Shown piece after piece: positions 1 through 64,000 of a stretch of 64,000 bases of DNA (within the stretch, counting starts at the first letter, position 1; the number at the start of each line of letters is the position of its first letter). Made by a program: the position numbers and the translations under genes. A model generated the notes under the pieces. The model had not been told where the DNA came from, searched no databases, and worked only from the letters and a program-made list of their open reading frames with translations. The DNA is from an uncultured Clostridium sp. (GTDB taxonomy: Bacteria > Bacillota_I > Bacilli_A > Acholeplasmatales > Anaeroplasmataceae): NCBI GenBank assembly GCA_946540005.1, contig CAMNHY010000002.1, forward strand, positions 2,780 to 66,779, given 5' to 3'.

Positions 1-146
1 ATTTTAATTTCATTTTCTTTAGCATAGTTTAACATTTGAGTAAATGAATTTAAAACTTCATTCTTTTTACTATTTCTTATATCTCCACTTGGAAGAGATG
101 TAAGTCTTGAACCTAAATGTAGGTCTGCACAGTGTATTATTTTCAT
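1..146 (-). CDS. Metallophosphoesterase (SbcD/Mre11/YhaO-like), N-terminal fragment; the gene continues beyond the window edge
   Basis: The reverse complement from the ATG at 146 reads MKIIHCADLHLGSRLTSLPSGDIRNSKKNEVLNSFTQMLNYAKENEIKI. The DxH (CADLHLG) motif is typical of calcineurin-like phosphoesterases. Confidence 0.6.
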   Translation of the reverse strand, partial: MKIIHCADLHLGSRLTSLPSGDIRNSKKNEVLNSFTQMLNYAKENEIK

Positions 147-235
147 AATTAAACCTCTCTTACAACAAATATTCTTAATATAATTTTACCACATATATTT
201 CTTAAATAACAAAAAAACCTAAGATTTAACTTAGG

Positions 236-925
236 TTAATTAAACTTTATTTCTTTTGCAATCATAAAGCCTTTTTCTTTTGATATTTCTTTTAGTTTAT
301 CATCAGAAAAATGCATAAGATATACTCTTGATCTTAATTCTTCACTTATACAATTTTCTAAGTCAAGTAAAGAAGTATGAACACTAATATTAGGATAACT
401 TACTTCATGATAAAATAAGTCAATTTTATTATTTTTTAATTCTTCAAGAGCTAATAAATTCAATTTATTAGTATCTCCTGAATAATAGAAATTAAAATTA
501 TTAGTATATACAAGATATGAATATGAATTTGGAATATGGGAAGCTTCTAAAGCTTTCACATGAACACCAAATTCAAATATATCTATATCAGAAATTATAT
601 TAAATTCAAAAGTGGCTTCTAAATTTAAAATAGTTTCTAAATCCTTAGCTTTTGGATAAACAATTTTACAATTGATATCTTTTCTTACTAAATAAATATA
701 ATCAATTAAAGTTTCAAGACTTGAAATATGATCAGCATGTAAGTGTGTTATAAGAATTAATACATTTTTTATATCTTTAAATAAATTATAATTTATAATC
801 TTACGTGCAATTCTATCCCCACAATCTAATAAGATGAATGTGTCACCTGTAATATAATATGCACTATTATTATCATCTTTTAAATTGAAGGCTGAACCAA
901 CACCTAAAAATTTTAATTCTTCCAT
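236..925 (-). CDS. MBL-fold metallo-hydrolase
   Basis: 229-aa ORF with the canonical HxHxDH motif (THLHADH) and an N-terminal GVGSAF...DCG pattern. Confidence 0.75.
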   Translation of the reverse strand: MEELKFLGVGSAFNLKDDNNSAYYITGDTFILLDCGDRIARKIINYNLFKDIKNVLILITHLHADHISSLETLIDYIYLVRKDINCKIVYPKAKDLETILNLEATFEFNIISDIDIFEFGVHVKALEASHIPNSYSYLVYTNNFNFYYSGDTNKLNLLALEELKNNKIDLFYHEVSYPNISVHTSLLDLENCISEELRSRVYLMHFSDDKLKEISKEKGFMIAKEIKFN

Positions 926-933
926 ATTAACAC

Positions 934-1398
934 CTACTCAAAATCTATTTCCTTAATTAAATTATAACGCTTTTCTTCAATATTTGAAGGTCTTTTATAA
1001 CGAGTAGCCATTTCTTTTATTACATCTTCAGGCACCCATTTTTCTTTAATTCTTCTATGGTTACGTTTTAAGATAGTATCAATAGAAACATGAAGCATAA
1101 CAAGTTCAATATAATCTGCATTCTTAATTCTATCTAGAAAATATAGTCTTCTAGTTTCATCTAAGAATGTAGAATCTAGTACAACAGTATTATTTCCTTT
1201 TTGAAATAATTCATTTACTTCTTCTATCATCTTGTTGTATACAATACTCATATCAGGACACATCTTATCATATGAACCTGTTATTTTTAAACGTATCTCG
1301 TCACTTGATATTGTAACATGTTCTTCTTTTATATAATTTTTTTCATAAAATGATTTTCCAGTACCAGGAAGACCAGCTAAAATAATTAATTTATTCAT
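934..1398 (-). CDS. P-loop ATPase/kinase (AAA_33 / polynucleotide-kinase-like)
   Basis: 154-aa ORF with a Walker A motif (GLPGTGKS) near the N-terminus. Its size and layout fit small nucleotide/nucleic-acid kinases. Confidence 0.55.
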   Translation of the reverse strand: MNKLIILAGLPGTGKSFYEKNYIKEEHVTISSDEIRLKITGSYDKMCPDMSIVYNKMIEEVNELFQKGNNTVVLDSTFLDETRRLYFLDRIKNADYIELVMLHVSIDTILKRNHRRIKEKWVPEDVIKEMATRYKRPSNIEEKRYNLIKEIDFE

Positions 1399-2285
1399 TA
1401 TATTAATTTCTTTCTTAATTTAGATGATACTAAATCAACAATTATTACTAAAATAATTACACCAAGTAATACTGCAGATAATTCATTCCAGTGTTCATTT
1501 TGTCCATATACAGAAATTGGATAACCAACTCCACCTGCACCTACTAAACCTAGTAAGGAAGCAGTTCTTATATTTAGATCAAAACGATATAAGATTACAG
1601 ATAAGAAGTTAGGTTTAACTTGTGGTACTACTCCAAGTTTAACCTTTGTAGTAAATCCTGCTCCACAAGCTTCTAAAGCTTCAAGTGGATCATTAGATAC
1701 TAAGTCTAATTGTTCAGAATACATTTTACCAATCATACCAATTGAATGGACTGATAAAACGAATACACCAGCTAATGCACCATATCCAACAACCTTAACC
1801 ATAATATAACCAAGTAAAATTTCTGGGAATGTACGAATTACGATTAAAATTGTTTCTGATATAAATGCATATTTACCAACCATTTTGTGGCTTGCAAGAA
1901 AACCAAATGGTAATGATAAAATAGAAGCTATTGTTGTACCGATAAAGGCAATTGCAAATGTCTCAATAACTTGATAAATTACACTAGTTTTAAAACTAAA
2001 TGCACCATATCCAAAGAAATAAGCCCAGTTAGGTTTAAAGATATTTTGGCTCATATTACCAAATTTAATCCAGTTAACATGTGATGATTTATCAAATAAT
2101 TCTAAATCAAGTGCAAACCATAACATGAATCCTAAAATAATTAATGTATAGACTAGATTATAAATCAATTTTTTAGGTCTATTGTTATACGCATCTTTAA
2201 CATTTTCGAAATGTGGAAGTGTGAAATAAAATGGTTTCTTATAAAAAGGAAGTTTCTTATATTCTTTGTAATCAATAAATTTCAT
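1398..2285 (-). CDS. phnE: Phosphonate ABC transporter permease PhnE (second copy)
   Basis: Polytopic 295-aa protein, paralogous to the adjacent permease. Both share the LLGLVGAGGVG / ILGFVGAGGIG motif typical of PhnE, and the gene sits in an operon with phnC and phnD. Confidence 0.8.
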   Translation of the reverse strand: MKFIDYKEYKKLPFYKKPFYFTLPHFENVKDAYNNRPKKLIYNLVYTLIILGFMLWFALDLELFDKSSHVNWIKFGNMSQNIFKPNWAYFFGYGAFSFKTSVIYQVIETFAIAFIGTTIASILSLPFGFLASHKMVGKYAFISETILIVIRTFPEILLGYIMVKVVGYGALAGVFVLSVHSIGMIGKMYSEQLDLVSNDPLEALEACGAGFTTKVKLGVVPQVKPNFLSVILYRFDLNIRTASLLGLVGAGGVGYPISVYGQNEHWNELSAVLLGVIILVIIVDLVSSKLRKKLI

Positions 2286-2286
2286 A

Positions 2287-3186
2287 TTAGTTAGCTCTCC
2301 TTCTTAAATAACTTGAAAAGAATTGTAATGCGACAACAAGTATGAATAAAGGAATTAAAATAGCACCAACTTTATCATATTGACCACTTTCAAGCGCATT
2401 AGATAATAATTGTCCAATTCCACCTGCACCAACGAATCCTAAAATAACTGAAGCACGAATATTTATTTCAAAAATATAAATAATATTTGAAATAAACATT
2501 GGTTTAATTTGAGGGTGAATAGATATAGCATAAGCTTCTAATCTATTTGCACCATTTGATATACTAGCTTCAAATGGTCCCATATCTACAGTTTCAATAT
2601 ATTCATACATTAATTTAAACATTACACCAGCTGTGAATAAAGACATTGCAAATATACCAGCATTCTCATTAAATCCGAAGAATACTGTACCTATAATTGC
2701 AAGTACAAAGGTAGGAATTGTTCTAAAGAAGTTTACAATTAAACGAACAGGTATATAGATACGTTTCTTTTCAACAACATTTGACGCACTTAAAATATAT
2801 AGAGGAACTGAAATCATTACACCAATTATAGTTGCAAGATATACCATCTTAACTGTATCAAATATACGAGGAACTGCCGTATTAAATAAATAATCTTTAT
2901 ATCCTTCACTTGTCTTTAAACTCCATTTTGATGGGACAAATAATTGTTTAATCAAAATAGGGAATTGGTCTAACTTAATTTTATTGTTACCTACAACGAA
3001 AGTAAGACAAATTGCAAAAACTATTGCGAATAAAATTAAACCAGGAATAAACATACTTCTCTTCTTTTGAATAGTTTTAATTTCACCATTAAGAGATGTA
3101 AAAGAAACATTTTTAATTGTTAATTTTTTATATAAATTAGATACTTTCTCTTTAAAAGGAGTTTTATTTTGAGTTTCGTTTGACAT
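2287..3186 (-). CDS. phnE: Phosphonate ABC transporter permease PhnE (first copy)
   Basis: 299-aa polytopic protein with the PhnE-type motif ILGFVGAGGIGQ, directly downstream of phnC. Confidence 0.8.
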   Translation of the reverse strand: MSNETQNKTPFKEKVSNLYKKLTIKNVSFTSLNGEIKTIQKKRSMFIPGLILFAIVFAICLTFVVGNNKIKLDQFPILIKQLFVPSKWSLKTSEGYKDYLFNTAVPRIFDTVKMVYLATIIGVMISVPLYILSASNVVEKKRIYIPVRLIVNFFRTIPTFVLAIIGTVFFGFNENAGIFAMSLFTAGVMFKLMYEYIETVDMGPFEASISNGANRLEAYAISIHPQIKPMFISNIIYIFEINIRASVILGFVGAGGIGQLLSNALESGQYDKVGAILIPLFILVVALQFFSSYLRRRAN

Positions 3187-3189
3187 ATA

Positions 3190-3963
3190 CTACTCCTCAA
3201 TATTTCCTAAATTTTCTTCTTTACCAGGTAAACGACCATATATTTCTCTTAATACATCATCATTTACTTCACTAGGTTTACCATCAAATACGATACGACC
3301 AGCTTTAACACCTAAAATACGTGTTGCATATTTTAGTGATAAATCAACGTGGTGCATGTTAGCTACAATAGTAATACCTAATTCTTGATTTATTCTCTTA
3401 AAATCATTCATAACTTCAACAGTTGTAACAGGGTCTAGGGAAGCTACAGGTTCATCTGCAAGAATTATATTAGGTTCTTGAGTTAATGCACGTGCAAGAG
3501 CTACTCTTTGTTGTTGACCACCTGATAGTTGATCAGCACGAACATAAGCCTTATCTAGAATTCCTAATTTATCTAATGATTGAAGAGCTAAATTCTTTTC
3601 ATCTTTTGAATAATGATTGAAAAGACAACCCCAAGTTGAATGATATCCAACACGACCTGATAAAACATTTTTGAATACAGTAGAACGCTTTACCAAATTA
3701 AATGATTGGAAAATCATACCAATATGTTTTCTTACCTCTCTAAGTTCTTTTCCCTTAACAGTTCCCATATCTACTCCATTAACGCTTAAAGTTCCACCCT
3801 CAATTGAGTGCATCTTATTAATTGTACGAATTAATGTAGATTTTCCGGCACCTGATAATCCAATGATGCATACAAAGTCCTTATCATTAATTGTTAAATT
3901 AATATCAGATAATCCCTTGTAACCGTTAGGATAAATTTTGTCAACATGTTCAAACTTAATCAT
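3190..3963 (-). CDS. phnC: Phosphonate ABC transporter ATP-binding protein PhnC
   Basis: Walker A (GLSGAGKST), ABC signature (LSGGQQQRVALARAL), Walker B (ILADEPVASLD) and the PhnC-typical MIFQSFNLV...VLSGR stretch. Confidence 0.9.
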   Translation of the reverse strand: MIKFEHVDKIYPNGYKGLSDINLTINDKDFVCIIGLSGAGKSTLIRTINKMHSIEGGTLSVNGVDMGTVKGKELREVRKHIGMIFQSFNLVKRSTVFKNVLSGRVGYHSTWGCLFNHYSKDEKNLALQSLDKLGILDKAYVRADQLSGGQQQRVALARALTQEPNIILADEPVASLDPVTTVEVMNDFKRINQELGITIVANMHHVDLSLKYATRILGVKAGRIVFDGKPSEVNDDVLREIYGRLPGKEENLGNIEE

Positions 3964-4035
3964 GATTTTTTAGTTTCCTTTCGTAAAAAAAATAGGAGAT
4001 TAAGAATACCTTAATCTCCTAGAAAATAATGTAGA

Positions 4036-5133
4036 TTACTTAATTAAATTCTTATCTACACAATATTGATAGAATTCTCTTTCGCCATTAAAGTCAGCGT
4101 CTTTTGCGATAGTATATCCTGTATGTGAATATACTTCATATAATAAGTAAGATCCGCTTTCTTTATATTGGTCACTATTCTTATCTAAGTCAATTCCATC
4201 AGTTACAGCTTTTTGGAAAGCAGTCTTAACTGCTTGCTTCTTCGCATCTGATAAGTTAGATCTAAATGAGATAGTATCGTTATAAATACCATCAGTAATA
4301 GCAACTACTTTTGAGTTAGTAAAGATTTCTTCATTATGATACCATTCGCTTCCAGCCTTGTTGTATGCATTTGCATAACGAACATCTGTAAACATCCAGA
4401 ATCCAGCAATTTGTTCTTGAAGCATAGCAGTTAATGCTGCATCATAACCATTCATTTGTAATCCTCTAATTTGGTTATTCTTGCTAGAATCTAGTGTATC
4501 AACCATTTCCATTCCATTGTCATTAAGATACTTTAAAGGTCTAAGATAACCGGCACCACTTGTAGGACCTTGTCTACCAATTGTAAGACCTGCTAAATCG
4601 TGAACATCGATCTTACCGTCACCGTTATTATCTACATAATATTTATTACTTACAACAAGCATACTTGTATAGTAATTAACGTCCTCTGTAGATTGTTGAC
4701 CTAGATATTTGTAGCCTTCAATTTCGCCATTCATAGCTTTAATTTGTTCAGCTTCTGTCTTATAGTCAACTTGGACTTGATATCCCTTTCTTACTGAAGT
4801 TAATGCTACTTCAATCTTACCAGGATTTTTTAAAGTAGCTTCTGCATAACCAGATGCTGTTAAGAAACCAACATCTACTTGGTCAGAAAGCATTGCTTCT
4901 GTTGTTGCTGCATAGCTTGTACCTGTTGTAATTTTAAACTTAAATTCTGGAGCATATTTCTCTAGAACTGGCTCAAGCTTACTAGCTAATGTTGCAAGTT
5001 GTCCTGCATCACGTGAAGGAACGAATTGAATATTAATTACATTATCCTCGCTTCCACAAGATGTCAATGCTACTGAACCTGCAATAGCTAATGTAGCAAC
5101 TGATGCTACTTTTTTTATTAAATTTTGTTTCAT
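4036..5133 (-). CDS. phnD: Phosphonate/phosphite ABC substrate-binding lipoprotein PhnD
   Basis: Signal peptide with a lipobox (LTSCGS). The PhnD-like segment TGTSYAATTEAMLSDQVDVGFL is present, and this is the first gene of the phnDCEE operon. Confidence 0.8.
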   Translation of the reverse strand: MKQNLIKKVASVATLAIAGSVALTSCGSEDNVINIQFVPSRDAGQLATLASKLEPVLEKYAPEFKFKITTGTSYAATTEAMLSDQVDVGFLTASGYAEATLKNPGKIEVALTSVRKGYQVQVDYKTEAEQIKAMNGEIEGYKYLGQQSTEDVNYYTSMLVVSNKYYVDNNGDGKIDVHDLAGLTIGRQGPTSGAGYLRPLKYLNDNGMEMVDTLDSSKNNQIRGLQMNGYDAALTAMLQEQIAGFWMFTDVRYANAYNKAGSEWYHNEEIFTNSKVVAITDGIYNDTISFRSNLSDAKKQAVKTAFQKAVTDGIDLDKNSDQYKESGSYLLYEVYSHTGYTIAKDADFNGEREFYQYCVDKNLIK

Positions 5134-5304
5134 GTGTATCTCCTATACTTTTATTTGTTTCTTGTGCTTTAATAATTCAACGCACGTGATAATTATATGC
5201 TTTAAGTTTTAAAAAGAAAACATTAAATTTTATGTGAAACGTTTACATTTTCAACTTTTTTCTTCATTCGATTTTATTCGATTTTTTTACTTTAAATAAG
5301 ACAT

Positions 5305-5361
5305 GAAAAAAGAAAAAAAGATTTCTATAATCAATCATTAAAATGATAAATAGAAATCTTT
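5305..5361 (-). terminator. Rho-independent terminator after the 5369..6850 gene
   Basis: 12-bp perfect stem (AAAGATTTCTAT / ATAGAAATCTTT at 5317-5328 and 5350-5361), followed on the minus strand by TTTTTCTTTTTT. Confidence 0.7.
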
Positions 5362-5368
5362 CAATTTA

Positions 5369-6850
5369 TTATAAATTTAGTTCATTTTCTTTTTCAATTA
5401 CATTAGTTTCAACTTCAATATTATTATCAATGAAATTTTCTTCAGTAACATCTTTTTCTAATAAAGGCTTTTTATCAATTTGAGCTGGTTCTAAATTATT
5501 ATAAATTTCCGCATCAATCTTATCTTTATTATTTTCCATTTCAGTAATAGTTCTAATTACAGAAGAAACTAAATTTAACCTACTCTTTTCAGTTTCAGTA
5601 AGTTTATTAAATGATATACCCTTTTCTGTTTTATAGTCAAAATATGCAATTGATTTTTCTTTCAAATTTTCTTTATTTAAAAAATTTTCTGACCTAGGAT
5701 CATTATATTCTTCTAACGCTTTAATAAATCTCTTATATTCTACTGAAGTAGTATTAAATATTCTTTCAAAGATTCCACCTTTGTTAGCATTTTTAATTCT
5801 TTCAAAATTATATACTTCTTTATTATAATTTGCAGATAAATGTTTTTGCCAAACACGAGAATATTCTTTTTCATATGCGTCATTAATTTTCATGATTTTT
5901 TTAATTTCTTCAGGCTGTCTTTCTCTAACGCATAGATCACCTTTTTCATTTAATTTTTTAATTCCATCTACAAGTGAAATTTCTGTTTCTGTATTAGTTT
6001 TTTCATCATGTGATAAAGCTTGATATCTTACAAAAAAACCTTTACCAAGCTTATATTGATGATCTAATACAGTTTTGAATGATTCTTTAATTTTATCTTT
6101 TGCACCAACATCTAATTTATGTGAAAAGATTCTTCTATAAGGGCTTTCTTCTTTCATATAATCAGGATTAGCATTAATAAGTATAGCAACCTGTTCACTA
6201 GATAATTTTGGCATAACTAATTCATCACATTCAATCATTGTTTTTGTATATGATAGTGGATATGAAAGTGTTTCAATTAGTTTAACCATTCCCATATATG
6301 ATGATTTCAATTCTGGACTCAATTTATTTTCAGGTGCTCCCATAGAAGCTGCAAACACAAATGCATCTTCACATAATTCTTGATTATTTAAATAAAATTC
6401 AGCTAATTTTTGTTTATCATCAATGACATCTAGAAGCTTTTGAGGATCAAATTCTAAAACCTTCTTATATCTTTGATAAAAAACTTTTTCAGGCTTATCT
6501 AAATATTCATTATAAAACTTCTTATTATATTCTTTAGCCTCTGCTGTATTTTCAGTTTTAAATCCGTACCAAATAGTACGAGGTAATACATTTTTTTCTT
6601 CATCAATTGGCTTTTCATTTTTAAGTTTGGTATAAATTTCTTTTTGTCTATTTAAATGAGTTTTAATTTTTTCTAAAGTTTTATAATATTTAACTTCATT
6701 TTTATCTTCTAATTTTTGAATTAAAGATTCATCATATTTTACTTTAAATTCATCAGGTAAATACTTATTAAATTCATCTACTACGGCCTTATGCTTATTA
6801 AGTATCATTTTTTTCTCATTATCTTTTAATAAATATTCATCATTAGGCAT
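5369..6850 (-). CDS. Paralog-family protein A; function unknown, no signal peptide, shared C-terminal KGG...TSxEY module and acidic tail
   Basis: The ORF track gives 5369..6868. I prefer the ATG at 6850 (MPNDEYLL) because AGGTGG sits 6 nt upstream and the paralog at 38917..40440 begins MPKKYLGL. The protein is collinear with that paralog along its whole length. Confidence 0.85.
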   Translation of the reverse strand: MPNDEYLLKDNEKKMILNKHKAVVDEFNKYLPDEFKVKYDESLIQKLEDKNEVKYYKTLEKIKTHLNRQKEIYTKLKNEKPIDEEKNVLPRTIWYGFKTENTAEAKEYNKKFYNEYLDKPEKVFYQRYKKVLEFDPQKLLDVIDDKQKLAEFYLNNQELCEDAFVFAASMGAPENKLSPELKSSYMGMVKLIETLSYPLSYTKTMIECDELVMPKLSSEQVAILINANPDYMKEESPYRRIFSHKLDVGAKDKIKESFKTVLDHQYKLGKGFFVRYQALSHDEKTNTETEISLVDGIKKLNEKGDLCVRERQPEEIKKIMKINDAYEKEYSRVWQKHLSANYNKEVYNFERIKNANKGGIFERIFNTTSVEYKRFIKALEEYNDPRSENFLNKENLKEKSIAYFDYKTEKGISFNKLTETEKSRLNLVSSVIRTITEMENNKDKIDAEIYNNLEPAQIDKKPLLEKDVTEENFIDNNIEVETNVIEKENELNL

Positions 6851-6911
6851 ATTGATTCCACCTTTCATATTTAAAGAATAACAAATGAATGATATTTCAT
6901 TTTACAAAAAT

Positions 6912-6947
6912 ATAATAACATAATAGATGCCACAAACCTGCAACAAA
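6912..6947 (-). promoter_or_regulatory. Direct-repeat promoter element, site 1 (TTTGTTGC-AGG-TTTGTGGC, then 11 nt, then TATTAT)
   Basis: Repeat core at 6929..6947 and -10 at 6912..6917, with a TG extension. The architecture matches the six other sites. Confidence 0.75.
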
Positions 6948-6971
6948 CAAAGATAAATTAGTTTCATATTT

Positions 6972-7009
6972 AAAAAATGAATGAAAAGAAGATTAGCTTT
7001 TCACTCATT
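6972..7009 (-). terminator. Rho-independent terminator after the 7036..9585 gene
   Basis: 13-bp stem with one mismatch (6976-6988 / 6997-7009), followed on the minus strand by TTTTTT. Confidence 0.65.
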
Positions 7010-7035
7010 TTTCAATATAAATTTTTAACTAATTT

Positions 7036-9585
7036 TTAGTTATCATTATTGCTTAAATTTTTCTCATTAACTAGTTGTTCTTCTATATTTTCAATGTTAT
7101 TATCTATGAATTTATCATCCACATCATTTTTAAGTTTACTTTCAAAACTATTTGCAAATACAGGAGAATTTGGATCTGCAGCTGCAAAATCACTTATAGC
7201 AGTTCCTACAAAAATATTATTATCTAATAAATTCATTCTATAATCATAATATTCTTTTGGGATTCTGCAGTAATTATATTCTACACTAAGCTGTGATTTC
7301 AAATTATTAACTGTCTCAGTTCTATACGCCTTTAAATTGTCATATTCTCTTTGTTTAGCTTCAACAACTTGCATATCATTACTTGTATCCATTAATTTAC
7401 TCGCTTTAAGCATTTTTTCAGTTAATAATTGCATATCTCTATTAACTGTTTCATCACGATTTAGAATTTCTCTATCAACTAATATTTTACCATTTTCATC
7501 CTTGAAGCACTTAGCATAATTTTTATATTTACCACGGCGATATGTAGCGTTAATTTCATCAACTTTCTTTATATCTTCTTCATAGTTTTCAACAGCTTCA
7601 TCTTTTTCTTTTTTAAGACTCTTTACAACCTGAATAAAATTATCAACTTTATTGACTAAGTTAACTCTTGCTAAATCTTTTCCTGTTAAACGAGTTAATA
7701 AATTACCTTTTTCATCTAATACACCATCACGTCTTTTTTCAGACTTATAAACATCAACATATCTTTGCATGTCTTCAAGTGCTTGTAATTTTTCTTCTTC
7801 ATCTTTAGCTTCATGATATTCAAATAATGAATGTAATACATTTTGATATCTTGTAGATGTACCAAATAAAGGCTTTACAGCTCTAGCTTCTTGATATAAA
7901 GAATCACCTTGTTTAAGTTTATAATTAAATGTAGCTACCTTTTCATCTTTTAATTCTGCTAATCTTTCATTTGGTAAGGCTTCATTATGAACAAGTTCGA
8001 AAACTGTTTTAGCTTTATCAAAAATATTATTAACATTTTCGCTTAAAGCTTCAAGTGATACCTTTTCCCAATCATTTTTTGTCATAATAGTAATAGCTGG
8101 AGTATTAGCATTTATAGAGGCATCTATTTTATTTTCACCATTAAACGTGATTCCTTTTTTAATTGCTTCTTGTAACTTACTAGTTCTATTCCATGCAGAA
8201 TCGATTTCTTCTTTATTTAATCCATATCCTAGTAAAGTAGCTTTTAGTGTTTCTTCTTCTAATGCTAAAACACGTGTAGCCATTTCTTCATCTATTACTT
8301 TCATAAAATTAAGAGCTGTTAATTCATTAACATTTTCTCTTATATTATCATCACCTCTAAGGAATGATGCATCATTATCAATACCTTGTACTCCAATAAA
8401 TTTATGAGTTACAGGATCAAATTGATAAAACATATTACCTGCATGTCTATCTATATTACCACATATATAATCAATTACCTGAAGATTAGCTAAGGATTTT
8501 TTCGCCTCTGGAGTATCAAAATCCTCCATTTTCATATCTCTCATGCCATCAACTGCAGGAAGAGTGCTAACATCTTTTCCTTTTGCAAAATTCATAAATG
8601 TTCCTTCAATAAATTCTTTATGTCCATCTTTATTGATTTCAATTACAACAGATCTAGATTTTGCTAAAGAATCATCTTTATTAAGAATATGTGCGATTCC
8701 ACTCATGGCGCTATTACGTTTATCAATATTATCGCCTTTTTTAAGACCTAAATTAGTTTCATTTATTAAGACACTACTCAACCAAGACTTTGCCTTTTTA
8801 TTTAATTCAGCATTAGCATAAATAAATTCTTCATCATCACTAAATTTTAATAATATTTCTTGGTCAATATCAACTGTAGTAAGTATCTCTCGAATATAAT
8901 TTTCATTAGGATTTCCATTAACAATAGGCTTTTCTGCAGGAGGTGCAGAAATGTCTCTAAAAGTTTCATTATTATTAACAGCTAAAAAATATTCTTTAAA
9001 CTTTGGATATCTGAAAATCATCTCGTTAATAATATCATTACGTTCTTTATCAGCATCAAAGAATTTGTTAGGTGTAAATACTCCTTCTACCTTTTGGCCA
9101 TCAATATCAATAGTTAAGTTAGTTCTAACACTTAAATTTCCACCTAATTGTTTTAACTCATCACTAGTAACAGGTACAATTTTATTTTTAAAATTGTCCA
9201 TCATATCCTTTAAGCTCTTATCAGAATTAACTTCTGCATTTTGGAATTCAACATATGCTTGTGATAAAAATTCTTCATTAATATTATTAACTAATTCCTT
9301 ACGAATTTTATCATTGATTAAATCATCTGAATCAAATTCTTTTTTTGAAAAAACTGCAGAAGCTTTAATCGCATCTTTGAATTGTTCTTCTAATCTTTCT
9401 TTTCCACCATCATCAAAAGGTTTATATTGATTCTCTTCATTTGGTGTATAATATTCTTCTAAAGAATTAATTAATCTACCTAATTTTTCAAGATAATCAT
9501 TCCATTCCAGATTATTTAAATTCCCCTTTATATTTTCATCCTCATTAATAAATCTCATCACATTTTTAATGTAATCTATTTTCAT
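7036..9585 (-). CDS. Paralog-family protein F; large signal-less protein with a PI3/PI4-kinase-like catalytic-loop motif
   Basis: 849-aa ORF with RBS AAGGAGG 7 nt upstream of the ATG. Residues 371-408 read IDYICGNIDRHAGNMFYQFDPVTHKFIGVQGIDNDASF, a DRHxxN ... IDxD pattern. The C-terminus has a GTSTRYQNVL module and an acidic tail like the paralogs. Confidence 0.85.
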   Translation of the reverse strand: MKIDYIKNVMRFINEDENIKGNLNNLEWNDYLEKLGRLINSLEEYYTPNEENQYKPFDDGGKERLEEQFKDAIKASAVFSKKEFDSDDLINDKIRKELVNNINEEFLSQAYVEFQNAEVNSDKSLKDMMDNFKNKIVPVTSDELKQLGGNLSVRTNLTIDIDGQKVEGVFTPNKFFDADKERNDIINEMIFRYPKFKEYFLAVNNNETFRDISAPPAEKPIVNGNPNENYIREILTTVDIDQEILLKFSDDEEFIYANAELNKKAKSWLSSVLINETNLGLKKGDNIDKRNSAMSGIAHILNKDDSLAKSRSVVIEINKDGHKEFIEGTFMNFAKGKDVSTLPAVDGMRDMKMEDFDTPEAKKSLANLQVIDYICGNIDRHAGNMFYQFDPVTHKFIGVQGIDNDASFLRGDDNIRENVNELTALNFMKVIDEEMATRVLALEEETLKATLLGYGLNKEEIDSAWNRTSKLQEAIKKGITFNGENKIDASINANTPAITIMTKNDWEKVSLEALSENVNNIFDKAKTVFELVHNEALPNERLAELKDEKVATFNYKLKQGDSLYQEARAVKPLFGTSTRYQNVLHSLFEYHEAKDEEEKLQALEDMQRYVDVYKSEKRRDGVLDEKGNLLTRLTGKDLARVNLVNKVDNFIQVVKSLKKEKDEAVENYEEDIKKVDEINATYRRGKYKNYAKCFKDENGKILVDREILNRDETVNRDMQLLTEKMLKASKLMDTSNDMQVVEAKQREYDNLKAYRTETVNNLKSQLSVEYNYCRIPKEYYDYRMNLLDNNIFVGTAISDFAAADPNSPVFANSFESKLKNDVDDKFIDNNIENIEEQLVNEKNLSNNDN

Positions 9586-9603
9586 TTTAAAACCTCCTTA
9601 AAT

Positions 9604-17732: not shown

Positions 17733-20399
17733 CTATTTTTTATCTCCTTCACCAAATAATTCTCTACTTGCATTAGAAGCAATAATTGAAATATTTGTTC
17801 TACTAGTTGGTGAAGTTATAATAAATGCATTACCTCTTGGATTATTTACAATTTGGTCTTGTTCAACTTCATTAATTTGTCCTGCTTTATCATACAATGT
17901 ACATAAATCATCCATGTCATTTGGAGATAAAGAGAAAATAAATGAATATTGACATGCATTTATAATAGCTGTTGATTTACGAATAATTTCTTCACTACCT
18001 ACAAAGTCCTTGATGTTTTGAGTTATTACAATTTGCATACCATTATATTTACGAATACGCTTTGCTAATTGATACATAAAATCAAGTGCTACAGGATATT
18101 TAGGATCAATAAATACGTGAGCTTCGTCAATTGCAACAACTATCTTTCTATTTGTATTATGTTTTATGTTAAAGTCACGATTTTTAATAATTTCATTGTC
18201 TAACCACTTAAGTACTAATAACATTTGTGCGTTAGCAATTACACCATTCTTATTTGCTAATAGTGATTGGAAATTAAATACTGTAAAGTTTTCTTTTACT
18301 GATAATGTAGATTCACCATTCCAAAGATTAGCATTTCTACCATCACCAGCAAATTTAGATACATAATTATGTAAAATTCTTAATTGTGTAACATCATATT
18401 CAACTGTAGCTTTATTTAGTTTTTCATCTATTAAAGCGAATAATTCATCAAATGTAGGATAATCCTTTGGTCCTAACTTTGAAAAATCAGTTTTTGAATC
18501 AATATTTTTTCTACTATATAAATCTACAATTACATTATTTAAATACTCAAGTGCGTCAGATGAAATACCATCTAATGCTACTCTAAAGAATTCTTCTAAG
18601 AATTGTAAATGAACCGCAAAGTTATTAACTTTAGAATCACTTCCAAGCTCATCACCTTCAAGTGTTGTAATGACATGGAATGGATTAATTCTTCCTTCAC
18701 TTGCTGTACCTACATCAATTAATCTACCACCTAAATTTTGAGCTAAAACTTGATATTCATTTTCAGGGTCAAGAATAAATATCTTACAGTTTTCAGCACA
18801 AAGTTGAGTTAAAATTGTCTTTGTTGCGTAAGATTTACCTGAACCAGATTTACCCATAATTACCATATTTGAGTTAACACGTTCAAAATTACGTTTAAAG
18901 AAATCAACTACTACAGGGTAATTATTTTCAGTACCTAATATACATCCTGTCTCATCCATTACATTTGACAATACAAATGGGAATACGGCTGCTACAGAGT
19001 TAGAATGAATTGCTCTTTGGAAGTCAGTCATTAAATCTAATCTAGATAAATTTGTTGAGATAAAGGCTAAATTTTGTCTAAAATAATTATCTACAAGTTC
19101 AAAACCTTCCTCTGCAAATATTCTTCTAATAGTCTTCTTAAGATTTCTAACTTGATCCTTTGTATCATTTTCATTAGGGAAAATTGTTATATGTAGTGTT
19201 ACACCAAATAATGTTTCATTATCATTTTGTAACATTCTTAACACTTCGATTAAAGTTTCAATATGAGTTTGTTTATCAATTAAAGATGAAGCCTTAAAGC
19301 TATGTTCAGTTTGAGCTGCAAGCTCTTGAACAGATCTATCTATCATCTTTACAGCTTTTTGTTTCTCATATGGAGATAAATTCATTACAATCTTTGTGTT
19401 AGGAATATTAAATATTTTATAACCCCACGCATTTAATACTGTTATTGGGAAATTTTTTACTGTGAATGTATAACATTCTTCACCATCTACTAAAGCTGAA
19501 CGTGGTTTAAATTCAACACTATGAGGGCATACCCAACTCATAAGTTCACCTTCAGATAACATATCAATATCTTTTTCATTGAAGTTTGGAACATAATTAT
19601 ATTTTAAGAATAATGCTAGTTCCTTTGTATCAAGAATGTGGGAAGTCATACCAATATTTTGGAATGTCATAATCGCATCATTTAGAATTTCATTAATAAC
19701 CTTTTTATTTGCGTCATAAATTACTAAATAATAGAAAGGTTTAATAACAGGATCATCATTTGTCAATTCTGTATAAGCTCTAATTCTATCATTAATAATT
19801 AATAATCTTGATTCTAATTCCTCTTCAGTTAATTCTCCTCTATCAAATAAGGCTTGAAGATTTTCTTTTTTCTTTTCTTCATGTTTAATATAAGATTCAA
19901 AACTTAATTTACGATCAATTTTAACTAAAGAAGCTTTAGTCTTATCAGTAATTTCTCTAATTACTCTACCGAAGTTTTCATCAATCATTTGATTTTGTCT
20001 AAACTCAGATAATAGACTAAATTCTCTAGGATCAATTTGTAATACTCCTGCAGAATAAGTATTGTATTCTATATAACCATCTCTAATATCCTTAAATGGA
20101 AGATAATTATCAATATTAGTTTGAGCTTTTGTATTATCTTTACTAAATTTCTTTACGCTAAAGATGTATTTTACTGCATAAGCTAAGAATATATAAAATC
20201 TTTGTCCTTCAAATGGTAAGAATAATCCAACCGCAATAACTAATAACACTAGCATTAAGATGAATTTTACAAATCCTATATTTGTAATGGAAAGTAACAC
20301 AATTAATCCAAGAAAAGAAAGACCGATTATGATATCTAATATTGAAATATTTTTAAAAAATTGAATTTTAATTTTTGCCGTTTTTGGAATAATTCTCAT
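17733..20399 (-). CDS. VirB4/TraE-family conjugal transfer ATPase with N-terminal TM segment
   Basis: 888 aa with Walker A (MGKSGSGKSYATK), Walker B (VVAIDEAHVF) and QIVITQNIKD. Two N-terminal hydrophobic helices are present, and RBS AGAGGTGG precedes the ATG. Confidence 0.85.
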   Translation of the reverse strand: MRIIPKTAKIKIQFFKNISILDIIIGLSFLGLIVLLSITNIGFVKFILMLVLLVIAVGLFLPFEGQRFYIFLAYAVKYIFSVKKFSKDNTKAQTNIDNYLPFKDIRDGYIEYNTYSAGVLQIDPREFSLLSEFRQNQMIDENFGRVIREITDKTKASLVKIDRKLSFESYIKHEEKKKENLQALFDRGELTEEELESRLLIINDRIRAYTELTNDDPVIKPFYYLVIYDANKKVINEILNDAIMTFQNIGMTSHILDTKELALFLKYNYVPNFNEKDIDMLSEGELMSWVCPHSVEFKPRSALVDGEECYTFTVKNFPITVLNAWGYKIFNIPNTKIVMNLSPYEKQKAVKMIDRSVQELAAQTEHSFKASSLIDKQTHIETLIEVLRMLQNDNETLFGVTLHITIFPNENDTKDQVRNLKKTIRRIFAEEGFELVDNYFRQNLAFISTNLSRLDLMTDFQRAIHSNSVAAVFPFVLSNVMDETGCILGTENNYPVVVDFFKRNFERVNSNMVIMGKSGSGKSYATKTILTQLCAENCKIFILDPENEYQVLAQNLGGRLIDVGTASEGRINPFHVITTLEGDELGSDSKVNNFAVHLQFLEEFFRVALDGISSDALEYLNNVIVDLYSRKNIDSKTDFSKLGPKDYPTFDELFALIDEKLNKATVEYDVTQLRILHNYVSKFAGDGRNANLWNGESTLSVKENFTVFNFQSLLANKNGVIANAQMLLVLKWLDNEIIKNRDFNIKHNTNRKIVVAIDEAHVFIDPKYPVALDFMYQLAKRIRKYNGMQIVITQNIKDFVGSEEIIRKSTAIINACQYSFIFSLSPNDMDDLCTLYDKAGQINEVEQDQIVNNPRGNAFIITSPTSRTNISIIASNASRELFGEGDKK

Positions 20400-20408
20400 A
20401 ATCCACCT

Positions 20409-21812
20409 CTACTTTTTCTCATCTTTCTTTTTGTTTAATACTTCCATTTCAATCATCTTATTACCGATGTTGTTGTTAGCATTACTCTTATTTCCTATAA
20501 TCGCATTGCTAGAATTACCAGAAGGTTTATATTTCATATTTAAAGAATTAGCGTTTCCTTTACCTTCAATTGCGTTCTTAACATTATTTCCAGAACCATC
20601 AAATTTACCAGTCTTCCGGTAATTCTCCCTGGCTACCATTTGTTCTCGTTGTTGATTCATTTGAGTCTTACTCATTTTTCCATAACCTCTACTAGTATTA
20701 AATCCTAGACGAGAACCTACAGAATAACCTAGACCAAATTGACTTGTATCTCTAATGAAGTTAGCTGCACTACGTGTTGCAGTAAATGGTGACTTAGCTA
20801 CAGACCAAGCACCAGATAATGCACGCATACCAATACCTTTTGCTTGTTGGGTTGCAATCGCATTATCTCTAAGTTCATTAGAACCAGCACCTTGAGAAAT
20901 AAGATTACCAATTAATGCCATTAATCTATTTAAAGATACTCCACCACCAACAACGATTGCTATCTTCATAATATAATTAAGAGCTGAATTATCAAAGAAT
21001 ACTAAATCATTATTAGTAATGGCGCTTATAACTAAGGCATATATATTAATACCAATTATACAACCATATCCGGTTAAGAATTTGACTAAGAATTGATCTC
21101 TCCATAGTTTAAATCTTTGACCATCATCTAATACTGCTGTTGATAAAGATATTGGTGAAAATATAAATAATATAACTATAGAAATAGCACGGTCAACAAA
21201 CATCAATAGAGATGAAGCTAATGATAACAGAATTGCTATACCAGCAATCCAGCTAAAGAAAAAATCATAATCATCTAAGTCAACATAATTCTTCATGTTT
21301 CCTGTTGAAGTATAATCAAAACTTGAACTCATATAGAAATTTTCAGGTACACCATCATGTCTTGCATTTTGTCCAAACGCACCTGCAAGGAATCGACCTA
21401 AACCATCCGGACTTCCACCAAGTGTTGATTTATACAACGACTGCATCAATGTATTTGTAAAGAATATTAAAACCATAATTGCTGCAGGAATAAATATAAA
21501 TGTTAATAATACCTTACCAACTTTAACATATATTTGCATAGGTGTCATATTCTCTTTTTCTGAAGAGATTGACCTCATAATCGCAAATACTGCAAATATT
21601 ATTACAAGTATTACTCCAATAACTATTGCCGCAACAAACCCAAAAGATATATTTTTATTACGTAATAGGAATGTCATAAAATCCATTTCCGTATTTTGAT
21701 ATCTTATTGGTTCAATACCACAAAGCATATTTGCACATGAAAGTAGACCATCAATTATTTGAAATATTGATTTTGATATACTATATAAAAGGTCCCAAAC
21801 CCAATTAAACAT
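20409..21812 (-). CDS. Polytopic membrane protein, VirB6/TrbL-like T4SS channel candidate
   Basis: 467 aa with at least 6 predicted hydrophobic helices and an N/G/S-rich C-terminal tail. It lies immediately upstream of VirB4, as in Gram-positive and mycoplasma ICE modules. The assignment rests on position and topology only. Confidence 0.45.
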   Translation of the reverse strand: MFNWVWDLLYSISKSIFQIIDGLLSCANMLCGIEPIRYQNTEMDFMTFLLRNKNISFGFVAAIVIGVILVIIFAVFAIMRSISSEKENMTPMQIYVKVGKVLLTFIFIPAAIMVLIFFTNTLMQSLYKSTLGGSPDGLGRFLAGAFGQNARHDGVPENFYMSSSFDYTSTGNMKNYVDLDDYDFFFSWIAGIAILLSLASSLLMFVDRAISIVILFIFSPISLSTAVLDDGQRFKLWRDQFLVKFLTGYGCIIGINIYALVISAITNNDLVFFDNSALNYIMKIAIVVGGGVSLNRLMALIGNLISQGAGSNELRDNAIATQQAKGIGMRALSGAWSVAKSPFTATRSAANFIRDTSQFGLGYSVGSRLGFNTSRGYGKMSKTQMNQQREQMVARENYRKTGKFDGSGNNVKNAIEGKGNANSLNMKYKPSGNSSNAIIGNKSNANNNIGNKMIEMEVLNKKKDEKK

Positions 21813-21826
21813 ATCTTTGGTCCTCC

Positions 21827-22591
21827 TTAAATAGCTCTGACGAGCAAATTAATAAATTGAATTGATACAGGAGTCATATTCCTATTTAATGCTGAATTAT
21901 TTTCAATTCGTAAATATAAATAACTATCTTTTTTTACATTTAAACAGTTATTCGAAACATATGACTCACCATAATCAACAGTTTGACGAAAACCTTTCAA
22001 TTCAAAGCTTTCAAAATTTGATGAGATAGGTAACTTAACAGATGCATTCCTATTTTCCTTTTTAGGATCAGGATAATTTACTTCTACTACAACATCATTA
22101 CCATCTTTATCTTTTTCAATCTTTGTATCAGGGTCAGACATTTTCTTTAATTCATTATCTTTTGGGCATAAATCAGAATTAGGAAAATAGAAGAAACTTA
22201 ATTCTAATTCTTGTCCACTCTTAATGACAGTTTCACTATCTTTTCTAATAAATAAAGCTAAGCTTTCGATTATCAATTCGCGCTTAAAAGGAATGACAAT
22301 ATAAACGTATTGTCTAAAATCAACCTTTTCATTGTCATCCTCCCACGCTAAATTTTGAAAGATATACTCATTAGTTAATGATTTTTCTAAATCATATTCA
22401 TGATTTTTAAATTCATTATTTTCTTCATATTTACCACTAATATCTCCAATGCTGTCATAATAATCATCAAATCCGCTATCATTATTATTAAATATACCCA
22501 TATCAGGTGTACAACTTGTTAGTAATGAAATTATGACTATGGAAGGGACAATGAAAAGGCCATATATTATTTTTTTAGTAAACCTTTTCAC
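21827..22591 (-). CDS. Lipoprotein of the T4SS operon
   Basis: 254 aa with a GTG start and a signal peptide ending in the lipobox LLTSC. No recognisable catalytic motif. Confidence 0.7.
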   Translation of the reverse strand: MKRFTKKIIYGLFIVPSIVIISLLTSCTPDMGIFNNNDSGFDDYYDSIGDISGKYEENNEFKNHEYDLEKSLTNEYIFQNLAWEDDNEKVDFRQYVYIVIPFKRELIIESLALFIRKDSETVIKSGQELELSFFYFPNSDLCPKDNELKKMSDPDTKIEKDKDGNDVVVEVNYPDPKKENRNASVKLPISSNFESFELKGFRQTVDYGESYVSNNCLNVKKDSYLYLRIENNSALNRNMTPVSIQFINLLVRAI

Positions 22592-22608
22592 AATTTTTAT
22601 ACCATTTC

Positions 22609-22923
22609 CTATGCTGGGAATTCGTAGTTTCTATACCAATCTGTGAAAATATTTACTGCGAATTGAAGAGCGATTAATAGTACGAAAATAAGTACGAATC
22701 CAATAATCGCATTTTTTAAGCTATTTCTAGCTTTCTCATGTTCTTGTGGATCTTCTGCCTTAGCATATTTTACACCAAGGAAAATTACCCAGATGGCTCC
22801 AAGAGAACCAACCACACCAAGAAGTACAGGTACAACTACACCAAGTACATCTAATAATGGTTTAACAATTTGATTTAAATCCTTTTCAGAAAGAGCTAAT
22901 ATAATATTGAACATAAAACACAC
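22609..22923 (-). CDS. Small two-TM protein, VirB2/TrbC pilin-like candidate
   Basis: 104 aa with two hydrophobic helices separated by a charged loop (KYAKAEDPQEHEKARNSLKN). This is the typical size and topology of T4SS pilin-like subunits. The start codon is uncertain (an alternative ATG lies 3 codons in). Confidence 0.4.
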   Translation of the reverse strand: MCFMFNIILALSEKDLNQIVKPLLDVLGVVVPVLLGVVGSLGAIWVIFLGVKYAKAEDPQEHEKARNSLKNAIIGFVLIFVLLIALQFAVNIFTDWYRNYEFPA

Positions 22924-22984
22924 ATCTCCTTTAATTTATATTTTTTCTTATATAATAATATGTCGGATTTACATATTACTAACG

Positions 22985-25900
22985 TTATTCAGCATCGTTC
23001 TTTAATCTTGTATGATATAAAAGACCGATTGTAATTCCTGCAATTGCGGCTGCACAAGCTACTATAATAAATATACTTGTTGGCGCATTTGCAATTTGTT
23101 TTCTAGTGAAGTTATATTCAACCTTTGCACCAGAAACACCTTTAATAATGATTTTATATGTACCTCCAGTTTTAATCTCTGGTACATTATTTGTAGTTCC
23201 TACATCAGTAACATTTATAAGATTACCATCTTTATAAACTTCTACTACATCACCATTCTTTAAACCTTTAAGTGTAACATCTCTTGATGTAACACCACCA
23301 TTTTCAACACCAGATAGGGTTGCTTGTGGAGGTGTATCATTAATTGTTACTGAGAAATTGAATGTCATGTTAGTACTATTACTAGAAACTACAACTGCAT
23401 AATCTCCATTCTTATTCAATACAATATGATTATCTTCAGCATCAATTTGTTCACGTCTTCCATCTGAATCTGTGAAGAATATTTCTGTTATTGAATAATC
23501 ATATGGAGCGCTATATTCAAATGAAATTAATGGGTTATTAATTATATAGAATTCAACATATGATGTATTACCAACACTATCTACAATTAATGCTTCCCAA
23601 TGACCTGTAGTCTTAAATGTATTTGATGTAAAATCATTAACCTTTTCACCATTTTTAAATACACTTGAAAGCTTAGAATCATCAGTTGCATTAAATGCTA
23701 CAGATGCATTGTTAACTACACCACCATTAATTACTGCTTGATTTGTTGAAGTATTAGTTAATGTAAAATGATTTATTGACTTATGGTTAATAATATATGT
23801 ATTTCTATTACCTGCTATATCTTCAACATAGAATTCATATTTTCCGTCTTTATAGAATTTAGAACCTGATGTATAATCAATTCTTTCTTTACCATCTACA
23901 CTCACACTACCAACTAATTCATCCGCAAATGTTATAACAATATCATCTTTTGTATAAATCTTATCATTTATATTAATTTCTTCCATTTGCGATTTATCAA
24001 TTGATACTTCAGCTCTATATAATTCAGCTCTAAATGATAAATAATTACCATATTCATCTAAATATGTAATTTGATAACCAAATGAACCATTACCACTAGC
24101 ATTGCTAAATTCAATTGTTTTTGGTTCATCAAGTGAAACTTGAGTTCCATCAATTTCAAATTGATATTTTAAGCTATTAGTTTCAAATTTTAATATATAG
24201 TTTGAATAGAAGTCACTTTCTAAAGCTTTCTCTAAACTATATGGTTGGAATGCATTACTTTCCGCAACAGTTTTTCTACTTAATTGTAAGGCTGCAACGT
24301 TGCTAAAATGAATAGTCTTAGAACCTACATCACCATATTTATTCTTAAAATATATAATGTAATCTCCAATACCATCTTTACCTATAGAATCAATTAAAGC
24401 TAATTCATCATATATTTTTTCTTCTGAAATATTATCATATAATACCACAAGATCATTTGTTTGATATTGATATGCAATATATTCTATTCCATCTTCTTTT
24501 GATATTTGTGGAGTTAATAATGTTGATGTATAACCTTGATCCATTAATAAAGCTTTTTCATTATATCCAGTTATCCATTCTTCTTTATACACAAATTCAA
24601 AATTTGAATTTATTTCAAATGTAAAATCTTCAAATACACCATTTGCGCCTACAACTCTTAAATTATATTCACCTTGTTTATATAATTCTAATGTTGTAAC
24701 CCCTGAATCATAGCTTCCATTAAATTCTTCACCATTTACTACAAATGTTACGCTATCGCTATAAACATTTATATCAATCATTGAATTTGAATAAATCTTA
24801 TTTTCATTTGATAAGAATTCTCTAGTTGAACCATCTAAATATTTAACCATAACGATTGCTTCAAAAGAATCAACTTTTGCAATTATATATTCAGTTACAT
24901 TATTGAATACATTTCTTACAACAATCTTATAGAATCCATCATTTTCACCAATAAATCTTCTTATGAAATTACCATTTTCATAAATTGTTTCTAATTGAGG
25001 GAAATCAGTTTTCTTTGAATATGCAACTTGTATAGTTGTAATATTAGATTTAATCATAGGATCTATTGTAAGATTATCCGCAATATATGTATATTTAGAA
25101 TCACCTTTGATTACAATTTCATCCTCACCTGACATTAATTTTAATTCAGGCTTTTCTTTAGATAAAGTACCATAATGATATGAAGGTATTATCGTATTTC
25201 CTACTCTATATAAGAATTCATAAGATATTTCATTTTCAATTGTAGAAATCTTAAAGTATGGTAGTTTATCTTTAATTTGTACAGATATTACATAATAATC
25301 ATTGCTAACTGCTGTATAGTAAACATTTTCTTTAGTTGTAGATGATGTAATATCTATAATGAAATTAGGATCTTGTTGATATTGTGCACTCTTTATTTCT
25401 GTCACAACACCTTGATCATCCTGTCTCTTTTCCGCGACACATACATATTTACCACTTGTTATATTTTTACCATCAAAGTTGAAAATATATGTCTTAGTAC
25501 CTTCATTAGTTTTTACAAGAACTCTTAATTCACCTTTATAAAGGGCATTAATAGTAGCATTATCATGACCATATTCTTGTCCCTCTGTTTCAATTAATTC
25601 GTCATCTACATATTCATTAGTAATAGGATCTTTAGTATTAGTGAAACTAAATCTTCTTACATTACTTAACATATCAGTTACAATAATTTCATATTTACCA
25701 TAATTATTAAGTAATAGCTTACCATCATCATCTAAGACCATCTCAATAAGTTGGCCATCCTTCATAATGCTAAAGTCTTTTATACGAGAAGGATCTTGGA
25801 ATCCTAATTCTATATGACCACCACTAATTACAGCACCATCTTCAAATTGAGTTTCAACACTTGAACCTAAAACATATTGAAGTGTATCAAGTGTTATTTC

Positions 25901-28900
25901 ATCACCAACATTATAGATTGGGTTATCTGATGTACCATAATTGATAGAATCAAATGATGCAGTTTTAATAACATTCCCATCACTATCTTTTTCAACATAT
26001 AAGTTATATGATGTTGCGATAAATGCTGCGGAAACTACAGGCGCTTCATTATCAACTTTAATATTATATATGTGATCATTTTCTGGTAATGATTCAAACC
26101 ATACTCTCATTCTAAAGTTTACTAACTTATTAATTGTAACTGTTTGATTTGCATCATTATATGAATAATCACCTGATTGTAAATCTAGTATTTCAAATTT
26201 AACATTATCATCACCATATGCAGTATTGAATGTATATTTTATTAATGCTGATGTATAGACATTAGTATATCTTGAATTAGATTCATCATCATATATTACT
26301 AGTCTTACAATTTTATCAGGATTATATTTTGAATATGAATCATTATTTTGATAATACCAAGTTATATCTGGTGTCTTATAATTAAACTCAATAGTTTTAA
26401 CTACTTCATTTCCATATATATCTCTTACAATAATTCTATAAATACCTGGTTCTTTAAATGTTCTTGATTCAGCAAATTCTGTTGTAACTAAAGTCTCATT
26501 TAAATAAACCTCATAAGAATAAATCTCATTTTCGTCTCTTTCTAAGACTTTAACTACTACGCTAGTTTTTGAATCATTTTCATATGTTTCTACTTTTAAT
26601 TCACTATTAGATAATAAGACTGTATAAGTAACGATATTACCTGATCTATCCCCAACTTGAATGTAATAATTCTTATTTTCTAATTTATAATTTTTATCAT
26701 CAGAGTTAAGATCTTGAGGATATAATACATCAATTAAGCTTCTACCTGGATAAGAATAGATGGCAATATATGCTAAATCATCTACTTCTTTAGGTAATGT
26801 ATCACTTTGAACACCTAATTGTTTAATTATGAATGTATCACTTGAGAAATTAGTAATTGAACCATCAAGAATGCTTGATGTATTACCAATTGATACTGAT
26901 AATCCTGGTACAGATTTATCAAAATAGATAGTATATTGGCATATACCTTTTCTACCATATTCTCTAATTGTATATAAACCTGTAGCTTGATTTGACATTA
27001 ATTCTTGTAGTCTTACGCCATCAATTACTGTTATTTCTGTGAAATTACTATCACCATATTTATAGAATAATCTAGTTGCATCATCAGCTTTAATTATCAT
27101 GTTAGTAGCTAACGCACAACTTTGATTATTTACTGTAACATTATTTTGATAAATATTCTTATCACCATCATATTTAGCAGGTGTTACAAATTTAATATTA
27201 GTCTTAGATACACTACTTTCTTCACTTGCTACATGTAGCTGAGTTGAAGCTAAATAAGGAGCTCCTGTCTTTTGGTTTAGTGTTTCTTCTTCAACTAAAT
27301 ATATAATTTTTCCTTCATTTGTAATTCTATTTACAATATCATTGATTGCGTTGTTTAAATTTGTAGGAAGTCCATTAATATTTATTCCATCACTAACATT
27401 ACCATTACCATAATAATAGTATGCCCATCCATATGAAGTAGCACTACTTTGCCATGTGCTCTTCTTATATCTAATCCATAGTTGACCTTCTTGAGCATTT
27501 ACTGTTTCACCACTAGCCTTTACATAAGCAGTTGATGCAGTACCACTATTTAGTAGATTTGCAATATTTGCGGTAATCTTTACTAAATATAGGTCTTGAT
27601 ATTCCATGAATTTAACATATTTCTTAGCTTCATTAATATTTGAGAATGATGGATAAGTTGAACCACCTTCCACTTTATTTAATGTTGGATCAAATACTCC
27701 GCCATATGGATAAGAGATAACAGTTGATCCACTTTCATCTAAATAATAATATCTTTGATCTTGTAATTGGAACACCTTATTAGTTAATACAAGATTTGTT
27801 TCACTATTTTTCTTATTATCAGTTTCATCTGACATATTATTAGTTAAGTAGAAAGAAATTGTTTCTGCAACTAAATCTAGAGGATTAGATTGATCTTGAC
27901 TTGTAATCTTTGGTATTATTTCAAAGAAACCAGAACTAAGATCTTTTAATGTTACTCTAAATCTTTGAGCTCCTTCAGTCCCATCAGCTGCAACTTCTCT
28001 TTCACCATTTACAATAACACTAAATTTAGCTCCTGGAGTTTCAAGTAAAGCTCTATAATTTTCTCCACCGCTTTGAGACTTATCTAAAACTGTAATTACA
28101 ATATCTCTATTATTCTCACAAGTTGAATAATCATATGCTTTATAAGATACTGCAATATCATTTATTTCTCTATAACCAGGCTCAGGATTTTCACCATCAA
28201 CAGCTAATGGTACATCAACACCTACTTCAAATAGTTTTCTTGTATCATATACAACTTTTATCATATTTGAAGTTGTCTTATTACCAGCACTATCTTCAAT
28301 ATAGAACGTTACATCAAAATTCATTCTTGATGTATTATTTTCTTGAAGTATTTGGCTAATAGTAGAATCTGTCGCTATACCAAGAGAAGTATCAATTGTA
28401 GACTTATAATAATATTTAAATCTATCCTCTAATTCTTCTTGTCTTTGAAGCTGACTTAATGAACCTACTACAACACCATTTTCATATAGTTTAACTTTTG
28501 CTTCTTTTACATTACCATCTTTATCCACATATTTATAATTGATAGTAATATTCATTAATTCGGCATTGCCTGTAGATTTTTTGTATAATTCTACGCAATA
28601 TTCCTTAGTTTTTAATTCATTAGGGCTTGGCATAAGTTGACTAGCACTAGGTGGATCTCCATCTAATGGATAAGGTCCATATGTCCCAATACTTGTTAAT
28701 CCATATCCAGACATTGCGAGCGCATGTAAGTAATATGTACCACTATCAATGTTATCTTTTTCATTTTTTACTAAAGTTAATGTAATTGAACCATTTTCTT
28801 CAGCACTAAATTTATGAACATTTTTATATAAGTCTTTATTTGTTAATTCTGTTGATGAATATATATGTCCATCAGTTGGATCAAATAATTCAGGATTCTT

Positions 28901-30622
28901 ATCCCAAGTGTAGTACAAGACTCCATCTGCTATATTTCTTTCACCATTATCATTAATTGATACTAAAATGTTATAAATATTTTGTGATTTAGATGAACTT
29001 GTTAAATCTACTGTTAGTTTTGGTGTAAGTAAATTAACTTCACCATTTAAAAAGTTTAATGTTCTAGATTTATCTGTAAAATCTCTTGGCAATCTATTAT
29101 TTGTAATGACACCATATTCATCAATATTGTGAGCTAAATCACCAATATTATCTGTTGGGAATTGATATGAAACATCTTTGATATTAGCACGAACATTTGT
29201 AGTATCAAATTCATAAACTAAGGTATCTGAATAATTACCATCTAAATAAGTAGCATAGTATGTTGCTGTTCCATTATTGATTGTAATAGGTAAATCCTCA
29301 TTAGTTCTTGCAGACATTACTGGTTCACTAAAGCGAATATAAATTTTTAATTTACCTGTAGTTTTTAAATCTGAATCATCTATATATTCACCAATGACCT
29401 CAGGAACTCTATCATCGATAAGCGCTAGGAACATGTATATATTTTTAGCTTTTCTATCTTGTTCATCTGCATTGTTGTATATCGCAAGTCCTGCGTCTAA
29501 GACGCCTTCATATGGATCGACACCAACAACACCAGAAGAAACAATACTACCATTTCCAGCATACCAAGTGTCTCCTTCTTGTATCCAGCGATAATATTTA
29601 GTATCCTTTTTAATAGTTATATCTTTTTTGTCTACTAAATCATCATCTTCTTTATAAGGGTTTTTATTCTCAACTAAAAGATATCTTGTAGCTTCTGGAG
29701 TAAAGTTATTACCCTTATCATTCCAAGAAAAGAATCCATCTGATTCTGGTAACTTTGGTTCAGTTTCAAGATAATATGATAAGCCAGGACAATTCTCGCT
29801 TCTTGAATAATTATTCATAAATTCTTTATTACCAAATAATAAATGAATATTAGCATATGAATTCCACCAATCTTGGTTAGAATCATTTAAATCTCTTATG
29901 AAATATGTTCCATATGCAGAAGCTAGTGAATTATTGATATACGCATTCACCCATCTATCAGTTGTCTCATTTTGGAATGATAAATTTCTACCACTTTTAA
30001 ATGTGTACCAAGATGAACCACCATCTAAATCACCAATACCATCATGGTATAGAGTTTGTGGTTTTTCTAAATCCTTTAAATATGAATGATCTTCATTCAT
30101 ATGAACAGCAGTATCTTGTCTAACACCAGTTACAACTTCAACTTTATAGTCATATGGTAAATAACATTTAGCGCTATTTCTATTAATATCAACACTTGCG
30201 CCATTAGCTTTTTCAAGAACTAATTTAAAATATCTGCCATAAACTGCTCCGCTTTGATTATAAGTTCTTATTTTTTCTCTACTTTCAGATGTGTTTAGAG
30301 TCTTAATAGAAACTTTATATGATAAAACACCTGACTTATCAAATTGAACTTTAATTAACGTATTTATATTTACATAATCAAGTCCAGGAATTGCTGTACC
30401 ACCTTCAGTATGAATAAACAATTCAACATTATCATTAGCTTTACCTTCACCAGCAAGTTCTACATAAACTAAACCTGATTCATTAGCTTCAACTACTGTA
30501 TCTTTAACATATACATAGTTTCCATCCGCCTTTACCTTTCCGGTATTACCACAAACTATAATAAGCCCAATAAATAGGAGTGCTATAGCTACAAATATAA
30601 TATATAATTTATTTCTTTTCAT
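22985..30622 (-). CDS. Giant (2545 aa) membrane-anchored surface protein; putative mating/host adhesin
   Basis: N-terminal signal/TM segment and a C-terminal TM anchor (IFIIVACAAAIAGITIGLLY). A Calx-beta-like segment (HTEGGTAIPGLDYVNINTLIKVQF) is present. More than 9 Ig-like modules end in a G-Y-I-V-D-GN-Y-F type motif. The start overlaps the VirD4-like stop by 14 nt. Confidence 0.85.
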   Translation of the reverse strand: MKRNKLYIIFVAIALLFIGLIIVCGNTGKVKADGNYVYVKDTVVEANESGLVYVELAGEGKANDNVELFIHTEGGTAIPGLDYVNINTLIKVQFDKSGVLSYKVSIKTLNTSESREKIRTYNQSGAVYGRYFKLVLEKANGASVDINRNSAKCYLPYDYKVEVVTGVRQDTAVHMNEDHSYLKDLEKPQTLYHDGIGDLDGGSSWYTFKSGRNLSFQNETTDRWVNAYINNSLASAYGTYFIRDLNDSNQDWWNSYANIHLLFGNKEFMNNYSRSENCPGLSYYLETEPKLPESDGFFSWNDKGNNFTPEATRYLLVENKNPYKEDDDLVDKKDITIKKDTKYYRWIQEGDTWYAGNGSIVSSGVVGVDPYEGVLDAGLAIYNNADEQDRKAKNIYMFLALIDDRVPEVIGEYIDDSDLKTTGKLKIYIRFSEPVMSARTNEDLPITINNGTATYYATYLDGNYSDTLVYEFDTTNVRANIKDVSYQFPTDNIGDLAHNIDEYGVITNNRLPRDFTDKSRTLNFLNGEVNLLTPKLTVDLTSSSKSQNIYNILVSINDNGERNIADGVLYYTWDKNPELFDPTDGHIYSSTELTNKDLYKNVHKFSAEENGSITLTLVKNEKDNIDSGTYYLHALAMSGYGLTSIGTYGPYPLDGDPPSASQLMPSPNELKTKEYCVELYKKSTGNAELMNITINYKYVDKDGNVKEAKVKLYENGVVVGSLSQLQRQEELEDRFKYYYKSTIDTSLGIATDSTISQILQENNTSRMNFDVTFYIEDSAGNKTTSNMIKVVYDTRKLFEVGVDVPLAVDGENPEPGYREINDIAVSYKAYDYSTCENNRDIVITVLDKSQSGGENYRALLETPGAKFSVIVNGEREVAADGTEGAQRFRVTLKDLSSGFFEIIPKITSQDQSNPLDLVAETISFYLTNNMSDETDNKKNSETNLVLTNKVFQLQDQRYYYLDESGSTVISYPYGGVFDPTLNKVEGGSTYPSFSNINEAKKYVKFMEYQDLYLVKITANIANLLNSGTASTAYVKASGETVNAQEGQLWIRYKKSTWQSSATSYGWAYYYYGNGNVSDGININGLPTNLNNAINDIVNRITNEGKIIYLVEEETLNQKTGAPYLASTQLHVASEESSVSKTNIKFVTPAKYDGDKNIYQNNVTVNNQSCALATNMIIKADDATRLFYKYGDSNFTEITVIDGVRLQELMSNQATGLYTIREYGRKGICQYTIYFDKSVPGLSVSIGNTSSILDGSITNFSSDTFIIKQLGVQSDTLPKEVDDLAYIAIYSYPGRSLIDVLYPQDLNSDDKNYKLENKNYYIQVGDRSGNIVTYTVLLSNSELKVETYENDSKTSVVVKVLERDENEIYSYEVYLNETLVTTEFAESRTFKEPGIYRIIVRDIYGNEVVKTIEFNYKTPDITWYYQNNDSYSKYNPDKIVRLVIYDDESNSRYTNVYTSALIKYTFNTAYGDDNVKFEILDLQSGDYSYNDANQTVTINKLVNFRMRVWFESLPENDHIYNIKVDNEAPVVSAAFIATSYNLYVEKDSDGNVIKTASFDSINYGTSDNPIYNVGDEITLDTLQYVLGSSVETQFEDGAVISGGHIELGFQDPSRIKDFSIMKDGQLIEMVLDDDGKLLLNNYGKYEIIVTDMLSNVRRFSFTNTKDPITNEYVDDELIETEGQEYGHDNATINALYKGELRVLVKTNEGTKTYIFNFDGKNITSGKYVCVAEKRQDDQGVVTEIKSAQYQQDPNFIIDITSSTTKENVYYTAVSNDYYVISVQIKDKLPYFKISTIENEISYEFLYRVGNTIIPSYHYGTLSKEKPELKLMSGEDEIVIKGDSKYTYIADNLTIDPMIKSNITTIQVAYSKKTDFPQLETIYENGNFIRRFIGENDGFYKIVVRNVFNNVTEYIIAKVDSFEAIVMVKYLDGSTREFLSNENKIYSNSMIDINVYSDSVTFVVNGEEFNGSYDSGVTTLELYKQGEYNLRVVGANGVFEDFTFEINSNFEFVYKEEWITGYNEKALLMDQGYTSTLLTPQISKEDGIEYIAYQYQTNDLVVLYDNISEEKIYDELALIDSIGKDGIGDYIIYFKNKYGDVGSKTIHFSNVAALQLSRKTVAESNAFQPYSLEKALESDFYSNYILKFETNSLKYQFEIDGTQVSLDEPKTIEFSNASGNGSFGYQITYLDEYGNYLSFRAELYRAEVSIDKSQMEEININDKIYTKDDIVITFADELVGSVSVDGKERIDYTSGSKFYKDGKYEFYVEDIAGNRNTYIINHKSINHFTLTNTSTNQAVINGGVVNNASVAFNATDDSKLSSVFKNGEKVNDFTSNTFKTTGHWEALIVDSVGNTSYVEFYIINNPLISFEYSAPYDYSITEIFFTDSDGRREQIDAEDNHIVLNKNGDYAVVVSSNSTNMTFNFSVTINDTPPQATLSGVENGGVTSRDVTLKGLKNGDVVEVYKDGNLINVTDVGTTNNVPEIKTGGTYKIIIKGVSGAKVEYNFTRKQIANAPTSIFIIVACAAAIAGITIGLLYHTRLKNDAE

Positions 30623-33062
30623 TTGCTAAGTCCTCCTTTTCTAATGATATTTCGCCGTTTGCGACCATAATACAGAAGTCTTGGAAGGAAAGAGATGGAT
30701 TAGTTTTCTTAAGTTCTTTAAATATTTTTAATATCTCAGTTTGACTTAACTTTGTATTTTTCTTTTTTATTTCTTTAATCTTTTCTTCTTTTGTCTCTTC
30801 TTTAACTTCTTCTTTAGTTTCTTCCTTAGGCTTTAACGCACTAAAGCCCCCGTTTTCTTTTGCTTCATTAACCTTCTTCATTAATGCGCTATTTCTTTTC
30901 TTAATATCATAGAAAATAGCATTTTCGTCGAAGAAATTATCTTCTAAATCTGATTGATCCATTTTACCAATCTTATAAAGTGGAACTTTAAAAGATGGAG
31001 TAAAATAAGTTTTAAGAGGGTAGTTACCAAAGGTTACAATAATTGAGTGTCCGATATCACCTGGGTGATTCAATCTTTGTAATTCAGATGGATATATTAA
31101 AGGACGAGTTTGTAATGATGTGGAATAATTCTTCTCACCATGAGCTGAACCACTTGTTGAAGATGTTTGAATTGTAATATTACCACATAATTCAGAATAT
31201 TCCTTACATGTACCCATATCGTTAGAACCGATAAACATCTTAATACCACAGTTACCTTTAATAATATCAGCAACATTATCACCATATACATTATTTAATT
31301 GTGAATAAGATTGAACAATCATTGTAAACCAAATTTTTCTAGAACGACCTACTGTGATAAATTTGTCAAATTTAGAAATCTTTGGCATATTACCAAATTC
31401 GTCCATGATGAAGTAGACATTTCTTGGTAATGCTAATTCTTGAGTTTCTGATGCAACTTTAATCAGCGTCTTATAAATATTTAATATAAAGATTGCAGCT
31501 AGATTGTGTCTAGTATCTTTTTCATCAGGAATTTTTAAAAATAAGGCTGTTGGGTGGTCTGCTAAAGCTTCTGCAGTAAAATCTGATGTAGAAGTTAATG
31601 CACACACACCAGCGTCATTAAATAGTACTAATTTGTCATATACAATTGACATATATGAAGCTCTTGTTGAAGGAGCTGCATCACAAACTTGTTTAGATAA
31701 TGAATAAGCCTTTGATAAAGGACTCCTACCTTTAAAATAATTTCTTAAATCTTCATAATCTTTAGTAGAATTTTGAAGAATCTTTGCTAAATTAAAGAAA
31801 TTAAATTTATCCTTTGTCATACCGTTTTCAGGATCTGTTGAATCCTCTAGCATCGCAAGTAATACAGCTAGTGTAATTGATCTAGCACCTTTTTCCCAAA
31901 GAGGATCTTTTTCATTCTCTACAGGAATTAATACAGATACTAAGTCATTTAAATCTTCATAAACTTCATCATATATTTTCTTTTTATAAACTTTAATATT
32001 GTTAACTAATCTTTGATAATCCTTATAAGCTTTACCATCAAATTCATACCACTCATTTAAATCTTCGTTATCCCCAATATTCTTATCAAGAGTTAATCCT
32101 GATTCGTAAATATTATCTACACGCTTGAACGCTTTCTTATATGCATTTCTATACTCTTCAAATGCATCCCATATACCATCTAATGGATTCCATCTATATG
32201 AAGAATATGTATCACGTAAATCTACAACCTTTACATCATATCCTCTATCTTGTAAAAATTGAGAATGAAGTGAGAATAATTCACCCTTAGGGTCAGTTAT
32301 TATCATTGATGAACCAGCTTTAGTCGCACCTAAAAGCTGAATCATAGGAGATACGAATGTAGTAGTTTTACCTGAACCAGTTGAACCGATAATTATAGAA
32401 TGGCAAGGTGAATTAAATAAAACTTGCATATCTTTTTTATTTTCATCAAGAGATGCCATTACAGGAATACCATCTTTACTAACAGTATTAAGTTGACTAT
32501 ATGTATAAGATTTAAATATAGTTTTCTTTTCTTTTGAAGTCATCCATCTTGAATTTTCTAAATTAGAATCTTTTACTTGTTTAAGCTTACCATTAGGTCC
32601 ATTTTTAGAAAATACGGAAATAAAGTTCTTATTTATTACAAAACAATATAATACAAATAATCCTAAGAATACTATTATTAAGAATAAATAGTATAATCCC
32701 GATACAATCATCTTATCAAAAGTACCAAGCCAATCGATAATTCCAAATTCAAATTTACAATCGAATAGGGCAAATAATAGATATGATAATATTACCGATA
32801 TTAACATAATAGATGTTATTACAAATAATATTTCTTGAAATCTACCTGACGCAAATTTTTGAGATGCAACTATGCATTGGAATAACATAAACGCTATAAA
32901 TATAGAGATCATCCATCTAAAATATGGTACTAGAGTAAAACTACCTGTTGCATCTACAAACATACCTCTAGTCTTTATTACTGGTATAGTTATTACATTT
33001 GCTAATATAAAGGAAATAATAATTACTAAGCATAATACATGTCTTTTTTTCATAATTATCAC
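30609..33062 (-). CDS. VirD4/TraG-family type IV coupling protein
   Basis: 817 aa with N-terminal TM helices, Walker A (GSTGSGKTT), Walker B-like YFIMDEFGNMPKI, and GRSRKIWFTMIVQSYSQL. Confidence 0.85.
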   Translation of the reverse strand: MIIMKKRHVLCLVIIISFILANVITIPVIKTRGMFVDATGSFTLVPYFRWMISIFIAFMLFQCIVASQKFASGRFQEILFVITSIMLISVILSYLLFALFDCKFEFGIIDWLGTFDKMIVSGLYYLFLIIVFLGLFVLYCFVINKNFISVFSKNGPNGKLKQVKDSNLENSRWMTSKEKKTIFKSYTYSQLNTVSKDGIPVMASLDENKKDMQVLFNSPCHSIIIGSTGSGKTTTFVSPMIQLLGATKAGSSMIITDPKGELFSLHSQFLQDRGYDVKVVDLRDTYSSYRWNPLDGIWDAFEEYRNAYKKAFKRVDNIYESGLTLDKNIGDNEDLNEWYEFDGKAYKDYQRLVNNIKVYKKKIYDEVYEDLNDLVSVLIPVENEKDPLWEKGARSITLAVLLAMLEDSTDPENGMTKDKFNFFNLAKILQNSTKDYEDLRNYFKGRSPLSKAYSLSKQVCDAAPSTRASYMSIVYDKLVLFNDAGVCALTSTSDFTAEALADHPTALFLKIPDEKDTRHNLAAIFILNIYKTLIKVASETQELALPRNVYFIMDEFGNMPKISKFDKFITVGRSRKIWFTMIVQSYSQLNNVYGDNVADIIKGNCGIKMFIGSNDMGTCKEYSELCGNITIQTSSTSGSAHGEKNYSTSLQTRPLIYPSELQRLNHPGDIGHSIIVTFGNYPLKTYFTPSFKVPLYKIGKMDQSDLEDNFFDENAIFYDIKKRNSALMKKVNEAKENGGFSALKPKEETKEEVKEETKEEKIKEIKKKNTKLSQTEILKIFKELKKTNPSLSFQDFCIMVANGEISLEKEDLANEKK

Positions 33063-33066
33063 TCCT

Positions 33067-35478
33067 TTAAATTGACTTTTCCACAGTAAGTACTGCAGTT
33101 AATACATTATTATCTATTTCATAATTAGAATCAGCTATAAATGTAGCAGTTACATTAAATACACCAAATTCTAATACACCATCACTTCCAAGAGATACAC
33201 CATCAGATTGTCTCTTATATTCATAAGTAACTGAAACACCATTTGGAAGATTTTCAGGTTGAATAGTAATAAAGATTGTATTATTACTACTAATTCTTAC
33301 ATACATATCAGATTCAGTTAGAGTTACAACTTTATCTGTTAATGCATAACTACTTAAATCAATAAATTTCTTTTCTATTGTTAGATAGAAAGTTGTATCA
33401 GGTACAGGATTATAATTTAGTTCATCATATGCATATGAAACAGTTAACATATAATAACCTACATTTGATGTATAAACAGTCTCTACAAAGTCTTCTGCAA
33501 CCTTAACTTTTGAAACAATAGATTTAATTGTTATACCTTCTGCTAAATTCTTAAATGCTTCATTTGAATCAAGAAGACTATCTAAATTATTAGGATTATA
33601 ATAATCATTACCATCAAATTCTTTAGTAACATCGTTAACAACAAACTTTGATAAATCATAATTAGCTTTAGTAATCTTTAATTGACCTATTATTTGTTTA
33701 GTTCTATAAGTATCCTTAGATATTTCCCAAACAATTGTATAAGTACCAACATCTTTAAATTCTTCTCCTTCAGGATAAGAAACAGATGTACCAACAGGTA
33801 ATTCTTTATTTACAGCTAATCCATGCATGTTTCCATCATATACATATTCCGCATTTATTAACTGAATATCATCTTCAAATGTTATAGAATATGAAACAGT
33901 TCCTGATGCAGGAGCTAATATAACGCTTGAATTTTCGATTTCATCGATAAATGCAAAATTAATTGTATAATCATACTTTTTACCATCTGCAAATTCACTT
34001 ACATCTTTTACTTCTTGTTTAGTATTAAAATCAAGATATTGAATCTTTTTTATAACATATTCATCTTCAATAAATCCTGCAATTTCTATTTTTTTATTAC
34101 CAGTTTCTTGATCAACTATTAATTTTAAATCCTTAGCTTCAATAGTTCTCTTTTCTCCACTATCATCATATACTTGTGGCGCTTCTCTAATTTTATTGAT
34201 AATTAAATAGGCTACAAGTTCATTAATATCTAATTCTTCATTTGGATTACTGTCACTAAATTTAGCAACCACTTTATATTCACCTGCAGCAATTTGATTA
34301 TTATTTTCATATGTTACAGATACATTTTGTGGTAATTTACCACTAATCTCAAGTGAATGTGATTCTCTATTAAAATTAACAGTTTTACTATTAAATGTAA
34401 TAACTCCATCTATATTAACTTGTTTTTTTGTTACAACAAGTTTAGCTTCCATAGGAGCTATAGATTCATAATTTAAATTATTGCTCTTAAATGATGCAAC
34501 TATCTTATATTCACCGGCATTAGATGTAGAAGTTACTTCTTCACCTTTTGAATTATAATATTTAAAAGAAGCTTCAACACCGTTTGGAATTACTGATTGT
34601 CTATCAAATGATGCAACATATTCTTGACCATCATACTCTTTTACATAATCAGATAATATGACATTTGACATATCATATTTTGTCTTTGTAATAGTAAGTC
34701 GAGCTTTCATTGTTGAAGTTTGATCATAATTCTCATCTTTTGCGCTAAACTTAGCTACAATAACATAATTACCTGCATTTACTGCATTATTTAATTTAAT
34801 TGTTTCATCCTCATTCCAAATTTCATAATCTACACTTACACCTTGAGGAAGATTTGTAGCCTCTATAGTTTTAGGTTCACCATTATATTCACAAATCTTA
34901 TTTAAAAATACTACTTTAGATAAATCTATTTTAGCCTTTTCAATAATAAGTTTTGTCTTTAGTGTTTTAGCTTCATATCCATCTTTTGAAATAACAGCTA
35001 CAACTTCATATTCACCCGCATTTGTAAATGTATTTCCATAAGGATAATCAACTGTAGCACCCTCAGGTACTTCATAATTGATTTCAACCTTATGAGGTTG
35101 ACCATCATATACACATGTATAGCCTTCTAATTTATAAATATCATCAAAATCATGGCTAACAACATTTATTTTAAGTGTTGTAGTATGTCTTCCGTATTTG
35201 ACTAATACATCATGTTCACCCATTTTGTAAAAGTTTAATCTTTCTTCTTCAGGAATCATATTTTCAGTTAAATTAACTTCAGACACTTCACCGTTTGTAT
35301 AGATGACTAATACTTTAAGTCCATCGTATGAAAAATCTCCAGCTTTAACTTCAATAGCTTCCTTAGTATTCATTTCAATTCTATCTATTGCGCCTTTACC
35401 TCTGCATCCTGCTAGAATAAATATCAATACTAAAGATAAGGTGGATAATATTTTAAATATATAATGTTTAGATTTCAT
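33067..35478 (-). CDS. Repeat-rich surface lipoprotein (tandem YDG/NAGEY Ig-like, MBG-like modules); first gene of the T4SS operon
   Basis: The ORF track gives 33067..35532. I prefer the ATG at 35478 (MKSKHYIFKILSTLSLVLIFILAGC), which yields a signal peptide plus lipobox. About 8 modules repeat Y(D/N)G...H/K...NAG(E/N)Y.V. Confidence 0.8.
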   Translation of the reverse strand: MKSKHYIFKILSTLSLVLIFILAGCRGKGAIDRIEMNTKEAIEVKAGDFSYDGLKVLVIYTNGEVSEVNLTENMIPEEERLNFYKMGEHDVLVKYGRHTTTLKINVVSHDFDDIYKLEGYTCVYDGQPHKVEINYEVPEGATVDYPYGNTFTNAGEYEVVAVISKDGYEAKTLKTKLIIEKAKIDLSKVVFLNKICEYNGEPKTIEATNLPQGVSVDYEIWNEDETIKLNNAVNAGNYVIVAKFSAKDENYDQTSTMKARLTITKTKYDMSNVILSDYVKEYDGQEYVASFDRQSVIPNGVEASFKYYNSKGEEVTSTSNAGEYKIVASFKSNNLNYESIAPMEAKLVVTKKQVNIDGVITFNSKTVNFNRESHSLEISGKLPQNVSVTYENNNQIAAGEYKVVAKFSDSNPNEELDINELVAYLIINKIREAPQVYDDSGEKRTIEAKDLKLIVDQETGNKKIEIAGFIEDEYVIKKIQYLDFNTKQEVKDVSEFADGKKYDYTINFAFIDEIENSSVILAPASGTVSYSITFEDDIQLINAEYVYDGNMHGLAVNKELPVGTSVSYPEGEEFKDVGTYTIVWEISKDTYRTKQIIGQLKITKANYDLSKFVVNDVTKEFDGNDYYNPNNLDSLLDSNEAFKNLAEGITIKSIVSKVKVAEDFVETVYTSNVGYYMLTVSYAYDELNYNPVPDTTFYLTIEKKFIDLSSYALTDKVVTLTESDMYVRISSNNTIFITIQPENLPNGVSVTYEYKRQSDGVSLGSDGVLEFGVFNVTATFIADSNYEIDNNVLTAVLTVEKSI

Positions 35479-35575
35479 AAATCTACACCCCACTTTTATA
35501 AAAATCAAATTAAATTTGATTATAAAACTCAATGTCTGTGCTGATTAAAGCCCATTGTCCTATTCTACTATTCAT

Positions 35576-35611
35576 ATTTTATCAATTGTAGTGCCACAAA
35601 CCTGCAACAGA
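35576..35611 (-). promoter_or_regulatory. Direct-repeat promoter element, site 4 (TCTGTTGC-AGG-TTTGTGGC, then 11 nt, then TAAAAT); drives the T4SS operon
   Basis: Repeat core at 35593..35611 and -10 at 35576..35581, preceded by TGA. Confidence 0.7.
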
Positions 35612-35659
35612 AAATAAAATACAGCCCACTCTATATGATTTATCATATAGAATAGGCTG
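35612..35659 (-). terminator. Rho-independent terminator after the 35665..38793 gene
   Basis: 17-bp stem with 2 mismatches (35622-35638 / 35643-35659), followed on the minus strand by TATTTTATTTT. Confidence 0.6.
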
Positions 35660-35664
35660 CAATA

Positions 35665-38600
35665 CTATTTTAATATTTCTCTTATTTTAGACTTATATAC
35701 ATCTTTTTCTTCTCTGTAAATAATCTTAAAATTCATTCTAAGAAGTTTTAATTTATTATTCTTTTTTCCAATTTTAAATACTCTCTTAGATTTTAAATTA
35801 ACTAATGTCCATTTATTGAATATAAAGAACATTGAAATATATGCAATAATTAGAACAAGTACTAAAATAACTACAATTATAGTAACTAATCTAGTAATAA
35901 TACTGATATTATTAGTTTTTTCTAATTCACTATATTTATTTTCGCTTTGTTCAAGCTTATCTAAATTAATTACTAGTCCTTTTTCAGAATCATCTAATGC
36001 ATCATAAGCCTTTCTTGCCTCTTTAATTTGAGATTTAGTTAAATCATTTAAAGAAGTTACTTCGCCTATCGCATTTATTTGTCTATATACAACTCCAACC
36101 TCATTATAGATTTTTTCTGCTGAAGTTAATATAACTAAATTTTTAACATAAAACTTTTGATTTTGAGTTAAAGCTGAATAAGCATTTTTAGCATTATTAA
36201 TTCTATTTCTTACCTCTTGATTATATTTTACTTCACCAATTAAATTAATTAACTCATCAACTCTATTTGCCTCAGCTACATCATCTAATAATTCTTGATA
36301 TTTTGTCTCAGAAGCTAATAAAACTTGATATGAAGTAACAAATGACTTTTGACTATCAGTTAATGCGACATAAGCTTCTCTAACTTCTAGAATCTTATCA
36401 TTAGACTCAAGTGTAACATTACCAATCGAATTAATTAATTCATCAATAGTTGACGCAATTCTTTTATCTTCAACAAGAGCCGCATATTTTGTTTGGGCTA
36501 ACTCTAAAGTTTCTAATTGAGTTATAAATGATTTTTGTCTATCAGTTAACGCGTCATAAGCTGTTCTTGCAGCATCTATTTTATTTTTAGAAGCTTCATC
36601 TAATTGAACTTCTCCAATTAAATTAATCAATTCATCTGTTTCTAAAGCCCTAGATTTATCTGAAAGAATTAATTCAAAAGTATTCTCATCATCTCTTAAA
36701 GTTTCATAATTTGTAACAAGCTTCTTTTGATCTTCTGTTAATGAATTATAAGCTTGTCTTGCTACCTTAATTTTTTCACTAGATTCAATTGTAACTTCTC
36801 CAATTGAATTAATTTTTTCAATAACGGCAGATGCTAAATTATTATCATTTTGAAGTTCATTATAACGATTTTCTGCATCTGATAATGTCTTATAATTTGA
36901 AACTATATCTTTATATGCATTAGATAAAGATTCATATTTAATTCTTGCGTTATCTATTTTTTCTCTAGATTCAGCACTATACATTACTTCTCCAATTGAA
37001 TTAATTAGAGACATTGTATCATCAATAGATTTAACATCTTCTTTTGCACTATTTAGCGCTTGATTAATATTATCAGTTTCCAAAGTTACATCATCAACTG
37101 TAGATTTTTGATAATCATTAATTTCTTGTGCATTATTTATTGCCTCCATTAATATAGTGGCAACAGGAACATATTTATCTTTTATTGAATTTAGATATTC
37201 ATTAGAAGCGTTTATACTATTTACTAAATCAGTTCTATCTGGCGCATTTATTTTTACTATTATTATTGTTTCTTCGCTACTAGCATAAGATAAATAATGT
37301 TCATTACCAGGGCTTCTAGTATATATTACATACTCACCAATATCTAATCCTTTAGGAATAAATGTTGACCAATATCCACCTTCAAATTTAAATTCAAATA
37401 CTGCATCATCACATTTACTAAAATCAAGTAATTCTTGTTTCTCACCAGTATAATATAAATCTTCATTAGCTTTTGGTAATTGAGGCGTACCTTTTACAAC
37501 GCTTACTGTTTGATGATACTCACATTCATTTAATCCAGCCTTAACTTTATAATAGATTGTATAATCACCTAATTCTTTAAAAGTAGGTGCTTCATCTAAA
37601 TCATAAGTTCCCATTTCTAATCCATATTTAACCTCATAATCACTTGGTTTAAAATTATTATGGAATTGAATGCTATAATCAATATTTCTATATGGAACGC
37701 TTGTATCCTTTGCAGGATAATCTATGATTAAATTATCTCCTTCTTCTATTACTATTTTATTATCGTGAATAACAAATAATTCATTACAATCTTTATCGGC
37801 AGCTGTATAAGCCATTGTAGGATAGTAATTATAAATAGTGCCTCTTCTAATATAATCAAGGCCAATTTTGCTATCTGCAGTTAAAGCGCCACTAAGACTA
37901 AAAATATCCTTTTGACTAGGATGACTAACAGTTATATCAGAAGGTGTGCCATCCTTTAATTTATTATCAAAAATATATAAATTACCTTCTATAAACAATT
38001 TAGCTTCTTCTAAAATAGCTGCCGGAGAACTTCCTGATATATTATCTTTAATAACTGTTTTACCTGAAATAGTTAAAAAATTATTATTTGCACCGTGATA
38101 TACTCCACCAGCCATTCCATCAGCCACATTAGCTATAATATTTACATCTTTTAATGTAATTAAACTATTGTTTCTCTTTACCCATGCATAATAAATAGCT
38201 CCACCGTTGCCTGTCGTACTATTACCAATAATAGTTCCACCATACATTTTTAACTCAGTAGTGCTTCCACTTCTAGAAGTACCAGGCATAAAGATAGCTC
38301 CACCATTAGGACTATCTTTAGCTCCTGTAATATATCCACCTCTAAATGTTAAATAGTCAGATTCAAAACTATCATCAACAATTCCTAAGCCTGTAGTTGA
38401 ATCAATTTTGTATTTATGTTCTAATTTATTACAATCATAAATACAAATATTTCCACCACCAGGAACTTCAATAACATTTTTACCTTCACTATTTAAAATG
38501 ATTCCATGACCATTTAAACATAATTTAGTATCAGTTTTAGGATGCCATGTATCAGTTATAGTGACATCTGATTCTAAATAATAATTACCACTACTTGCAG

Positions 38601-38793
38601 GTAATGAATTGGTATCACTCCACTTAACAAATGTTAATTCATTATGTGTATGAGTCTCTTCTTCATTCTCACCGGAGTTATTATCAATTTCTTCTGCATG
38701 AAGATTAATAGATTGATATTTATTTATATAAATGAATACTCCTAGAAATAAACTAAACATTATTAATATTTTTGAAATAAGTGATTTTTTCAT
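35665..38793 (-). CDS. Large surface protein: signal peptide, Pmp-like beta-helix (GGAI repeats), Ig-like region, six ~57-aa helical repeats, C-terminal TM anchor
   Basis: 1042 aa. GGAIF/GGAIYY/GGVY motifs occur in the N-terminal third. There are 6 repeats of the pattern INSIGEV-x-KI-AR-AY-LT-QK-V-Y-L-E-Y. A hydrophobic anchor lies near the C-terminus. Confidence 0.8.
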   Translation of the reverse strand: MKKSLISKILIMFSLFLGVFIYINKYQSINLHAEEIDNNSGENEEETHTHNELTFVKWSDTNSLPASSGNYYLESDVTITDTWHPKTDTKLCLNGHGIILNSEGKNVIEVPGGGNICIYDCNKLEHKYKIDSTTGLGIVDDSFESDYLTFRGGYITGAKDSPNGGAIFMPGTSRSGSTTELKMYGGTIIGNSTTGNGGAIYYAWVKRNNSLITLKDVNIIANVADGMAGGVYHGANNNFLTISGKTVIKDNISGSSPAAILEEAKLFIEGNLYIFDNKLKDGTPSDITVSHPSQKDIFSLSGALTADSKIGLDYIRRGTIYNYYPTMAYTAADKDCNELFVIHDNKIVIEEGDNLIIDYPAKDTSVPYRNIDYSIQFHNNFKPSDYEVKYGLEMGTYDLDEAPTFKELGDYTIYYKVKAGLNECEYHQTVSVVKGTPQLPKANEDLYYTGEKQELLDFSKCDDAVFEFKFEGGYWSTFIPKGLDIGEYVIYTRSPGNEHYLSYASSEETIIIVKINAPDRTDLVNSINASNEYLNSIKDKYVPVATILMEAINNAQEINDYQKSTVDDVTLETDNINQALNSAKEDVKSIDDTMSLINSIGEVMYSAESREKIDNARIKYESLSNAYKDIVSNYKTLSDAENRYNELQNDNNLASAVIEKINSIGEVTIESSEKIKVARQAYNSLTEDQKKLVTNYETLRDDENTFELILSDKSRALETDELINLIGEVQLDEASKNKIDAARTAYDALTDRQKSFITQLETLELAQTKYAALVEDKRIASTIDELINSIGNVTLESNDKILEVREAYVALTDSQKSFVTSYQVLLASETKYQELLDDVAEANRVDELINLIGEVKYNQEVRNRINNAKNAYSALTQNQKFYVKNLVILTSAEKIYNEVGVVYRQINAIGEVTSLNDLTKSQIKEARKAYDALDDSEKGLVINLDKLEQSENKYSELEKTNNISIITRLVTIIVVILVLVLIIAYISMFFIFNKWTLVNLKSKRVFKIGKKNNKLKLLRMNFKIIYREEKDVYKSKIREILK

Positions 38794-38839
38794 GCTAATT
38801 CACTCCTTTTTTTCATAAATAAAAATATTTCTTTATTAT

Positions 38840-38875
38840 ATTCTAGCAAATAGCCTGCAACAAACCTGCAACAAA
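38840..38875 (-). promoter_or_regulatory. Direct-repeat promoter element, site 5 (TTTGTTGC-AGG-TTTGTTGC, then 11 nt, then TAGAAT)
   Basis: Repeat core at 38857..38875 and -10 at 38840..38845, preceded by TGC. Confidence 0.75.
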
Positions 38876-38904
38876 AAAAGATGAATAACGAAAATCATTA
38901 TTCA
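38873..38904 (-). terminator. Rho-independent terminator after the 38917..40440 gene
   Basis: Stem TGAATAA / TTATTCA (38882-38888 / 38898-38904), followed on the minus strand by TCTTTTTTT, which merges into the distal repeat of site 5. Confidence 0.55.
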
Positions 38905-38916
38905 CCTTTCTATTCC

Positions 38917-40440
38917 TTAAATTGATTGATTTAAATCTTTTTCGTCTTCTACTTCTAAGTCTAGATCAATCTTATTATCTTTTTCTACCAATACGAATTC
39001 TTCAAGATCTTTTTCTTCAACTGCACTTTCTTTAGAAATTCCTAAATCTTTTGGTAAAAGTGCATTAATAGAAGCGTTTATTTGTCCTCTAATTTTCACA
39101 TCATCTTGTTGCATCTCAGAAACTACAGACATTGTGTTTAAAACTAAATTAGTTCTAATTTGTCTTAATTCATCCATGTCTTCTAAGTTCTTACCACTCT
39201 GATTTACATGATGCAAATATTGTTCACCAGCTTCACGAAGATTATCTTTATTTAAATATCCTTCTTTTGCAGGATTAGTATAATCTTTTAAAGCTTGCAT
39301 ATAATTTTGGAATTCTTGTGAAGGCTTTCTAAAGACTCTTGCAATAAATCCACCAGCCATTTCTTTTTCAACATTAAAGATATTATATGTCTTTCCTAAT
39401 TTTTCGCTCATTCTCTTTTGGAATTCAAGGCTATATCTGTTTTGGAAAGCTTTAGATACTTCATTTAATTTTAATATCTCATCCTTACTTCTTTCAACAA
39501 CTTCAACATTAGGTTTATTTGAAATGAAATCCATTAAACTTACTTCTTTTTTCTTTCCAGTTTCTGGATCTGTGTGTACACATTTATATTTTAAGAATAT
39601 ATTCTTGTCGATTTTAAGACCTTTTTCTTCTAATTTCTTACAATAATCAGCTAATGATAAATCATTATCTTTGTCTCCCCTTTGTCTTGAAAGAATACTT
39701 GTAATATTTTGAGGTATTTTAAAACCAAATACTTTTTTAGAATTTCTCATTACTAAATTAGCTTTTTCTTTATCTAAATCAGGTAGGGCGAAGAAATCTA
39801 CTTCTTCACATTCTTTAATTAATGTACCAGAATAATTAATTTTTTGAATTAAACCCTTCATTGATTCTTTAGCCTCTTTAAGTTCTGGTGGTACTCCTAA
39901 AGAATTCATGTAAAATATATCACCAAAGCGATTTGCTTCATGACATAATGCTAAATTATCACGATAAAATTCCATAAGTTTAACTTTATCATTACCTAAA
40001 TCAATTAACTCTTGAGGATTATAATTCATTGCATTTTTAATTCTATTATGAGTAAATTCAACAGGATACTTAGCGTATGATTCTAATAAATTCTTATTAT
40101 ATTCTTTACTTTCAGGAGAACCATCAACCTTTAATAAGAACATTATACTTTCAGCTAAATAATTTTTATCACTTTCAGGCATTTTAATACCTACAGAAGC
40201 TTCATTATATGCGGCTTTATGTTTAGCAGTAAGTTCTTTAATTTCTTGCGCAATACGATATCTTGCGACCATTTCTTCATTATTTAATTTATCCTCTAGT
40301 TGATTATTCACAACATTTTTATTCAATAATGTCAAACCAGTCTCATTAAAAAAGTTATTATATTTAGTTAAATATTCTTCATTTTTAGTTTTAATAATAT
40401 TCTTTTCTTCATCAGTTAATCCTAAATATTTTTTTGGCAT
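38917..40440 (-). CDS. Paralog-family protein B (507 aa), function unknown
   Basis: RBS GGAGG is 9 nt upstream. The protein is collinear with protein A. The C-terminal module is AGGFIARVFRKPSQEFQNYMQAL, followed by an acidic tail (LDLEVEDEKDLNQSI). Confidence 0.88.
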   Translation of the reverse strand: MPKKYLGLTDEEKNIIKTKNEEYLTKYNNFFNETGLTLLNKNVVNNQLEDKLNNEEMVARYRIAQEIKELTAKHKAAYNEASVGIKMPESDKNYLAESIMFLLKVDGSPESKEYNKNLLESYAKYPVEFTHNRIKNAMNYNPQELIDLGNDKVKLMEFYRDNLALCHEANRFGDIFYMNSLGVPPELKEAKESMKGLIQKINYSGTLIKECEEVDFFALPDLDKEKANLVMRNSKKVFGFKIPQNITSILSRQRGDKDNDLSLADYCKKLEEKGLKIDKNIFLKYKCVHTDPETGKKKEVSLMDFISNKPNVEVVERSKDEILKLNEVSKAFQNRYSLEFQKRMSEKLGKTYNIFNVEKEMAGGFIARVFRKPSQEFQNYMQALKDYTNPAKEGYLNKDNLREAGEQYLHHVNQSGKNLEDMDELRQIRTNLVLNTMSVVSEMQQDDVKIRGQINASINALLPKDLGISKESAVEEKDLEEFVLVEKDNKIDLDLEVEDEKDLNQSI

Positions 40441-40468
40441 AATCTTAAACCTCCATTTTCACAAGCAT

Positions 40469-40504
40469 AATATAACATATCGAACGCAACAAACCTGCAA
40501 CAAA
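40469..40504 (-). promoter_or_regulatory. Direct-repeat promoter element, site 6 (TTTGTTGC-AGG-TTTGTTGC, then 11 nt, then TATATT)
   Basis: Repeat core at 40486..40504 and -10 at 40469..40474, preceded by TGT. The core begins only 11 nt after the response-regulator stop codon. Confidence 0.75.
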
Positions 40505-40514
40505 AAAATAATTA

Positions 40515-41291
40515 TTAAAAATCTTTTAATTCTTCACTATCATTAAATAATGCCCATGAATACTGAATCATATATTCTCCTCTATACATTCTGATAGCAT
40601 CAGGATTTCCTTTTTTGTATTCGTATGCATCACAGTCTATTTTAGTAGGGTCTATGAAGCATTCATTATGTCTTTTAATGAAGACATCTTCACATCCTAC
40701 TTCTTTTAATGTATCTTGCAAATCAGCTATTAAATTTCTTAAATAAGATTTATGATCTTCTTCCCATAATATGGCATTAAGTTCATTTATATTAGATGAA
40801 GATCCTTCTCTATCAACAAGATAGGCAAATAATTCTTTTGATTTTTGTCTATGAAATTTTAAAGGAATTCCATCTTTGAAAACTTCAAAATTTCCAAAAC
40901 ATTTGACTTGTAATGGTTTTGTCTTCTTTAGTTCAATATTATATCTTAATCCTTCAATTTCATTTTTAACTTTAACTTCTGTAACTGGTTTCATTACATA
41001 TCCTGATGCATGTAATTTATATGCATCAAGTGCGTAATTATCATATGCAGTAACAAAGATAATATTAACTTGTGGATTTATAGCCTTTAATTTTTTTGCA
41101 AGAATAATGCCATTAATTTCGGGCATTTCTACATCTAGAAATGCAATATCTATTTTCTCATTAATCCTCTCATTATAAGCCTTTTTAGGATTAGTATAAC
41201 AATAATATGTTGCATCCGGCATTATTTTTCTACAAGTTTTTTCTAAACGAATTAATTGTAATTCCTCATCATCAACTAATAAGATTTTCAT
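40515..41291 (-). CDS. Two-component response regulator: receiver domain plus SARP/BTAD-type winged-helix DNA-binding domain
   Basis: I prefer the ATG at 41291 (MKILLVDDEE), with GAGGTG 4 nt upstream; the track start is 41303. Receiver motifs: LLVDDE, FLDVEMP, FVTAY, K in VMKP. The C-terminal part reads VKCFGNFEVFKDGIPLKFHRQKSKELFAYLVDREG...LWEED, typical of SARP-like wHTH domains. Confidence 0.8.
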   Translation of the reverse strand: MKILLVDDEELQLIRLEKTCRKIMPDATYYCYTNPKKAYNERINEKIDIAFLDVEMPEINGIILAKKLKAINPQVNIIFVTAYDNYALDAYKLHASGYVMKPVTEVKVKNEIEGLRYNIELKKTKPLQVKCFGNFEVFKDGIPLKFHRQKSKELFAYLVDREGSSSNINELNAILWEEDHKSYLRNLIADLQDTLKEVGCEDVFIKRHNECFIDPTKIDCDAYEYKKGNPDAIRMYRGEYMIQYSWALFNDSEELKDF

Positions 41292-41299
41292 AAGACACC

Positions 41300-42562
41300 T
41301 CACTTCTTTAATGTAACTGTTATTTTAGTACCAACATTCTTTTTACTAATAATATTTAAATCTCCTTCACACGTATGACTAATACGATAACTTATATTTT
41401 TTAATCCAAAATGTACATTTTCATCAAAATCAATTTCATTTAAATCAAATCCAATACCATCATCTTTTACCTCAATGACATAGCTTGAATCAGTTTCATA
41501 AGTGGTTAATGTAACTGTTCCACCTTCAATTTTTTTCAAAATTCCATGTTTAATAGCATTTTCAACTAGCGGTTGAATTGTTAGAGGTGGAATTGAAAAA
41601 TCTTTTGTGCCTATATCATAAATAATATGTATTCTATCCTTAAATCTCATCTTTTCTAATGAAACATATGTTTCTATATGTTTCAATTCATTTTCAAATG
41701 GAATAAGTCTTGTCTCTGTTAAAGATGATAAGTTTTTTCTTAAATATTCTGTAAAATCATCTAATGACTTTTGAGCCTTATCTGGATCAATACTAATAAG
41801 TGTTGAAATAGCAGATAGTGAATTATATATAAAATGTGGTTGAATTTGAGAAATCATAAGCTTTACATGAGCTTCTTTATTCTTTTCTTCTTGTTTGGAT
41901 AATTCTATGTTTTTTTCAACATTTGCAAAGAAGAATAAAATTTCAACTGTTATAATAATAGATACATAACCTATCGCATATCCACTATATATATTTTGGA
42001 AAATAATAGCTAATACAGGTAGCAAGCAATAAATTATAAATGCTGCCTTTTCTCTTTTTTTAAGTTTTTGAGTAATTGTTGTAACAAGTATTATTACTGA
42101 AAACATTATGAATTCATATCCTTGTGATATGAACATTGTTTTACTTCTTATATATTCCCCATTTTGAGAATAAAAATATATCGATGTTGGAATATTTATA
42201 ATATCTGTTATTACAAATATCGCAAACAAGATATTATTTAATAATGATAATCTTTTATTTAATTGATTAGATAAATTAATATAGCTAACCATATATTTGA
42301 ACAAAATATAGACTTCTATATTGTTCATAATATAAAAGGATGTATAGAAAGCTATTATTAAATCATCACTAGTATAAAAATTTTTAATTATGTTAAAAAT
42401 TAAATAAATTGAAAAATGGATTACATTAAATATCATAAATACTAAAAGCCATTTTTCGTCAGCTCTTTTATTTTTCTTAATTATTAAATTAACAATGTGA
42501 ATTAAAAATATCATTATTCCTATTCCACATATTGTTATTTTTATTCCCGCATTCGCATTCAT
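41300..42562 (-). CDS. Sensor histidine kinase, LytS/YehU (His_kinase PF06580 + HATPase) type, with a multi-TM sensor
   Basis: 420 aa with about 6 N-terminal TM helices. H-box QIQPHFIYNSLSAISTLI, N-box PLVENAIKHG, and G-boxes DDGIGF / GLKN. Confidence 0.85.
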   Translation of the reverse strand: MNANAGIKITICGIGIMIFLIHIVNLIIKKNKRADEKWLLVFMIFNVIHFSIYLIFNIIKNFYTSDDLIIAFYTSFYIMNNIEVYILFKYMVSYINLSNQLNKRLSLLNNILFAIFVITDIINIPTSIYFYSQNGEYIRSKTMFISQGYEFIMFSVIILVTTITQKLKKREKAAFIIYCLLPVLAIIFQNIYSGYAIGYVSIIITVEILFFFANVEKNIELSKQEEKNKEAHVKLMISQIQPHFIYNSLSAISTLISIDPDKAQKSLDDFTEYLRKNLSSLTETRLIPFENELKHIETYVSLEKMRFKDRIHIIYDIGTKDFSIPPLTIQPLVENAIKHGILKKIEGGTVTLTTYETDSSYVIEVKDDGIGFDLNEIDFDENVHFGLKNISYRISHTCEGDLNIISKKNVGTKITVTLKK

Positions 42563-42735
42563 TATTTATCCCCACCTTAATAAATATCTACTTTCTATTT
42601 CTAGTGAATAGTGCATTTCTTAAAGAATGAAATATATATATAATAATTTATTAATACCCATACTCATATTATACACTTTTTTGTCGAAAAAGTGCAACTA
42701 TTATCATTTAAAAAACAGGTAATTCTTGAAACACA

Positions 42736-42785
42736 ACAAAAAAATCCTATAAACTTTTACATTTTTTGTAATTGTTTATAGGATT
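42736..42785 (-). terminator. Rho-independent terminator after the 42792..44555 gene
   Basis: 12-bp perfect stem AATCCTATAAAC / GTTTATAGGATT (42743-42754 / 42774-42785), followed on the minus strand by TTTTTTT. Confidence 0.7.
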
Positions 42786-42791
42786 TATATT

Positions 42792-44555
42792 TTATTCTTC
42801 TTTAAAATCAGCTATTTTTTTAGCTAATAAATCAATCTTATAATAATCAAAATAATCTACATCAATATCTACTTCAAATGCACCCTCATCACCTACATAA
42901 GTTTGTCCTTGTGGTTTAACAACATGCATGTATGAAGAATTAGCAATTATTTGTCCATTTGGTAATACCATACTTCTTAGTACACATTCTCCACCACCAG
43001 CTTTATTACCCATTATTTTTGCAACATTTTGTGCTTGGCAAAAGAAAGGATATGCAGTACCACATGAGAACGCAACAGGGCTTGTTAAAAGATAAAAATT
43101 GAATTTATTTCCATATGAATCTTTTTCATCATATTTTCCATCATTATTTGTATCTACACGTAAAGTATCTTTATATATACTATTTGCTAGATTATCATAG
43201 AAATATTCATATCCATAATTATCTTTAGATAGCAAGGCTATTAACTTACCCATAATTTCGGCATCTCCACCACTATTAATAGACATGTCAATAATTACGT
43301 TTTCTACCCCACCTTTTTTATCTATTTCAGCAAGATTACATTTGATTTTAAAATATGTATCTACTAATGCTAAATCTTCATCTTTTTGTCTTTTCTTATC
43401 TTTAGTTAAATAATCAGATGTATCATCAAATTCATCTAATGTAATCATTGCGGTTTTACCATCAGTTGAATATCTTACACCATTCTTTTCTAATGATAAT
43501 GATTTATATGCACTATTTCTTTCTTTTTTTAATGAATTACCTAAGATTACTCTATCTGCAGACATACTTTGAGGAATTTCCATATCAGAAACTTCTCCCC
43601 AAGGCAAGCTTTCTTTAATTAATACTGTATGATCATCATCAAGACCACTAATTAAACAGCTTAATCCATTAGCTCTATCTTTAGCACTACTACTATTTAA
43701 TAGTTTTGAATAACTAAAAGCTTCAAAATATGTAGACATCTTATCTCCAATTCCCTTTTGAGCTCTTAATCCATAAAAATTATCAAACATGAAATAAAAA
43801 TAATTTTTATTATAATCTATTAAATATTGTGGCATAGTTTCACTAGTATAATTTTTCATTTCTTGATAAGCTGTAGTCTCTTCTAATTTTTCATTTTCAT
43901 ATTTTTGAAGGCTTAAAGCTTTATAATCTGAAAATGATAGAATAGATTTATAATTATAAAAATTTCTATTAGTATGAAGTGGTTGTATAACAGAGTCAAG
44001 CATTGCAAATGGAAAATATGTTTTATCTTTTTCTCTAAAGACTTTAAATCCATATCCTGAATAATTAATATTATATTTCTTTTCTCCGCTTATTAATTCT
44101 ACTTTGTGACTCAATTCTAAACCTGATGATGTTAGATCAGTTGAATCATTAAATGATCTTATTACATCTTCCATTCTTCCATTTACTATAATACTTGATT
44201 TAGCTAAATCAAATTTATAATAAACTTTTGTTTCTTTATTAGAATAAACTAAATCAATATAATCATTTTTATCTGAAAAAGAAGCTTGATTATAAAGTTC
44301 TTCTCCAAGTAAAGCTGAATAACTTACAATATCAATATATGGAATATAATCTTCTCCTTCTATGAATTTAAGTTTTAATTTAGTGTTATCTTTATATGTA
44401 CTATATTTAATTACGTTTTGACTATCTGCACTATAATCTCTTAGAGATATTACACTAACATCTTTTTCAAAAGTTTTAAATCCAGTATTACCTGAACATG
44501 AAATAAGTGCAAAAAGTATTAGTAGTGGCAAAAATATTTTGAATAATTTTTTCAT
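42792..44555 (-). CDS. Lipoprotein, S41 (tail-specific/C-terminal processing) peptidase-like
   Basis: Lipobox LISCSG. The segment VIIDMSINSGGD resembles the S41 LDLRxNxGG block. FSCG and NKAGGG sit where the S41 Ser/Lys dyad blocks would be. The family call is tentative. Confidence 0.45.
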   Translation of the reverse strand: MKKLFKIFLPLLILFALISCSGNTGFKTFEKDVSVISLRDYSADSQNVIKYSTYKDNTKLKLKFIEGEDYIPYIDIVSYSALLGEELYNQASFSDKNDYIDLVYSNKETKVYYKFDLAKSSIIVNGRMEDVIRSFNDSTDLTSSGLELSHKVELISGEKKYNINYSGYGFKVFREKDKTYFPFAMLDSVIQPLHTNRNFYNYKSILSFSDYKALSLQKYENEKLEETTAYQEMKNYTSETMPQYLIDYNKNYFYFMFDNFYGLRAQKGIGDKMSTYFEAFSYSKLLNSSSAKDRANGLSCLISGLDDDHTVLIKESLPWGEVSDMEIPQSMSADRVILGNSLKKERNSAYKSLSLEKNGVRYSTDGKTAMITLDEFDDTSDYLTKDKKRQKDEDLALVDTYFKIKCNLAEIDKKGGVENVIIDMSINSGGDAEIMGKLIALLSKDNYGYEYFYDNLANSIYKDTLRVDTNNDGKYDEKDSYGNKFNFYLLTSPVAFSCGTAYPFFCQAQNVAKIMGNKAGGGECVLRSMVLPNGQIIANSSYMHVVKPQGQTYVGDEGAFEVDIDVDYFDYYKIDLLAKKIADFKEE

Positions 44556-44577
44556 ATAAACCCTCCTTTTCTTTTAT

Positions 44578-44613
44578 ATTATACAAAATAGATTGCCACA
44601 AATTTGCCACAAA
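44578..44613 (-). promoter_or_regulatory. Direct-repeat promoter element, site 7, variant (TTTGTGGC-AAA-TTTGTGGC, then 11 nt, then TATAAT)
   Basis: Repeat core at 44595..44613 and -10 at 44578..44583. The spacing matches sites 1-6, but the 3-nt linker differs (AAA instead of AGG). Confidence 0.7.
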
Positions 44614-44634
44614 ATAATTTAATTTTTTATATAT

Positions 44635-44661
44635 AAAAAGGCCGTATAAAGCTATACGGTC
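44635..44661 (-). terminator. Rho-independent terminator after the 44696..46453 gene
   Basis: Minus strand reads GACCGTATA-GCTT-TATACGGCC followed by TTTTT. Confidence 0.7.
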
Positions 44662-44695
44662 TAAATTAAAATTTATTAATTACAAGTTAATATCA

Positions 44696-46453
44696 TCATT
44701 TACCTTTTTTAGCATCATTTACACTTGAATAAGGTTCCCAATTGTGCGCATTTGTATTTGTTTTAAGACTAAATTTTAATTCAAATGCTGCAAATTTATA
44801 TTCATTGAAGTCAATAGAATTATTAAATTTTGTATCGAATGAACCTTTTACAACTAATTCAATATCTTCAATTAGATTATCTGAAACCTTTACTATTAAT
44901 TTACATTTATTAATTTCTAATGAATCTTCATTAAAATCTCCAAACAATTTGATTTGTTGGTTTGTTTTATTTAATGGATCTATATTCACACTTTCATTTA
45001 TATAATTCAATATATTTTTTATTGAACTATTATCTAATGTTATTGAATATGTTGAATTGTTTCCTGATATATCTTGTACAAATTTATAATGATTAACACT
45101 AGTAAATACTCCTAGCATATAATATAAATCATTATCATTTACTTTATAATTATTAATTTTAATAGCATTATCTTTTAAAACTTTCTTTTCAATAATATAC
45201 GCATCATTATTAGATAAAATAGTTTGGAATATATGTATATCATCTAAATCAGCATATTTATATAAATCACCATTTTTAAAATCCGAATCAATTTCAACAT
45301 CATTAATGAAGTAAGAATTAGTGTCTCCTACTTTTCTTCTAGTTGACCCTTTAACTGTTGCGTCTATTGAATTTGATCCATCAAAATTAACTCCTGTCTT
45401 CATTTTAAAATCATAACCTGAATGTTCTAAGTCTTTATATTGACGTATATAACTATCTAATTTGTTTTTAACAGTAGTTAAATCTTTAGAATCAATATAT
45501 ACACCTTCAACTTTTGGAGTATTAATAACAGTATTCTTATCTATATTTTTGATATTCATTTCATAATTTAAATTAAAATTAATACCTTTTACATTTATAG
45601 AAATATTATATTTATATTTGCTTATATACCCATTTGCAAATGAAACAATACTTGTAGCATTAATATCATTTAAAGGAACTTTTTTTAATGCAGCTTTTAC
45701 AAAAGGATTAGATAGATAATCACCAATTTTACTAGCGATTGTTGAAAAATTTAAAGTTGTTAAAATTTCATATTCACCAACATTTTCAGCTTTCTTTAGA
45801 TTAGTAATATCTTTATCATTAAAAGTAAATATAGCTTTATTAAAAACATTAAATTCAGTCTTTCTTTTTTCATTAACTTGATTAATTGAATAATCATTTA
45901 TTGAGCCATCACTATCAAATTCAACTTTTGTATAAATAGCATCAGATTGAAATGATGTTTGGGAACCATCAAAAAATAATAATCCTGAATTTTGATGAGT
46001 ATCTAAAAATGAAGTTTTTAAATCTTTATTATATTTAGTGTTTCCTATAGTTGTTCCTTCTAACTTTAAAGCTAAATATTTAACATTAGCTAAAATGTTA
46101 TAATCAAATTCAAATGAAGAAACAGTATCACCTACTGTTCTTTTTCTAGCTTCTAAAAATGCTTCTTTAGGTTCTAAAAACTTAGGATATAATACCAAAT
46201 TACTATCTACTGTTAGTGGAAAAGAAACATTTTCATTAAAGGATTTATCCTTATACCATCCCATAAAACAATAATTTTCTTTTTCAGGATCTTTAGGAGC
46301 TATTAATTCCTTGCCTTTTTCTACTTCTACACTAGAAATATTAGTCCCATAAAATTCAACCTTATATTTTGAATTTACGACTGTTGTTTCTCCACATGAA
46401 ATAGTTGAAAATACAACAAATATTAAAATGATTAAACTAAAAAATTTTTTCAT
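44696..46453 (-). CDS. Surface lipoprotein with an N-terminal Listeria-Bacteroides (InlB B-type) repeat
   Basis: Lipobox TISCGE. The segment YKVEFYG...YCFMGWYKDKSFNENVSFPLTVDSNLVLYPKF matches the GWY...LYA/PKW/F repeat signature. Confidence 0.75.
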   Translation of the reverse strand: MKKFFSLIILIFVVFSTISCGETTVVNSKYKVEFYGTNISSVEVEKGKELIAPKDPEKENYCFMGWYKDKSFNENVSFPLTVDSNLVLYPKFLEPKEAFLEARKRTVGDTVSSFEFDYNILANVKYLALKLEGTTIGNTKYNKDLKTSFLDTHQNSGLLFFDGSQTSFQSDAIYTKVEFDSDGSINDYSINQVNEKRKTEFNVFNKAIFTFNDKDITNLKKAENVGEYEILTTLNFSTIASKIGDYLSNPFVKAALKKVPLNDINATSIVSFANGYISKYKYNISINVKGINFNLNYEMNIKNIDKNTVINTPKVEGVYIDSKDLTTVKNKLDSYIRQYKDLEHSGYDFKMKTGVNFDGSNSIDATVKGSTRRKVGDTNSYFINDVEIDSDFKNGDLYKYADLDDIHIFQTILSNNDAYIIEKKVLKDNAIKINNYKVNDNDLYYMLGVFTSVNHYKFVQDISGNNSTYSITLDNSSIKNILNYINESVNIDPLNKTNQQIKLFGDFNEDSLEINKCKLIVKVSDNLIEDIELVVKGSFDTKFNNSIDFNEYKFAAFELKFSLKTNTNAHNWEPYSSVNDAKKGK

Positions 46454-46482
46454 AATATACTCCTTCTATAATATTATTTAAA

Positions 46483-46857
46483 TTAATCGTTTGTTTCACA
46501 AAGCATTAAGCATCCTGCTATAACAGAAACAAAAAATATACAACAAATCTTATAGCCAAAAGAAACTCGCTCGTTGCATCTAGTTTTTCTAAAATAATAT
46601 GATGTCATAGGAATTACCCATATTATTGGAATAATTAAACACACCCATGCTATACAAGAAAGTACCAAAAAGAATTTAATACCTGCCCTTAAATCATTAT
46701 TAGTTCTATTAGAATTAGCTACTTTATTATTATCTTTATTCTCATTAGAATTAAGATAATTATATCCATGAACAGATGTACCAACTTTAGTCCCACAATA
46801 AGGGCAAATCTGTGCAGAACTAAATAAAGAGTTCCCACATTTTTTACAATATTTCAT
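46483..46857 (-). CDS. Zinc-ribbon membrane protein
   Basis: I prefer the ATG at 46857 (MKYCKKCGNSLFSSAQICPYCG), with GGAGGAG 6 nt upstream. The track start at 46908 would translate the G10 tract. The protein has CxxC...CxxC plus 2-3 TM helices. Confidence 0.75.
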   Translation of the reverse strand: MKYCKKCGNSLFSSAQICPYCGTKVGTSVHGYNYLNSNENKDNNKVANSNRTNNDLRAGIKFFLVLSCIAWVCLIIPIIWVIPMTSYYFRKTRCNERVSFGYKICCIFFVSVIAGCLMLCETND

Positions 46858-46887
46858 TATTACTCCTCCATATTTATTGTTATCTTT

Positions 46888-46916
46888 AATATAACCCCCC
46901 CCCCGCATTTTGTCAA
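46888..46916 (-). promoter_or_regulatory. Sigma-70-type promoter TTGACA-17 nt-TATATT with a G10 tract inside the spacer
   Basis: Minus strand reads TTGACA AAATGCGGGGGGGGGGT TATATT. The -35 is at 46911..46916 and the -10 at 46888..46893. The element lies about 30 nt upstream of the RBS of the zinc-ribbon gene. Confidence 0.7.
46895..46904 (-). repeat. Homopolymeric G10 (C10 on the plus strand) tract
   Basis: Read directly: ataaCCCCCCCCCCgcat. It is the only long G/C homopolymer I saw in this AT-rich window. Confidence 0.95.
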
Positions 46917-47089
46917 GAATTTTGAAAAAATCATTTATATGTCATTTCAATTCATTTGTTTTAATTCTATCCTAAAGAAAAAAAGTCTATCTAGTATTAC
47001 CTAGATAGACTCATAGAATGAATTAATTTTTATTATCTTTTGAGTTATATGTTAATAAAGCTTGAACCTTCCATTCTTCTTTATAATTA

Positions 47090-47707
47090 TTATACCAACT
47101 CATTCATTAAACCTCCCTCATAAATGTTTTTATAAACAACATTAGGATATAAAGAAATATATTTTTTTACTATATCAAAATTGATACCAACTTTTTTTAC
47201 ATATTCTCTTAGTTTTCTTTTATATTCATCTCCACTTAGTTCAGAGTATTTATCAATTATACACATCAAATCTAAAAACTCTAATTCTCTTACATTATCA
47301 TTTGTTATTAATGCTAAAGGTTTATAAATAACAAGCTTATTCCCTCCAACATCTAGTTTACGCATTTTTGTTGTTGCATCATTAGAACATATTCCATATA
47401 CACTAGGATTTTGTGAAGTGAATCCATATTTATTTACTAAAGCTATCCCTGTATAAAAACCAATTATCCTGCCATCAACAAAAAGGTATTTCTTTTCAAT
47501 ATATCTATCAATTGATACTTTTCCTTCAGTTCCTAGTATTGTTTTATATGGCAAATAATATACACCATTATATAATCTTACTAGTTTTTTTTCATCGGTT
47601 AATCTTTTCATTTCATGTCTAACCACATCATTAGTTGATCCAGGAACTTCGCTTAAAAATATGGGCTCTCCTTTTTTATAATTATTAATGATGTATTCAT
47701 AAATCAT
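47090..47707 (-). CDS. AbiEi-antitoxin-like / DUF6088-like wHTH protein (orphan)
   Basis: 205 aa. The N-terminal pattern F...EV......VRHEMKRLTDEKKLVRLYNGVYYLP resembles the AbiEi/DUF6088 N-terminal wHTH (xL.rL...G.l.rl.rGvY). No cognate nucleotidyltransferase toxin gene is adjacent. Confidence 0.35.
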   Translation of the reverse strand: MIYEYIINNYKKGEPIFLSEVPGSTNDVVRHEMKRLTDEKKLVRLYNGVYYLPYKTILGTEGKVSIDRYIEKKYLFVDGRIIGFYTGIALVNKYGFTSQNPSVYGICSNDATTKMRKLDVGGNKLVIYKPLALITNDNVRELEFLDLMCIIDKYSELSGDEYKRKLREYVKKVGINFDIVKKYISLYPNVVYKNIYEGGLMNELV

Positions 47708-48049
47708 AATCTCACCTCACAAATTAGAAATATAATATTTCAATTTTGTTATAATATATTTTTGATTATTATTCAAGATGAAACGGAGTATAAAAAACTT
47801 GCCTGTAACATATTTTACAAACAAGTTTTCCTGTTTAAATTTTATTATATTTAACAAGGCAACATATTGTTTCCACTTGGGAAAATGATTTAGGAATTTT
47901 TTCTATACAATAAGTCAAGTTTTTATCTATCATATATAATTCATTTAACATAAGCAATAAAGCAAGTGCTTTTCTACTAAAAAATAGTACCACTTGCGGT
48001 TATTACTTTATTAATAAAAACTAAACTTAGAATTAAAATTTATATAATT

Positions 48050-48511
48050 TTAAAATAATTCCGGTTTAGAAAACCATTTCAAAAAATCAATTTCTATATT
48101 ATAAATATGGTTATCAATTATATCCTTCACTTCTTTAGAACTATTGTTATAGTAAATATATATAATTATAGGCCCAACAAAATCATACCCATTCTTATCT
48201 CCATAACAACTATCAAATTCTACTATTTCATTTGCTGATGTAATATATTTAAATTCATCATCATTACATAGATAAATATCATTATATGAAAATGCAAAAT
48301 AAAATATTCCATTATATTCATTTGGGCATTCTAAACTCCACACAAATCTAGATGAATCTTCATCAATATATAGAGAATGTGTAATTCTATTACCATTTAC
48401 ATCCAATGAACGAGTTGCATTAATTTGGCATGCAGTCTCACGTTCTAAGTTGTTATCACAACTACATAAAGTCAATAATAAAATGACAAATACTAACATT
48501 TTTCTTTTCAT
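48050..48511 (-). CDS. Small lipoprotein, function unknown
   Basis: 153 aa with a signal peptide and the lipobox LTLCSCD. Confidence 0.6.
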   Translation of the reverse strand: MKRKMLVFVILLLTLCSCDNNLERETACQINATRSLDVNGNRITHSLYIDEDSSRFVWSLECPNEYNGIFYFAFSYNDIYLCNDDEFKYITSANEIVEFDSCYGDKNGYDFVGPIIIYIYYNNSSKEVKDIIDNHIYNIEIDFLKWFSKPELF

Positions 48512-48588
48512 ACTAGCTCCACTCCTAGTAATTAAATATATTATAATCTAATAAGACAATTCCACCAAATCCAGTCCATGCACTTAAA

Positions 48589-49063
48589 TCAAAATACCTG
48601 ATAGTCTAATTGATTTATCCAATCTACCATCTTCATTGGATGTTCTTCTATTGCTTGTAATTCTGCATAATCTAAGTACATAGATACTAATCTATTTAAT
48701 ATTAGTACCTATATTACTTTTAACTCTATATCCAACAGCAATTATCATATCTAAATTATAATAAGCTACGTTATATATTTTCCCATCTAGGGCAGTAGTT
48801 CGATAAAATCGAACAACTGAATTTTTATCTAATTCCTCTTCCTTTAATATATTATTTATATGGAAACTCATTGTTGATTTTGAAATATTAAATAACTCAC
48901 ACAACTGTTTTTGACTTAGCCAAACTGTATTATTTTCAATTTTTACTTCAATTTTATCTTTTCCATCCTCAGTTTTATATATTACAATATTGCCCATTTT
49001 CTCATCCATAATATCACCAATTCTTTCTAACAATATTATGTCATGTTTATTATTCATAAACAA
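48589..49063 (-). pseudogene. rhuM: rhuM-family (virulence RhuM-like) pseudogene with a large internal deletion and a frameshift
   Basis: The N-terminal part (GNIVIYKTEDGKDKIEVKIENNTVWLSQKQLCELFNISKSTMSFHINNILKEEELDKNSVVRFYRTTALDGKIYNVAYYNLDMIIAVGYRVKS) matches the RhuM N-terminus and stops at 48692. Immediately after, in another frame (48589..48690), LVSMYLDYAELQAIEEHPMKMVDWINQLDYQVF matches the RhuM C-terminal region. The roughly 150 intervening residues are missing. Confidence 0.75.
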
Positions 49064-49553
49064 CGTTTAGTTTACTCTTTGTAAACATCGAGAACAAATA
49101 AAATTCCTATGATTAATTTACCATAGGATTTGCTATTATTTACAGTATATTAAATTCTACGTAGTATTTTAAATAAGTAAAATTGAATAGTTTATAGCGT
49201 TTGTAAATGTCAATAATAATTTCATCAATGATTTTTTGTTGAAAGTCTAGCTTAGATTCATAGTTGTAAATAAACAACAAATTATTAGTTCACTAACGAT
49301 TTAATAGATACTATTAATTATAAAAATCTTTATTTTAATTTTACCCTAATTTACTTCTTTAATCTAGTTATAAACCCTATGTCGTTTTATGCATAAGTAT
49401 TGTATGTTAATGTTCTTATATAGAATGTATTACCTACTTATATTTTATTAGCATATTCAATTTACTAAATGAAAACTAATAATGTATCTTATAACTCAAT
49501 TTATGATGAAGATTATATGCCTATTTAACTTTAGCAGTGACTAGTTCATAAGG

Positions 49554-49605
49554 CAACAAAAAAAGGCTTAAATACCAAAACTTCAGTATTTAAGTCGCTT
49601 TTTTA
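49554..49605. terminator. Bidirectional-looking hairpin terminator (A-run, 9-bp stem, T-run) in a gene-poor stretch
   Basis: AAAAAAAGG-CTTAAATAC-caaaacttca-GTATTTAAG-TCGCTTTTTT (stem 49567-49575 / 49586-49594). Confidence 0.45.
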
Positions 49606-49986
49606 ACATTTTATTTAGCATCATTGCAAATTAGAGGTGTGATCGACTCACCAATGTGCTCAAAGATTAGTGACTTTGGAAAATAATCAACCCAAAAATC
49701 CAGTTATTTATCATCTTTTTTGGAAGCGTTCCTTATACCATTTTATAAATTCAAGAGTCGCATCAGTTCTACAATCAGGTCTACTCATTCTTTCTTCATC
49801 AGTCATTTCAGCCATAGTCCTTGTACAATTTAATGGAATAAATACATATCATAAATTTGATTTAGCCTTATTATTTTCATGGCACTTAAACTCAGTTGAT
49901 ATTCTTCCTTTCTTTATCCCATTAAATCGAAAAAATCCTTTTCTAAGAATGCTCTTTTCTCAATTAAGCAAGTTCTAAATTAAAAT

Positions 49987-52900
49987 TTATTTATTAGAAT
50001 TTAAAATACCTTTTAATGTTATTTTTAATTGAGTATAATCTCTTGCGCATTCTCTAGGAATAAACAAAAGCTTAATATTGTGTTTTTCGCACATTTTCTT
50101 CTTATAATTATCTCTTTCAATTACATCTTGTCTACTTCTATGTTCAGGGCCATTTAACTCAATAATGGCTACAATCTTGTTATAATTAAATGCTCTTTCA
50201 TATATAACAAAATCGAAGCTTTGAGTATAATATAATCTATTTATAGTCGTATCATTTTTAAAGACATTTTTCATCTCAACTTCTTGTCTAACATAGCATT
50301 GTGTACTAATAACTGAGAATAGTTGGTCAATAGTCTCTTTAAAATCATTTTCTGATTTTGAAGATATTTCTCTAGTCCCAAGTGCTTCAGATTTAGGAGA
50401 TACATTTGTTACATTACACTGTCCATTAGTCTTAACATAATCAAATAATTCTCTCATATCATCTACACCTTTAGATAATTTTTTAACGGCATTGAGTGAA
50501 CCTAGCACCACTAACTTATCTTTTGATCTAGAGATAGCAACATTTATTAATTCTCTATTATTTTTTAACCATTCATATGTTTTTTCATAAGTGTTTTTTG
50601 TAATGGCTGTAGAAAATAAAATGACATTCTTTTGATCACCTTGGAATGCATGTACCGTACCAACATTTACATTTTGAATACCATTAATTTTTAAATAATG
50701 CTCGATGCAATCTTTTTGATGTACAAATGGAGTTATTACTCCAATATCTTCATTTGGATGTCCTTTTACATATTCAACTATCTTTTGAGCTTCTATGTTA
50801 GATACATTCTTTTGTGGCTCATTATTCTTTTCATCATCAATACTTGTATCTAATAATACTAATGGATTAGCTTCTCTAGATTTACTTCTAAGTTTTAATC
50901 TATTGTTGTAATATTTTTTATTGCAAAACGCAATAATTTTATCATTACAACGGTAGTGATAAGATAATAATGTTTCTTTATTAATAACGTCTATTGTTGC
51001 AAATGTAGTATAAATTGAATTATTAATATAATTATATTCATCAGCTACTCTAAATTTATCCATTAATTTTTTATTAATAGTAGGGTCTAATACCACTACA
51101 GGTCTTAATTGTTGTGGATCTCCAACAAGTACAATTCTTTCGCCACGTAAAATTGAAATTAATGCATTTGCAATATTACATTGTCCTGCCTCATCCATTA
51201 AGACATAATCAAATTGAGTCTTAGGACTTCCTAAATAAGTTGCGCTCATATTTGTTGTAATGATTATTGGGAATATTTCTTGGAAAGCTTTCAAATTAGA
51301 ATCATCAATTAAATAATCTTTAAAAGCTTTAATCCTTCTATTTTTATCATCCTCAGATTCAACTGGCATTTGTAATATATCTCTAAGAGTTGAATATTTA
51401 TTTCTATTAATCTTCTTTAATCTTTGAACAGTATCAAAATGAATAGACATAAATAATCTTCTAAAATCTATATTCATTAATTCCTTAAGCTTATCATCAT
51501 CTACTTCTATATGACCTAATTCATTTAATTCTTTTCTAACTTCTGCAATTTGAGCATCAAGTCTTATCTTCATCCATTCATCTTTAGTCTTTTCAATTAA
51601 TGCGTTTATAGCTTCAATTTTAGATAATAGTTCTTGTTGATGTTCATACTTTTCAAGAAGTTCTGTTAATCCTCTCATGGCAGCTTTACGCTCATTTTTT
51701 ATGTTTTGAATTGCATTCTCGTCAGCTTTTAAACCTGATGCACGCTCAATCATCTCATTAATATAATCTAGCGCTTCATTAATAGATTCAAAATTTCCAA
51801 TTCTAATTGCAGGAAATAATAATGGTACATTTTCTTTATACTTTAAAGATTTAATATCTTCGAATACTCCATCCATTGGAATATTATTGTTAGAAGTAAC
51901 TAAAGCGGTCTTATCGTTATAATAAATAGTTAAAATAAGATTTAATAATGTTTGAGTTTTTCCTGTACCAGGTGGACCTTGTACATATGATGCCGCAGAT
52001 TTCATTGCGCCATCGATTGCGTTTATTTGATCTATATTATATTTATCATCTACTACATATATTGGATAATTAATTTTTCTAACATTCTTAGGATTAGGAT
52101 TCCCAAAGAATGTATCTATAGGTATAGACATAGTTTCGGGATTAGAAATCATCTCTCTAATACCATTAAACTGTTCTCTTATATCGATAATAATATTTTT
52201 TGCTAAATAAACAATATATGGCTTAGAATCTAATATATTCTTATATGGCTTATTAGCATTATTGTTGTATTCTTGAATGATATTATGAATTTTTTGTTCA
52301 TTAGCGTCAAAATTTTCTAAAATGTTTAATGCATCTTCTGGAATAAATTTTGATATAGAATATATATTCTTGCTTTCAGTTTTACTAGAATCAAATGAAA
52401 ATTCCCTATTAATTATTGTATCCTTTGATGGAATTAAACATCTATTTTTAATATCTAATTTTAATTCTCTATATGCAAGTACATAAAGTCCTTTATCTGT
52501 TTCAATTGATAATCTATTCAAAGCTAAAATGGTTTCTATTTTATTATTTTTCTTTTTATCTTTCTTATTCATTAAAGCTAAGGATAATTCTTTAAATTGA
52601 TCTTCAGATAATTGATATTTATCATTTTCTAAAATTGTATCATTATCTATACCCTTAACTAAACCATATTGGCTTTTATATGGAACATTATCTAATTTGA
52701 AGCATTCTTCATAATAATCTAATATATCATCTCTATCCATATTGTATTGCAAGAATGCATAACTTTCAGGATATTTTGCTAAATTATCTAATAATTTTTT
52801 AGGTGTTACATGATATGTACCTTCAATTGCTTCAGCTGACAATATACCAGAATAATATATTTGTCTTCCTTCAGTCGATTCATTATACATAATATTAAAT

Positions 52901-53106
52901 GAATCAATATCAAATAATTCTAATCTATAATTGATATCATTTATACCAACCATAAAAGAAGTGATTTGATCACTCTTATTTTTATATTTAATTTTTAACC
53001 ATAAATTTTGATTTATAGCTTTACTAATCTCTCTAGAAATTGAATTATAATTAATATTTTCACTATCAATTTCTTCATTTGAATCTTTCTCTTTGACTTC
53101 TATCAT
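49987..53106 (-). CDS. SF1 (Upf1/DNA2-like) helicase fused to a C-terminal Vsr/DUF559/DUF2726-type endonuclease fold; Hhe-like defense candidate
   Basis: 1039 aa. Helicase motifs: I VQGPPGTGKTQT, II LMDEAGQC, III LVGDPQQLRPV, IV SYHYRC, V VHAFQGDQKNVILFS, VI INVAISRSKDKLVVLG. The C-terminus reads FDFVIY...VAIIELNGPEHRSRQDVIERDNYKKKMCEKHNIKLLFIP, an (D)-ExxG-H-D-K REase-like pattern. The first ~350 aa are unassigned. Confidence 0.8.
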   Translation of the reverse strand: MIEVKEKDSNEEIDSENINYNSISREISKAINQNLWLKIKYKNKSDQITSFMVGINDINYRLELFDIDSFNIMYNESTEGRQIYYSGILSAEAIEGTYHVTPKKLLDNLAKYPESYAFLQYNMDRDDILDYYEECFKLDNVPYKSQYGLVKGIDNDTILENDKYQLSEDQFKELSLALMNKKDKKKNNKIETILALNRLSIETDKGLYVLAYRELKLDIKNRCLIPSKDTIINREFSFDSSKTESKNIYSISKFIPEDALNILENFDANEQKIHNIIQEYNNNANKPYKNILDSKPYIVYLAKNIIIDIREQFNGIREMISNPETMSIPIDTFFGNPNPKNVRKINYPIYVVDDKYNIDQINAIDGAMKSAASYVQGPPGTGKTQTLLNLILTIYYNDKTALVTSNNNIPMDGVFEDIKSLKYKENVPLLFPAIRIGNFESINEALDYINEMIERASGLKADENAIQNIKNERKAAMRGLTELLEKYEHQQELLSKIEAINALIEKTKDEWMKIRLDAQIAEVRKELNELGHIEVDDDKLKELMNIDFRRLFMSIHFDTVQRLKKINRNKYSTLRDILQMPVESEDDKNRRIKAFKDYLIDDSNLKAFQEIFPIIITTNMSATYLGSPKTQFDYVLMDEAGQCNIANALISILRGERIVLVGDPQQLRPVVVLDPTINKKLMDKFRVADEYNYINNSIYTTFATIDVINKETLLSYHYRCNDKIIAFCNKKYYNNRLKLRSKSREANPLVLLDTSIDDEKNNEPQKNVSNIEAQKIVEYVKGHPNEDIGVITPFVHQKDCIEHYLKINGIQNVNVGTVHAFQGDQKNVILFSTAITKNTYEKTYEWLKNNRELINVAISRSKDKLVVLGSLNAVKKLSKGVDDMRELFDYVKTNGQCNVTNVSPKSEALGTREISSKSENDFKETIDQLFSVISTQCYVRQEVEMKNVFKNDTTINRLYYTQSFDFVIYERAFNYNKIVAIIELNGPEHRSRQDVIERDNYKKKMCEKHNIKLLFIPRECARDYTQLKITLKGILNSNK

Positions 53107-53334
53107 AATAATACCTATAAATAATTCTTTAATTATATATAATATACCACATTTTAAGTTAATCTCAAAACGTATTCGACAAAATTTGATAAATTATAAA
53201 ACTCTATTCTATATAAAAAACATTCTGCAAATCTAACAGAATGTGGTAATTAATTTGTAATAACTTTAGTTATTTAACTTAGATAGTATAGATTATACAT
53301 TTTTAATTTATTTTTTTGATATTTACACGTATAA

Positions 53335-53373
53335 ATAAAAAAGAGTGTTTTATCATTAAGACTAAACACTCTT
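53335..53373 (-). terminator. Rho-independent terminator ending the cas operon
   Basis: 10-bp perfect stem AAGAGTGTTT / AAACACTCTT (53341-53350 / 53364-53373), followed on the minus strand by TTTTTATTTAT. Confidence 0.7.
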
Positions 53374-53402
53374 ACGTTGTATTAAATTTTTTATAGAAAT
53401 AT

Positions 53403-54836
53403 TTATTTTAATAAGAATTTATTACTATAACCAACTTTACCATTAAATAGTCTAGTAATTTTATCTAAGTCTTTATTTTCAGCAAAATAATTTGGATGAT
53501 TTATTACGCAATTTTTAACCGGATTTGCTAATAAATCTGTAAAATCATCATTATTTAAATAAAGTTTAGTGCATTGCACAAGACACGAACCATATCCATA
53601 AGGCTTACCATGTCCTATCTTTTGAAAATGATTTGAATCATTTCCTAATTCTATTGAAAAGATAAGTTTATCTAATTCTTCTTTAGTTAGATTTTCAAAA
53701 TAAATCTTACCATTAAAAATTACATTACTTTCATCAGATATATATTCAAAATAACCTACAACATTATCATTATTTTTAGCAACTTTACCATTGTAAGATT
53801 TAAAATTTAAATAATACTTTCTTCCAGCTAAACCTGGATTATCATCAAACTGATTAATAATATAATTTTTACCATTTTCAGGATGAGGATTTAAAGTAAC
53901 TAATTCGGTATAATCTTTTTTAACTTTACTATTAATTGGGGCTAAGAAATCAGTAAATCTTACTCTTGAAGATAGTGATGATTCGTTTGAAATATATCCA
54001 AATAGACTACATGCTGGGCATAAAGCGTTATCTGCTGTACATTTCAAGGAATCTCCAATTAAATCATTTAGACTATATTTTAGTTCTTCACGTGAAATAG
54101 ATAAATATATTTTTTTATCTCTCTTTGTATAATATGCAGGAATCCAAAAATGATTTTTTTCTTTTAATAAATTATATAAGTGCAAATTTTGCTCATCTAA
54201 ATTAATTGATTTTTCAAAAAACTTTTGTAGTTCTTCCGGTTGTTGGCAATTAATTTTAATAAATTTCCCAACAAAATTAAAGTATTGTATACCATCACTT
54301 TTAGAAAAAACCATCTTATGATTATTATCCTGTGAATAATATATTTGTTTCTTGTGATTGTATGTAAGGTTGGTTTTATATTCAATATAATCCTCGTAGT
54401 GTTTATTTCTTCTTAAATCTATCAATTTATTATCACTTGTACAATCAATTTGAATAGAATTATATACACCTTTTAATTTTCCCTTTTCAAATTCAACCAA
54501 ACATTCATTTGCGTAGATATTATCAAGATGTAAATCATTATTTACTGAGGATAAACATGAATTTGTAATTGTTTCAAAAACATTTCTAACAATACCTTTT
54601 ACTTCAGAACCTGGAATTGCATACTGTGAACCAATTTTAAATAGTTCATATTTTCCATTTATATTATTTCCAGGTATTATAAGTCTTGATTTAGGAGTTA
54701 TTGATGCTTCAATATAACCTGATAATGTACCTTTTGTATATTGACTTCTAATTACTTTCTTTAAAGGAATAAAATCATATGGATTAGTATTCTCTTGAGG
54801 TCTTTTAAATATCCTATTATTGTTTGCATATCTCAT
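53403..54836 (-). CDS. Type III RAMP protein (Cas7-like with a large insertion and CxxC element; Csm5/Cmr6/Csx10-type not resolvable by eye)
   Basis: 477 aa. RAMP hallmarks: AIPGSEVKGIVRNVFE, CPACSLFG, and the G-rich loop IGHGKPYGYGSC. RBS AGGGAGG precedes the start. Confidence 0.7.
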   Translation of the reverse strand: MRYANNNRIFKRPQENTNPYDFIPLKKVIRSQYTKGTLSGYIEASITPKSRLIIPGNNINGKYELFKIGSQYAIPGSEVKGIVRNVFETITNSCLSSVNNDLHLDNIYANECLVEFEKGKLKGVYNSIQIDCTSDNKLIDLRRNKHYEDYIEYKTNLTYNHKKQIYYSQDNNHKMVFSKSDGIQYFNFVGKFIKINCQQPEELQKFFEKSINLDEQNLHLYNLLKEKNHFWIPAYYTKRDKKIYLSISREELKYSLNDLIGDSLKCTADNALCPACSLFGYISNESSLSSRVRFTDFLAPINSKVKKDYTELVTLNPHPENGKNYIINQFDDNPGLAGRKYYLNFKSYNGKVAKNNDNVVGYFEYISDESNVIFNGKIYFENLTKEELDKLIFSIELGNDSNHFQKIGHGKPYGYGSCLVQCTKLYLNNDDFTDLLANPVKNCVINHPNYFAENKDLDKITRLFNGKVGYSNKFLLK

Positions 54837-54840
54837 ACTA

Positions 54841-55146
54841 TTATTCCTCCCTTAGCAAAAAAGGTGCAGTAGAAGTTATATATAAAATACCATCCGAATT
54901 AAAATTATAATAATTCCTCATGATATATTTATTTATACCTGAATCATTCTTAAAGTTTGGATTAATCAAAATTGTTTCATCAAAGAATTTTTCATCTTTG
55001 ACTAAAGATATTAATCCATAACCTTTGACATAATGATAAGACTTTTCACTATCGAAGACATAAGCCTCAAGTACATCTGATTCAAATTCAGATATTTCTT
55101 TGTTAATAAATTCTATTTTATCTAAATAATATATTAAACTTACCAT
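54841..55146 (-). CDS. Small (101 aa) protein of unknown function embedded in the type III effector operon
   Basis: Strong RBS (AAAGGAGG, 6-nt spacer). It is separated by only 1-4 nt from both flanking RAMP genes. It is not obviously all-helical, so it does not look like a typical Cas11. Confidence 0.65.
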   Translation of the reverse strand: MVSLIYYLDKIEFINKEISEFESDVLEAYVFDSEKSYHYVKGYGLISLVKDEKFFDETILINPNFKNDSGINKYIMRNYYNFNSDGILYITSTAPFLLREE

Positions 55147-55147
55147 A

Positions 55148-56317
55148 TTATGCCTCCTTTAATGAACTAATTAATTCATTTATTTCAACACCAATAAGAG
55201 ATATATCCCCAATATTTTCAAATATTCCTCTTCCAATTGATGCTTCTCCACCTAGATTTACTAATCCAGCGCCAATATCTCTAAGTGCAAGATAATACAA
55301 TGCTGCAATAACTTTATTGCCGCCTCTAATTCTTACACTCAATGTTCCTATAGAGTTTTCCGTAGGTACAAATACTTTTTCAGTAATTAGTGCCCCATCT
55401 ATTACAGCCCCACTAAAATGATCAATCTTATTACGCGTAATTATCTCATTTTTTCCATCTAAATATAATTCATCAACAACCGTTTTCTTAATTTCATCTT
55501 TTAAAGAATCTAAGTCTATATTCTTTAGTTTTGGCGCATACACATCAATGATTCTATGCTGTAATACACCATTAATTGATGTTCCAGGAACTAAAGCCCT
55601 ATTATTATTTCCCATCAATTGAGAATAATCATAGTCTAGAATCTCGCTATATTCTCTAACGATTAGTGGACTAATAAGCTTTACTTTTAAACTTAATAAA
55701 ATATCACCATCAGTTATTAAATTACTATTAATTTGATTAATCAAATCATTTTGATTTAATTCTTCTCCACAGAAATTCATATAGTCATGATAATCTTTAA
55801 TTTCCTTGAAGTATAAATGTGTAATCTTTTGTATACCATAACCACGATTTTGCTTATAACCTAATCTAAATAAACCAGATTGGATATTATTAGCTACATC
55901 AATAATAGCTTCTTGAACATCTATAAGATTATTATTTACATCATATTCAATAAAGAATGACCACTCTTGATTATCTAAAATGACCTCTGTGTCATATTTA
56001 GCTCCCTTTACAGTTCTTTTATTACTATCTAATTGAATACCATCTCTTGTAGATTCTTTTACATCAGCTGTAAATATACCATCAGAAATAAATAATCTAG
56101 ATTCATCTTTAATCTCTTTAGCATCTGTAACAATACCGAATACATTTTTACTATATTTACTCTTAGAAAAGAATGAACCAGCAATTGAGGATGCAGGAAT
56201 AAAAGGAGTATTATCAGAATATCTAATAATATCATGATCAGTATTAGATGAATAAGCTGCTCCAATTGATAATGTTGACTTATTAGTAAGTACAAATCTA
56301 TATATTAGTTTATGCAT
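55148..56317 (-). CDS. Type III double-RAMP protein (Cas7-Cas7 fusion)
   Basis: I prefer the ATG at 56317 (MHKLIYRF), with AGGAAGGA about 8 nt upstream; the track start is 56326. There are two RAMP modules. The first has FIPASSIAGSFF with G-loop LGYKQNRGYG. The second has LVPGTSINGVLQHR with G-loop LGGEASIGRGIFE. Confidence 0.75.
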   Translation of the reverse strand: MHKLIYRFVLTNKSTLSIGAAYSSNTDHDIIRYSDNTPFIPASSIAGSFFSKSKYSKNVFGIVTDAKEIKDESRLFISDGIFTADVKESTRDGIQLDSNKRTVKGAKYDTEVILDNQEWSFFIEYDVNNNLIDVQEAIIDVANNIQSGLFRLGYKQNRGYGIQKITHLYFKEIKDYHDYMNFCGEELNQNDLINQINSNLITDGDILLSLKVKLISPLIVREYSEILDYDYSQLMGNNNRALVPGTSINGVLQHRIIDVYAPKLKNIDLDSLKDEIKKTVVDELYLDGKNEIITRNKIDHFSGAVIDGALITEKVFVPTENSIGTLSVRIRGGNKVIAALYYLALRDIGAGLVNLGGEASIGRGIFENIGDISLIGVEINELISSLKEA

Positions 56318-58247
56318 TATCTTCATCCTTCCTTTCTCTCTTGCTATACTTATATAATGTAAATAATTCTCTAACAGCTCTTATCTTTTCTAAATCAGTA
56401 AATTTAGAGATACTATTTTCAAAAGACTTTAATATTTCATTTATTTTTCCTTTTAATGATTCTTTCTTAATAAGTTCAATATTTGATTTAAATGAATTAG
56501 GGCCCTCATATTTAGTAATTAATTTATCGCTCGACAATGAAATTATCTTAGATATTTCAGTCATCCCTAGATCAATATTAGAATTTTGTATAAAGAAATT
56601 ATAGCTAGCTTCTAAAATTCTAACTTCTCTACTTTTTATATTATTTGGAGTAGAACTAACTTTAACTTCTTTATTTATCGCATCTTCTAGATTATTTAAA
56701 TCTACATTAAATATTGTAAACTCACCAAATCCTTTAAACAAATCACACGATATAGCATTAACTTTTGTTAAAGATTTAAACAAAATATATGATCCCGGTG
56801 TAACAACTGTTTCAATATTTCTTGGTAAATTCCTTAACATATTGTATCCACCAATATTTTTGAAATTAATTGAAAAAGAATTAACATCATTATTACTAAT
56901 TTGTTTTATTATATCTTGCTGATTTAGTATTGGAAATCCTTCATTTTTAAATAAAGACTCTGATTTAAAAATAACAAGATTACCCATATTATTCTTCTTA
57001 GTTTCAACATATTTTGCACTAATAATACATTTACCATATTGATTATATTTAGATTTACCTAAATATATTTCTTTAGAATTACACTTTGAAAATAATTCAT
57101 CTAAATCTTCTTGTTTACCTGTAATTCTGCATACAAAATGTTGTCCTTTAGTTAATGAGTAGAATTGATAAAATTTACCTAAATCAGTTCTATTTCCGAT
57201 TGTTTTATATAAATGATAATTATATTCAAATTCAGGTTCTATAATTTCAATATTCTTAAAGTCGCCTTTATGTCTTGTTACATATTCTAAAGTCTCTTCT
57301 TTTATATATTTTCCATCAAGGCTTTCTGTTTTACGATTGTTTTGATTTTCAGTTTTAACTAAATTATTAACATATATTGTACTACCGTCTTTATCCTTAT
57401 TTTTGACCCTGCGGATATAAGAAGGTACAGGAAGATATGTATTATAATCTTCGTCAGAAATGTATGCATTACTAAATCTTAATCCTTCATTGTTATTTAA
57501 GAATAGTCTGTCAAAAACTTTTTGATTAAAATTTTTTGTTTTTGCATAAGCATTTGCAAAATATCCATAAATTGTAGAACCCGGAATATAATCTAAACTT
57601 CTATCTTTAATCGCACCATTGATCATAAGATTATCCAAATTTGTGATATGAAGTTCAACTGTAGAAGTTTTCTTTCCAAGAGGTAAAAGCATATGAATCT
57701 TATTATCAATCTCTTGAAGAGTCATTTTAACATAGCCTAATCCTCTGTTTCTATGTACACCTAGATGGTGTACTAATGAAATTGCTTCAATTAGAAATTG
57801 TAAATATTTCTCATCAAATTCAAGAATTGATTCAAATTCAGTACCTTTGTTTACTACGTTAATTGTGCGCAAGGATCCATCTTTAACTTCTCCTGTCGTT
57901 TGGTCAATTGATGTAAATGTTCTTAAAGATACATACTTATCCTTAATAATATTAGAAGGTTCACTTGTATCTTTATGTTTAATAACCGCATCCTTAATGA
58001 TAAGATTTGCAGAGGTTGAAGAATTAGCAATTCCACAAGCTAATTCTTTTCCAAATAAATTATTAAAGTATTCTTGATTATTTATTTCTCTAGCACTGTC
58101 TTTAATTAAGCCTTTAATACGTCTAGCTGGAATATATGGATAACCTAATGAATCTGTGCATACATCTAAATCAACAGCAAGTCCTTTACCAATACCGCTT
58201 GCTATAGCTGCATCACTTTTTAATTCTATAATTAATTTAGCTCTCAT
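56310..58247 (-). CDS. Type III multi-domain RAMP fusion (Cas7-like N-terminal RAMP, second Csx10/Cas5-like RAMP, helical C-terminal tail that may be Cas11-like)
   Basis: About 645 aa. The ATG at 58247 (MRAKLIIEL) follows the cas10 stop by 1 nt; the track start is 58259. RAMP 1 has YIPARRIKGLIKDSAREI, NLFGKE and LGVHRNRGLGYV. RAMP 2 has DYIPGSTIYGYFANAY and LGKSKYNQYGKC. The last ~110 aa look helical and K/E-rich. Confidence 0.7.
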   Translation of the reverse strand: MRAKLIIELKSDAAIASGIGKGLAVDLDVCTDSLGYPYIPARRIKGLIKDSAREINNQEYFNNLFGKELACGIANSSTSANLIIKDAVIKHKDTSEPSNIIKDKYVSLRTFTSIDQTTGEVKDGSLRTINVVNKGTEFESILEFDEKYLQFLIEAISLVHHLGVHRNRGLGYVKMTLQEIDNKIHMLLPLGKKTSTVELHITNLDNLMINGAIKDRSLDYIPGSTIYGYFANAYAKTKNFNQKVFDRLFLNNNEGLRFSNAYISDEDYNTYLPVPSYIRRVKNKDKDGSTIYVNNLVKTENQNNRKTESLDGKYIKEETLEYVTRHKGDFKNIEIIEPEFEYNYHLYKTIGNRTDLGKFYQFYSLTKGQHFVCRITGKQEDLDELFSKCNSKEIYLGKSKYNQYGKCIISAKYVETKKNNMGNLVIFKSESLFKNEGFPILNQQDIIKQISNNDVNSFSINFKNIGGYNMLRNLPRNIETVVTPGSYILFKSLTKVNAISCDLFKGFGEFTIFNVDLNNLEDAINKEVKVSSTPNNIKSREVRILEASYNFFIQNSNIDLGMTEISKIISLSSDKLITKYEGPNSFKSNIELIKKESLKGKINEILKSFENSISKFTDLEKIRAVRELFTLYKYSKRERKDEDNA

Positions 58248-58248
58248 A

Positions 58249-59826
58249 TTATTCCCCACTTTCCTTTTTATAATCTATTCCATTAATCAAATCCAATAAT
58301 GATGTTGCATCATAATATTTAGCTTTATCATTGATGAATGGATTATAAATTTCTTCATCTTTACCTAATGCATTCAATTGATTTCTACTCTTTAATCTAA
58401 CAAATAATATCTTAGAATAAATAGGATCTTTTTCATATGTATTACGGATTTCTTTTAAAACTCCCCTACTTATTTTTAGACTATTATCATTTTTAAATTT
58501 GTTAAGATAATCTAATAATGAGCTTAATTTAACTTCTTCAGGGACATTTACGTTATCATCGACAACAAGATATGGTTTTAAATACAAGTGATTAAAATCT
58601 TTCCTTCTATTGATAAGATTCTTTGTAACACCTGTATCGCAAATCTCATAGTCTAACCATGATGTAGGTCTATTGAATCCTTCAATTTTAGTGTTAACTC
58701 TATAAAATTTAGCTTTAGACTTAGCTATACTACATACTTCTTCTGCCATTTCATAAGCCCTATGGAATGGGTAATGAATATGTGTATAACAAATTCCAGC
58801 ACAACATGAGAATCTATTATCCTTCTTTAAAAAATCAAAATTTTCATTAGATATATCATTTGATGGGTACAAAGACTCTAAAGATAACATATCCATTATT
58901 TTTTTAGTAATTGATAGGCTTAATCTAGAATCACAAATGAATGTAATATCATCTCCTGAATTTAAAATTAAACGGCAATTATTTTCGTAATTTTTAAGAA
59001 TGTCCTTAACCTTATTAACAAAAACATCATCAATCTTTTTTGAAATATCACGAGATATTGCAAGTTCTTGGCTAAATGATAATTTAATATTCTTAAAAGC
59101 ATTTAGATAGTTTGAAATCATTGCGCCCATATCATTACCATCAATATGTACAACTGCAATCATTCTCTTATCGGGTTCATTACCATTATCATCTTTAACT
59201 AGATCGTCAATAAACTTAATTGAAGATATTTGTTCCATATTCTTATAATGTTCGAGCTTAAGTTTACTTAGTAATGTTATATCTCTATTATCGTATGTAC
59301 CAATAATAGGAGTGCTATAAATTGGATCTAGCTTAGAAATAGGAAGATAATTATTTATAACTAGTCTTGCCATTCTTTTCTTAACTTCATCAAGTTCCTT
59401 CTTTGCCTCATTACGAAGATTAAAGAAACTCTTAGTGTTTTCATCAATTGTTGCCTTAGCGTAAGCTAACTGAAGACTTCCTGTTTCAAACAAAAATGCC
59501 TCTTGAAGTGCATTATTATATTCTATAAATAATTGATTATCCCCATGATAAAATATGAATAAATTCCCAGCACCAAGTGCAACATATTCTATATGATTAT
59601 CTTTAAAACTATTTAAATAAAAATTAATATTATCGTTAACATCTTTAATATGATTCTTCCAATTAGTATCAACACTAATACCATATTTTTTTGCAACCAC
59701 TGCAAGCTTAGAATCAAGATAAGTTCTAACCATATCTGATGCAGCAGTTATTTCTTTTATCTTATTAGATTGAAAGATGTATTCTTGAATACGTCTTACA
59801 TCATAAATAACTAAATAATTGACCAT
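58249..59826 (-). CDS. cas10: Minimal Cas10-like large subunit (two palm domains, SGDD motif, no HD domain, no Zn-finger)
   Basis: 525 aa. The protein starts directly with palm-1-like VIYDVRRIQEYIF...KEITAAS...LGAGNLFIFY. Palm 2 has AVVHIDGNDMG and NSGDDITF (SGDD at 58948..58959), followed by SCCAGICYTHIHYPFHRAYEMAEE. Confidence 0.75.
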   Translation of the reverse strand: MVNYLVIYDVRRIQEYIFQSNKIKEITAASDMVRTYLDSKLAVVAKKYGISVDTNWKNHIKDVNDNINFYLNSFKDNHIEYVALGAGNLFIFYHGDNQLFIEYNNALQEAFLFETGSLQLAYAKATIDENTKSFFNLRNEAKKELDEVKKRMARLVINNYLPISKLDPIYSTPIIGTYDNRDITLLSKLKLEHYKNMEQISSIKFIDDLVKDDNGNEPDKRMIAVVHIDGNDMGAMISNYLNAFKNIKLSFSQELAISRDISKKIDDVFVNKVKDILKNYENNCRLILNSGDDITFICDSRLSLSITKKIMDMLSLESLYPSNDISNENFDFLKKDNRFSCCAGICYTHIHYPFHRAYEMAEEVCSIAKSKAKFYRVNTKIEGFNRPTSWLDYEICDTGVTKNLINRRKDFNHLYLKPYLVVDDNVNVPEEVKLSSLLDYLNKFKNDNSLKISRGVLKEIRNTYEKDPIYSKILFVRLKSRNQLNALGKDEEIYNPFINDKAKYYDATSLLDLINGIDYKKESGE

Positions 59827-59840
59827 TATACTACCTCTTT

Positions 59841-60506
59841 CTATTTCTTTATCTCTATCATACCAAATCCTTGGCTATTTCTATCACCAAGCCCTACATC
59901 TAAAATGCATTTAAGGACTTTAGGATCAGCAATAATTGTTCCCTCTAAATAATAAGCTTCAATAATAATTAAATCCTTAAATTTGGTAAGATATTTCTTT
60001 TCTTTTTCCACATTTAAAATAATTGAGACCTCACGCCCTAATTTATGAGATAAATTTCTATTTATATATTCTAAAAATTTAGGGTCACTTGGCTTATAAT
60101 AAATTGTCTTTTTTTCTTCTGTTGTATGAATTGTAACAGGAGATAACGTTGTAAACTCAATCATTGATGATGTAATACAATCATCAATAACATCAATATC
60201 CGAACAATAAACATTTTGCCTAAAGAATGATAAATGTTTATGTAAAAGACCGGAGGTAATCGATATTAAGAAATTTAAATCATATGTTGATAAATAAAAA
60301 TACATTAAGTTATCAAATACTAAAGTATTCTCAAGTTTCGTTTTTTTTCCAAATAATTCAGAAAAATTAAATACGCTTATTCCCTTTAAGTCGTGATAAT
60401 AAGTACTATTTTTTTCTAGATTATTATAGATAAATCCTTGAATAATATGTTGATATCCAACCGGTATAACTAACTTTTCAAATGTCAGGGTAATTTTTAC
60501 TCTCAT
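59841..60506 (-). CDS. cas6: Cas6 CRISPR RNA endoribonuclease
   Basis: 221 aa with a RAMP fold signature and the C-terminal G-rich loop GLGDRNSQGFGMIEI. It lies between cas2 and cas10. Confidence 0.75.
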   Translation of the reverse strand: MRVKITLTFEKLVIPVGYQHIIQGFIYNNLEKNSTYYHDLKGISVFNFSELFGKKTKLENTLVFDNLMYFYLSTYDLNFLISITSGLLHKHLSFFRQNVYCSDIDVIDDCITSSMIEFTTLSPVTIHTTEEKKTIYYKPSDPKFLEYINRNLSHKLGREVSIILNVEKEKKYLTKFKDLIIIEAYYLEGTIIADPKVLKCILDVGLGDRNSQGFGMIEIKK

Positions 60507-60570
60507 ATATTCTCTCTAATTCTTTCATTTTTTATTATTATAGCATTTTTTAATAAAATGTTTAATAACT

Positions 60571-60675
60571 TCACATTTTATTTTTATGGTTTGTTCTATA
60601 TTCAATATATGTATCAACACATTCAAATATAAGATCAACAGCTATATTAACAATATTTTTTAATTTTTTAAACAT
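60571..60675 (-). CDS. Possible small ORF (34 aa) between cas2 and cas6
   Basis: Not in the ORF track. GAGGTG lies 5 nt upstream of the ATG. The ORF reads MFKKLKNIVNIAVDLIFECVDTYIEYRTNHKNKM* and sits downstream of the duplicated promoter-like element at 60706..60747. There is no homology evidence. Confidence 0.3.
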   Translation of the reverse strand: MFKKLKNIVNIAVDLIFECVDTYIEYRTNHKNKM

Positions 60676-60705
60676 AAAATCACCTCACGAATACAAACTA
60701 ATTTT

Positions 60706-60747
60706 AATATAAAACTATATTTGTTTACACGACAATTATGTCTATCT
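60706..60747 (-). promoter_or_regulatory. Promoter/operator-like element (copy a): AGATAGACATAATTGTCGTGT, -35-like TTGTCG, 18 nt, TATATT
   Basis: It is near-identical over about 21 nt to copy b at 62048..62068 and contains the inverted repeat GACA-N4-TGTC overlapping the -35-like hexamer. Confidence 0.5.
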
Positions 60748-60760
60748 AAAAGAAACTATT

Positions 60761-61015
60761 TTAACTCACAAAATATAAATCTTGAGAATTATAATCTAAA
60801 ATAGATAAATAAGTCTTCTTAGGTACAGTAATTAATAAGAGCCTATCAGATTCATTATTTAATTTATTTATATTTTTCTGCAAACTATTAAATTCACTTT
60901 GAGTTAATTCTCCTAAAAATAACGAATTTTGCGCATGAAACAAATATTTCTTAAATAATCTTAAATATTTCCCATCTCTTTTTTTATCAACATCATATGC
61001 AGCTATTACATACAT
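60761..61015 (-). CDS. cas2: Cas2
   Basis: I prefer the ATG at 61015 (MYVIAAYDV), with AAGGAG 7 nt upstream; the track start at 61054 overlaps cas1. YDV...LFKKYL...QNSLF is a typical Cas2 pattern. Confidence 0.8.
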   Translation of the reverse strand: MYVIAAYDVDKKRDGKYLRLFKKYLFHAQNSLFLGELTQSEFNSLQKNINKLNNESDRLLLITVPKKTYLSILDYNSQDLYFVS

Positions 61016-61019
61016 ATCT

Positions 61020-61964
61020 CTACTCCTTATAAAAGGATATTTGTCTTTGTTCATTTAATAAATATCTTCTTAATTTAATACAATCGCTTAATATAAGATC
61101 TTTATATTTAATTCTTTTATTATGCTTTGTAACAGTAGAATTAATTTTTCTTTCATATACTTCAATTATTTTTTTCTTTGAATTTGGTTTGATTATACAC
61201 ATATTGGTATTGTAAATAAAATCATCAGAATTAATAATCTTATTATTAATTAAAGTAAAAATTACTCTATCTACAATTAATGGCTTATATATTTCTGAAA
61301 TATCATATTCTAAACTACTTTTTCTATCTGTTGCAGAATGCAAAAAAGCTATTGAAGCATTTAAATTTGAACATAATATATTAATCAATGTATCTTTATA
61401 TATTAGTGAATTTATAAATGATATTAATGAATTAATTGGATCTGTAGGTGGATTCATTATTCTTGATTTAAATTCAAAATCTGGATTCTTAATTATTTCA
61501 TTAAAATATGAATAATATAATTTTCTTATTTTAGCTTCACATAATAATAAAATATTTATATCATTCTTATTCTTTATTTCACTTTTCAATTTAGAAAATA
61601 ATGTATTTGTTGTATCAATATGATAGCTATGCAATAGAGTTATCATATTATGCCAAACGGATTTTAAAATAGATTTAGCTATACTTATTCTTTTCTTTGA
61701 AATATACGCCTTAGTCATAGCAACTGTTATATCACCTTGTGATAAATTATCTGTTAGAAGATAATAATTATTTTTATTAAAAGTAAATAGTCTTATGTCT
61801 AATTCATTTAATTTTCTTATTAGATTAGTATCAAATAATACATTTTTAAATAGAAATATATTATTGACACTTTGATATGGAATTGAAATTGATTTATCCA
61901 TAGTTTTAAATATTAAGCCATCATCATAAATAAGTTCCCCATCTTCATATAGATATATATTCAT
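61020..61964 (-). CDS. cas1: Cas1 integrase
   Basis: I prefer the ATG at 61964 (MNIYLYEDG), with GGAGG 6 nt upstream; the track start is 62051. Conserved Cas1 blocks: LLLCEAKIRKLYY and FLHSATDRKSSLEYDISEIYKPLIVDRV, which carry the E, H, D/E catalytic positions. Confidence 0.85.
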   Translation of the reverse strand: MNIYLYEDGELIYDDGLIFKTMDKSISIPYQSVNNIFLFKNVLFDTNLIRKLNELDIRLFTFNKNNYYLLTDNLSQGDITVAMTKAYISKKRISIAKSILKSVWHNMITLLHSYHIDTTNTLFSKLKSEIKNKNDINILLLCEAKIRKLYYSYFNEIIKNPDFEFKSRIMNPPTDPINSLISFINSLIYKDTLINILCSNLNASIAFLHSATDRKSSLEYDISEIYKPLIVDRVIFTLINNKIINSDDFIYNTNMCIIKPNSKKKIIEVYERKINSTVTKHNKRIKYKDLILSDCIKLRRYLLNEQRQISFYKE

Positions 61965-62026
61965 ATAACCTCCATATAATCCATTCTTACTAAGAAATAT
62001 TTTAGTTATTGCTACATCTATAATAT

Positions 62027-62068
62027 ATACTATTAAACAACTTATAAACATGACAATTGTGTCTATCT
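62027..62068 (-). promoter_or_regulatory. Promoter/operator-like element (copy b): AGATAGACACAATTGTCATGT, -35-like TTGTCA, 18 nt, TAGTAT
   Basis: It lies between the last CRISPR repeat and cas1. It contains GACA-N4-TGTC and matches copy a at 60727..60747. Confidence 0.5.
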
Positions 62069-62146
62069 CATAATAAAAATTAGTACCCCTAAGTATATCT
62101 AGTTTTCTCTAGTCCAACTTTTGGGGTACTCAACATTAAATGAACA

Positions 62147-63223
62147 TTTATTATTCCTTAAAGGTACTGTTGTTACTCAAAGGAAATTAAGCAAACAAAG
62201 GACGGAAAGAATGTCTCTATTCCTTAAAGGTACTTTAGTTACTTAGAGTGCTTAAAGAGAACTAGAGAATTGTTAAAGAGTCTCTATTCCTTAAAGGTAC
62301 TTTAGTTACACAGGTTATCTCACAAGCCGACACCATTGAAGAATTGTCTCTATTCCTTAAAGGTACTTTAGTTACGTATTTGTTAATAATAAACATTACT
62401 ATGTTAAACCTGTCTCTATTCCTTAAAGGTACTTTAGTTACTAACTGAAGAATAATGATAAAGCGAAAGGCATAAAATGTCTCTATTCCTTAAAGGTACT
62501 TTAGTTACAAAACTGCTGATAATCTTATATATCAATTAGTTAGAGTCTCTATTCCTTAAAGGTACTTTAGTTACTAAAGTAAGTGCTTCAGAAGCAGAAA
62601 ACAAACATTTGTCTCTATTCCTTAAAGGTACTTTAGTTACAATTGGAGGATATATTATGGCAAAACAAAAAACTAGTCTCTATTCCTTAAAGGTACTTTA
62701 GTTACAATGTGCAAGTGGTATTCACTTCTTTAGAACTAGGTCTCTATTCCTTAAAGGTACTTTAGTTACCTATCGAGGCTTTCCCAAATTTTGATATTGT
62801 TATGTCTCTATTCCTTAAAGGTACTTTAGTTACTAGGACAAACACTAACGATTTTAAGAATTTGGTCAAGTCTCTATTCCTTAAAGGTACTTTAGTTACC
62901 TACTGGTGAGAAGATTCAAACAAAGTGGACAGCAAGTCTCTATTCCTTAAAGGTACTTTAGTTACTGAAGGTGAAAAGCTTGAAGCAAAGATTGTTGAAT
63001 TGTCTCTATTCCTTAAAGGTACTTTAGTTACGTTACATCCGTGTTGAGCGTAATCAAAATTATTCTGTCTCTATTCCTTAAAGGTACTTTAGTTACATAG
63101 ACAACATCATAGAGGAATACCTTTATAAAAGTCTCTATTCCTTAAAGGTACTTTAGTTACTATCTAAACTCAAGTCTTATTCTTGCTAGACTAGTCTCTA
63201 TTCCTTAAAGGTACTTTAGTTAC
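62147..63223 (-). CRISPR. CRISPR array: 17 repeats of 30 nt and 16 spacers of 33-37 nt
   Basis: The plus-strand repeat GTCTCTATTCCTTAAAGGTACTTTAGTTAC occurs 16 times identically. These copies start at 62213, 62280, 62346, 62412, 62479, 62545, 62611, 62676, 62740, 62804, 62870, 62936, 63002, 63067, 63131 and 63194. A degenerate cas-proximal copy lies at 62147..62176 (TTTATTATTCCTTAAAGGTACTGTTGTTAC). I infer minus-strand transcription for three reasons. The degenerate repeat is at the low-coordinate end. An AT-rich leader lies at the high-coordinate end. The minus-strand repeat ends ...AATAGAGAC, resembling type I/III 8-nt 5-prime tags. Confidence 0.97.
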
Positions 63224-63465
63224 AATACTTTTTGTAATATATATTACATTTAGTATATAACCCAACTTTATTTTATCATTTTTATTATCTTAATCAATAA
63301 AATCTTTCATTTTTATAATTAAATATTGTCTAAATTCTATTCATTTTTGCTTGTTTTTTATTACAACTTTTATTTACAAAATAAAACTCATTATATATTT
63401 TACTCAATTATTATGCAAAAAAAATATTTAAAATGCTATATTACATTTAATGATTATTATAAAAA
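63224..63465 (-). promoter_or_regulatory. Putative CRISPR leader
   Basis: An AT-rich, ORF-free 240-nt stretch abuts the non-degenerate end of the array. I did not map a promoter. Confidence 0.5.
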
Positions 63466-63678
63466 TCAAGAGGCGCTCGCAATAAGCACCTCTTGATGGG
63501 CAAGTTCGCTAATCTTCAACACATAATACAAACTTGGTTCATACTGACCATTCTCGTATCTAGAAATAGTACGAGAACTAATGCCAGTATATTCCTCAGC
63601 TTGTTCAAGCGTTAAGCCAGCTTGCTGGCGTAGTTGCTTAACAACTACATTATAATTATTATGTTTTAAATTGATCAT
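63466..63678 (-). CDS. XRE-family helix-turn-helix transcriptional regulator
   Basis: I prefer the ATG at 63678 (MINLKHNNY), with GGAGGA 7 nt upstream. The HTH reads LRQQAGLTLEQAEEYTGISSRTISRYENGQYEPS. The gene is visibly more GC-rich than its surroundings. Confidence 0.8.
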   Translation of the reverse strand: MINLKHNNYNVVVKQLRQQAGLTLEQAEEYTGISSRTISRYENGQYEPSLYYVLKISELAHQEVLIASAS

Positions 63679-63763
63679 ATTGATATCCTCCATCTGAGGA
63701 TCATCAAACTTGCTCTAACATCATTATAACATTTCTTTATATTTTTTCAACAAACGGTATGCA

Positions 63764-64000: not shown

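What the first reader, a model, noticed from the sequence alone, without database searches (positions are those of the whole stretch)
6912..44613. Seven promoters share an 11-bp-periodic direct repeat at a fixed distance from the -10 box, defining one regulon across the accessory block
On the coding (minus) strand each site reads TTTGT[T/G]GC-N3-TTTGT[T/G]GC. N3 is AGG in six sites and AAA in one.

Plus-strand cores: 6929-6947, 12227-12245, 17652-17670, 35593-35611, 38857-38875, 40486-40504 and 44595-44613.

In all seven, a -10 hexamer starts exactly 11 nt after the proximal repeat. The hexamers are TATTAT, TATTAT, TATCAT, TAAAAT, TAGAAT, TATATT and TATAAT. Six of seven have an extended -10 TG.

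The position where a -35 hexamer should sit (16-18 nt spacer) is the non-consensus CAGGTT. This is the layout of activator-dependent (class II-like) promoters.

The transcription units driven are:
- paralog A
- paralogs C and F
- paralogs E and D
- the whole T4SS operon (lipoprotein, VirD4, giant adhesin, pilin-like, lipoprotein, VirB6-like, VirB4)
- the Pmp-like surface protein
- paralog B
- the S41-like lipoprotein

One cis-element tying a conjugation machine, surface proteins and an uncharacterised protein family together suggests they act as one system.
Basis: seen in the sequence. Interest (0 to 1): 0.85.

Follow-up and report, generated by a model that had tools for sequence, protein, structure and literature searches.

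The report
Response-regulator box at seven promoters
Seven promoters in this rumen-bacterium gene block carry the same 22-bp direct-repeat box at a fixed distance from the -10 element, and the box is most likely the binding site of a two-component response regulator encoded inside the block, which would switch on a type IV secretion machine, surface proteins and a family of unknown proteins together.

Summary
Seven minus-strand sites read TTTGTKGC-N3-TTTGTKGC (one has TCTGTTGC), none is expected by chance, all are intergenic, and each lies exactly 11 nt upstream of a -10-like hexamer.

The block encodes a histidine kinase (41300-42562) and a response regulator (40515-41291). The regulator has a receiver domain, an OmpR/SARP-type winged helix and a ~45-residue stub of a BTAD domain (the COG3947 "SAPR" type).

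Two independent scans link box and regulator:
- 80 rumen metagenome loci chosen only by regulator homology hold 75 boxes at period 11, against 1-11 at other periods. In 47 of 71 usable loci a box lies 4-136 nt after the regulator's stop codon.
- At least 119 genome loci chosen only by the DNA pattern are mostly rumen or gut Bacillota, and about 25 encode a homologous regulator within 8 kb.

In relatives the box sits upstream of homologs of the same genes: the first T4SS gene, the Pmp-like protein, the A/B family and the S41 lipoprotein.

The layout (8 conserved + 3 free bp, twice, covering the -35 position) matches PhoB and SARP boxes. The likely mechanism is tandem binding with activation of the housekeeping-sigma polymerase. 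Binding, activation and the signal are untested. This is a new variant of a known kind.

The parts
6912..6947 (-). Box TTTGTTGCAGGTTTGTGGC, 11 nt, then TATTAT. Promoter of protein A (5369-6868).
12210..12245 (-). Box TTTGTTGCAGGTTTGTTGC, 11 nt, then TATTAT. Promoter of proteins C and F (7036-12198). The true start of C is probably 12174.
   Evidence: start codon inferred from the GGAGG site and from the match of MGQLFE to the N-terminus of D
17635..17670 (-). Box TTTGTTGCAGGTTTGTGGC, 11 nt, then TATCAT. Promoter of proteins E and D (12278-17584).
35576..35611 (-). Box TCTGTTGCAGGTTTGTGGC (one mismatch), 11 nt, then TAAAAT. Promoter of the T4SS operon (17733-35532).
   Evidence: the box is conserved upstream of orthologous MBG-lipoprotein genes in L003, L137, L163, L176 and L192
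38840..38875 (-). Box TTTGTTGCAGGTTTGTTGC, 11 nt, then TAGAAT. Promoter of the Pmp-like surface protein (35665-38793).
   Evidence: 14 boxes upstream of homologs in relatives
40469..40504 (-). Box TTTGTTGCAGGTTTGTTGC, 11 nt, then TATATT. It lies 10 nt after the regulator's stop codon and is the promoter of protein B (38917-40440).
   Evidence: 47 of 71 related loci have a box 4-136 nt after the regulator's stop codon
44578..44613 (-). Box TTTGTGGCAAATTTGTGGC, 11 nt, then TATAAT. Promoter of the S41-like lipoprotein (42792-44555).
   Evidence: conserved in L125, L127 and L141
42666..42701 (-). Degenerate box ATAGTTGCACTTTTTCGAC (5 of 16 positions off) with TAATAT at 11 nt, or gtgTATAAT at 9 nt. 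Probable basal or weakly autoregulated promoter of the kinase and regulator genes.
42738..42782 (-). Hairpin (cctataaac...gtttatagg) plus T7. Probable terminator between the S41 gene and the kinase gene.
   Evidence: read from the sequence; not listed by the scanner
41300..42562 (-). Sensor histidine kinase. About six membrane helices (residues 3-216), no large outside domain, then His_kinase (PF06580) and HATPase_c.
40515..41291 (-). Response regulator, 258 aa. Receiver domain, OmpR/SARP-type winged helix and a BTAD stub of about 45 residues. Proposed to bind the boxes.
17733..35532 (-). T4SS operon: MBG_3 lipoprotein, VirD4-type coupling protein, 2545-aa protein, T4SS pilin, 254-aa and 467-aa proteins, VirB4-type ATPase.
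5369..17584 (-). Proteins A, F, C, D and E. They have no signal peptide or membrane helix and share an acidic C-terminal tail.
35665..40440 (-). Pmp-like surface protein (signal peptide plus C-terminal membrane helix) and protein B.
42792..44555 (-). S41-peptidase-like lipoprotein.

Best explanation
Each site is a 22-bp regulator box made of two 11-bp direct repeats, each with about 9 conserved bases (TTTGTKGCA) followed by 2-3 free ones. The box covers the place where a -35 hexamer would sit and ends 8 nt before an extended -10 element of the housekeeping-sigma type.

The proposed binding protein is the response regulator encoded in the block at 40515-41291. The proposed sequence of events is:
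1. The neighbouring membrane kinase (41300-42562) phosphorylates the regulator in response to an unknown signal.
2. Two regulator molecules bind head-to-tail, one per repeat, on one face of the helix.
3. They replace the missing -35 contact by touching RNA polymerase, as PhoB and SARP activators do.
4. This switches on seven transcription units together: the T4SS operon, two surface proteins and six signal-less proteins A-F.

**Shown:** the element, its fixed geometry, its conservation upstream of orthologous genes, its genomic association with this regulator family, and the regulator's domain type.

**Inferred:** binding, the direction of regulation (activation), the polymerase contact and the signal.
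For: **The element is real and under selection.**
- Seven sites occur against 0-0.08 expected, and all are intergenic on the coding strand.
- In 78 unique sites from the window and its relatives, information is confined to the two repeats, the TG and T-A-...-T of the -10. The flanks carry almost none.

**The regulator is of the right type.**
- Pfam finds Response_reg at residues 7-116, and D53, T81 and K101 are invariant among homologs.
- The AlphaFold2 model has a sheet, three helices and a hairpin after the receiver domain.
- The best Foldseek matches are full-length OmpR/PhoB regulators: DrrB, DrrD, VanR, RpaA and the PhoP-DNA complex.
- A profile of the C-terminal domain hits EmbR (E = 0.005), AfsR (0.06), then DrrB, SaeR and KdpE.
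- 11 of 24 homologs reach Pfam Trans_reg_C, best E = 1.2e-7.
- JGI names homologs 'two-component SAPR family response regulator'.

**Box and regulator go together, tested from both directions.**
- 80 loci were chosen by regulator protein only (613 kb). They hold 75 boxes at period 11, against 1, 2, 5, 7, 3, 11, 7 and 3 at periods 8, 9, 10, 12, 13, 14, 21 and 22. The -10 lies at 11 nt in 71 of 75.
- 47 of 71 of these loci have a box 4-136 nt after the regulator's stop codon, against 0 of 71 in a control window inside the kinase gene.
- At least 119 loci were chosen by DNA pattern only. About 25 encode a homologous regulator within 8 kb, often ending 10-60 nt before the box.

**The regulon is conserved.** In relatives the boxes drive homologs of the window's target genes.

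**The geometry matches the known class.**
- The AfsR box is two 11-bp repeats with the first 8 bp contacted and the last 3 free. It overlaps the -35, and SARP repeats lie close to the -10 (PMC10936776).
- The PhoB site is a 22-bp region of two 11-bp direct repeats (PMC3978041).

**No alternative sigma factor** appeared in the Pfam scans of the 36 longest ORFs of at least 100 aa.
Against: - Nothing has been measured: no binding assay, transcription start or expression data.
- The window regulator itself does not reach any Pfam DNA-binding model. Only its homologs and its predicted fold do. The model is of moderate quality, with pLDDT 74.8.
- Six of seven promoters have an extended -10 (TGn), which can work without a -35. 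They may therefore have basal activity, and the box could serve repression.
- The BTAD helices that seat sigma region 4 in AfsR are absent here, so the polymerase contact cannot be copied from AfsR.
- 24 of 71 related loci have no box after the regulator gene. L001 has none within 10 kb, and in L004 the T4SS promoter lacks it.
- The recognition helix is nearly invariant, so no co-variation between protein and box could be used as a test.
Confidence: 0.75

Rival explanations
1. The box is an operator. The same regulator, or another tandem-binding protein, sits on it and blocks RNA polymerase at promoters that are otherwise active through their extended -10 elements. The regulon would then be repressed rather than activated.
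For: - Six of seven promoters carry TGn plus a good -10, a type that can work without a -35.
- The box occupies the polymerase-binding region.
- According to the abstract of PMC11825685 (listed), OmpR/PhoB-family regulators can act as activators or repressors.
Against: - The distance to the -10 is fixed to the base pair in 71 of 75 boxes across diverged genomes. That is expected when protein and polymerase must touch. An operator only has to overlap the promoter.
- No -35-like hexamer survives at any of the seven sites.
- The same box layout in SARP and PhoB systems activates transcription.
Confidence: 0.12
2. The box is read by a different factor encoded elsewhere, such as an unlinked OmpR-type regulator or an alternative sigma factor that uses TGTKGC as its -35. 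The neighbouring two-component system would be just another member of the regulon.
For: - No binding data exist.
- About 94 of the 119 pattern-selected loci show no homologous regulator within 8 kb.
- By my own recollection, other OmpR-family sites such as WalR's TGTWAH-N5-TGTWAH have a similar TGT-N8-TGT layout.
Against: - The box is strongly linked to this regulator gene: 47 of 71 loci against 0 of 71 in the control.
- The link holds across regulator homologs down to 37% identity in Clostridia.
- The -10 is of the housekeeping type with TG.
- A duplicated -35 at an 11-bp period is not how sigma factors read DNA.
- No sigma factor gene appeared among the 36 longest ORFs of at least 100 aa that were scanned.
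Confidence: 0.08
3. The repeats are leftovers of a promoter cassette copied along with duplicated genes, or of a small mobile repeat, with no shared regulation.
For: Several targets are paralogs (A with B; C, D and E), so their promoters could have been duplicated with them.
Against: - Outside the box and the -10 the seven regions do not align, and the flanks of 78 sites carry almost no information.
- Unrelated genes (the first T4SS gene, the S41 lipoprotein, the Pmp-like protein) carry the box.
- It is kept at orthologous promoters whose flanks have diverged beyond alignment.
- Only 5 of 129 pattern hits in other genomes lie inside a long same-strand ORF.
Confidence: 0.02

Closest known systems
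SARP activators (AfsR, ActII-ORF4, DnrI, EmbR) and their direct-repeat boxes
   Same: - The winged helix is the closest sequence match: EmbR at E = 0.005 and AfsR at E = 0.06 with the C-terminal profile. The EmbR alignment runs into the start of the BTAD domain.
- The box is two 11-bp direct repeats with the first 8 bp conserved and the last 3 free. It overlaps the -35 and lies close to the -10.
   Different: - SARPs have no receiver domain. This protein has one and is paired with a kinase.
- The BTAD of AfsR has 7 helices over about 150 residues, and helices 3-7 seat sigma region 4. Here only about 45 residues follow the wing.
- The host is a low-GC Bacillota or Mollicute-like bacterium, not an actinomycete.
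- If the start site lies 7 nt after the -10, the box would centre near -31.5, against -29.5 for the afs box. This is inferred from spacing.
OmpR/PhoB-family response regulators (PhoB and the pho box; PhoP, DrrB, VanR)
   Same: - Receiver domain plus winged helix. The best structural matches over both domains are DrrB, DrrD, VanR, RpaA and the PhoP-DNA complex.
- The PhoB site is a 22-bp region of two 11-bp direct repeats. By my own recollection it replaces the -35 about 10 bp upstream of the -10.
   Different: - The window protein does not reach the Pfam Trans_reg_C model.
- It carries an extra BTAD stub.
- Its kinase is of the PF06580 (LytS/YehU-like) type rather than the HisKA type usual for this family, the latter being my own knowledge.
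COG3947 / 'two-component SAPR family response regulator' (annotation class)
   Same: JGI gives this name to close homologs. By my recollection of the COG description, the class has the same domain order: receiver, winged helix, BTAD-like.
   Different: The class is only an annotation label. My searches found no study of a member, a binding site or a regulon. The box and its targets described here would be the first.
LytTR-type regulators (AgrA, ComE, LytR) paired with PF06580 or AgrC-like kinases
   Same: - The kinase has a multi-pass membrane sensor and a PF06580 domain.
- The receiver domain scores best against BtsR and LytR models.
- The target promoter sits next to the regulator gene, and the sites are direct repeats.
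   Different: - No LytTR domain is present. The output domain is a winged helix by fold and by profile.
- The repeats are 11 bp apart, not the roughly 21 bp that I recall for LytTR sites.

Membership tests
OmpR/PhoB-family response regulators | N-terminal receiver domain with the phospho-acceptor aspartate | tested here: met
   Pfam Response_reg at E = 1.3e-18, residues 7-116. D7, D8, D53, T81 and K101 are invariant in 42 homologs.
OmpR/PhoB-family response regulators | C-terminal winged-helix domain of the Trans_reg_C type | tested here: inconclusive
   The window protein has no Pfam hit, even at E < 1. However, 11 of 24 homologs hit Trans_reg_C (best E = 1.2e-7). The model shows a sheet, three helices and a hairpin, and the top Foldseek hits are OmpR/PhoB regulators aligned over both domains.
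OmpR/PhoB-family response regulators | Binds tandem direct repeats spaced one helical turn apart | not testable with these tools
   The DNA pattern fits: period 11 only. Binding itself was not measured.
SARP family | OmpR-type DNA-binding domain with SARP sequence signature | tested here: met
   The best PDB sequence matches of the C-terminal profile are EmbR (E = 0.005, residues 17-120) and AfsR (E = 0.06).
SARP family | Complete BTAD/BTA domain (7 helices, about 150 residues) | tested here: not met
   Only about 45 residues with two short helices follow the wing. No Pfam BTAD hit. The AfsR BTA spans residues 120-270.
SARP family | Target promoters with 11-bp-spaced direct repeats overlapping the -35, with the 3' repeat close to the -10 | tested here: met
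   The unit is 8+3 bp, repeated twice, and the box ends 8 nt before the -10. Compare.
LytTR-family response regulators | LytTR DNA-binding domain | tested here: not met
   No LytTR hit in Pfam or NCBIfam beyond the receiver domain. The output domain is a winged helix.
COG3947 / SAPR-type response regulators | Receiver domain, winged helix and BTAD-like tail in one protein | tested here: met
   Domain order. The name is given by JGI to homologs of 72-79% identity. The COG model itself was not available to score.
Conjugative T4SS (the regulated machine) | VirB4 ATPase and VirD4 coupling protein | tested here: met
   P-loop_TraG at E = 7e-19 (17733-20399), T4SS-DNA_transf at E = 5e-55 (30609-33062) and T4SS_pilin at E = 2e-9.
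Conjugative T4SS (the regulated machine) | Relaxase and integrase or replication functions next to the machine | tested here: not met
   No relaxase, integrase or Rep family appeared among the 36 longest ORFs of at least 100 aa that were scanned, at E <= 0.01. No tRNA gene is present. Proteins without any Pfam hit could hide a novel relaxase.

The most novel reading that the evidence does not exclude
The box and its receiver-SARP regulator may form the dedicated switch of a non-conjugative type IV secretion system in wall-less, Acholeplasmatales-like rumen bacteria. The six signal-less proteins A-F share an acidic C-terminal tail, and at least one has a fold with no solved relative. They would be its secreted substrates. 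The promoter box would then give a way to list such substrates in uncultured gut and rumen Bacillota.
Probability: 0.3. Interest if true: 0.75.

Novelty: new variant of a known kind. Interest (0 to 1): 0.55.

Why it matters
- It gives a whole annotated but unstudied class of response regulators (receiver plus SARP-type winged helix) a candidate DNA site and a candidate regulon. The prediction can be tested directly with a gel shift and a reporter.
- The box is short, strict and common in rumen and gut Bacillota. It could be used to read out what these two-component systems control in uncultured organisms. The targets seen so far are mostly large surface proteins and, in this lineage, a T4SS with no relaxase in view.
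- It suggests that the layout known from Streptomyces SARPs and from PhoB (11-bp repeats in place of the -35) is also used in low-GC bacteria by a hybrid protein that lacks most of the BTAD domain. That raises the question of how this protein contacts RNA polymerase.

Tried and rejected
- **LytTR regulator.** I expected one because the kinase is of the PF06580 type. Rejected: there is no LytTR domain and the output domain is a winged helix.
- **Alternative sigma factor.** None appeared among the 36 longest ORFs of at least 100 aa scanned with Pfam, and the -10 is of the housekeeping type.
- **Mobile repeat or copied promoter cassette.** Rejected because the flanks carry no information.
- **Literature.** A search for the motif words returned only unrelated papers. 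Searches for COG3947, the SAPR family, or BTAD-containing response regulators in Clostridia found no study of the family.
- **Co-variation.** The regulator's recognition helix is nearly invariant, so co-variation with box variants gave nothing usable.
- **Function of the targets.**
  - Protein B gives a confident model (pLDDT 84) with no PDB fold match; the best E-value is 0.4.
  - Proteins C and F have no PDB sequence match.
  - Pfam and NCBIfam give nothing above threshold for A-F.
- **RNA genes.** Rfam and tRNA scans of the window found nothing.
- **Limit of the genome scan.** It therefore gives no total count and no full list of sites in any one genome.
Full report
**1. The observation**

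An exact search for TTTGTKGCNNNTTTGTKGC finds six sites, all on the minus strand. None occurs in 100 dinucleotide-preserving shuffles. Allowing two mismatches adds only 35593-35611, whose distal repeat is TCTGTTGC; this gives seven sites against 0.08 expected.

- N3 is AGG six times and AAA once.
- A -10-like hexamer starts exactly 11 nt after the proximal repeat in all seven.
- TGn precedes the hexamer in six.
- The -35 position reads CAGGTT.

The window is 90% coding, yet all seven sites are intergenic and on the coding strand. They lie 10-88 nt after the upstream gene, usually just after a hairpin plus T-run. Outside the box and the -10 the seven regions do not align. A relaxed scan adds one intragenic hit on the other strand and one degenerate box at 42683-42701.

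**2. What surrounds the sites**

The window has about 27% G+C, and every long ORF is on the minus strand. Pfam identifies these parts of the block:
- a VirB4-type ATPase (17733-20399)
- a T4SS pilin (22609-22923)
- a VirD4-type coupling protein (30609-33062)
- an MBG_3 lipoprotein (33067-35532)
- an S41-peptidase-like lipoprotein (42792-44555)

Its kinase (41300-42562) has His_kinase PF06580 and HATPase_c domains. Its response regulator (40515-41291) has a receiver domain at residues 7-116 and about 140 further residues without a Pfam hit.

The kinase has about six membrane helices and no large outside domain. Outside the block lie a phosphonate ABC transporter on one side, and a helicase and a type III CRISPR-Cas locus on the other.

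**3. The regulator**

Several lines place its output domain among OmpR/SARP-type winged helices:
- The C-terminal part starts LQVKCFGNFEVFKDGIPLKF...SKELFAYLVDREG.
- NCBIfam alignments to CreB and VanR-B run to about residue 200.
- JGI names close homologs 'two-component SAPR family response regulator', and NCBI names them as coming from Acholeplasmatales or Bacilli MAGs.
- An AlphaFold2 model (pLDDT 74.8) shows a receiver domain, then a small sheet, three helices and a hairpin, then two short helices.
- The best Foldseek matches in the PDB are full-length OmpR/PhoB regulators aligned over both domains: DrrB, DrrD, VanR, RpaA and the PhoP-DNA complex.
- A profile of the C-terminal domain from 24 homologs, down to 37% identity, best matches the SARP protein EmbR (E = 0.005). 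That alignment runs through the winged helix into the start of the BTAD. Next come AfsR (0.06), DrrB, SaeR and KdpE.
- Eleven of the 24 homologs reach Pfam Trans_reg_C.

The protein is therefore a receiver domain fused to a SARP-like winged helix with only a BTAD stub of about 45 residues. It is not a LytTR regulator, as the kinase type might have suggested.

**4. Box and regulator go together**

I tested this from both directions.

*Loci chosen by protein only.* A metagenome scan with the regulator alignment gave 80 rumen loci totalling 613 kb, with 67-100% identity.
- With up to two mismatches, these loci hold 75 boxes at period 11. Periods 8, 9, 10, 12, 13, 14, 21 and 22 give 1, 2, 5, 7, 3, 11, 7 and 3.
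- TANNNT lies at exactly 11 nt in 71 of the 75, and 53 of the 80 loci have a box.
- Of 71 loci with at least 150 nt after the regulator gene, 47 have a box 4-136 nt after its stop codon. A control window inside the kinase gene has none.

- About 17 would be expected in the whole collection under uniform base composition; this is my own calculation.
- 69 of the 80 titles shown are rumen or gut Bacillota. The 11 others, such as Ignavibacteria and Flavobacteriaceae, are about what chance would give.
- Only 5 of 129 hits lie inside a long same-strand ORF.
- In these loci of at most 8 kb, about 25 encode a protein homologous to the regulator's C-terminal domain, often ending 10-60 nt before the box.

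**5. The regulon is conserved**

In the protein-selected loci, the first gene after a box was compared with the window's proteins.

| First gene after the box | Boxes |
|---|---|
| Pmp-like protein homolog | 14 |
| A/B family homolog | 14 |
| MBG lipoprotein that opens the T4SS operon | 5 |
| S41 lipoprotein homolog | 4 |
| C family homolog | 1 |
| Kinase | 1 |
| No homolog in the window | 26 |
| No ORF found | 10 |

Orthologous promoters keep the box and the -10 at the same spacing while their flanks have diverged beyond alignment. In 78 unique sites, information is confined to T-T-T-G-T-K-G-C-A-S (twice), the TG and the T-A-...-T of the -10.

The kinase and regulator genes also sit next to the T4SS operon in L003, L004 and L005. 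There are exceptions. L001 has no box within 10 kb. In L004 the T4SS promoter lacks the box and shows another repeat instead.

**6. Likely mechanism**

The box is built like the sites of the two best-studied relatives.
- For AfsR, the site is two 11-bp direct repeats. The first 8 bp are contacted and the last 3 are not. It overlaps the -35, and a side-by-side dimer carries sigma region 4. In SARPs generally the 3' repeat lies 8 bp from the -10 (PMC10936776).
- For PhoB, the site is a 22-bp region of two 11-bp direct repeats (PMC3978041).

Here the unit is 8-9 conserved bases plus 2-3 free ones, repeated twice, and the 22-bp box ends 8 nt before the -10. The best reading is as follows: the phosphorylated regulator binds as a head-to-tail pair and activates a housekeeping-sigma promoter that has no -35.

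The protein lacks BTAD helices 3-7, which form the seat for sigma region 4 in AfsR. The polymerase contact is therefore more likely of the PhoB type, or something new.

Binding, activation and the signal are all inferred. The main rival is repression, because extended -10 promoters can work without a -35. I rate it lower because base-pair-exact spacing to the -10 across diverged genomes is what a protein-polymerase contact requires.

**7. Corrections to the transcription units**

- A hairpin plus T7 (42738-42782) lies between the S41 gene and the kinase gene. It is followed by gtgTATAAT and a degenerate box with 5 of 16 positions off. The kinase and regulator genes probably have their own basal promoter, and any feedback is weak.
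- Some relatives are wired for direct feedback. In L128 the box is directly upstream of the kinase gene. In L004 the order is box, a 358-aa gene, kinase, regulator.
- The start codon of C is probably 12174, not 12198.
- A and B are 28% identical over their full length. C, D and E are 29-35% identical. F has no BLASTP match to the others.

**8. What the regulon may do**

- A-F have no signal peptide or membrane helix. The Pmp-like protein, the S41 lipoprotein and the MBG lipoprotein have export signals.
- All six A-F proteins end in an acidic tail with a shared F-x3-L-[EK]-x-D-[VL] ... [ED]-N-[ED]-L pattern.
- Protein B folds confidently (pLDDT 84.4) into a mainly helical structure with a disordered tail and has no match in the PDB.
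- No relaxase or integrase appeared among the ORFs scanned.

A T4SS that exports A-F is therefore possible, but it is not tested.

**9. Origin and novelty**

A JGI rumen metagenome contig (L125) is 99.3% identical to window 39562-46653, and a MAG contig (L080) is 85% identical. The source is an uncultured rumen bacterium of the Bacilli/Acholeplasmatales group.

The kind of element is known: a tandem winged-helix site replacing the -35. The regulator class is annotated but unstudied, and my searches found no description of this box. I rate it a new variant of a known kind, of moderate interest.

Noticed in passing
window 5369-17584 and 38917-40440 (minus strand): All six proteins A-F lack signal peptides and membrane helices. 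They end in an acidic tail with a shared pattern, F-x3-L-[EK]-x-D-[VL] ... [ED]-N-[ED]-L. F, which has no BLASTP similarity to the others, shares this tail. It could be a common export signal for the co-regulated T4SS.
   Followed up: partly
window 38917-40440 (minus strand): Protein B gives a confident AlphaFold2 model (pLDDT 84.4, pTM 0.78). It is mostly helical with a small sheet and a disordered C-terminus (469-507). It has no structural match in the PDB; the best Foldseek E-value is 0.4.
   Followed up: yes
window 5369-46453: The T4SS block has VirB4, VirD4 and a pilin. No relaxase, integrase or replication protein appeared among the ORFs of at least 100 aa that were scanned, and there is no flanking tRNA gene. 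It may not be a conjugative element.
   Followed up: partly
window 7036-9585 (minus strand): Protein F has weak, below-threshold Pfam hits to PI3_PI4_kinase (E = 3e-4) and to the Membrane Localization Domain of bacterial toxins (E = 5e-4). This is a hint only.
   Followed up: no
L004 about 10760-10930 and 14220-14590 (also L005): In this relative the T4SS operon and the 1094-aa gene lack the box. Both upstream regions contain GGACTTTACAAA-like repeats, so a different regulator may have taken over these promoters.
   Followed up: no
L146 1645/1775, L147 9983/10113, L036, L155 3484/3765/3984: Some relatives carry two or three complete box-plus-(-10) modules 130-280 nt apart upstream of one Pmp-like gene. 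These look like tandem promoters.
   Followed up: no
L161, L170, L171, L174, L160 (15567): In more distant relatives the box, often as the variant TTTGTGGCGCTTCTGTGAC, drives small ORFs of 61-67 aa near the two-component system. These could be peptide signals or bacteriocin-like products.
   Followed up: no
window 53403-62051 (minus strand): A type III CRISPR-Cas locus lies here: a Cas10-like protein, three RAMP proteins, Cas6 and Cas1. It is preceded by a 1039-aa superfamily-1 helicase with a DUF2726 domain at 49987-53106.
   Followed up: no
window 46483-49280: The right edge of the block holds short and fragmentary genes: a zinc-ribbon membrane protein, a DUF6088 protein, a 123-aa RhuM fragment and several 40-50-aa ORFs. 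This suggests decayed mobile or defence genes at the boundary.
   Followed up: no
L041 (second regulator, 5097-5681 minus strand): One Lachnospiraceae locus has two regulator paralogs. The one with a different recognition helix (KQKQIDVIVRSL) is followed by a box variant, TTTGTTGGACATTTGTTGGACA. This is a single possible case of protein-site co-variation.
   Followed up: no

Follow-up and report, generated by a model that had tools for sequence, protein, structure and literature searches.

The kinase-regulator operon and the seven repeat promoters

The window, i.e. the whole stretch of 64,000 nt that was analysed, carries adjoining genes for a sensor histidine kinase and a response regulator, together with seven sites made of direct repeats and a -10 hexamer, all seven on the minus strand (Table 1). 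The host is an uncultured mollicute of the sheep rumen. The T4SS operon behind site 4 comprises the genes for an MBG_3 protein, a VirD4 coupling protein, a 2545-aa protein and a T4SS pilin, two more genes, and the gene for a VirB4-like ATPase. The gene behind site 2 probably has its real start at an ATG around 12174, just after a GGAGGA.

Table 1. Position of the repeat promoters, of the kinase and regulator genes and of the associated signals in the window
Feature	Position	Strand	Description
Site 1	6912..6946	-	Direct repeats and -10; predicted to drive the 499-aa protein (5369-6868)
Site 2	12210..12244	-	Direct repeats and -10; predicted to drive the 864-aa, probably also the 849-aa protein (7036-12198)
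Site 3	17635..17669	-	Direct repeats and -10; predicted to drive the 899-aa, probably also the 860-aa protein (12278-17584)
Site 4	35576..35610	-	Direct repeats and -10; predicted to drive the T4SS operon (35532 down to 17733)
Site 5	38840..38874	-	Direct repeats and -10; predicted to drive the 1042-aa surface protein (35665-38793)
Site 6	40469..40503	-	Two 11-bp direct repeats and extended -10 (TGTTATATT); predicted to drive the 507-aa protein (38917-40440)
Site 7	44578..44612	-	Direct repeats and -10; predicted to drive the S41-peptidase-like 587-aa protein (42792-44555)
Response regulator	40515..41303	-	ORF; likely start ATG 41291 (40515-41291), 258 aa
Regulator domains			LytR/BtsR-like receiver, residues 1-120; predicted SARP-type winged helix, ~125-215; BTAD stub of ~40 aa, ~216-258
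Sensor histidine kinase	41300..42562	-	420 aa; 6-7 membrane helices with very short loops, then PF06580 His_kinase and HATPase_c
Candidate constitutive sigma-A promoter of the kinase-regulator operon	42668..42697	-	TTGCAC-N18-TATAAT, TG just upstream; read from sequence
A/T-rich hairpin and T-run	42735..42782	-	Likely terminator of the upstream S41-peptidase unit; read from sequence

The pattern TTGTKGCnnnnTTGTKGC was matched 8 times, against 0.45 expected from shuffled sequences (none of 100 shuffles reached 8). At the seven sites, two 11-bp direct repeats (consensus tTGTKGCAnnT) cover about -41 to -20, and a TAnnnT hexamer is found at positions 30-35 counted from the first T of the repeat, the gap between repeat and hexamer being exactly 11 nt throughout. 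In six of the seven a TG at positions 27-28 makes this an extended -10; none of the seven has a -35 box. At site 5 a match that looks like a third repeat (38846-38863) runs into the TG and the -10, which is probably a coincidence. The layout is that of SARP sites, as the sequence-only reading had it: in those, direct repeats spaced 11 bp (or 22 bp) apart reach into the -35 region and lie near the -10 (PMC10936776, PMC10972967), and the afs box of AfsR covers -40 to -19 (PMC10936776). That the repeat lies in the -35 region and keeps a constant spacing to the -10 is also what one would expect if it were the -35-like element of an alternative sigma factor and not an activator site. That seems extremely improbable: the element is duplicated with an 11-bp phasing and triplicated in two related loci (L006 and L051, where the triple repeats are true ones and the extra copy lies upstream), a feature that no sigma factor needs; the -10 itself is of the standard extended type of housekeeping promoters; and no sigma gene was found within the 41-kb block of the putative regulon.

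The product of the kinase gene matched the PF06580 His_kinase (E 9.4e-22) and HATPase_c (E 1.6e-10) families of Pfam. A Kyte-Doolittle scan gave six clear hydrophobic segments and a weaker seventh at residues 67-95; because the loops between helices do not exceed 12 aa, the 67-95 stretch excepted, the protein has no extracellular domain. This bears out the sequence-only reading, which had placed beside the regulator gene a LytS-type (PF06580) kinase with a sensor of about six membrane helices. A homologous kinase adjoins the regulator in 80 of 89 related loci. Upstream of the operon, a pattern scan found no direct-repeat site at the candidate sigma-A promoter, which the A/T-rich hairpin likely insulates from the S41-peptidase unit; the consensus terminator scan missed this hairpin because its stem has fewer than three G-C pairs. 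Ahead of the kinase gene, a sequence resembling a half-site is 2 nt off register and lacks a second repeat, and we do not claim autoregulation here. In the related loci L004, L019, L021, L022, L024 and L038, the repeat does precede the kinase operon.

For the regulator, the downstream ATG is probably the real start because the proteins of its relatives begin with MKILLVDD. The peptide strings quoted for it earlier are present in the ORF translation. Its receiver is clear (Response_reg of Pfam, E 1.3e-18), with BtsR and LytR as the best NCBIfam models and with intact phospho-acceptor residues (D7, D8, D53, T81 and K101). Between the stop codon (40515-40517) and site 6, whose first base is 40503, the distance is 11 nt, and a hairpin scan detected nothing terminator-like there, two points on which coordinates and scan agree with the initial description. 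Since no terminator separates them, the 507-aa gene probably receives basal read-through transcription as well. In rumen metatranscriptomes, contig coverage of the regulator and of the 507-aa gene is 2-5x only, too sparse to place a transcription start; one exact contig (40479-40754) crosses from the regulator over the repeat, which fits read-through and also fits DNA carry-over.

The DNA-binding domain of the regulator

The last 140 aa of the regulator gave no match to LytTR, AraC or any other Pfam family, even at E 10, and none in NCBIfam; the domain was identified through a family profile and structure models. The C-terminal 135 residues, for which structure prediction had been suggested at the outset, modelled as a winged helix with a pLDDT of 93 (94 for the full protein). 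A profile search of the PDB with the regulator family returned EmbR first (E 3.3e-4) and then AfsR (E 7e-3). Likewise, the six best Foldseek matches of the domain model were all AfsR or EmbR structures, i.e. SARPs, with TM values of 0.67-0.71 and about 160 aligned columns; for DNA-binding domains of the OmpR type the alignment extended over just about 83. When the whole protein was compared, the best fold match was DrrB (E 9e-12), followed by DrrD and VanR. The Pfam Trans_reg_C family was reached by 28 of 94 diverse relatives of the regulator and its threshold was not reached by the regulator itself. By profile and by model, then, the C-terminal domain is an OmpR/SARP-type winged helix, closer to the SARPs than to the OmpR-type regulators.

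The sequence-only reading had called this domain 'SARP/BTAD-type'. The first half of the label stands and the second overstates the case: the roughly 40 residues that follow the wing correspond in the alignments to the beginning of the BTAD domain of AfsR and EmbR, but they form a mere stub, and Pfam BTAD (PF03704) was found neither in the regulator (at E 10) nor in its 94 relatives or 10 longer relatives. The mismatch that had been pointed out between kinase and output is real, in that a PF06580 kinase is paired here with a regulator devoid of a LytTR or AraC domain. The association of a LytR/BtsR-type receiver and a PF06580 kinase with a SARP-type winged helix implies that kinase and receiver remained partners and that the output domain attached to the receiver was exchanged. 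Some relatives, such as P0127, carry two winged helices in tandem after a single receiver, an architecture that fits the recognition of direct repeats.

The repeat beside the regulator gene in related genomes

We scanned 81 related loci from rumen genomes, each with a regulator at least 60% identical, with the pattern TGTK[GA]C-N5-TGTK[GA]C. The repeat was found 70 times. In 42 cases, spread over 38 loci, it lay on the same strand as the regulator gene and within 260 nt past its stop codon, a zone that accounts for about 1% of all positions scanned (binomial p ~ 6e-66). Among 71 unique instances the TAnnnT was kept at the same offset in 68, a -35 box was missing from all, and positions outside the search pattern were conserved (A8 0.90, T11 0.99, A19 0.82). 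The cargo behind the regulator-adjacent site varies from genome to genome: MBG_3/VirD4 T4SS operons, giant surface proteins like the 1042-aa one, proteins like the 507-aa one, Nif11-leader peptides and a radical-SAM/SPASM enzyme. Regulator and repeat site thus stay paired while the cargo changes, in 38 species-level genomes. A search in the opposite direction, from the motif into metagenomes, placed a regulator homologue directly upstream of 4 of 44 promoter-like matches versus 0 of 83 matches lacking a -10 (Fisher p 0.013).

These data bear on the proposal of the sequence-only reading that the regulator is the master of the direct-repeat regulon, a proposal for which it had recommended a survey of co-occurrence in related genomes. 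The comparison backs it strongly: 38 of 81 loci have the repeat and its -10 immediately behind the regulator gene, with changing cargo. A family-wide rule for the T4SS does not follow, however: in at least one related lineage, L004 and L005, the T4SS and 1094-aa promoters bear a different repeat, GGACTTWACAAA, so that 'master regulator of T4SS' applies to this genome and not to the family.

The adjacency could also be in part a matter of inherited synteny and not of functional coupling. Taken further, the repeats would be bound by another factor encoded elsewhere, such as a winged-helix protein or an island-specific activator, with the kinase-regulator pair controlling something else and present by synteny. 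The deviating T4SS promoters of L004 and L005 lend some weight to this, as does the fact that about half of the related loci have no strict repeat beside the regulator. We nevertheless judge it unlikely, given that the repeat follows the regulator gene in so many species-level genomes whatever the cargo, that no second DNA-binding regulator was seen within the 41-kb block, and that the architecture of the sites is as expected for the fold of the regulator. A covariation points the same way: residue 148 of the regulator changes with base four of the promoter-proximal half-site, Tyr being matched by G (19 of 19 cases) and Arg by T (15 of 19). The residue switches in several clades, but phylogeny leaves just two well-supported independent pairs, which makes the covariation a hint, underpowered once phylogeny is considered.

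Proposed mode of action

On the strength of the sequences and of the analogy with PhoB and AfsR, we think it likely that the regulator is an activator which binds the repeats and works at the -35 position, as these two proteins do. The kinase-regulator operon would be expressed from its own ordinary promoter. Being buried in the membrane, the kinase would probably respond to a stimulus within or at the membrane, or else to a ligand that is small or a peptide, and would phosphorylate the regulator on Asp53. Two phosphorylated copies would bind head-to-tail on the two 11-bp repeats, which would stand in for the usual -35 box at seven promoters retaining just an extended -10 (TGnTAnnnT). PhoB operates in this manner at the pho box, where a tandem dimer on direct repeats replaces the -35 box. 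From there the regulator would contact RNA polymerase, as PhoB and the SARP AfsR do, and turn on about 19 genes in 41 kb, namely the T4SS operon, six large candidate effectors and genes for surface or secreted proteins. The BTAD domain of AfsR contributes RNA polymerase contacts; because it is reduced to a stub in the regulator, activation may work differently from that by SARPs. DNA binding itself, activation over repression, the orientation of the dimer and the dependence on phosphorylation are what we infer.

Repression has its arguments too. Extended -10 promoters can function without a -35 box, a protein that occupies -41 to -20 might also stand in the way of sigma region 4, and the activation domain is mostly gone; the regulator would then be a repressor or roadblock on self-firing promoters, and phosphorylation would either relieve or impose the block. 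Two observations make this very unlikely in our view: head-to-tail winged-helix dimers at this position activate in every solved case compared (PhoB, AfsR; PMC10936776), and none of the 71 sites has a -35 box, which together with the rigid -10 spacing is the signature of activator-dependent promoters.

Comparison with known systems

If the regulator acts as an activator at the -35 position, its mechanism is familiar in kind. Three groups of known systems each share features with the kinase-regulator pair. The SARPs (AfsR, ActII-ORF4 and DnrI of Streptomyces, EmbR of Mycobacterium) have the closest winged helix in sequence and structure, and their sites resemble the candidate sites in period and placement. 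They differ in having a full BTAD of about 150 aa, in having either no input domain or a NOD/TPR or FHA one where the regulator has an N-terminal phospho-receiver, and in their half-site (TCGAGxx against TGTKGCA). Their hosts are actinomycetes and their targets antibiotic clusters, whereas here the host is a low-GC, mollicute-like rumen Firmicute and the targets would be secretion and surface genes. The OmpR/PhoB family (PhoB, DrrB, DrrD, VanR, KdpE) has the combination of receiver and winged helix in common with the regulator, but its receivers are of the OmpR type and its kinases of the HisKA type, and the regulator, below the Trans_reg_C threshold, possesses a conserved SARP-like C-terminal extension. 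Finally, LytS/LytR, BtsS/BtsR and YesM/YesN use the same kinase family, with a matching receiver type and a polytopic sensor without large external domain, but their output is LytTR or AraC.

Relatives 72-79% identical to the regulator are named COG3947 or 'SAPR family' by JGI, an architecture of receiver, winged helix and BTAD; membership of the ~255-aa subfamily considered here, which lacks most of the BTAD, rests on this naming. COG3947/SAPR is the rarest of the major response-regulator families, present in 8.4% of 628 species (PMC7046781), and our literature search for these receiver-SARP regulators turned up neither a characterised member nor a binding site or regulon. The repeat and its putative targets would give a family that is catalogued, uncharacterised and common in rumen Firmicutes its first concrete DNA motif and regulon open to testing. 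The regulator also shows a DNA-binding domain best known from actinomycete antibiotic regulation coupled to a LytS-type phosphorelay and largely stripped of its activation domain. In organisms not yet cultivable, the pair is the likely on-switch of a mollicute-type T4SS and its candidate effectors, and a 35-bp promoter and a 258-aa regulator are small enough for direct tests in vitro or in a laboratory Firmicute.

As to the signal, it is conceivable, if rather doubtful, that the kinase-regulator pair is the receptor arm of a peptide-pheromone circuit widespread in rumen Firmicutes, the output of which would here be wired to the T4SS, effectors and adhesins. Contact-dependent secretion would then be deployed by cell density or kin type. 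The 6-7 membrane helices of the kinase and its lack of an external domain are reminiscent of peptide-sensing kinases. The 64,000-nt window contains no Nif11 or double-glycine peptide gene. In several relatives, the repeat promoter beside the homologous kinase and regulator precedes genes for peptides with a Nif11/double-glycine leader and a short Cys-containing core, accompanied in some of them by a radical-SAM/SPASM maturase.

The kinase and the regulator

The sequence-only reading had taken a LytS-type kinase and an adjacent receiver-SARP response regulator for the likely master regulator of the direct-repeat regulon. Both reading frames are present and their domains were matched (see the table); the two genes overlap, in a window of about 27% G+C where nearly all genes lie on the minus strand. 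Residues 1-215 of the kinase contain six clear hydrophobic segments and a weaker seventh (residues 67-95); that stretch excepted, the connecting loops are of 12 residues at most and thus leave no space for an external sensor domain, in agreement with the sensor of about six transmembrane segments without extracellular domain that had been proposed. The operon has its own candidate ordinary promoter, without a repeat and preceded by a hairpin that likely closes the upstream unit, from which the pair is probably made constitutively.

Features of the window and of the related loci
Feature	Position or locus	Strand	Description
Histidine kinase	41300-42562	-	420 aa; PF06580 His_kinase (E 9.4e-22) and HATPase_c (E 1.6e-10)
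Response regulator	40515-41303	-	Likely start ATG at 41291, giving 258 aa
Candidate operon promoter	42697-42668	-	TTGCAC-N18-TATAAT, read from sequence; no repeat
T4SS operon	behind a site		MBG_3, VirD4, 2545-aa protein, pilin, VirB4-like
Six large proteins	behind sites		499-899 aa; one with weak PI3/4-kinase and MLD matches
Surface protein	behind a site		1042 aa
S41-peptidase-like protein	behind a site
T4SS operons	L003, L006, L007, L050, L072		Behind regulator-adjacent site
Giant surface proteins	L012, L013, L016, L025, L057, L059		Up to 3259 aa; behind regulator-adjacent site
507-aa homologue	L010		Behind regulator-adjacent site
Nif11-like double-glycine-leader peptides	L038		Behind regulator-adjacent site
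Radical-SAM/SPASM enzyme	L051		Behind regulator-adjacent site

The regulator start listed in the table is probably the true one because relatives begin at MKILLVDD. The receiver is standard (Response_reg, E 1.3e-18), keeps D7, D8, D53, T81 and K101, and is best scored by the BtsR and LytR models, i.e. by the receiver type that usually partners PF06580 kinases.

The output domain

Pfam gave no match for the final 140 residues of the regulator, even at E 10. The C-terminal part alone, searched against 1.84 billion representative proteins, returned 2111 relatives, the majority being regulators of 250-270 aa with the same build; among 94 diverse relatives, 28 reached Pfam Trans_reg_C and none reached BTAD. 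When the domain profile was compared with the PDB, EmbR (E 3.3e-4) and AfsR (E 7e-3) came out on top, with OmpR-type regulators behind. AlphaFold modelled both the whole regulator (pLDDT 94.2) and the output domain (93.0) with confidence. The whole regulator matches OmpR/PhoB-family regulators (e.g. DrrB, DrrD and VanR); for the domain alone, the six best matches were all SARPs (AfsR, 8hvr and 8k60; EmbR, 2ff4 and 2fez), with TM values of 0.67-0.71 across about 160 columns, versus only about 83 columns, at E 0.012 or worse, for OmpR-type DNA-binding domains. Since both profile and model favour AfsR and EmbR over OmpR-type domains, the output domain is predicted to be a SARP-type winged helix plus about 40 residues corresponding to the start of BTAD. 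The 'SARP/BTAD-type' label given from sequence is therefore right as to the winged helix but overstated as to BTAD, the bulk of which is missing from the regulator and likewise from ten longer relatives; the proposed lack of a LytTR or AraC output agrees with the absence of Pfam matches and with the modelled fold. Three relatives, P0127 (428 aa), P0122 (418 aa) and P0128 (409 aa), display two tandem SARP-like winged helices, either behind one receiver or without any; one such protein could span two direct repeats.

Direct-repeat sites in the window

A scan of the window for TTGTTGCnnnnTTGTTGC, with up to two mismatches, gave eight matches where 0.45 were expected, every one of them on the minus strand. 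Seven of them are separate sites, each preceding a gene or operon. TAnnnT is found at positions 30-35 (from the first T of the repeat) in all seven and TG at positions 27-28 in six; none has a -35 box. Counting the TAnnnT hexamer as -12 to -7 places the 22-bp box at -41 to -20, versus -40 to -19 for the afs box of AfsR (PMC10936776). The layout of these candidate sites thus matches the SARP-like geometry first read from the sequence, i.e. direct repeats with an 11-bp period near the -10 (PMC10936776; PMC10972967).

Site 6, directly 3' of the regulator gene, does start 11 nt from the stop codon with no hairpin in between, so that the 507-aa gene probably also gets read-through transcription from the regulator gene. 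One exact metatranscriptome contig (40479-40754) crosses this junction, with a coverage too thin for reliance.

Association of regulator and repeat in related genomes

Eighty-nine loci encoding regulator relatives were fetched, 80 being in species-representative genomes; almost all belong to rumen metagenome-assembled genomes that carry labels such as Acholeplasmatales, Bacilli and Erysipelotrichaceae. A homologous kinase adjoins the regulator in 80 of the 89. The motif TGTK[GA]C-N5-TGTK[GA]C occurs 70 times in the 81 loci where the regulator is at least 60% identical, and 42 of these repeats, spread over 38 loci, are found no more than 260 nt 3' of the regulator stop codon on the same strand, a zone that makes up about 1% of the searched positions (binomial p ~ 6e-66). 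The strict repeat is absent beside the regulator in about half of the related loci. Among 71 unique instances, TAnnnT stands at the same offset in 68, and A8 (0.90), T11 (0.99) and A19 (0.82) are conserved outside the search pattern. The genes behind the regulator-adjacent site vary (see the table), and further cargo types follow it in other loci. Constancy of regulator and site amid changing cargo is what one would expect if the repeat were the regulator's own operator, and this co-occurrence is the main new evidence for the proposed link between regulator and repeat. In the reverse direction, metagenome contigs were scanned with the motif: of 127 matches, 44 had a -10 at the correct offset; a regulator homologue was directly upstream in 4 of these 44 versus 0 of the 83 without -10 (Fisher p 0.013).

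Residue 148 (258-aa numbering; about 40848-40850 in the window), just ahead of helix 1 of the winged helix, was tracked across 38 genomes. Its identity followed base four of the promoter-proximal half-site: Tyr was paired with G in 19 of 19 cases, Arg with T in 15 of 19; the pairing switches in several clades, the test being underpowered once phylogeny is considered. Residue 148 is a candidate specificity determinant, and its tracking, like the tandem winged helices, hints that the regulator is the repeat binder.

On the whole, we consider it likely that the regulator is a repeat-binding activator. A signal at or within the membrane would cause the kinase to phosphorylate D53; two regulator molecules would dock head-to-tail on the two repeats and, once bound, would recruit RNA polymerase to promoters without -35 box, in the manner of PhoB or AfsR. 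Though it would act like these two, the regulator is a full member of none of the three groups compared: it differs from SARPs by its phospho-receiver input and the loss of most of BTAD, from OmpR/PhoB regulators by its LytR-type receiver and PF06580 partner, and from LytS/LytR systems by its output domain. The mechanism would be conventional and the architecture is already catalogued: close relatives bear the JGI name 'two-component SAPR family response regulator', and COG3947 is the rarest major response-regulator family (8.4% of 628 species; PMC7046781). Our literature search found no paper characterising a receiver-SARP family member, its binding site or its regulon. The family is large, uncharacterised and readily testable, and here would govern an unusual secretion island.

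Genes behind the sites and their surroundings

The 849-aa protein (7036-9585) shows weak matches to a PI3/PI4-kinase domain as well as to MLD, the membrane-localisation domain of large toxins, which fits the view of the paralogues as secreted effectors. The listed start of the 864-aa reading frame is merely 11 nt past the -10 box (window 12174-12198); translation probably begins at the in-frame ATG located 24 nt downstream, after GGAGGA. Just outside the island are a 1039-aa SF1 helicase with DUF2726 (49987-53106) and a type III CRISPR-Cas locus (53403-62051) with a Cas10 palm domain, three RAMP proteins, Cas6 and Cas1.

Loci departing from the common arrangement

In L004/L005, L019, L021, L022 and L024, the repeat lies instead ahead of the kinase operon, which would then be autoregulated. 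In four of them (L019 8297, L021 8297, L022 5322 and L024 1248), a 63-67-aa single-pass membrane reading frame (…ILVLVLGLVFGLG) separates the repeat promoter from the kinase, an arrangement suggestive of an autoregulated operon of three genes, one of them possibly coding for an accessory membrane protein. In L004, TGTGGC repeats precede the kinase operon and genes like the 507- and 864-aa ones; another direct repeat, GGACTTWACAAA, is found at 10777, 14378 and 14394 (L005 likewise) before a 1094-aa gene and the T4SS operon. Coupling of regulator and T4SS is therefore not universal; judging from these loci, it is specific to the lineage of the window genome.

Elsewhere the repeat promoter precedes 63-94-aa peptides (L032 11339, L038 8272 and 10766, L041 12034, L045 11981, L063 2222 and L076 6116), with a Nif11-like leader ending in double glycine (…ELTDEQLEAVSGG) and a short Cys-containing core, or a radical-SAM/SPASM enzyme (L044 12024 and L051 10777), which suggests that a modified-peptide, possibly pheromone, circuit is tied to the kinase-regulator family.

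Follow-up and report, generated by a model that had tools for sequence, protein, structure and literature searches.

The window (the whole 64-kb stretch of DNA analyzed here) belongs to scaffold_456 (76 kb) of a sheep-rumen assembly in ENA. It has a GC content of 27%, and every large open reading frame (ORF) in it lies on the minus strand, which is the coding strand. On this strand, a -35 hexamer that matches the consensus at 6 of 6 positions (TTGACA, 46911-46916) is followed by a 17-nt spacer, AAATGCGGGGGGGGGGT (46894-46910), and a -10 hexamer that matches at 5 of 6 positions and contains the critical A2 and T6 (TATATT, 46888-46893). The spacer reads AAATGC-GGGGGGGGGG-T and includes a homopolymer of 10 G's (G10; 46895-46904, C10 on the plus strand), which the sequence and the strain comparison below identify as a length-variable element. 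The arrangement proposed in an earlier note on this DNA, with TTGACA and TATATT separated by 17 nt of which 10 are G, is thus found exactly at 46916-46888. The same note called the tract very unusual for AT-rich sequence, and we observed no other G/C homopolymer of 6 or more nucleotides in the 64 kb; one other run has a length of 5. Directly 5′ of the -35 hexamer lies an AT-rich block, ACATATAAATGATTTTTTCAAAATTC (46917-46943, minus strand), which comparison showed to be kept with the operon in all strains and which is possibly an UP element.

A consensus scanner gave the candidate promoter a score of 11/12, the top value within 44-48 kb, and our own scan of the whole 64 kb found only five sites scoring at least 11/12, all on the minus strand. 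By chance, one long G/C run would land in the spacer of any of these five top sites with a probability of approximately 5 × 17/64,000, or ∼1e-3, indicating that the placement of G10 is not what chance would give.

The candidate promoter is carried in an intergenic region of 230 nt, with a terminator on its 5′ side and a gene led by a ribosome-binding site (RBS) on its 3′ side. The terminator-like hairpin (46983-47012, minus strand), recognized from a perfect 11-nt inverted repeat, has a 12-bp stem and a T run; it probably ends the upstream DUF6088 gene and would shield the promoter from read-through. Apart from this hairpin, only weak, AT-rich imperfect inverted repeats (71 to 92% complementary) were found in 46300-47400. 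An invertible promoter (inverton) was considered and rejected, there being no convincing inverted-repeat pair around the promoter and no adjacent recombinase gene. On the 3′ side, the predicted leader is ∼24 nt long, and a Shine-Dalgarno sequence, GGAGG (46865-46869, minus strand), stands 7 nt before an ATG at 46857; the tract is 38 nt 5′ of this start codon.

The first of the two genes downstream (46483-46857, minus strand) encodes a protein of 124 aa. At its N terminus is a CxxC...CxxC zinc ribbon, near threshold in Pfam (Zn_ribbon_3, 26.2 bits versus a cut-off of 27), and it has two hydrophobic segments (residues 58-89 and 100-122). The protein is practically an orphan: a search of 5.8 billion proteins yielded just one variant, 98% identical. 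The second gene (44696-46453, minus strand) begins 29 nt after the first, with its own GAAGGAG, and encodes a 585-aa predicted lipoprotein whose signal peptide ends in a lipobox-like ...STISC. This protein carries one Flg_new/InlB B-repeat domain (Pfam, 39.9 bits; PDB internalin B, E = 1e-7), to which its sequence matches are limited, and the remainder is a beta-rich body of ∼480 aa. No tandem repeats were detected in 44696-46453 using TRF. A terminator-like hairpin with a T run (44642-44659, minus strand) closes the two-gene unit. Based on the near-threshold zinc-ribbon matches, the hydrophobic segments, the lipobox-like motif, and the Flg_new/InlB domain, we agree with the earlier description of the unit as a zinc-ribbon membrane protein plus an InlB-B-repeat lipoprotein that ends at a terminator. 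A search of 44.0-49.5 kb for Rfam families returned none, apart from one sub-threshold chance match to a microRNA family.

The AF2 model of the lipoprotein, a confident one (pLDDT 82.8), yielded no meaningful global match in the PDB (TM about 0.1). Locally, the modeled fold appears to resemble Staphylococcus aureus Csa1B/DUF576 lipoproteins and LolA3 (probability 0.98-0.99), with TM values of 0.30-0.36 on the target. With the global matches meaningless and the similarity local only, assignment of a function to the lipoprotein from structure was rejected.

Just 5′ of the tract is a variable, defense-like stretch (47090-53106) that encodes the DUF6088 protein (47090-47707), a 153-aa lipoprotein, a truncated RhuM-family ORF, and a 1,039-aa SF1 helicase-DUF2726 fusion. 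It is followed by a type III CRISPR-Cas system (53403-63224) that encodes Cas1, Cas6, a Cas10 palm domain, and three RAMP proteins and whose CRISPR arrays, with the repeat GTCTCTATTCCTTAAAGGTACTTTAGTTAC, are at ∼62152-63224. These defense-rich neighbors are compatible with phage pressure on a surface receptor and are no evidence for it. On the other side, the next gene after the two-gene unit encodes an S41-peptidase lipoprotein (42792-44555) and has its own extended -10, TGTATAAT; a LytS-type histidine kinase and a response regulator (40515-42562) also lie 3′ of the unit. A conjugative-element-like block, all on the minus strand (7036-38793), includes a VirB4/TraG P-loop ATPase (17733-20399), a type IV coupling protein (30609-33062), an MBG-domain protein (33067-35532), a 2,545-aa ORF (22985-30622), and several ORFs of 850 to 1,040 aa without a Pfam match.

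We recovered the operon in other assemblies via exact-protein look-ups and one metagenome scan, and we aligned 11 sequences of close strains (2.4 kb, 1 to 2% SNP divergence). The promoter boxes, leader, and RBS are identical in all strain assemblies, and the tract length differs. Ten G's, giving a 17-nt spacer, occur in the window scaffold (L001/L004) and in L002, L003, L012 (identical to L038), L039, and L013. Nine G's (16-nt spacer) occur in L040 and L041, and seven (14-nt spacer) in L005 and L006; the contig of L042 starts inside the run and retains at least 8 G's. From 45 nt 5′ of the -35 hexamer through both genes, the tract is the sole indel in the alignment, which contains ∼60 SNP columns and at least 7 haplotypes. 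The earlier note had tied its proposed switch to length polymorphism among strains, and the alleles of 10, 9, and 7 G's provide it. A search for further tract alleles in IMG/VR viral contigs returned no match.

The distribution of alleles over haplotypes bears on how often the length changes. G10 is present on four distinct SNP haplotypes, from which we conclude either that the tract is not extremely unstable or that selection holds the spacer at 17 nt. The shorter alleles (L040, L041, L005, and L006) fall within one SNP clade, and their place on the haplotype tree requires at least two length changes, not many, so they might reflect a few inherited events instead of frequent switching. Coverage of contigs with G7 is low (2.2× for L006 and 3.0× for L074, a contig from another species described below). 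G10 was seen again in independent assemblies, including the Logan assembly of run SRR873595, and the tract is not an assembly artifact of the window scaffold.

The sequence upstream of the operon is of three kinds. The first contains the DUF6088 gene, as in the window. The second contains two other genes, with homology to the window stopping at 47070, and the third an insertion sequence element with rve genes, with homology stopping at 46943. The block from 27 nt 5′ of the -35 hexamer onward accompanies the operon in all three contexts.

We built a profile from homologs of the lipoprotein (34 to 67% identity) and scanned it against one genome per GTDB species. All 28 loci that it found come from rumen or gut MAGs labeled Bacilli, Erysipelotrichaceae, Clostridia, or Acholeplasmataceae. 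The species of the window is absent from the GTDB representatives scanned, among which the best match to the window lipoprotein has 38% identity. At about 20 of the 28 loci (L043-L070), the adjacent upstream gene encodes a ∼300-aa HTH_XRE-Zn-ribbon-TM protein, making a two-gene module in which a membrane-anchored protein with an XRE-type HTH, CxxC zinc ribbons, and a multi-pass C-terminal domain precedes an Flg_new lipoprotein. This module is common in rumen and gut Bacilli/Erysipelotrichaceae MAGs and is apparently uncharacterized; the family of the HTH-bearing partner has 282 matches at an E value of ≤1e-20. The possibility that the first gene of the window unit is a truncated XRE regulator is not supported, given that hhalign pairs the CxxC knuckle only (probability 12.8%) and tblastn finds nothing.

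In the ∼170 kb of these 28 loci there are only two G/C runs of at least 8, and both are located in promoter spacers. L043 (a Bacillota MAG, 28% GC) has TTGACA-GAAACTGT-G10-TATTAT with an 18-nt spacer, and L053 (an Erysipelotrichaceae MAG, 50% GC) has TTGAAA-TTCGATT-G9-C-TATCAT with a 17-nt spacer. Both tracts precede an operon of an HTH_XRE-Zn-ribbon-TM protein and a lipoprotein homolog, 140 to 160 nt 5′ of the start codon in noncoding DNA. In the window, L043, and L053 alike, it is the coding strand that carries the G's, and the run stops 0 to 1 nt ahead of the -10. A length difference was also found in the L053 lineage: L074 (96% DNA identity) has G7 and a 15-nt spacer, and the two sequences, 4% diverged, differ by five other indels. 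Other homopolymer candidates among the 28 loci were limited, for G/C runs of 7, to L044, which has a C7, and L052, whose G7 is apparently coding.

Close relatives of L043 lack the tract. L071, whose partner protein is 99% identical (amino acids) to that of L043, has TTGACA-ACAACTGGCTTTAAGCG-TATCAT, and L072 and L073 (84%) have TTGACA-ATGAACATCTGCAAGCG-TATTAT; these are ordinary 17-nt spacers, and the sequence in L071 differs from that in L072/L073. Boxes that are kept around a spacer of free sequence and a length of 17 nt are the footprint of a genuine promoter, and the tract-free spacers indicate that L043 acquired its tract recently and within its own lineage. TTGACA and TATnAT, separated by 16, 17, or 18 nt, are likewise present in L046, L048, and L052, at the same 125 to 140 nt from the start codon. 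The window, L043, and L053 promoters have nothing in common beyond the consensus boxes, and the L043 and L053 lipoproteins are 34 to 38% identical to that of the window, suggesting that the tracts were gained independently. There has thus been an apparent threefold convergent gain of a G tract upstream of the operons of one lipoprotein family.

Based on the 11/12 match of the boxes flanking G10, their placement between terminator and RBS, and the relatives that keep the boxes around a free 17-nt spacer, we infer that the site is a sigma-70/sigma-A-type promoter with a hypermutable G tract in its spacer. The placement of the tract in a promoter spacer, as the earlier note had it, is a well-supported candidate, backed also by the conserved block that travels with the operon.

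Sigma-70/sigma-A promoters need a spacer of 17 ± 1 nt, and G/C runs of approximately 8 or more slip at high frequency in replication. From these two properties, we predict that tract length would set expression of the unit. Slipped-strand mispairing in replication would gain or lose G's and so alter the distance between the -35 and -10 hexamers: the operon would be ON at G10 (17 nt, optimal), reduced at G9 (16 nt) and G11 (18 nt), and OFF at G8 or fewer (15 nt for G8 and 14 nt for G7). If the shifts are reversible and frequent enough, the population would always be a mixture of cells that display the lipoprotein and cells that do not, and such mixed display could act as bet-hedging against phage, host antibody, or protozoal grazing. 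A slippage-driven promoter switch, on-off or graded, for the two-gene surface-lipoprotein unit is, in our judgment, probably the best explanation for the locus. With one such tract in 64 kb, there is no sign of a wider gene set controlled by simple sequence repeats (SSRs) within the window.

The main competing explanation is that the promoter is real and its tract, a mutational hotspot, has become fixed through drift or selection at differing lengths in different strains, tuning or inactivating the operon without rapid reversible switching. We regard this as a distinctly less likely account, although it would fit the stability of G10 over four haplotypes and the confinement of the short alleles to one SNP clade. 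The divergence and additional indels of the L053/L074 pair also suit it, as does the fact that no mixed lengths of one haplotype were seen within a sample among the assembled contigs. Against fixation, 9 to 10 G's exceed the length of frequent slippage in every bacterium tested, as is well established, and one assembly (L042) breaks exactly within the tract. Moreover, three lineages apparently acquired the architecture independently, each with the tract at the same place in the spacer, which argues that mutability itself is selected. It is improbable that the tract is instead a structural or protein-binding promoter element, either rigid poly(dG)·poly(dC) or a regulator site, with incidental length differences. 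No candidate protein for binding the tract is known, relatives with ordinary spacers retain the same boxes, and the tract changes length between flanks that are invariant at every base, a pattern characteristic of slippage and not of a constrained binding site. Such an element would explain why, in each of the three species, the tract adjoins the -10 with the G's always on the coding strand, and the spacer region of the relatives does contain operator-like TGTTTA repeats for the co-encoded XRE protein; a role of this kind is compatible with slippage-driven switching, not exclusive of it.

The remaining two explanations have little in their favor. In a translational switch, synthesis would start at an ATG at 46908, between the -35 hexamer and the tract, which would then encode MRGGG... 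(peptide MRGGGYIKDNNK), and tract length would set the frame of a 141-aa protein. The ORF at 46483-46908 is indeed open through the tract at G10, and the frame is kept at G7 and broken at G9. However, the ATG at 46908 has no Shine-Dalgarno sequence, whereas the ATG at 46857 has GGAGG 7 nt before it. Gene callers take the 124-aa product in every assembly with a complete gene, including those with G9, and it is at residue 1 of this short form that the alignment to the zinc-ribbon Pfam models begins. The upstream terminator would also leave no transcript over the ATG at 46908. With the window tract outside the RBS-led reading frame and the L043 and L053 tracts in noncoding DNA 140 to 160 nt from the start codon, we rejected an intragenic switch as very unlikely. 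Still harder to credit is a sequencing or assembly artifact (a poly-G artifact or a homopolymer miscount). Homopolymers are error-prone, the G7 contigs have only 2 to 3× coverage, and one contig ends in the tract, but G10 is present in at least 6 assemblies from different samples, assemblers, and databases and on distinct SNP haplotypes. G7 likewise occurs in two SNP-distinct contigs and G9 in two contigs of different haplotypes, and the tract is internal to long contigs of up to 76 kb.

The predicted switch has close parallels among known contingency loci. At the porA and opc genes of Neisseria meningitidis, slippage alters the spacer length and causes graded or on-off transcription, with an optimum near 17 nt. 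The porA tract, a poly-G run in the promoter spacer, was reportedly described by van der Ende et al. in 1995. For opc, a poly-C tract in the promoter is documented (PMC3960869). The window site resembles these loci in having a G/C homopolymer between -35 and -10 hexamers, here those of a candidate surface-protein promoter. Unlike the meningococcal genes, which encode outer-membrane proteins of a Gram-negative human pathogen and whose switching was shown by experiment, it belongs to a lipoprotein operon of a rumen commensal that is uncultured and of the wall-less type. The two are unrelated in sequence. More generally, a run of at least ∼8 G/C (here G10) that differs in length among strains with conserved flanks gives the site two features of a contingency locus of the porA/opc/vlp type.

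In Mycoplasma hyorhinis, poly-A indels switch the vlp promoters on and off (Citti and Wise 1995, as reviewed in PMC10502178). The window shares with vlp a mollicute host, surface lipoproteins, and a homopolymer in the promoter region, a candidate one in the window. The vlp tract is poly-A in a multigene family, and internal repeats also cause size variation among the family members; the window tract is poly-G, far more conspicuous at 27% GC, and belongs to a single locus without internal tandem repeats. Unlike vlp, the window also has a partner gene for a membrane zinc-ribbon protein, predicted to be cotranscribed, and the standard genetic code; its long ORFs under table 11 are consistent with standard-code mollicutes. 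The PhnC protein of the window falls into a 90%-identity cluster with a protein labeled "Acholeplasmatales bacterium" at NCBI, and that order belongs to the class Mollicutes. Membership in the Vlp system was rejected based on the poly-G tract, the single locus, the lack of tandem repeats, and a lipoprotein of the Flg_new/InlB-B-repeat family of rumen and gut Bacilli.

The hif fimbrial promoters of Haemophilus influenzae have TA repeats between their boxes and use them much as Vmm of Mycoplasma mycoides does. In M. mycoides, TA repeats in the promoter spacer control transcription of Vmm (Persson 2002, as reviewed in PMC10502178), and here, as at the candidate promoter of the window, the repeat is within the spacer upstream of a mollicute surface-protein gene. 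The Vmm and hif repeats have a dinucleotide unit and would change the spacer in 2-nt steps, whereas the window tract is mononucleotide and would do so in 1-nt steps. Two papers on Campylobacter describe hypermutable G/C homopolymers, some of them intergenic, in an AT-rich genome (PMC8355987, PMC6321876). Campylobacter has dozens per genome, mostly intragenic; the window has one in 64 kb, precisely in a spacer.

The literature that we searched contained no report of SSR promoter switches in Acholeplasmatales or rumen Bacilli and no paper uniting phase variation, promoter spacer, and poly-G; for Acholeplasma, it yielded papers on Mycoplasma only. To our knowledge, nearly all documented cases of SSR phase variation come from pathogens in culture (Neisseria, Haemophilus, Campylobacter, Helicobacter, and Mycoplasma). 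The window provides a comparatively supported candidate in an uncultured, Acholeplasmatales-like commensal of the sheep rumen, a new kind of organism for a textbook device, and the device recurs upstream of operons for one lipoprotein family in genomes ranging from 27% to 50% GC. Given that the mechanism is already textbook, the finding extends its range and not the concept. What is added is comparative evidence from metagenomes only, together with the apparent threefold convergence in one operon family, and the comparison of tract lengths across samples indicates that metagenome assemblies suffice for finding and testing such switches. These observations suggest that stochastic surface variation is a normal part of rumen life. 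They also suggest that selection on the lipoprotein family fluctuates; candidate roles would include, for example, that of a phage receptor or of a factor in interactions with host or protozoa.

Upstream of the HTH_XRE-Zn-ribbon-TM genes, we observed operator-like repeats of two subfamilies, which are probably autoregulation sites. The AT-rich subfamily has the motif TTCAACA-N3-TGTTTAG, often overlapping the core promoter spacer, and occurs at L043 1890-2035 and in the upstream regions of L045, L059, L061, L064, L066-L068, L071, and L072. The GC-richer subfamily has TTCGCC...AAAGCGA palindromes within a leader of ∼150 nt (L046, L051-L053, L055, L056, and L074). The XRE-type HTH of the relatives' membrane protein, combined with operator-like repeats that overlap the promoter, raises the possibility that the tracts in L043 and L053 make the regulator itself phase variable, and a possible phase-variable, membrane-tethered regulator would be of interest beyond host range and convergence.

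More tentatively, and with considerable doubt, we suggest that the zinc-ribbon membrane protein and Flg_new lipoprotein module of rumen and gut Bacilli/Mollicutes has gained poly-G spacer switches at least three times independently. In L043 and L053, the switch would act on a membrane-tethered transcription factor and might flip its regulon stochastically; in the window lineage, stochastic SSR control of a partner without an HTH would have taken the place of deterministic autoregulation altogether. If true, repeated gain across the module would represent a path, taken more than once, by which uncultured commensals in a habitat that is not dominated by immunity pass from regulated to contingency expression. 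The driver might then be phage or protozoal predation, as the locus adjoins a defense island.

We also noted several minor features at these loci. The start of the window spacer, ACAAAATG, resembles the left half of the AT-rich operator-like motif, which may be a coincidence. A tRNA-like sequence, recognized by eye, lies on the opposite strand at L043 1757-1829, ∼80 nt 5′ of the G10 promoter. In L069, an A12 run (2867-2878) is located ∼130 nt 5′ of the lipoprotein homolog, beside a TACAAT and without a convincing -35 hexamer, and could be another homopolymer switch or chance.

Follow-up and report, generated by a model that had tools for sequence, protein, structure and literature searches.

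Gene content and array

The locus lies on the minus strand of a 64,000-nucleotide stretch of DNA, here termed the window, and in the direction of transcription comprises a leader, the CRISPR array, cas1, cas2, a 34-aa ORF, cas6, cas10, cas7-cas5-cas11, cas7-2x, csx19 and cas7-insertion (Table 1). The original prediction of a type III locus is confirmed. A family search with the 34-aa ORF gave no match. The host is probably an uncultured, AT-rich bacterium with a G+C content of 27%, and conjugation genes adjoin the CRISPR-Cas locus.

Table 1. Features of the CRISPR-Cas locus and its upstream flank, in positions of the window
Feature	Position	Strand	Match or remark
cas7-insertion (RAMP of the TIGR03986 type, 161.3 bits, cut-off 161.35), 477 aa	53403..54836	-	PADLOC Cas7_IIId 2.9e-54
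csx19, 101 aa	54841..55146	-	PADLOC Csx19 7e-6 and 4.8e-5
cas7-2x (two fused Cas7 domains), 392 aa	55148..56326	-	PADLOC Cas7_IIId 3.2e-60
cas7-cas5(csx10)-cas11 fusion, 649 aa	56310..58259	-	PADLOC Cas5_IIId 8.5e-67, full length
cas10, HD-less, 525 aa	58249..59826	-	PADLOC Cas10d 1.8e-79, full length
cas6 (Cas6b-like crRNA endoribonuclease)	59841..60506	-	TIGR01877 9.4e-28; PADLOC Cas6b 1.3e-42
34-aa ORF between cas2 and cas6	60571..60675	-	without support as a real gene
cas2	60761..61054	-	source record: 84-aa product, start at 61015
cas1 (type I-B-like)	61020..62051	-	PF01867 3.9e-58; PADLOC Cas1b 8.7e-71
CRISPR array	62152..63226	-	16 identical 30-nt repeats, 1 degenerate terminal repeat, 16 spacers
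AT-rich leader	63227..63460	-	promoter-like site TTTGCA-18-TATAAT at 63419-63390 (consensus match only; number of such sites not above shuffled sequence)
Terminator-like 14-bp hairpin and T-run	63465..63497	-	end of upstream accessory/HTH transcription unit
HTH_3 (Xre-type) regulator, 75 aa	63466..63693	-	PF01381 2.9e-14; also called on source contig
C-terminal 78 codons of 771-aa protein	63765..64000	-	gene cut by window edge

The repeat, which reads GTAACTAAAGTACCTTTAAGGAATAGAGAC on the minus strand, is unstructured, and the spacers are 33-37 nt in length. The degenerate repeat (62152-62182) marks the cas1-proximal, leader-distal end of the array, which, with the leader at the opposite end, fits transcription from the leader through the array into the cas genes. 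Pyrimidines make up 58% of the spacers on the transcribed strand and purines 56% of the coding strands, as would be expected of crRNAs antisense to mRNAs, and spacer 9 is antisense to a ribosome-binding site and start codon. A search for protospacers of the array spacers found none. The position of the degenerate repeat, the pyrimidine bias and spacer 9 are features of the sequence that support the array orientation and RNA targeting.

Effector subunits

A III-D profile is the best match for every effector protein, mostly over the full length (PADLOC), and the four large proteins each match the corresponding chain of the Synechocystis complex 8S9T, which for three of them is the best or only PDB match. 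The gene order is that published for type III-Dv (PMC11026444) and is identical in all 74 related loci that possess all four large genes. Judged by sequence, the locus is a complete, compact CRISPR-Cas system of type III-Dv (subtype III-D), a kind already described. The original prediction had correctly recognised the fused RAMPs and placed the nearest relatives among III-D and its fused derivatives; its view that the gene complement does not obviously fit a described subtype does not hold, as profile typing assigns the genes cleanly to the known III-Dv architecture, which the locus reproduces in both gene content and gene order (PMC11026444).

The 649-aa fusion was compared as a family profile with the Cas7-Cas5-Cas11 chain 8S9T_A and matches residues 4-712 of its 791 at 3e-52. 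Its predicted catalytic aspartate, D30, is invariant and aligned with Synechocystis D26, while the Cas11 part aligns weakly with 8S9T_A and has low per-residue confidence. Separate Cas5 and Cas11 genes had been reported missing, and neither occurs as a gene of its own in the window; by sequence both are domains of this fusion, the Cas11 part being the weakly aligned one. Cas7-2x has 8S9T_D, the Synechocystis Cas7-2x, as its best PDB match and carries conserved aspartates at D30/D32 and D233, the catalytic residues of the Synechocystis protein being D33 and D246. The 101-aa protein is identified as Csx19 by its sequence: an iterated profile seeded on it found exactly one ORF per locus in 77 loci, and in the loci checked the match likewise lies between cas7-2x and cas7-insertion. 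The PDB matches of cas7-insertion are 8S9T_E and the C-terminal Cas7 of the type III-E protein Cas7-11 (gRAMP), the latter being the closest in sequence (5e-14), and NCBIfam gRAMP models match partially at this locus.

Cas10 comprises palm 1, which begins at residue 4, palm 2 with the motifs HIDGN (227-231) and SGDD (290-293), and a helical C-terminal domain. It is small and HD-less, as predicted originally; no CxxC pair was found in its 525 residues, SGDD is encoded at exactly 58948-58959, and the DGND strand lies upstream of it within HIDGND (227-232). An HD domain is absent from all 42 relatives sampled, which are mostly ~480-580 aa long with one of 650, so that its small size does not set the locus apart from III-Dv. 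Q14, S30, G85, G87, HIDGN and GDD are invariant across these relatives, and the residue preceding GDD is S, A or G in 13 cases each, which makes SGDD a normal variant. Against cyclase activity count the substitutions G28A and G86A, at positions that are glycine in 40 of the 42. The Synechocystis III-Dv Cas10 makes cyclic oligoadenylate (cOA), which activates Csx1 (PMC11026444), and CARF-HEPN proteins are the commonest accessory family beside the Cas10 relatives (of 117 ORFs next to them in 72 loci, 16 gave Csx1-type and 15 gave Csm6-type matches).

Accessory genes beyond the window edge

Neither a CARF/SAVED gene nor a ring nuclease was found inside the 64-kb window, in keeping with the original prediction. 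The window stops at position 64000, however, within an accessory gene cluster, and the source contig encodes Crn4 and an 844-aa protein on the same strand, 3.5-7 kb upstream of the leader. The absence is thus a window-edge artefact, and the 844-aa protein, a Csm6-2-like CARF/HEPN candidate, would be the effector that had been missed.

Crn4 is a 105-aa protein (L001:3381-3698) that matches the solved Crn4b over its full length at 3.1e-12, Crn4a at 5.8e-8 and PADLOC Unk_01 at 1.1e-29, and conserves the catalytic residues T7, H9 and R90. By sequence it is a clear match to the ring nuclease and lies nearer to subfamily Crn4b, whose members have been reported alongside Can2 or without a known effector.

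A search of 1.8 billion representative proteins placed only three in the family of the 844-aa protein. Crn4 adjoins all three and cas genes adjoin two, and III-D loci that combine Csm6-2 with Crn4 have been published. The 844-aa protein contains two invariant Rx4H motifs, R309-H314 and R779-H784, and its predicted secondary structure alternates between a/b, helical, a/b and helical regions. Searches against CARF, HEPN, Csm6 and Csx1 models and the PDB Csm6-2 chain gave no significant sequence or profile match, and two family members show weak CARF matches (Csa3 0.0033 and 0.013; CARF3 6e-4). The AlphaFold models reach only low confidence, with pLDDT 37 and 45; the top Foldseek match is the Actinomyces procaprae Csm6-2 (9w3u_A, E 5.4e-4), followed mostly by CARF proteins, and with the poorer model CARF proteins are mixed with generic Rossmann folds. 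With these motifs and CARF-like features the protein resembles Csm6-2.

The 771-aa protein combines an uncharacterised 280-aa N-terminal region with a CbbX/SpoVK-like AAA+ domain and a trypsin-like protease. Its gene, the HTH_3 gene directly upstream of the leader and the terminator-like hairpin part the accessory genes from the array, leaving co-regulation with it hypothetical. As the gene lies between crn4 and the HTH/leader region on the same strand, and type III effectors are known to include proteases (CalpL, SAVED-CHAT, Csx29), the protein could, alone or with a 139-aa orphan, be a CRISPR-linked effector that replaces or joins the 844-aa protein, with its N-terminal domain as a sensor; type III signalling would then have a new, proteolytic arm. 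Such a role is improbable, since no CARF/SAVED signal was found in the protein, its homologues are widespread ~1100-aa AAA-AAA-trypsin proteins, of two homologues examined one lies amid housekeeping genes and the other beside BREX, neither beside CRISPR, and none of the 80 other loci of the Cas10 family has the gene. It is likelier to be an independent defence-island gene.

Relation to other type III systems and proposed mechanism

The III-Dv prototype of Synechocystis sp. PCC 6803 (CRISPR2; PDB 8S9T-8S9X; PMC11026444) shares with the locus described here the set and order of its five effector genes, the catalytic aspartates of the three Cas7 active sites, a short HD-less Cas10 (575 aa in Synechocystis, with an active palm), Cas6 and an adaptation module. 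Accessory nucleases of the CARF-HEPN type lie near both, the one here being a candidate. Identity is low, with single-sequence E-values of 2e-13 to 2e-4, and the large subunits are smaller here (525, 649, 392 and 477 aa compared with 575, 791, 522 and 795). Cas10 has SGDD in place of GGDD, cas6 and the I-B-like adaptation genes (cas6 too is I-B-like) precede the operon instead of following it, and the accessory genes are a fused Csm6-2-like gene and Crn4 instead of Csx1 and Csm6.

The A. procaprae-type III-D loci (PMC11229360, PMC12830947, PMC13187428; PDB 9W3U, 9R7B, 9SMA) pair a III-D module with a single-chain CARF-HEPN-CARF-HEPN protein of ~800 aa, whose layout the 844-aa candidate resembles, and as here have a small adjacent Crn4 (Unk01) in which the Thr, His and Arg of the active site are conserved. 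In sequence, however, the 844-aa protein shows no detectable resemblance to ApCsm6-2, and both its Rx4H motifs are contiguous, whereas R and H of the ApCsm6-2 HEPN1 are 73 residues apart; nor is CorA present here. Type III-E is a single polypeptide without Cas10 or Cas5 that signals through the Csx29 protease, in contrast to the five separate proteins, including Cas10, of this locus.

Type III-D2 (Cas7x3, Cas7-5, Cas10, CorA, TA; PMC13294483) shares with this locus a small Cas10 that lacks HD and opens with palm 1, the fused Cas7/Cas5 and an evolutionary-intermediate position towards III-E. Its SAM-AMP-making Cas10, and the unusual G28A and G86A changes within the palm 1 motifs here, raise the alternative of a non-cOA messenger (SAM-AMP or SAM-AMP2) acting on a different partner. 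This is very unlikely: the triple Cas7 fusion, CorA effector and SAM-AMP signalling of III-D2 are not seen here, its lack of Csx19 and a separate Cas7-insertion contrasts with the Cas7-2x, Csx19 and Cas7-insertion architecture, neither the window nor L001 yielded any CorA, NrN, DEDD or SAM-lyase gene, the accessory proteins encoded here are a cOA ring nuclease and a CARF-like one, and the III-Dv prototype makes cOA. An undescribed subtype, whose small HD-less Cas10 lacks a signalling partner and either is structural or accompanies crRNA-guided RNA cleavage alone, would accord with the window devoid of CARF/SAVED and ring nuclease genes, close relatives (L002-L004) without a CARF gene in precomputed Pfam lists, and SGDD in place of GGDD, but is just as doubtful given the identity of the architecture to III-Dv, the invariant cyclase residues, the SGDD motif as common as GGDD in the family, and the Crn4 and Csm6-2-like genes on the same strand just past the window edge, where a ring nuclease would be purposeless without a cOA signal.

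The best explanation, and a probable one, is a complete compact III-Dv system with a cOA-making Cas10, an upstream CARF-HEPN-like RNase and reset by Crn4. By analogy with the solved Synechocystis complex, Cas6 would cut the pre-crRNA, and the five effector proteins, one copy each, would assemble on one crRNA and cut a bound complementary transcript at three sites 6 nt apart, with D30 of the fusion and D30/D32 and D233 of Cas7-2x as predicted catalytic residues. The conserved residues and gene neighbours suggest that binding of a non-self target would switch on the palm domains of Cas10 (HIDGN and SGDD, without HD) to produce cOA, and that this signal would activate the 844-aa protein as a fused CARF-HEPN-CARF-HEPN-like RNase. 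The activated enzyme may then attack RNA without specificity, bringing the infected cell to arrest, until the signal is broken down by Crn4, encoded beside it, and the system is reset.

The effector operon and its subtype

The five effector proteins encoded in the window were typed with PADLOC profiles, NCBIfam models (TIGR02674, TIGR03986 and gRAMP) and searches of PDB chains, among them those of 8S9T, the solved Synechocystis III-Dv complex. PADLOC assigned III-D to every one of them, mostly over the full length, which upholds the placement near III-D in the original prediction. A chain of 8S9T was the best or only match for three of the large proteins, and the 477-aa protein matched III-E Cas7-11 chains more strongly than 8S9T. 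The published III-Dv operon runs cas10, cas7-cas5-cas11, cas7-2x, csx19 and cas7-insertion (PMC11026444), and the effector genes stand in the same order here. Given this order and the profile matches (table), the Cas5 and Cas11 that had been thought missing are accounted for as parts of the 649-aa fusion, and the 101-aa protein as Csx19.

The 649-aa Cas7-Cas5-Cas11 fusion matches the Csx10 model TIGR02674 below threshold. A profile of its family (29 members) aligns with the Cas7-Cas5-Cas11 chain 8S9T_A at 3e-52 over chain residues 4-712 of 791. This alignment spans the helical C-terminal region that forms the Cas11 part with low per-residue confidence there, and because of this weakness the putative Cas11 domain is the least secure of the assignments. 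The catalytic aspartates of the Synechocystis Cas7 sites (D26, D33 and D246) correspond to conserved residues; D30 of the fusion is invariant, and 88-91% of 75 sequences retain D30/D32 and D233 of Cas7-2x. The 477-aa Cas7-insertion protein reaches 161.3 bits with TIGR03986, missing the curated cut-off by 0.05, and its insertion is much shorter than that of its relatives (477 aa against 570-780 for the whole protein).

Cas10 is a 525-aa protein that matches 8S9T_C at 2.3e-13 and was aligned with 42 relatives, most of them 478-578 aa and one 650 aa long. It lacks CxxC pairs and opens with palm 1 from residue 4, as had been described, and the SGDD motif lies exactly where it had been placed. Palm 1 begins no more than 28 residues from the N-terminus in all 42 relatives, and thus none of them carries an HD domain. 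The HIDGN and GDD motifs are invariant among the 42, and the residue preceding GDD is serine, alanine or glycine in 13 relatives each. An HD domain is present in only 3% of III-D Cas10s (PMC11229360), and the likewise HD-truncated Synechocystis Cas10 (575 aa) makes cyclic oligoadenylate (cOA) that activates Csx1 (PMC11026444). Taken together, the invariant motifs and these reports indicate that neither SGDD nor the small size is an oddity; both are normal for the family and kept by purifying selection. Cas10 of the window is predicted to be cyclase-competent. It carries alanine at two sites that are glycine in 40 of the 42 relatives, G28A within the GAS motif of palm 1 (here AAS) and G86A within the GGGN motif (here GAGN).

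When one genome from each GTDB species was scanned, 420 loci with relatives of the window Cas10 were identified, mostly in Bacillota, the best match among these species representatives having only 41% identity. The comparison set comprised the best 80 of the 420 loci and loci reached through metagenomic relatives. Order and strand of the four large genes are identical in all 74 loci where all four were detected, and a small ORF occupies the Csx19 slot in most of these. With the 101-aa protein as seed, an iterated profile converged on a single ORF in each of 77 loci, and all Csx19-profile ORFs that were checked lie between cas7-2x and cas7-insertion. The locus is genuine and complete, a compact type III-Dv system of a kind already described. 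The apparently unclassifiable gene set, which in the original prediction did not obviously fit a described subtype, is explained by this previously published architecture.

In size, the proteins of 649, 392, 101 and 477 aa lie at the small end of each range. The five effectors total 2,144 aa, among the smallest sets of about 80 loci compared, whereas the four large subunits of the Synechocystis system alone come to about 2,680 aa. "Compact" is a fair label for the locus; "undescribed" is not. Unlike III-D2 with its Cas7x3 triple fusion, CorA effector and TA module, the locus encodes a double Cas7 and separate Csx19 and Cas7-insertion genes. Unlike III-E, where a single gRAMP (Cas7-11) occurs without Cas10, it has five separate effector genes including cas10, and the gRAMP models gave partial matches only (90.7 bits, where the cut-off is 700). 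Genetic code 4 (Mycoplasma-type), considered on account of the 27% G+C content, was rejected as all genes are long ORFs under table 11.

Features of the locus, its surroundings and related loci. Coordinates without a prefix are those of the window; L001 is source-contig sequence reaching beyond the window edge, and L002-L004 are loci of close Cas10 relatives
Feature	Coordinates	Strand	Remarks
Four tandem ORFs of 849-899 aa and a 2545-aa ORF	7036-17584, 22985-30622	-	no Pfam match at E<=1e-4
VirB4/TraG-type P-loop ATPase	17733-20399	-	
Type IV secretion coupling protein	30609-33062	-	T4SS-DNA_transf, 4.8e-55
RhuM-family fragment	48692-49063		after the 1039-aa helicase gene
1039-aa SF1 helicase (AAA_11/AAA_12) with C-terminal DUF2726	49987-53106	-	directly downstream of the effector operon
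Cas10, 525 aa			PADLOC Cas10d 1.8e-79, residues 4-515 (profile of 462 positions only)
SGDD of Cas10	58948-58959		
649-aa fusion			PADLOC Cas5_IIId 8.5e-67, residues 8-615; Cas7_IIId 5.7e-32, residues 7-182
392-aa Cas7-2x			PADLOC Cas7_IIId (417-position profile) 3.2e-60, residues 2-371; best PDB match 8S9T_D
101-aa Csx19			PADLOC Csx19 7e-6 and 4.8e-5
477-aa Cas7-insertion			PADLOC Cas7_IIId 2.9e-54
Promoter-like TAAACA-16-TGnTATAAT	60564-60537		just downstream of the 34-codon ORF, upstream of cas6
34-codon ORF	60571-60675	-	between cas2 and cas6; the source record lists it as a gene
cas1, cas2, cas6	59841-62051		upstream of cas10; best PADLOC profiles Cas1b, Cas2b, Cas6b
CRISPR array	62152-63226		16 identical 30-nt repeats and 1 degenerate terminal repeat; 16 spacers of 33-37 nt
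Spacer 9	62645-62679		
771-aa protein	L001:3747-6062; window part 63765-64000		between crn4 and HTH gene/leader
Crn4, 105 aa	L001:3381-3698	as leader/array	
139-aa orphan	L001:2960-3379		outside the window; between 844-aa candidate and crn4
VWA-VWA-PP2C phosphatase-Ser/Thr kinase genes	L004:5801-9955		directly upstream of cas10
SLFN_AlbA_2 and HATPase_c_4 proteins	L002:6905-8735, L003:8578-9882		directly upstream of cas10

Array, adaptation genes and mobile surroundings

In minus-strand orientation, the CRISPR repeat is the unstructured sequence GTAACTAAAGTACCTTTAAGGAATAGAGAC. Its 3' end resembles the ...GAAAC/GAGAC termini whose processing by Cas6 enzymes leaves a 5' tag of 8 nt. Because the degenerate repeat adjoins cas1 and the AT-rich leader lies at the opposite end, the array shares its read direction with the genes that follow it, namely cas1, cas2, a 34-codon ORF, cas6 and the genes for Cas10 (525 aa), a RAMP fusion (649 aa), a double RAMP (392 aa), the 101-aa protein and a further RAMP (477 aa). 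Array and gene calls thus confirmed the locus as it had been described.

On the transcribed strand the spacers are 58% pyrimidine, with pyrimidines outnumbering purines in 12 of the 16, and the coding strands of the same genome are 56% purine. The transcribed form of spacer 9 is the reverse complement of a sequence in which a GGAGG ribosome-binding site precedes ATGGCAAAACAA, and is hence antisense to a ribosome-binding site and ATG. The pyrimidine bias and spacer 9 suggest that crRNAs antisense to mRNAs have been selected for, and the spacer composition fits RNA targeting. Protospacer searches gave no match for any of the 16 spacers in 50,697 phage genomes, or for three spacers used as exact patterns in IMG/VR.

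The cas1, cas2 and cas6 genes are type I-B-like. In the closest relatives (L002-L004, approximately 40% Cas10 identity) cas6, RT-Cas1 and cas2 are instead found downstream of the operon, which indicates a reshuffling of the effector and adaptation modules. The 34-codon ORF may simply occupy the promoter region of the cas6-cas10 operon.

The best defence-library matches of the 1039-aa helicase are Mokosh MkoA/MkoC and Hhe, and together with the RhuM-family fragment these surroundings look like a defence island. The SF1 helicase-DUF2726, the AAA-protease upstream of the leader and the 139-aa orphan were considered as core partners of the system and are rejected as such, since they occur in none of 80 other loci even when iterated profiles are used. 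Given the VirB4/TraG-type ATPase and the coupling protein, the CRISPR locus lies in or next to a conjugative element. The III-Dv system of Synechocystis is carried on a plasmid. The four tandem ORFs and the 2545-aa ORF may encode proteins of the mobile element that belong to the surface or are associated with conjugation.

Accessory genes upstream of the leader

The window end at 64000 falls inside a gene. The source contig, a metagenomic scaffold of 76 kb (ENA ERZ28612978, scaffold_456) recognised by its identical Cas10 sequence, was read 5.8 kb further. Upstream of the leader and on one strand lie an 89-aa ORF, the genes for an 844-aa protein, a 139-aa orphan, a 105-aa protein, a 771-aa protein and a small HTH regulator, after which comes a terminator-like hairpin. 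The lack of a signalling effector and a ring nuclease reported in the original prediction was therefore only apparent and arose because the window boundary cut the accessory genes off; crn4 and a candidate effector are located just past the edge on the same strand.

The 105-aa protein aligns over its full length with the solved Crn4b, 9r7b_A (3.1e-12, residues 3-103 against 10-115), and also matches Crn4a, 9sma_A (5.8e-8), and the PADLOC profile Unk_01 (1.1e-29). Its residues T7, H9 and R90 are invariant and match the catalytic Thr/His/Arg of A. procaprae Crn4a (T13, H15 and R112). A 2025 paper (PMC12830947) described Crn4 as the ring nuclease in III-D loci with Csm6-2, a fused CARF-HEPN-CARF-HEPN effector. 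By its sequence the 105-aa protein is assigned as a Crn4 ring nuclease.

The 844-aa protein is probably a cOA-activated CARF-HEPN RNase. Pfam, NCBIfam and PADLOC scans gave no significant CARF, HEPN, Csm6 or Csx1 match, phmmer and a three-sequence family profile run against all PDB chains found no Csm6-2 chain, and a word-indexed homology search returned only the protein itself. When 1.8 billion representative proteins were searched exhaustively, two remote homologues and one fragment emerged. All three family proteins share two invariant Rx4H motifs, R309-H314 and R779-H784. Both fall within regions predicted to be helical, and their relative positions in the chain correspond to those of the HEPN1 and HEPN2 sites in Csm6-2. 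The predicted secondary structure alternates as α/β, helical, α/β and helical, and in two family members the same N-terminal α/β domain weakly matches different CARF profiles. AlphaFold models reached a pLDDT of 37 from the single sequence and 45 with the three-sequence alignment. With the latter model Foldseek ranked A. procaprae Csm6-2 (9w3u_A) at the top of 350,542 chains, followed mostly by CARF proteins; the replicate with the pLDDT-37 model was mixed and less clean. Both pLDDT values are too low for a confident fold call, and the Foldseek results are therefore weighted lightly as suggestive only. A Crn4 homologue adjoins all three family members and cas genes adjoin two of them, the member described here being next to the III-Dv module and the one in a further locus, L006, next to cas2.

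Independent support for this candidate comes from the frequency of CARF-HEPN proteins beside relatives of the window Cas10, since among 117 neighbouring ORFs in 72 related loci they are the commonest accessory family (16 Csx1-type and 15 Csm6-type matches). The 844-aa protein may have been fused independently into a CARF-HEPN-CARF-HEPN effector that has two canonical Rx4H sites and a cOA specificity possibly unlike that of Csm6-2, and may found a very rare lineage (three members among the 1.8 billion). The Pfam lists of L002-L004 contain no CARF gene. The VWA/PP2C/kinase or SLFN_AlbA_2/HATPase_c_4 genes of these loci may be alternative accessory modules.

The 771-aa protein comprises an uncharacterised β-rich N-terminal domain of 280 aa, a CbbX/SpoVK-like AAA+ domain and a trypsin-like protease. 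Encoded between crn4 and the leader, it may itself be a CRISPR effector and, with the 139-aa orphan, form a previously unknown CRISPR-linked protease arm. However, its homologues, AAA-AAA-trypsin proteins of approximately 1100 aa, some with a Macro domain, are widespread in gut metagenomes and stand alone, one of the two examined being located amid housekeeping genes and the other beside BREX, and it has no counterpart in the other loci of the Cas10 family. The 771-aa gene may be an unnamed defence gene. The 139-aa orphan has no library match and no homologue in the other loci examined, L005 and L006 included. It is improbable that the accessory cluster holds new biology in these forms, an 844-aa effector lineage and a CRISPR-linked protease arm.

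Signalling and significance of the system

The locus has all parts of a III-Dv system: adaptation genes, Cas6, array, Cas10, three Cas7 sites and ring nuclease. By homology, one copy of each subunit (1:1:1:1:1) would assemble on one crRNA, and complementary RNA would be cut at three sites 6 nt apart. Target binding would lead to cOA synthesis, as the genomic context suggests; for this step as for cleavage, the evidence is the conserved catalytic residues. The cOA would then activate the 844-aa RNase, and Crn4 would remove the signal.

Signalling through SAM-AMP, as in III-D2, is unlikely. No match to CorA, the III-D2 effector, or to SAM-AMP-degrading enzymes is found in the window or L001, and the subunit architecture differs from that of III-D2. 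An effector-less or purely RNA-cutting system is contradicted by the conserved cyclase and by the ring nuclease adjacent to the system.

The main value of these results is a correction, in that a seemingly effector-less new type III subtype becomes a standard III-Dv system, whose small effector set could interest engineers of programmable RNA nucleases. The I-B-like cas1, cas2 and cas6 in place of the RT-Cas1 set of the closest relatives speak for free recombination of modules. With the accessory genes, the pairing of a Csm6-2-like effector with Crn4 would also occur in a gut-type bacterium of AT-rich genome, by way of a protein family for which sequence searches show no link to Csm6-2.
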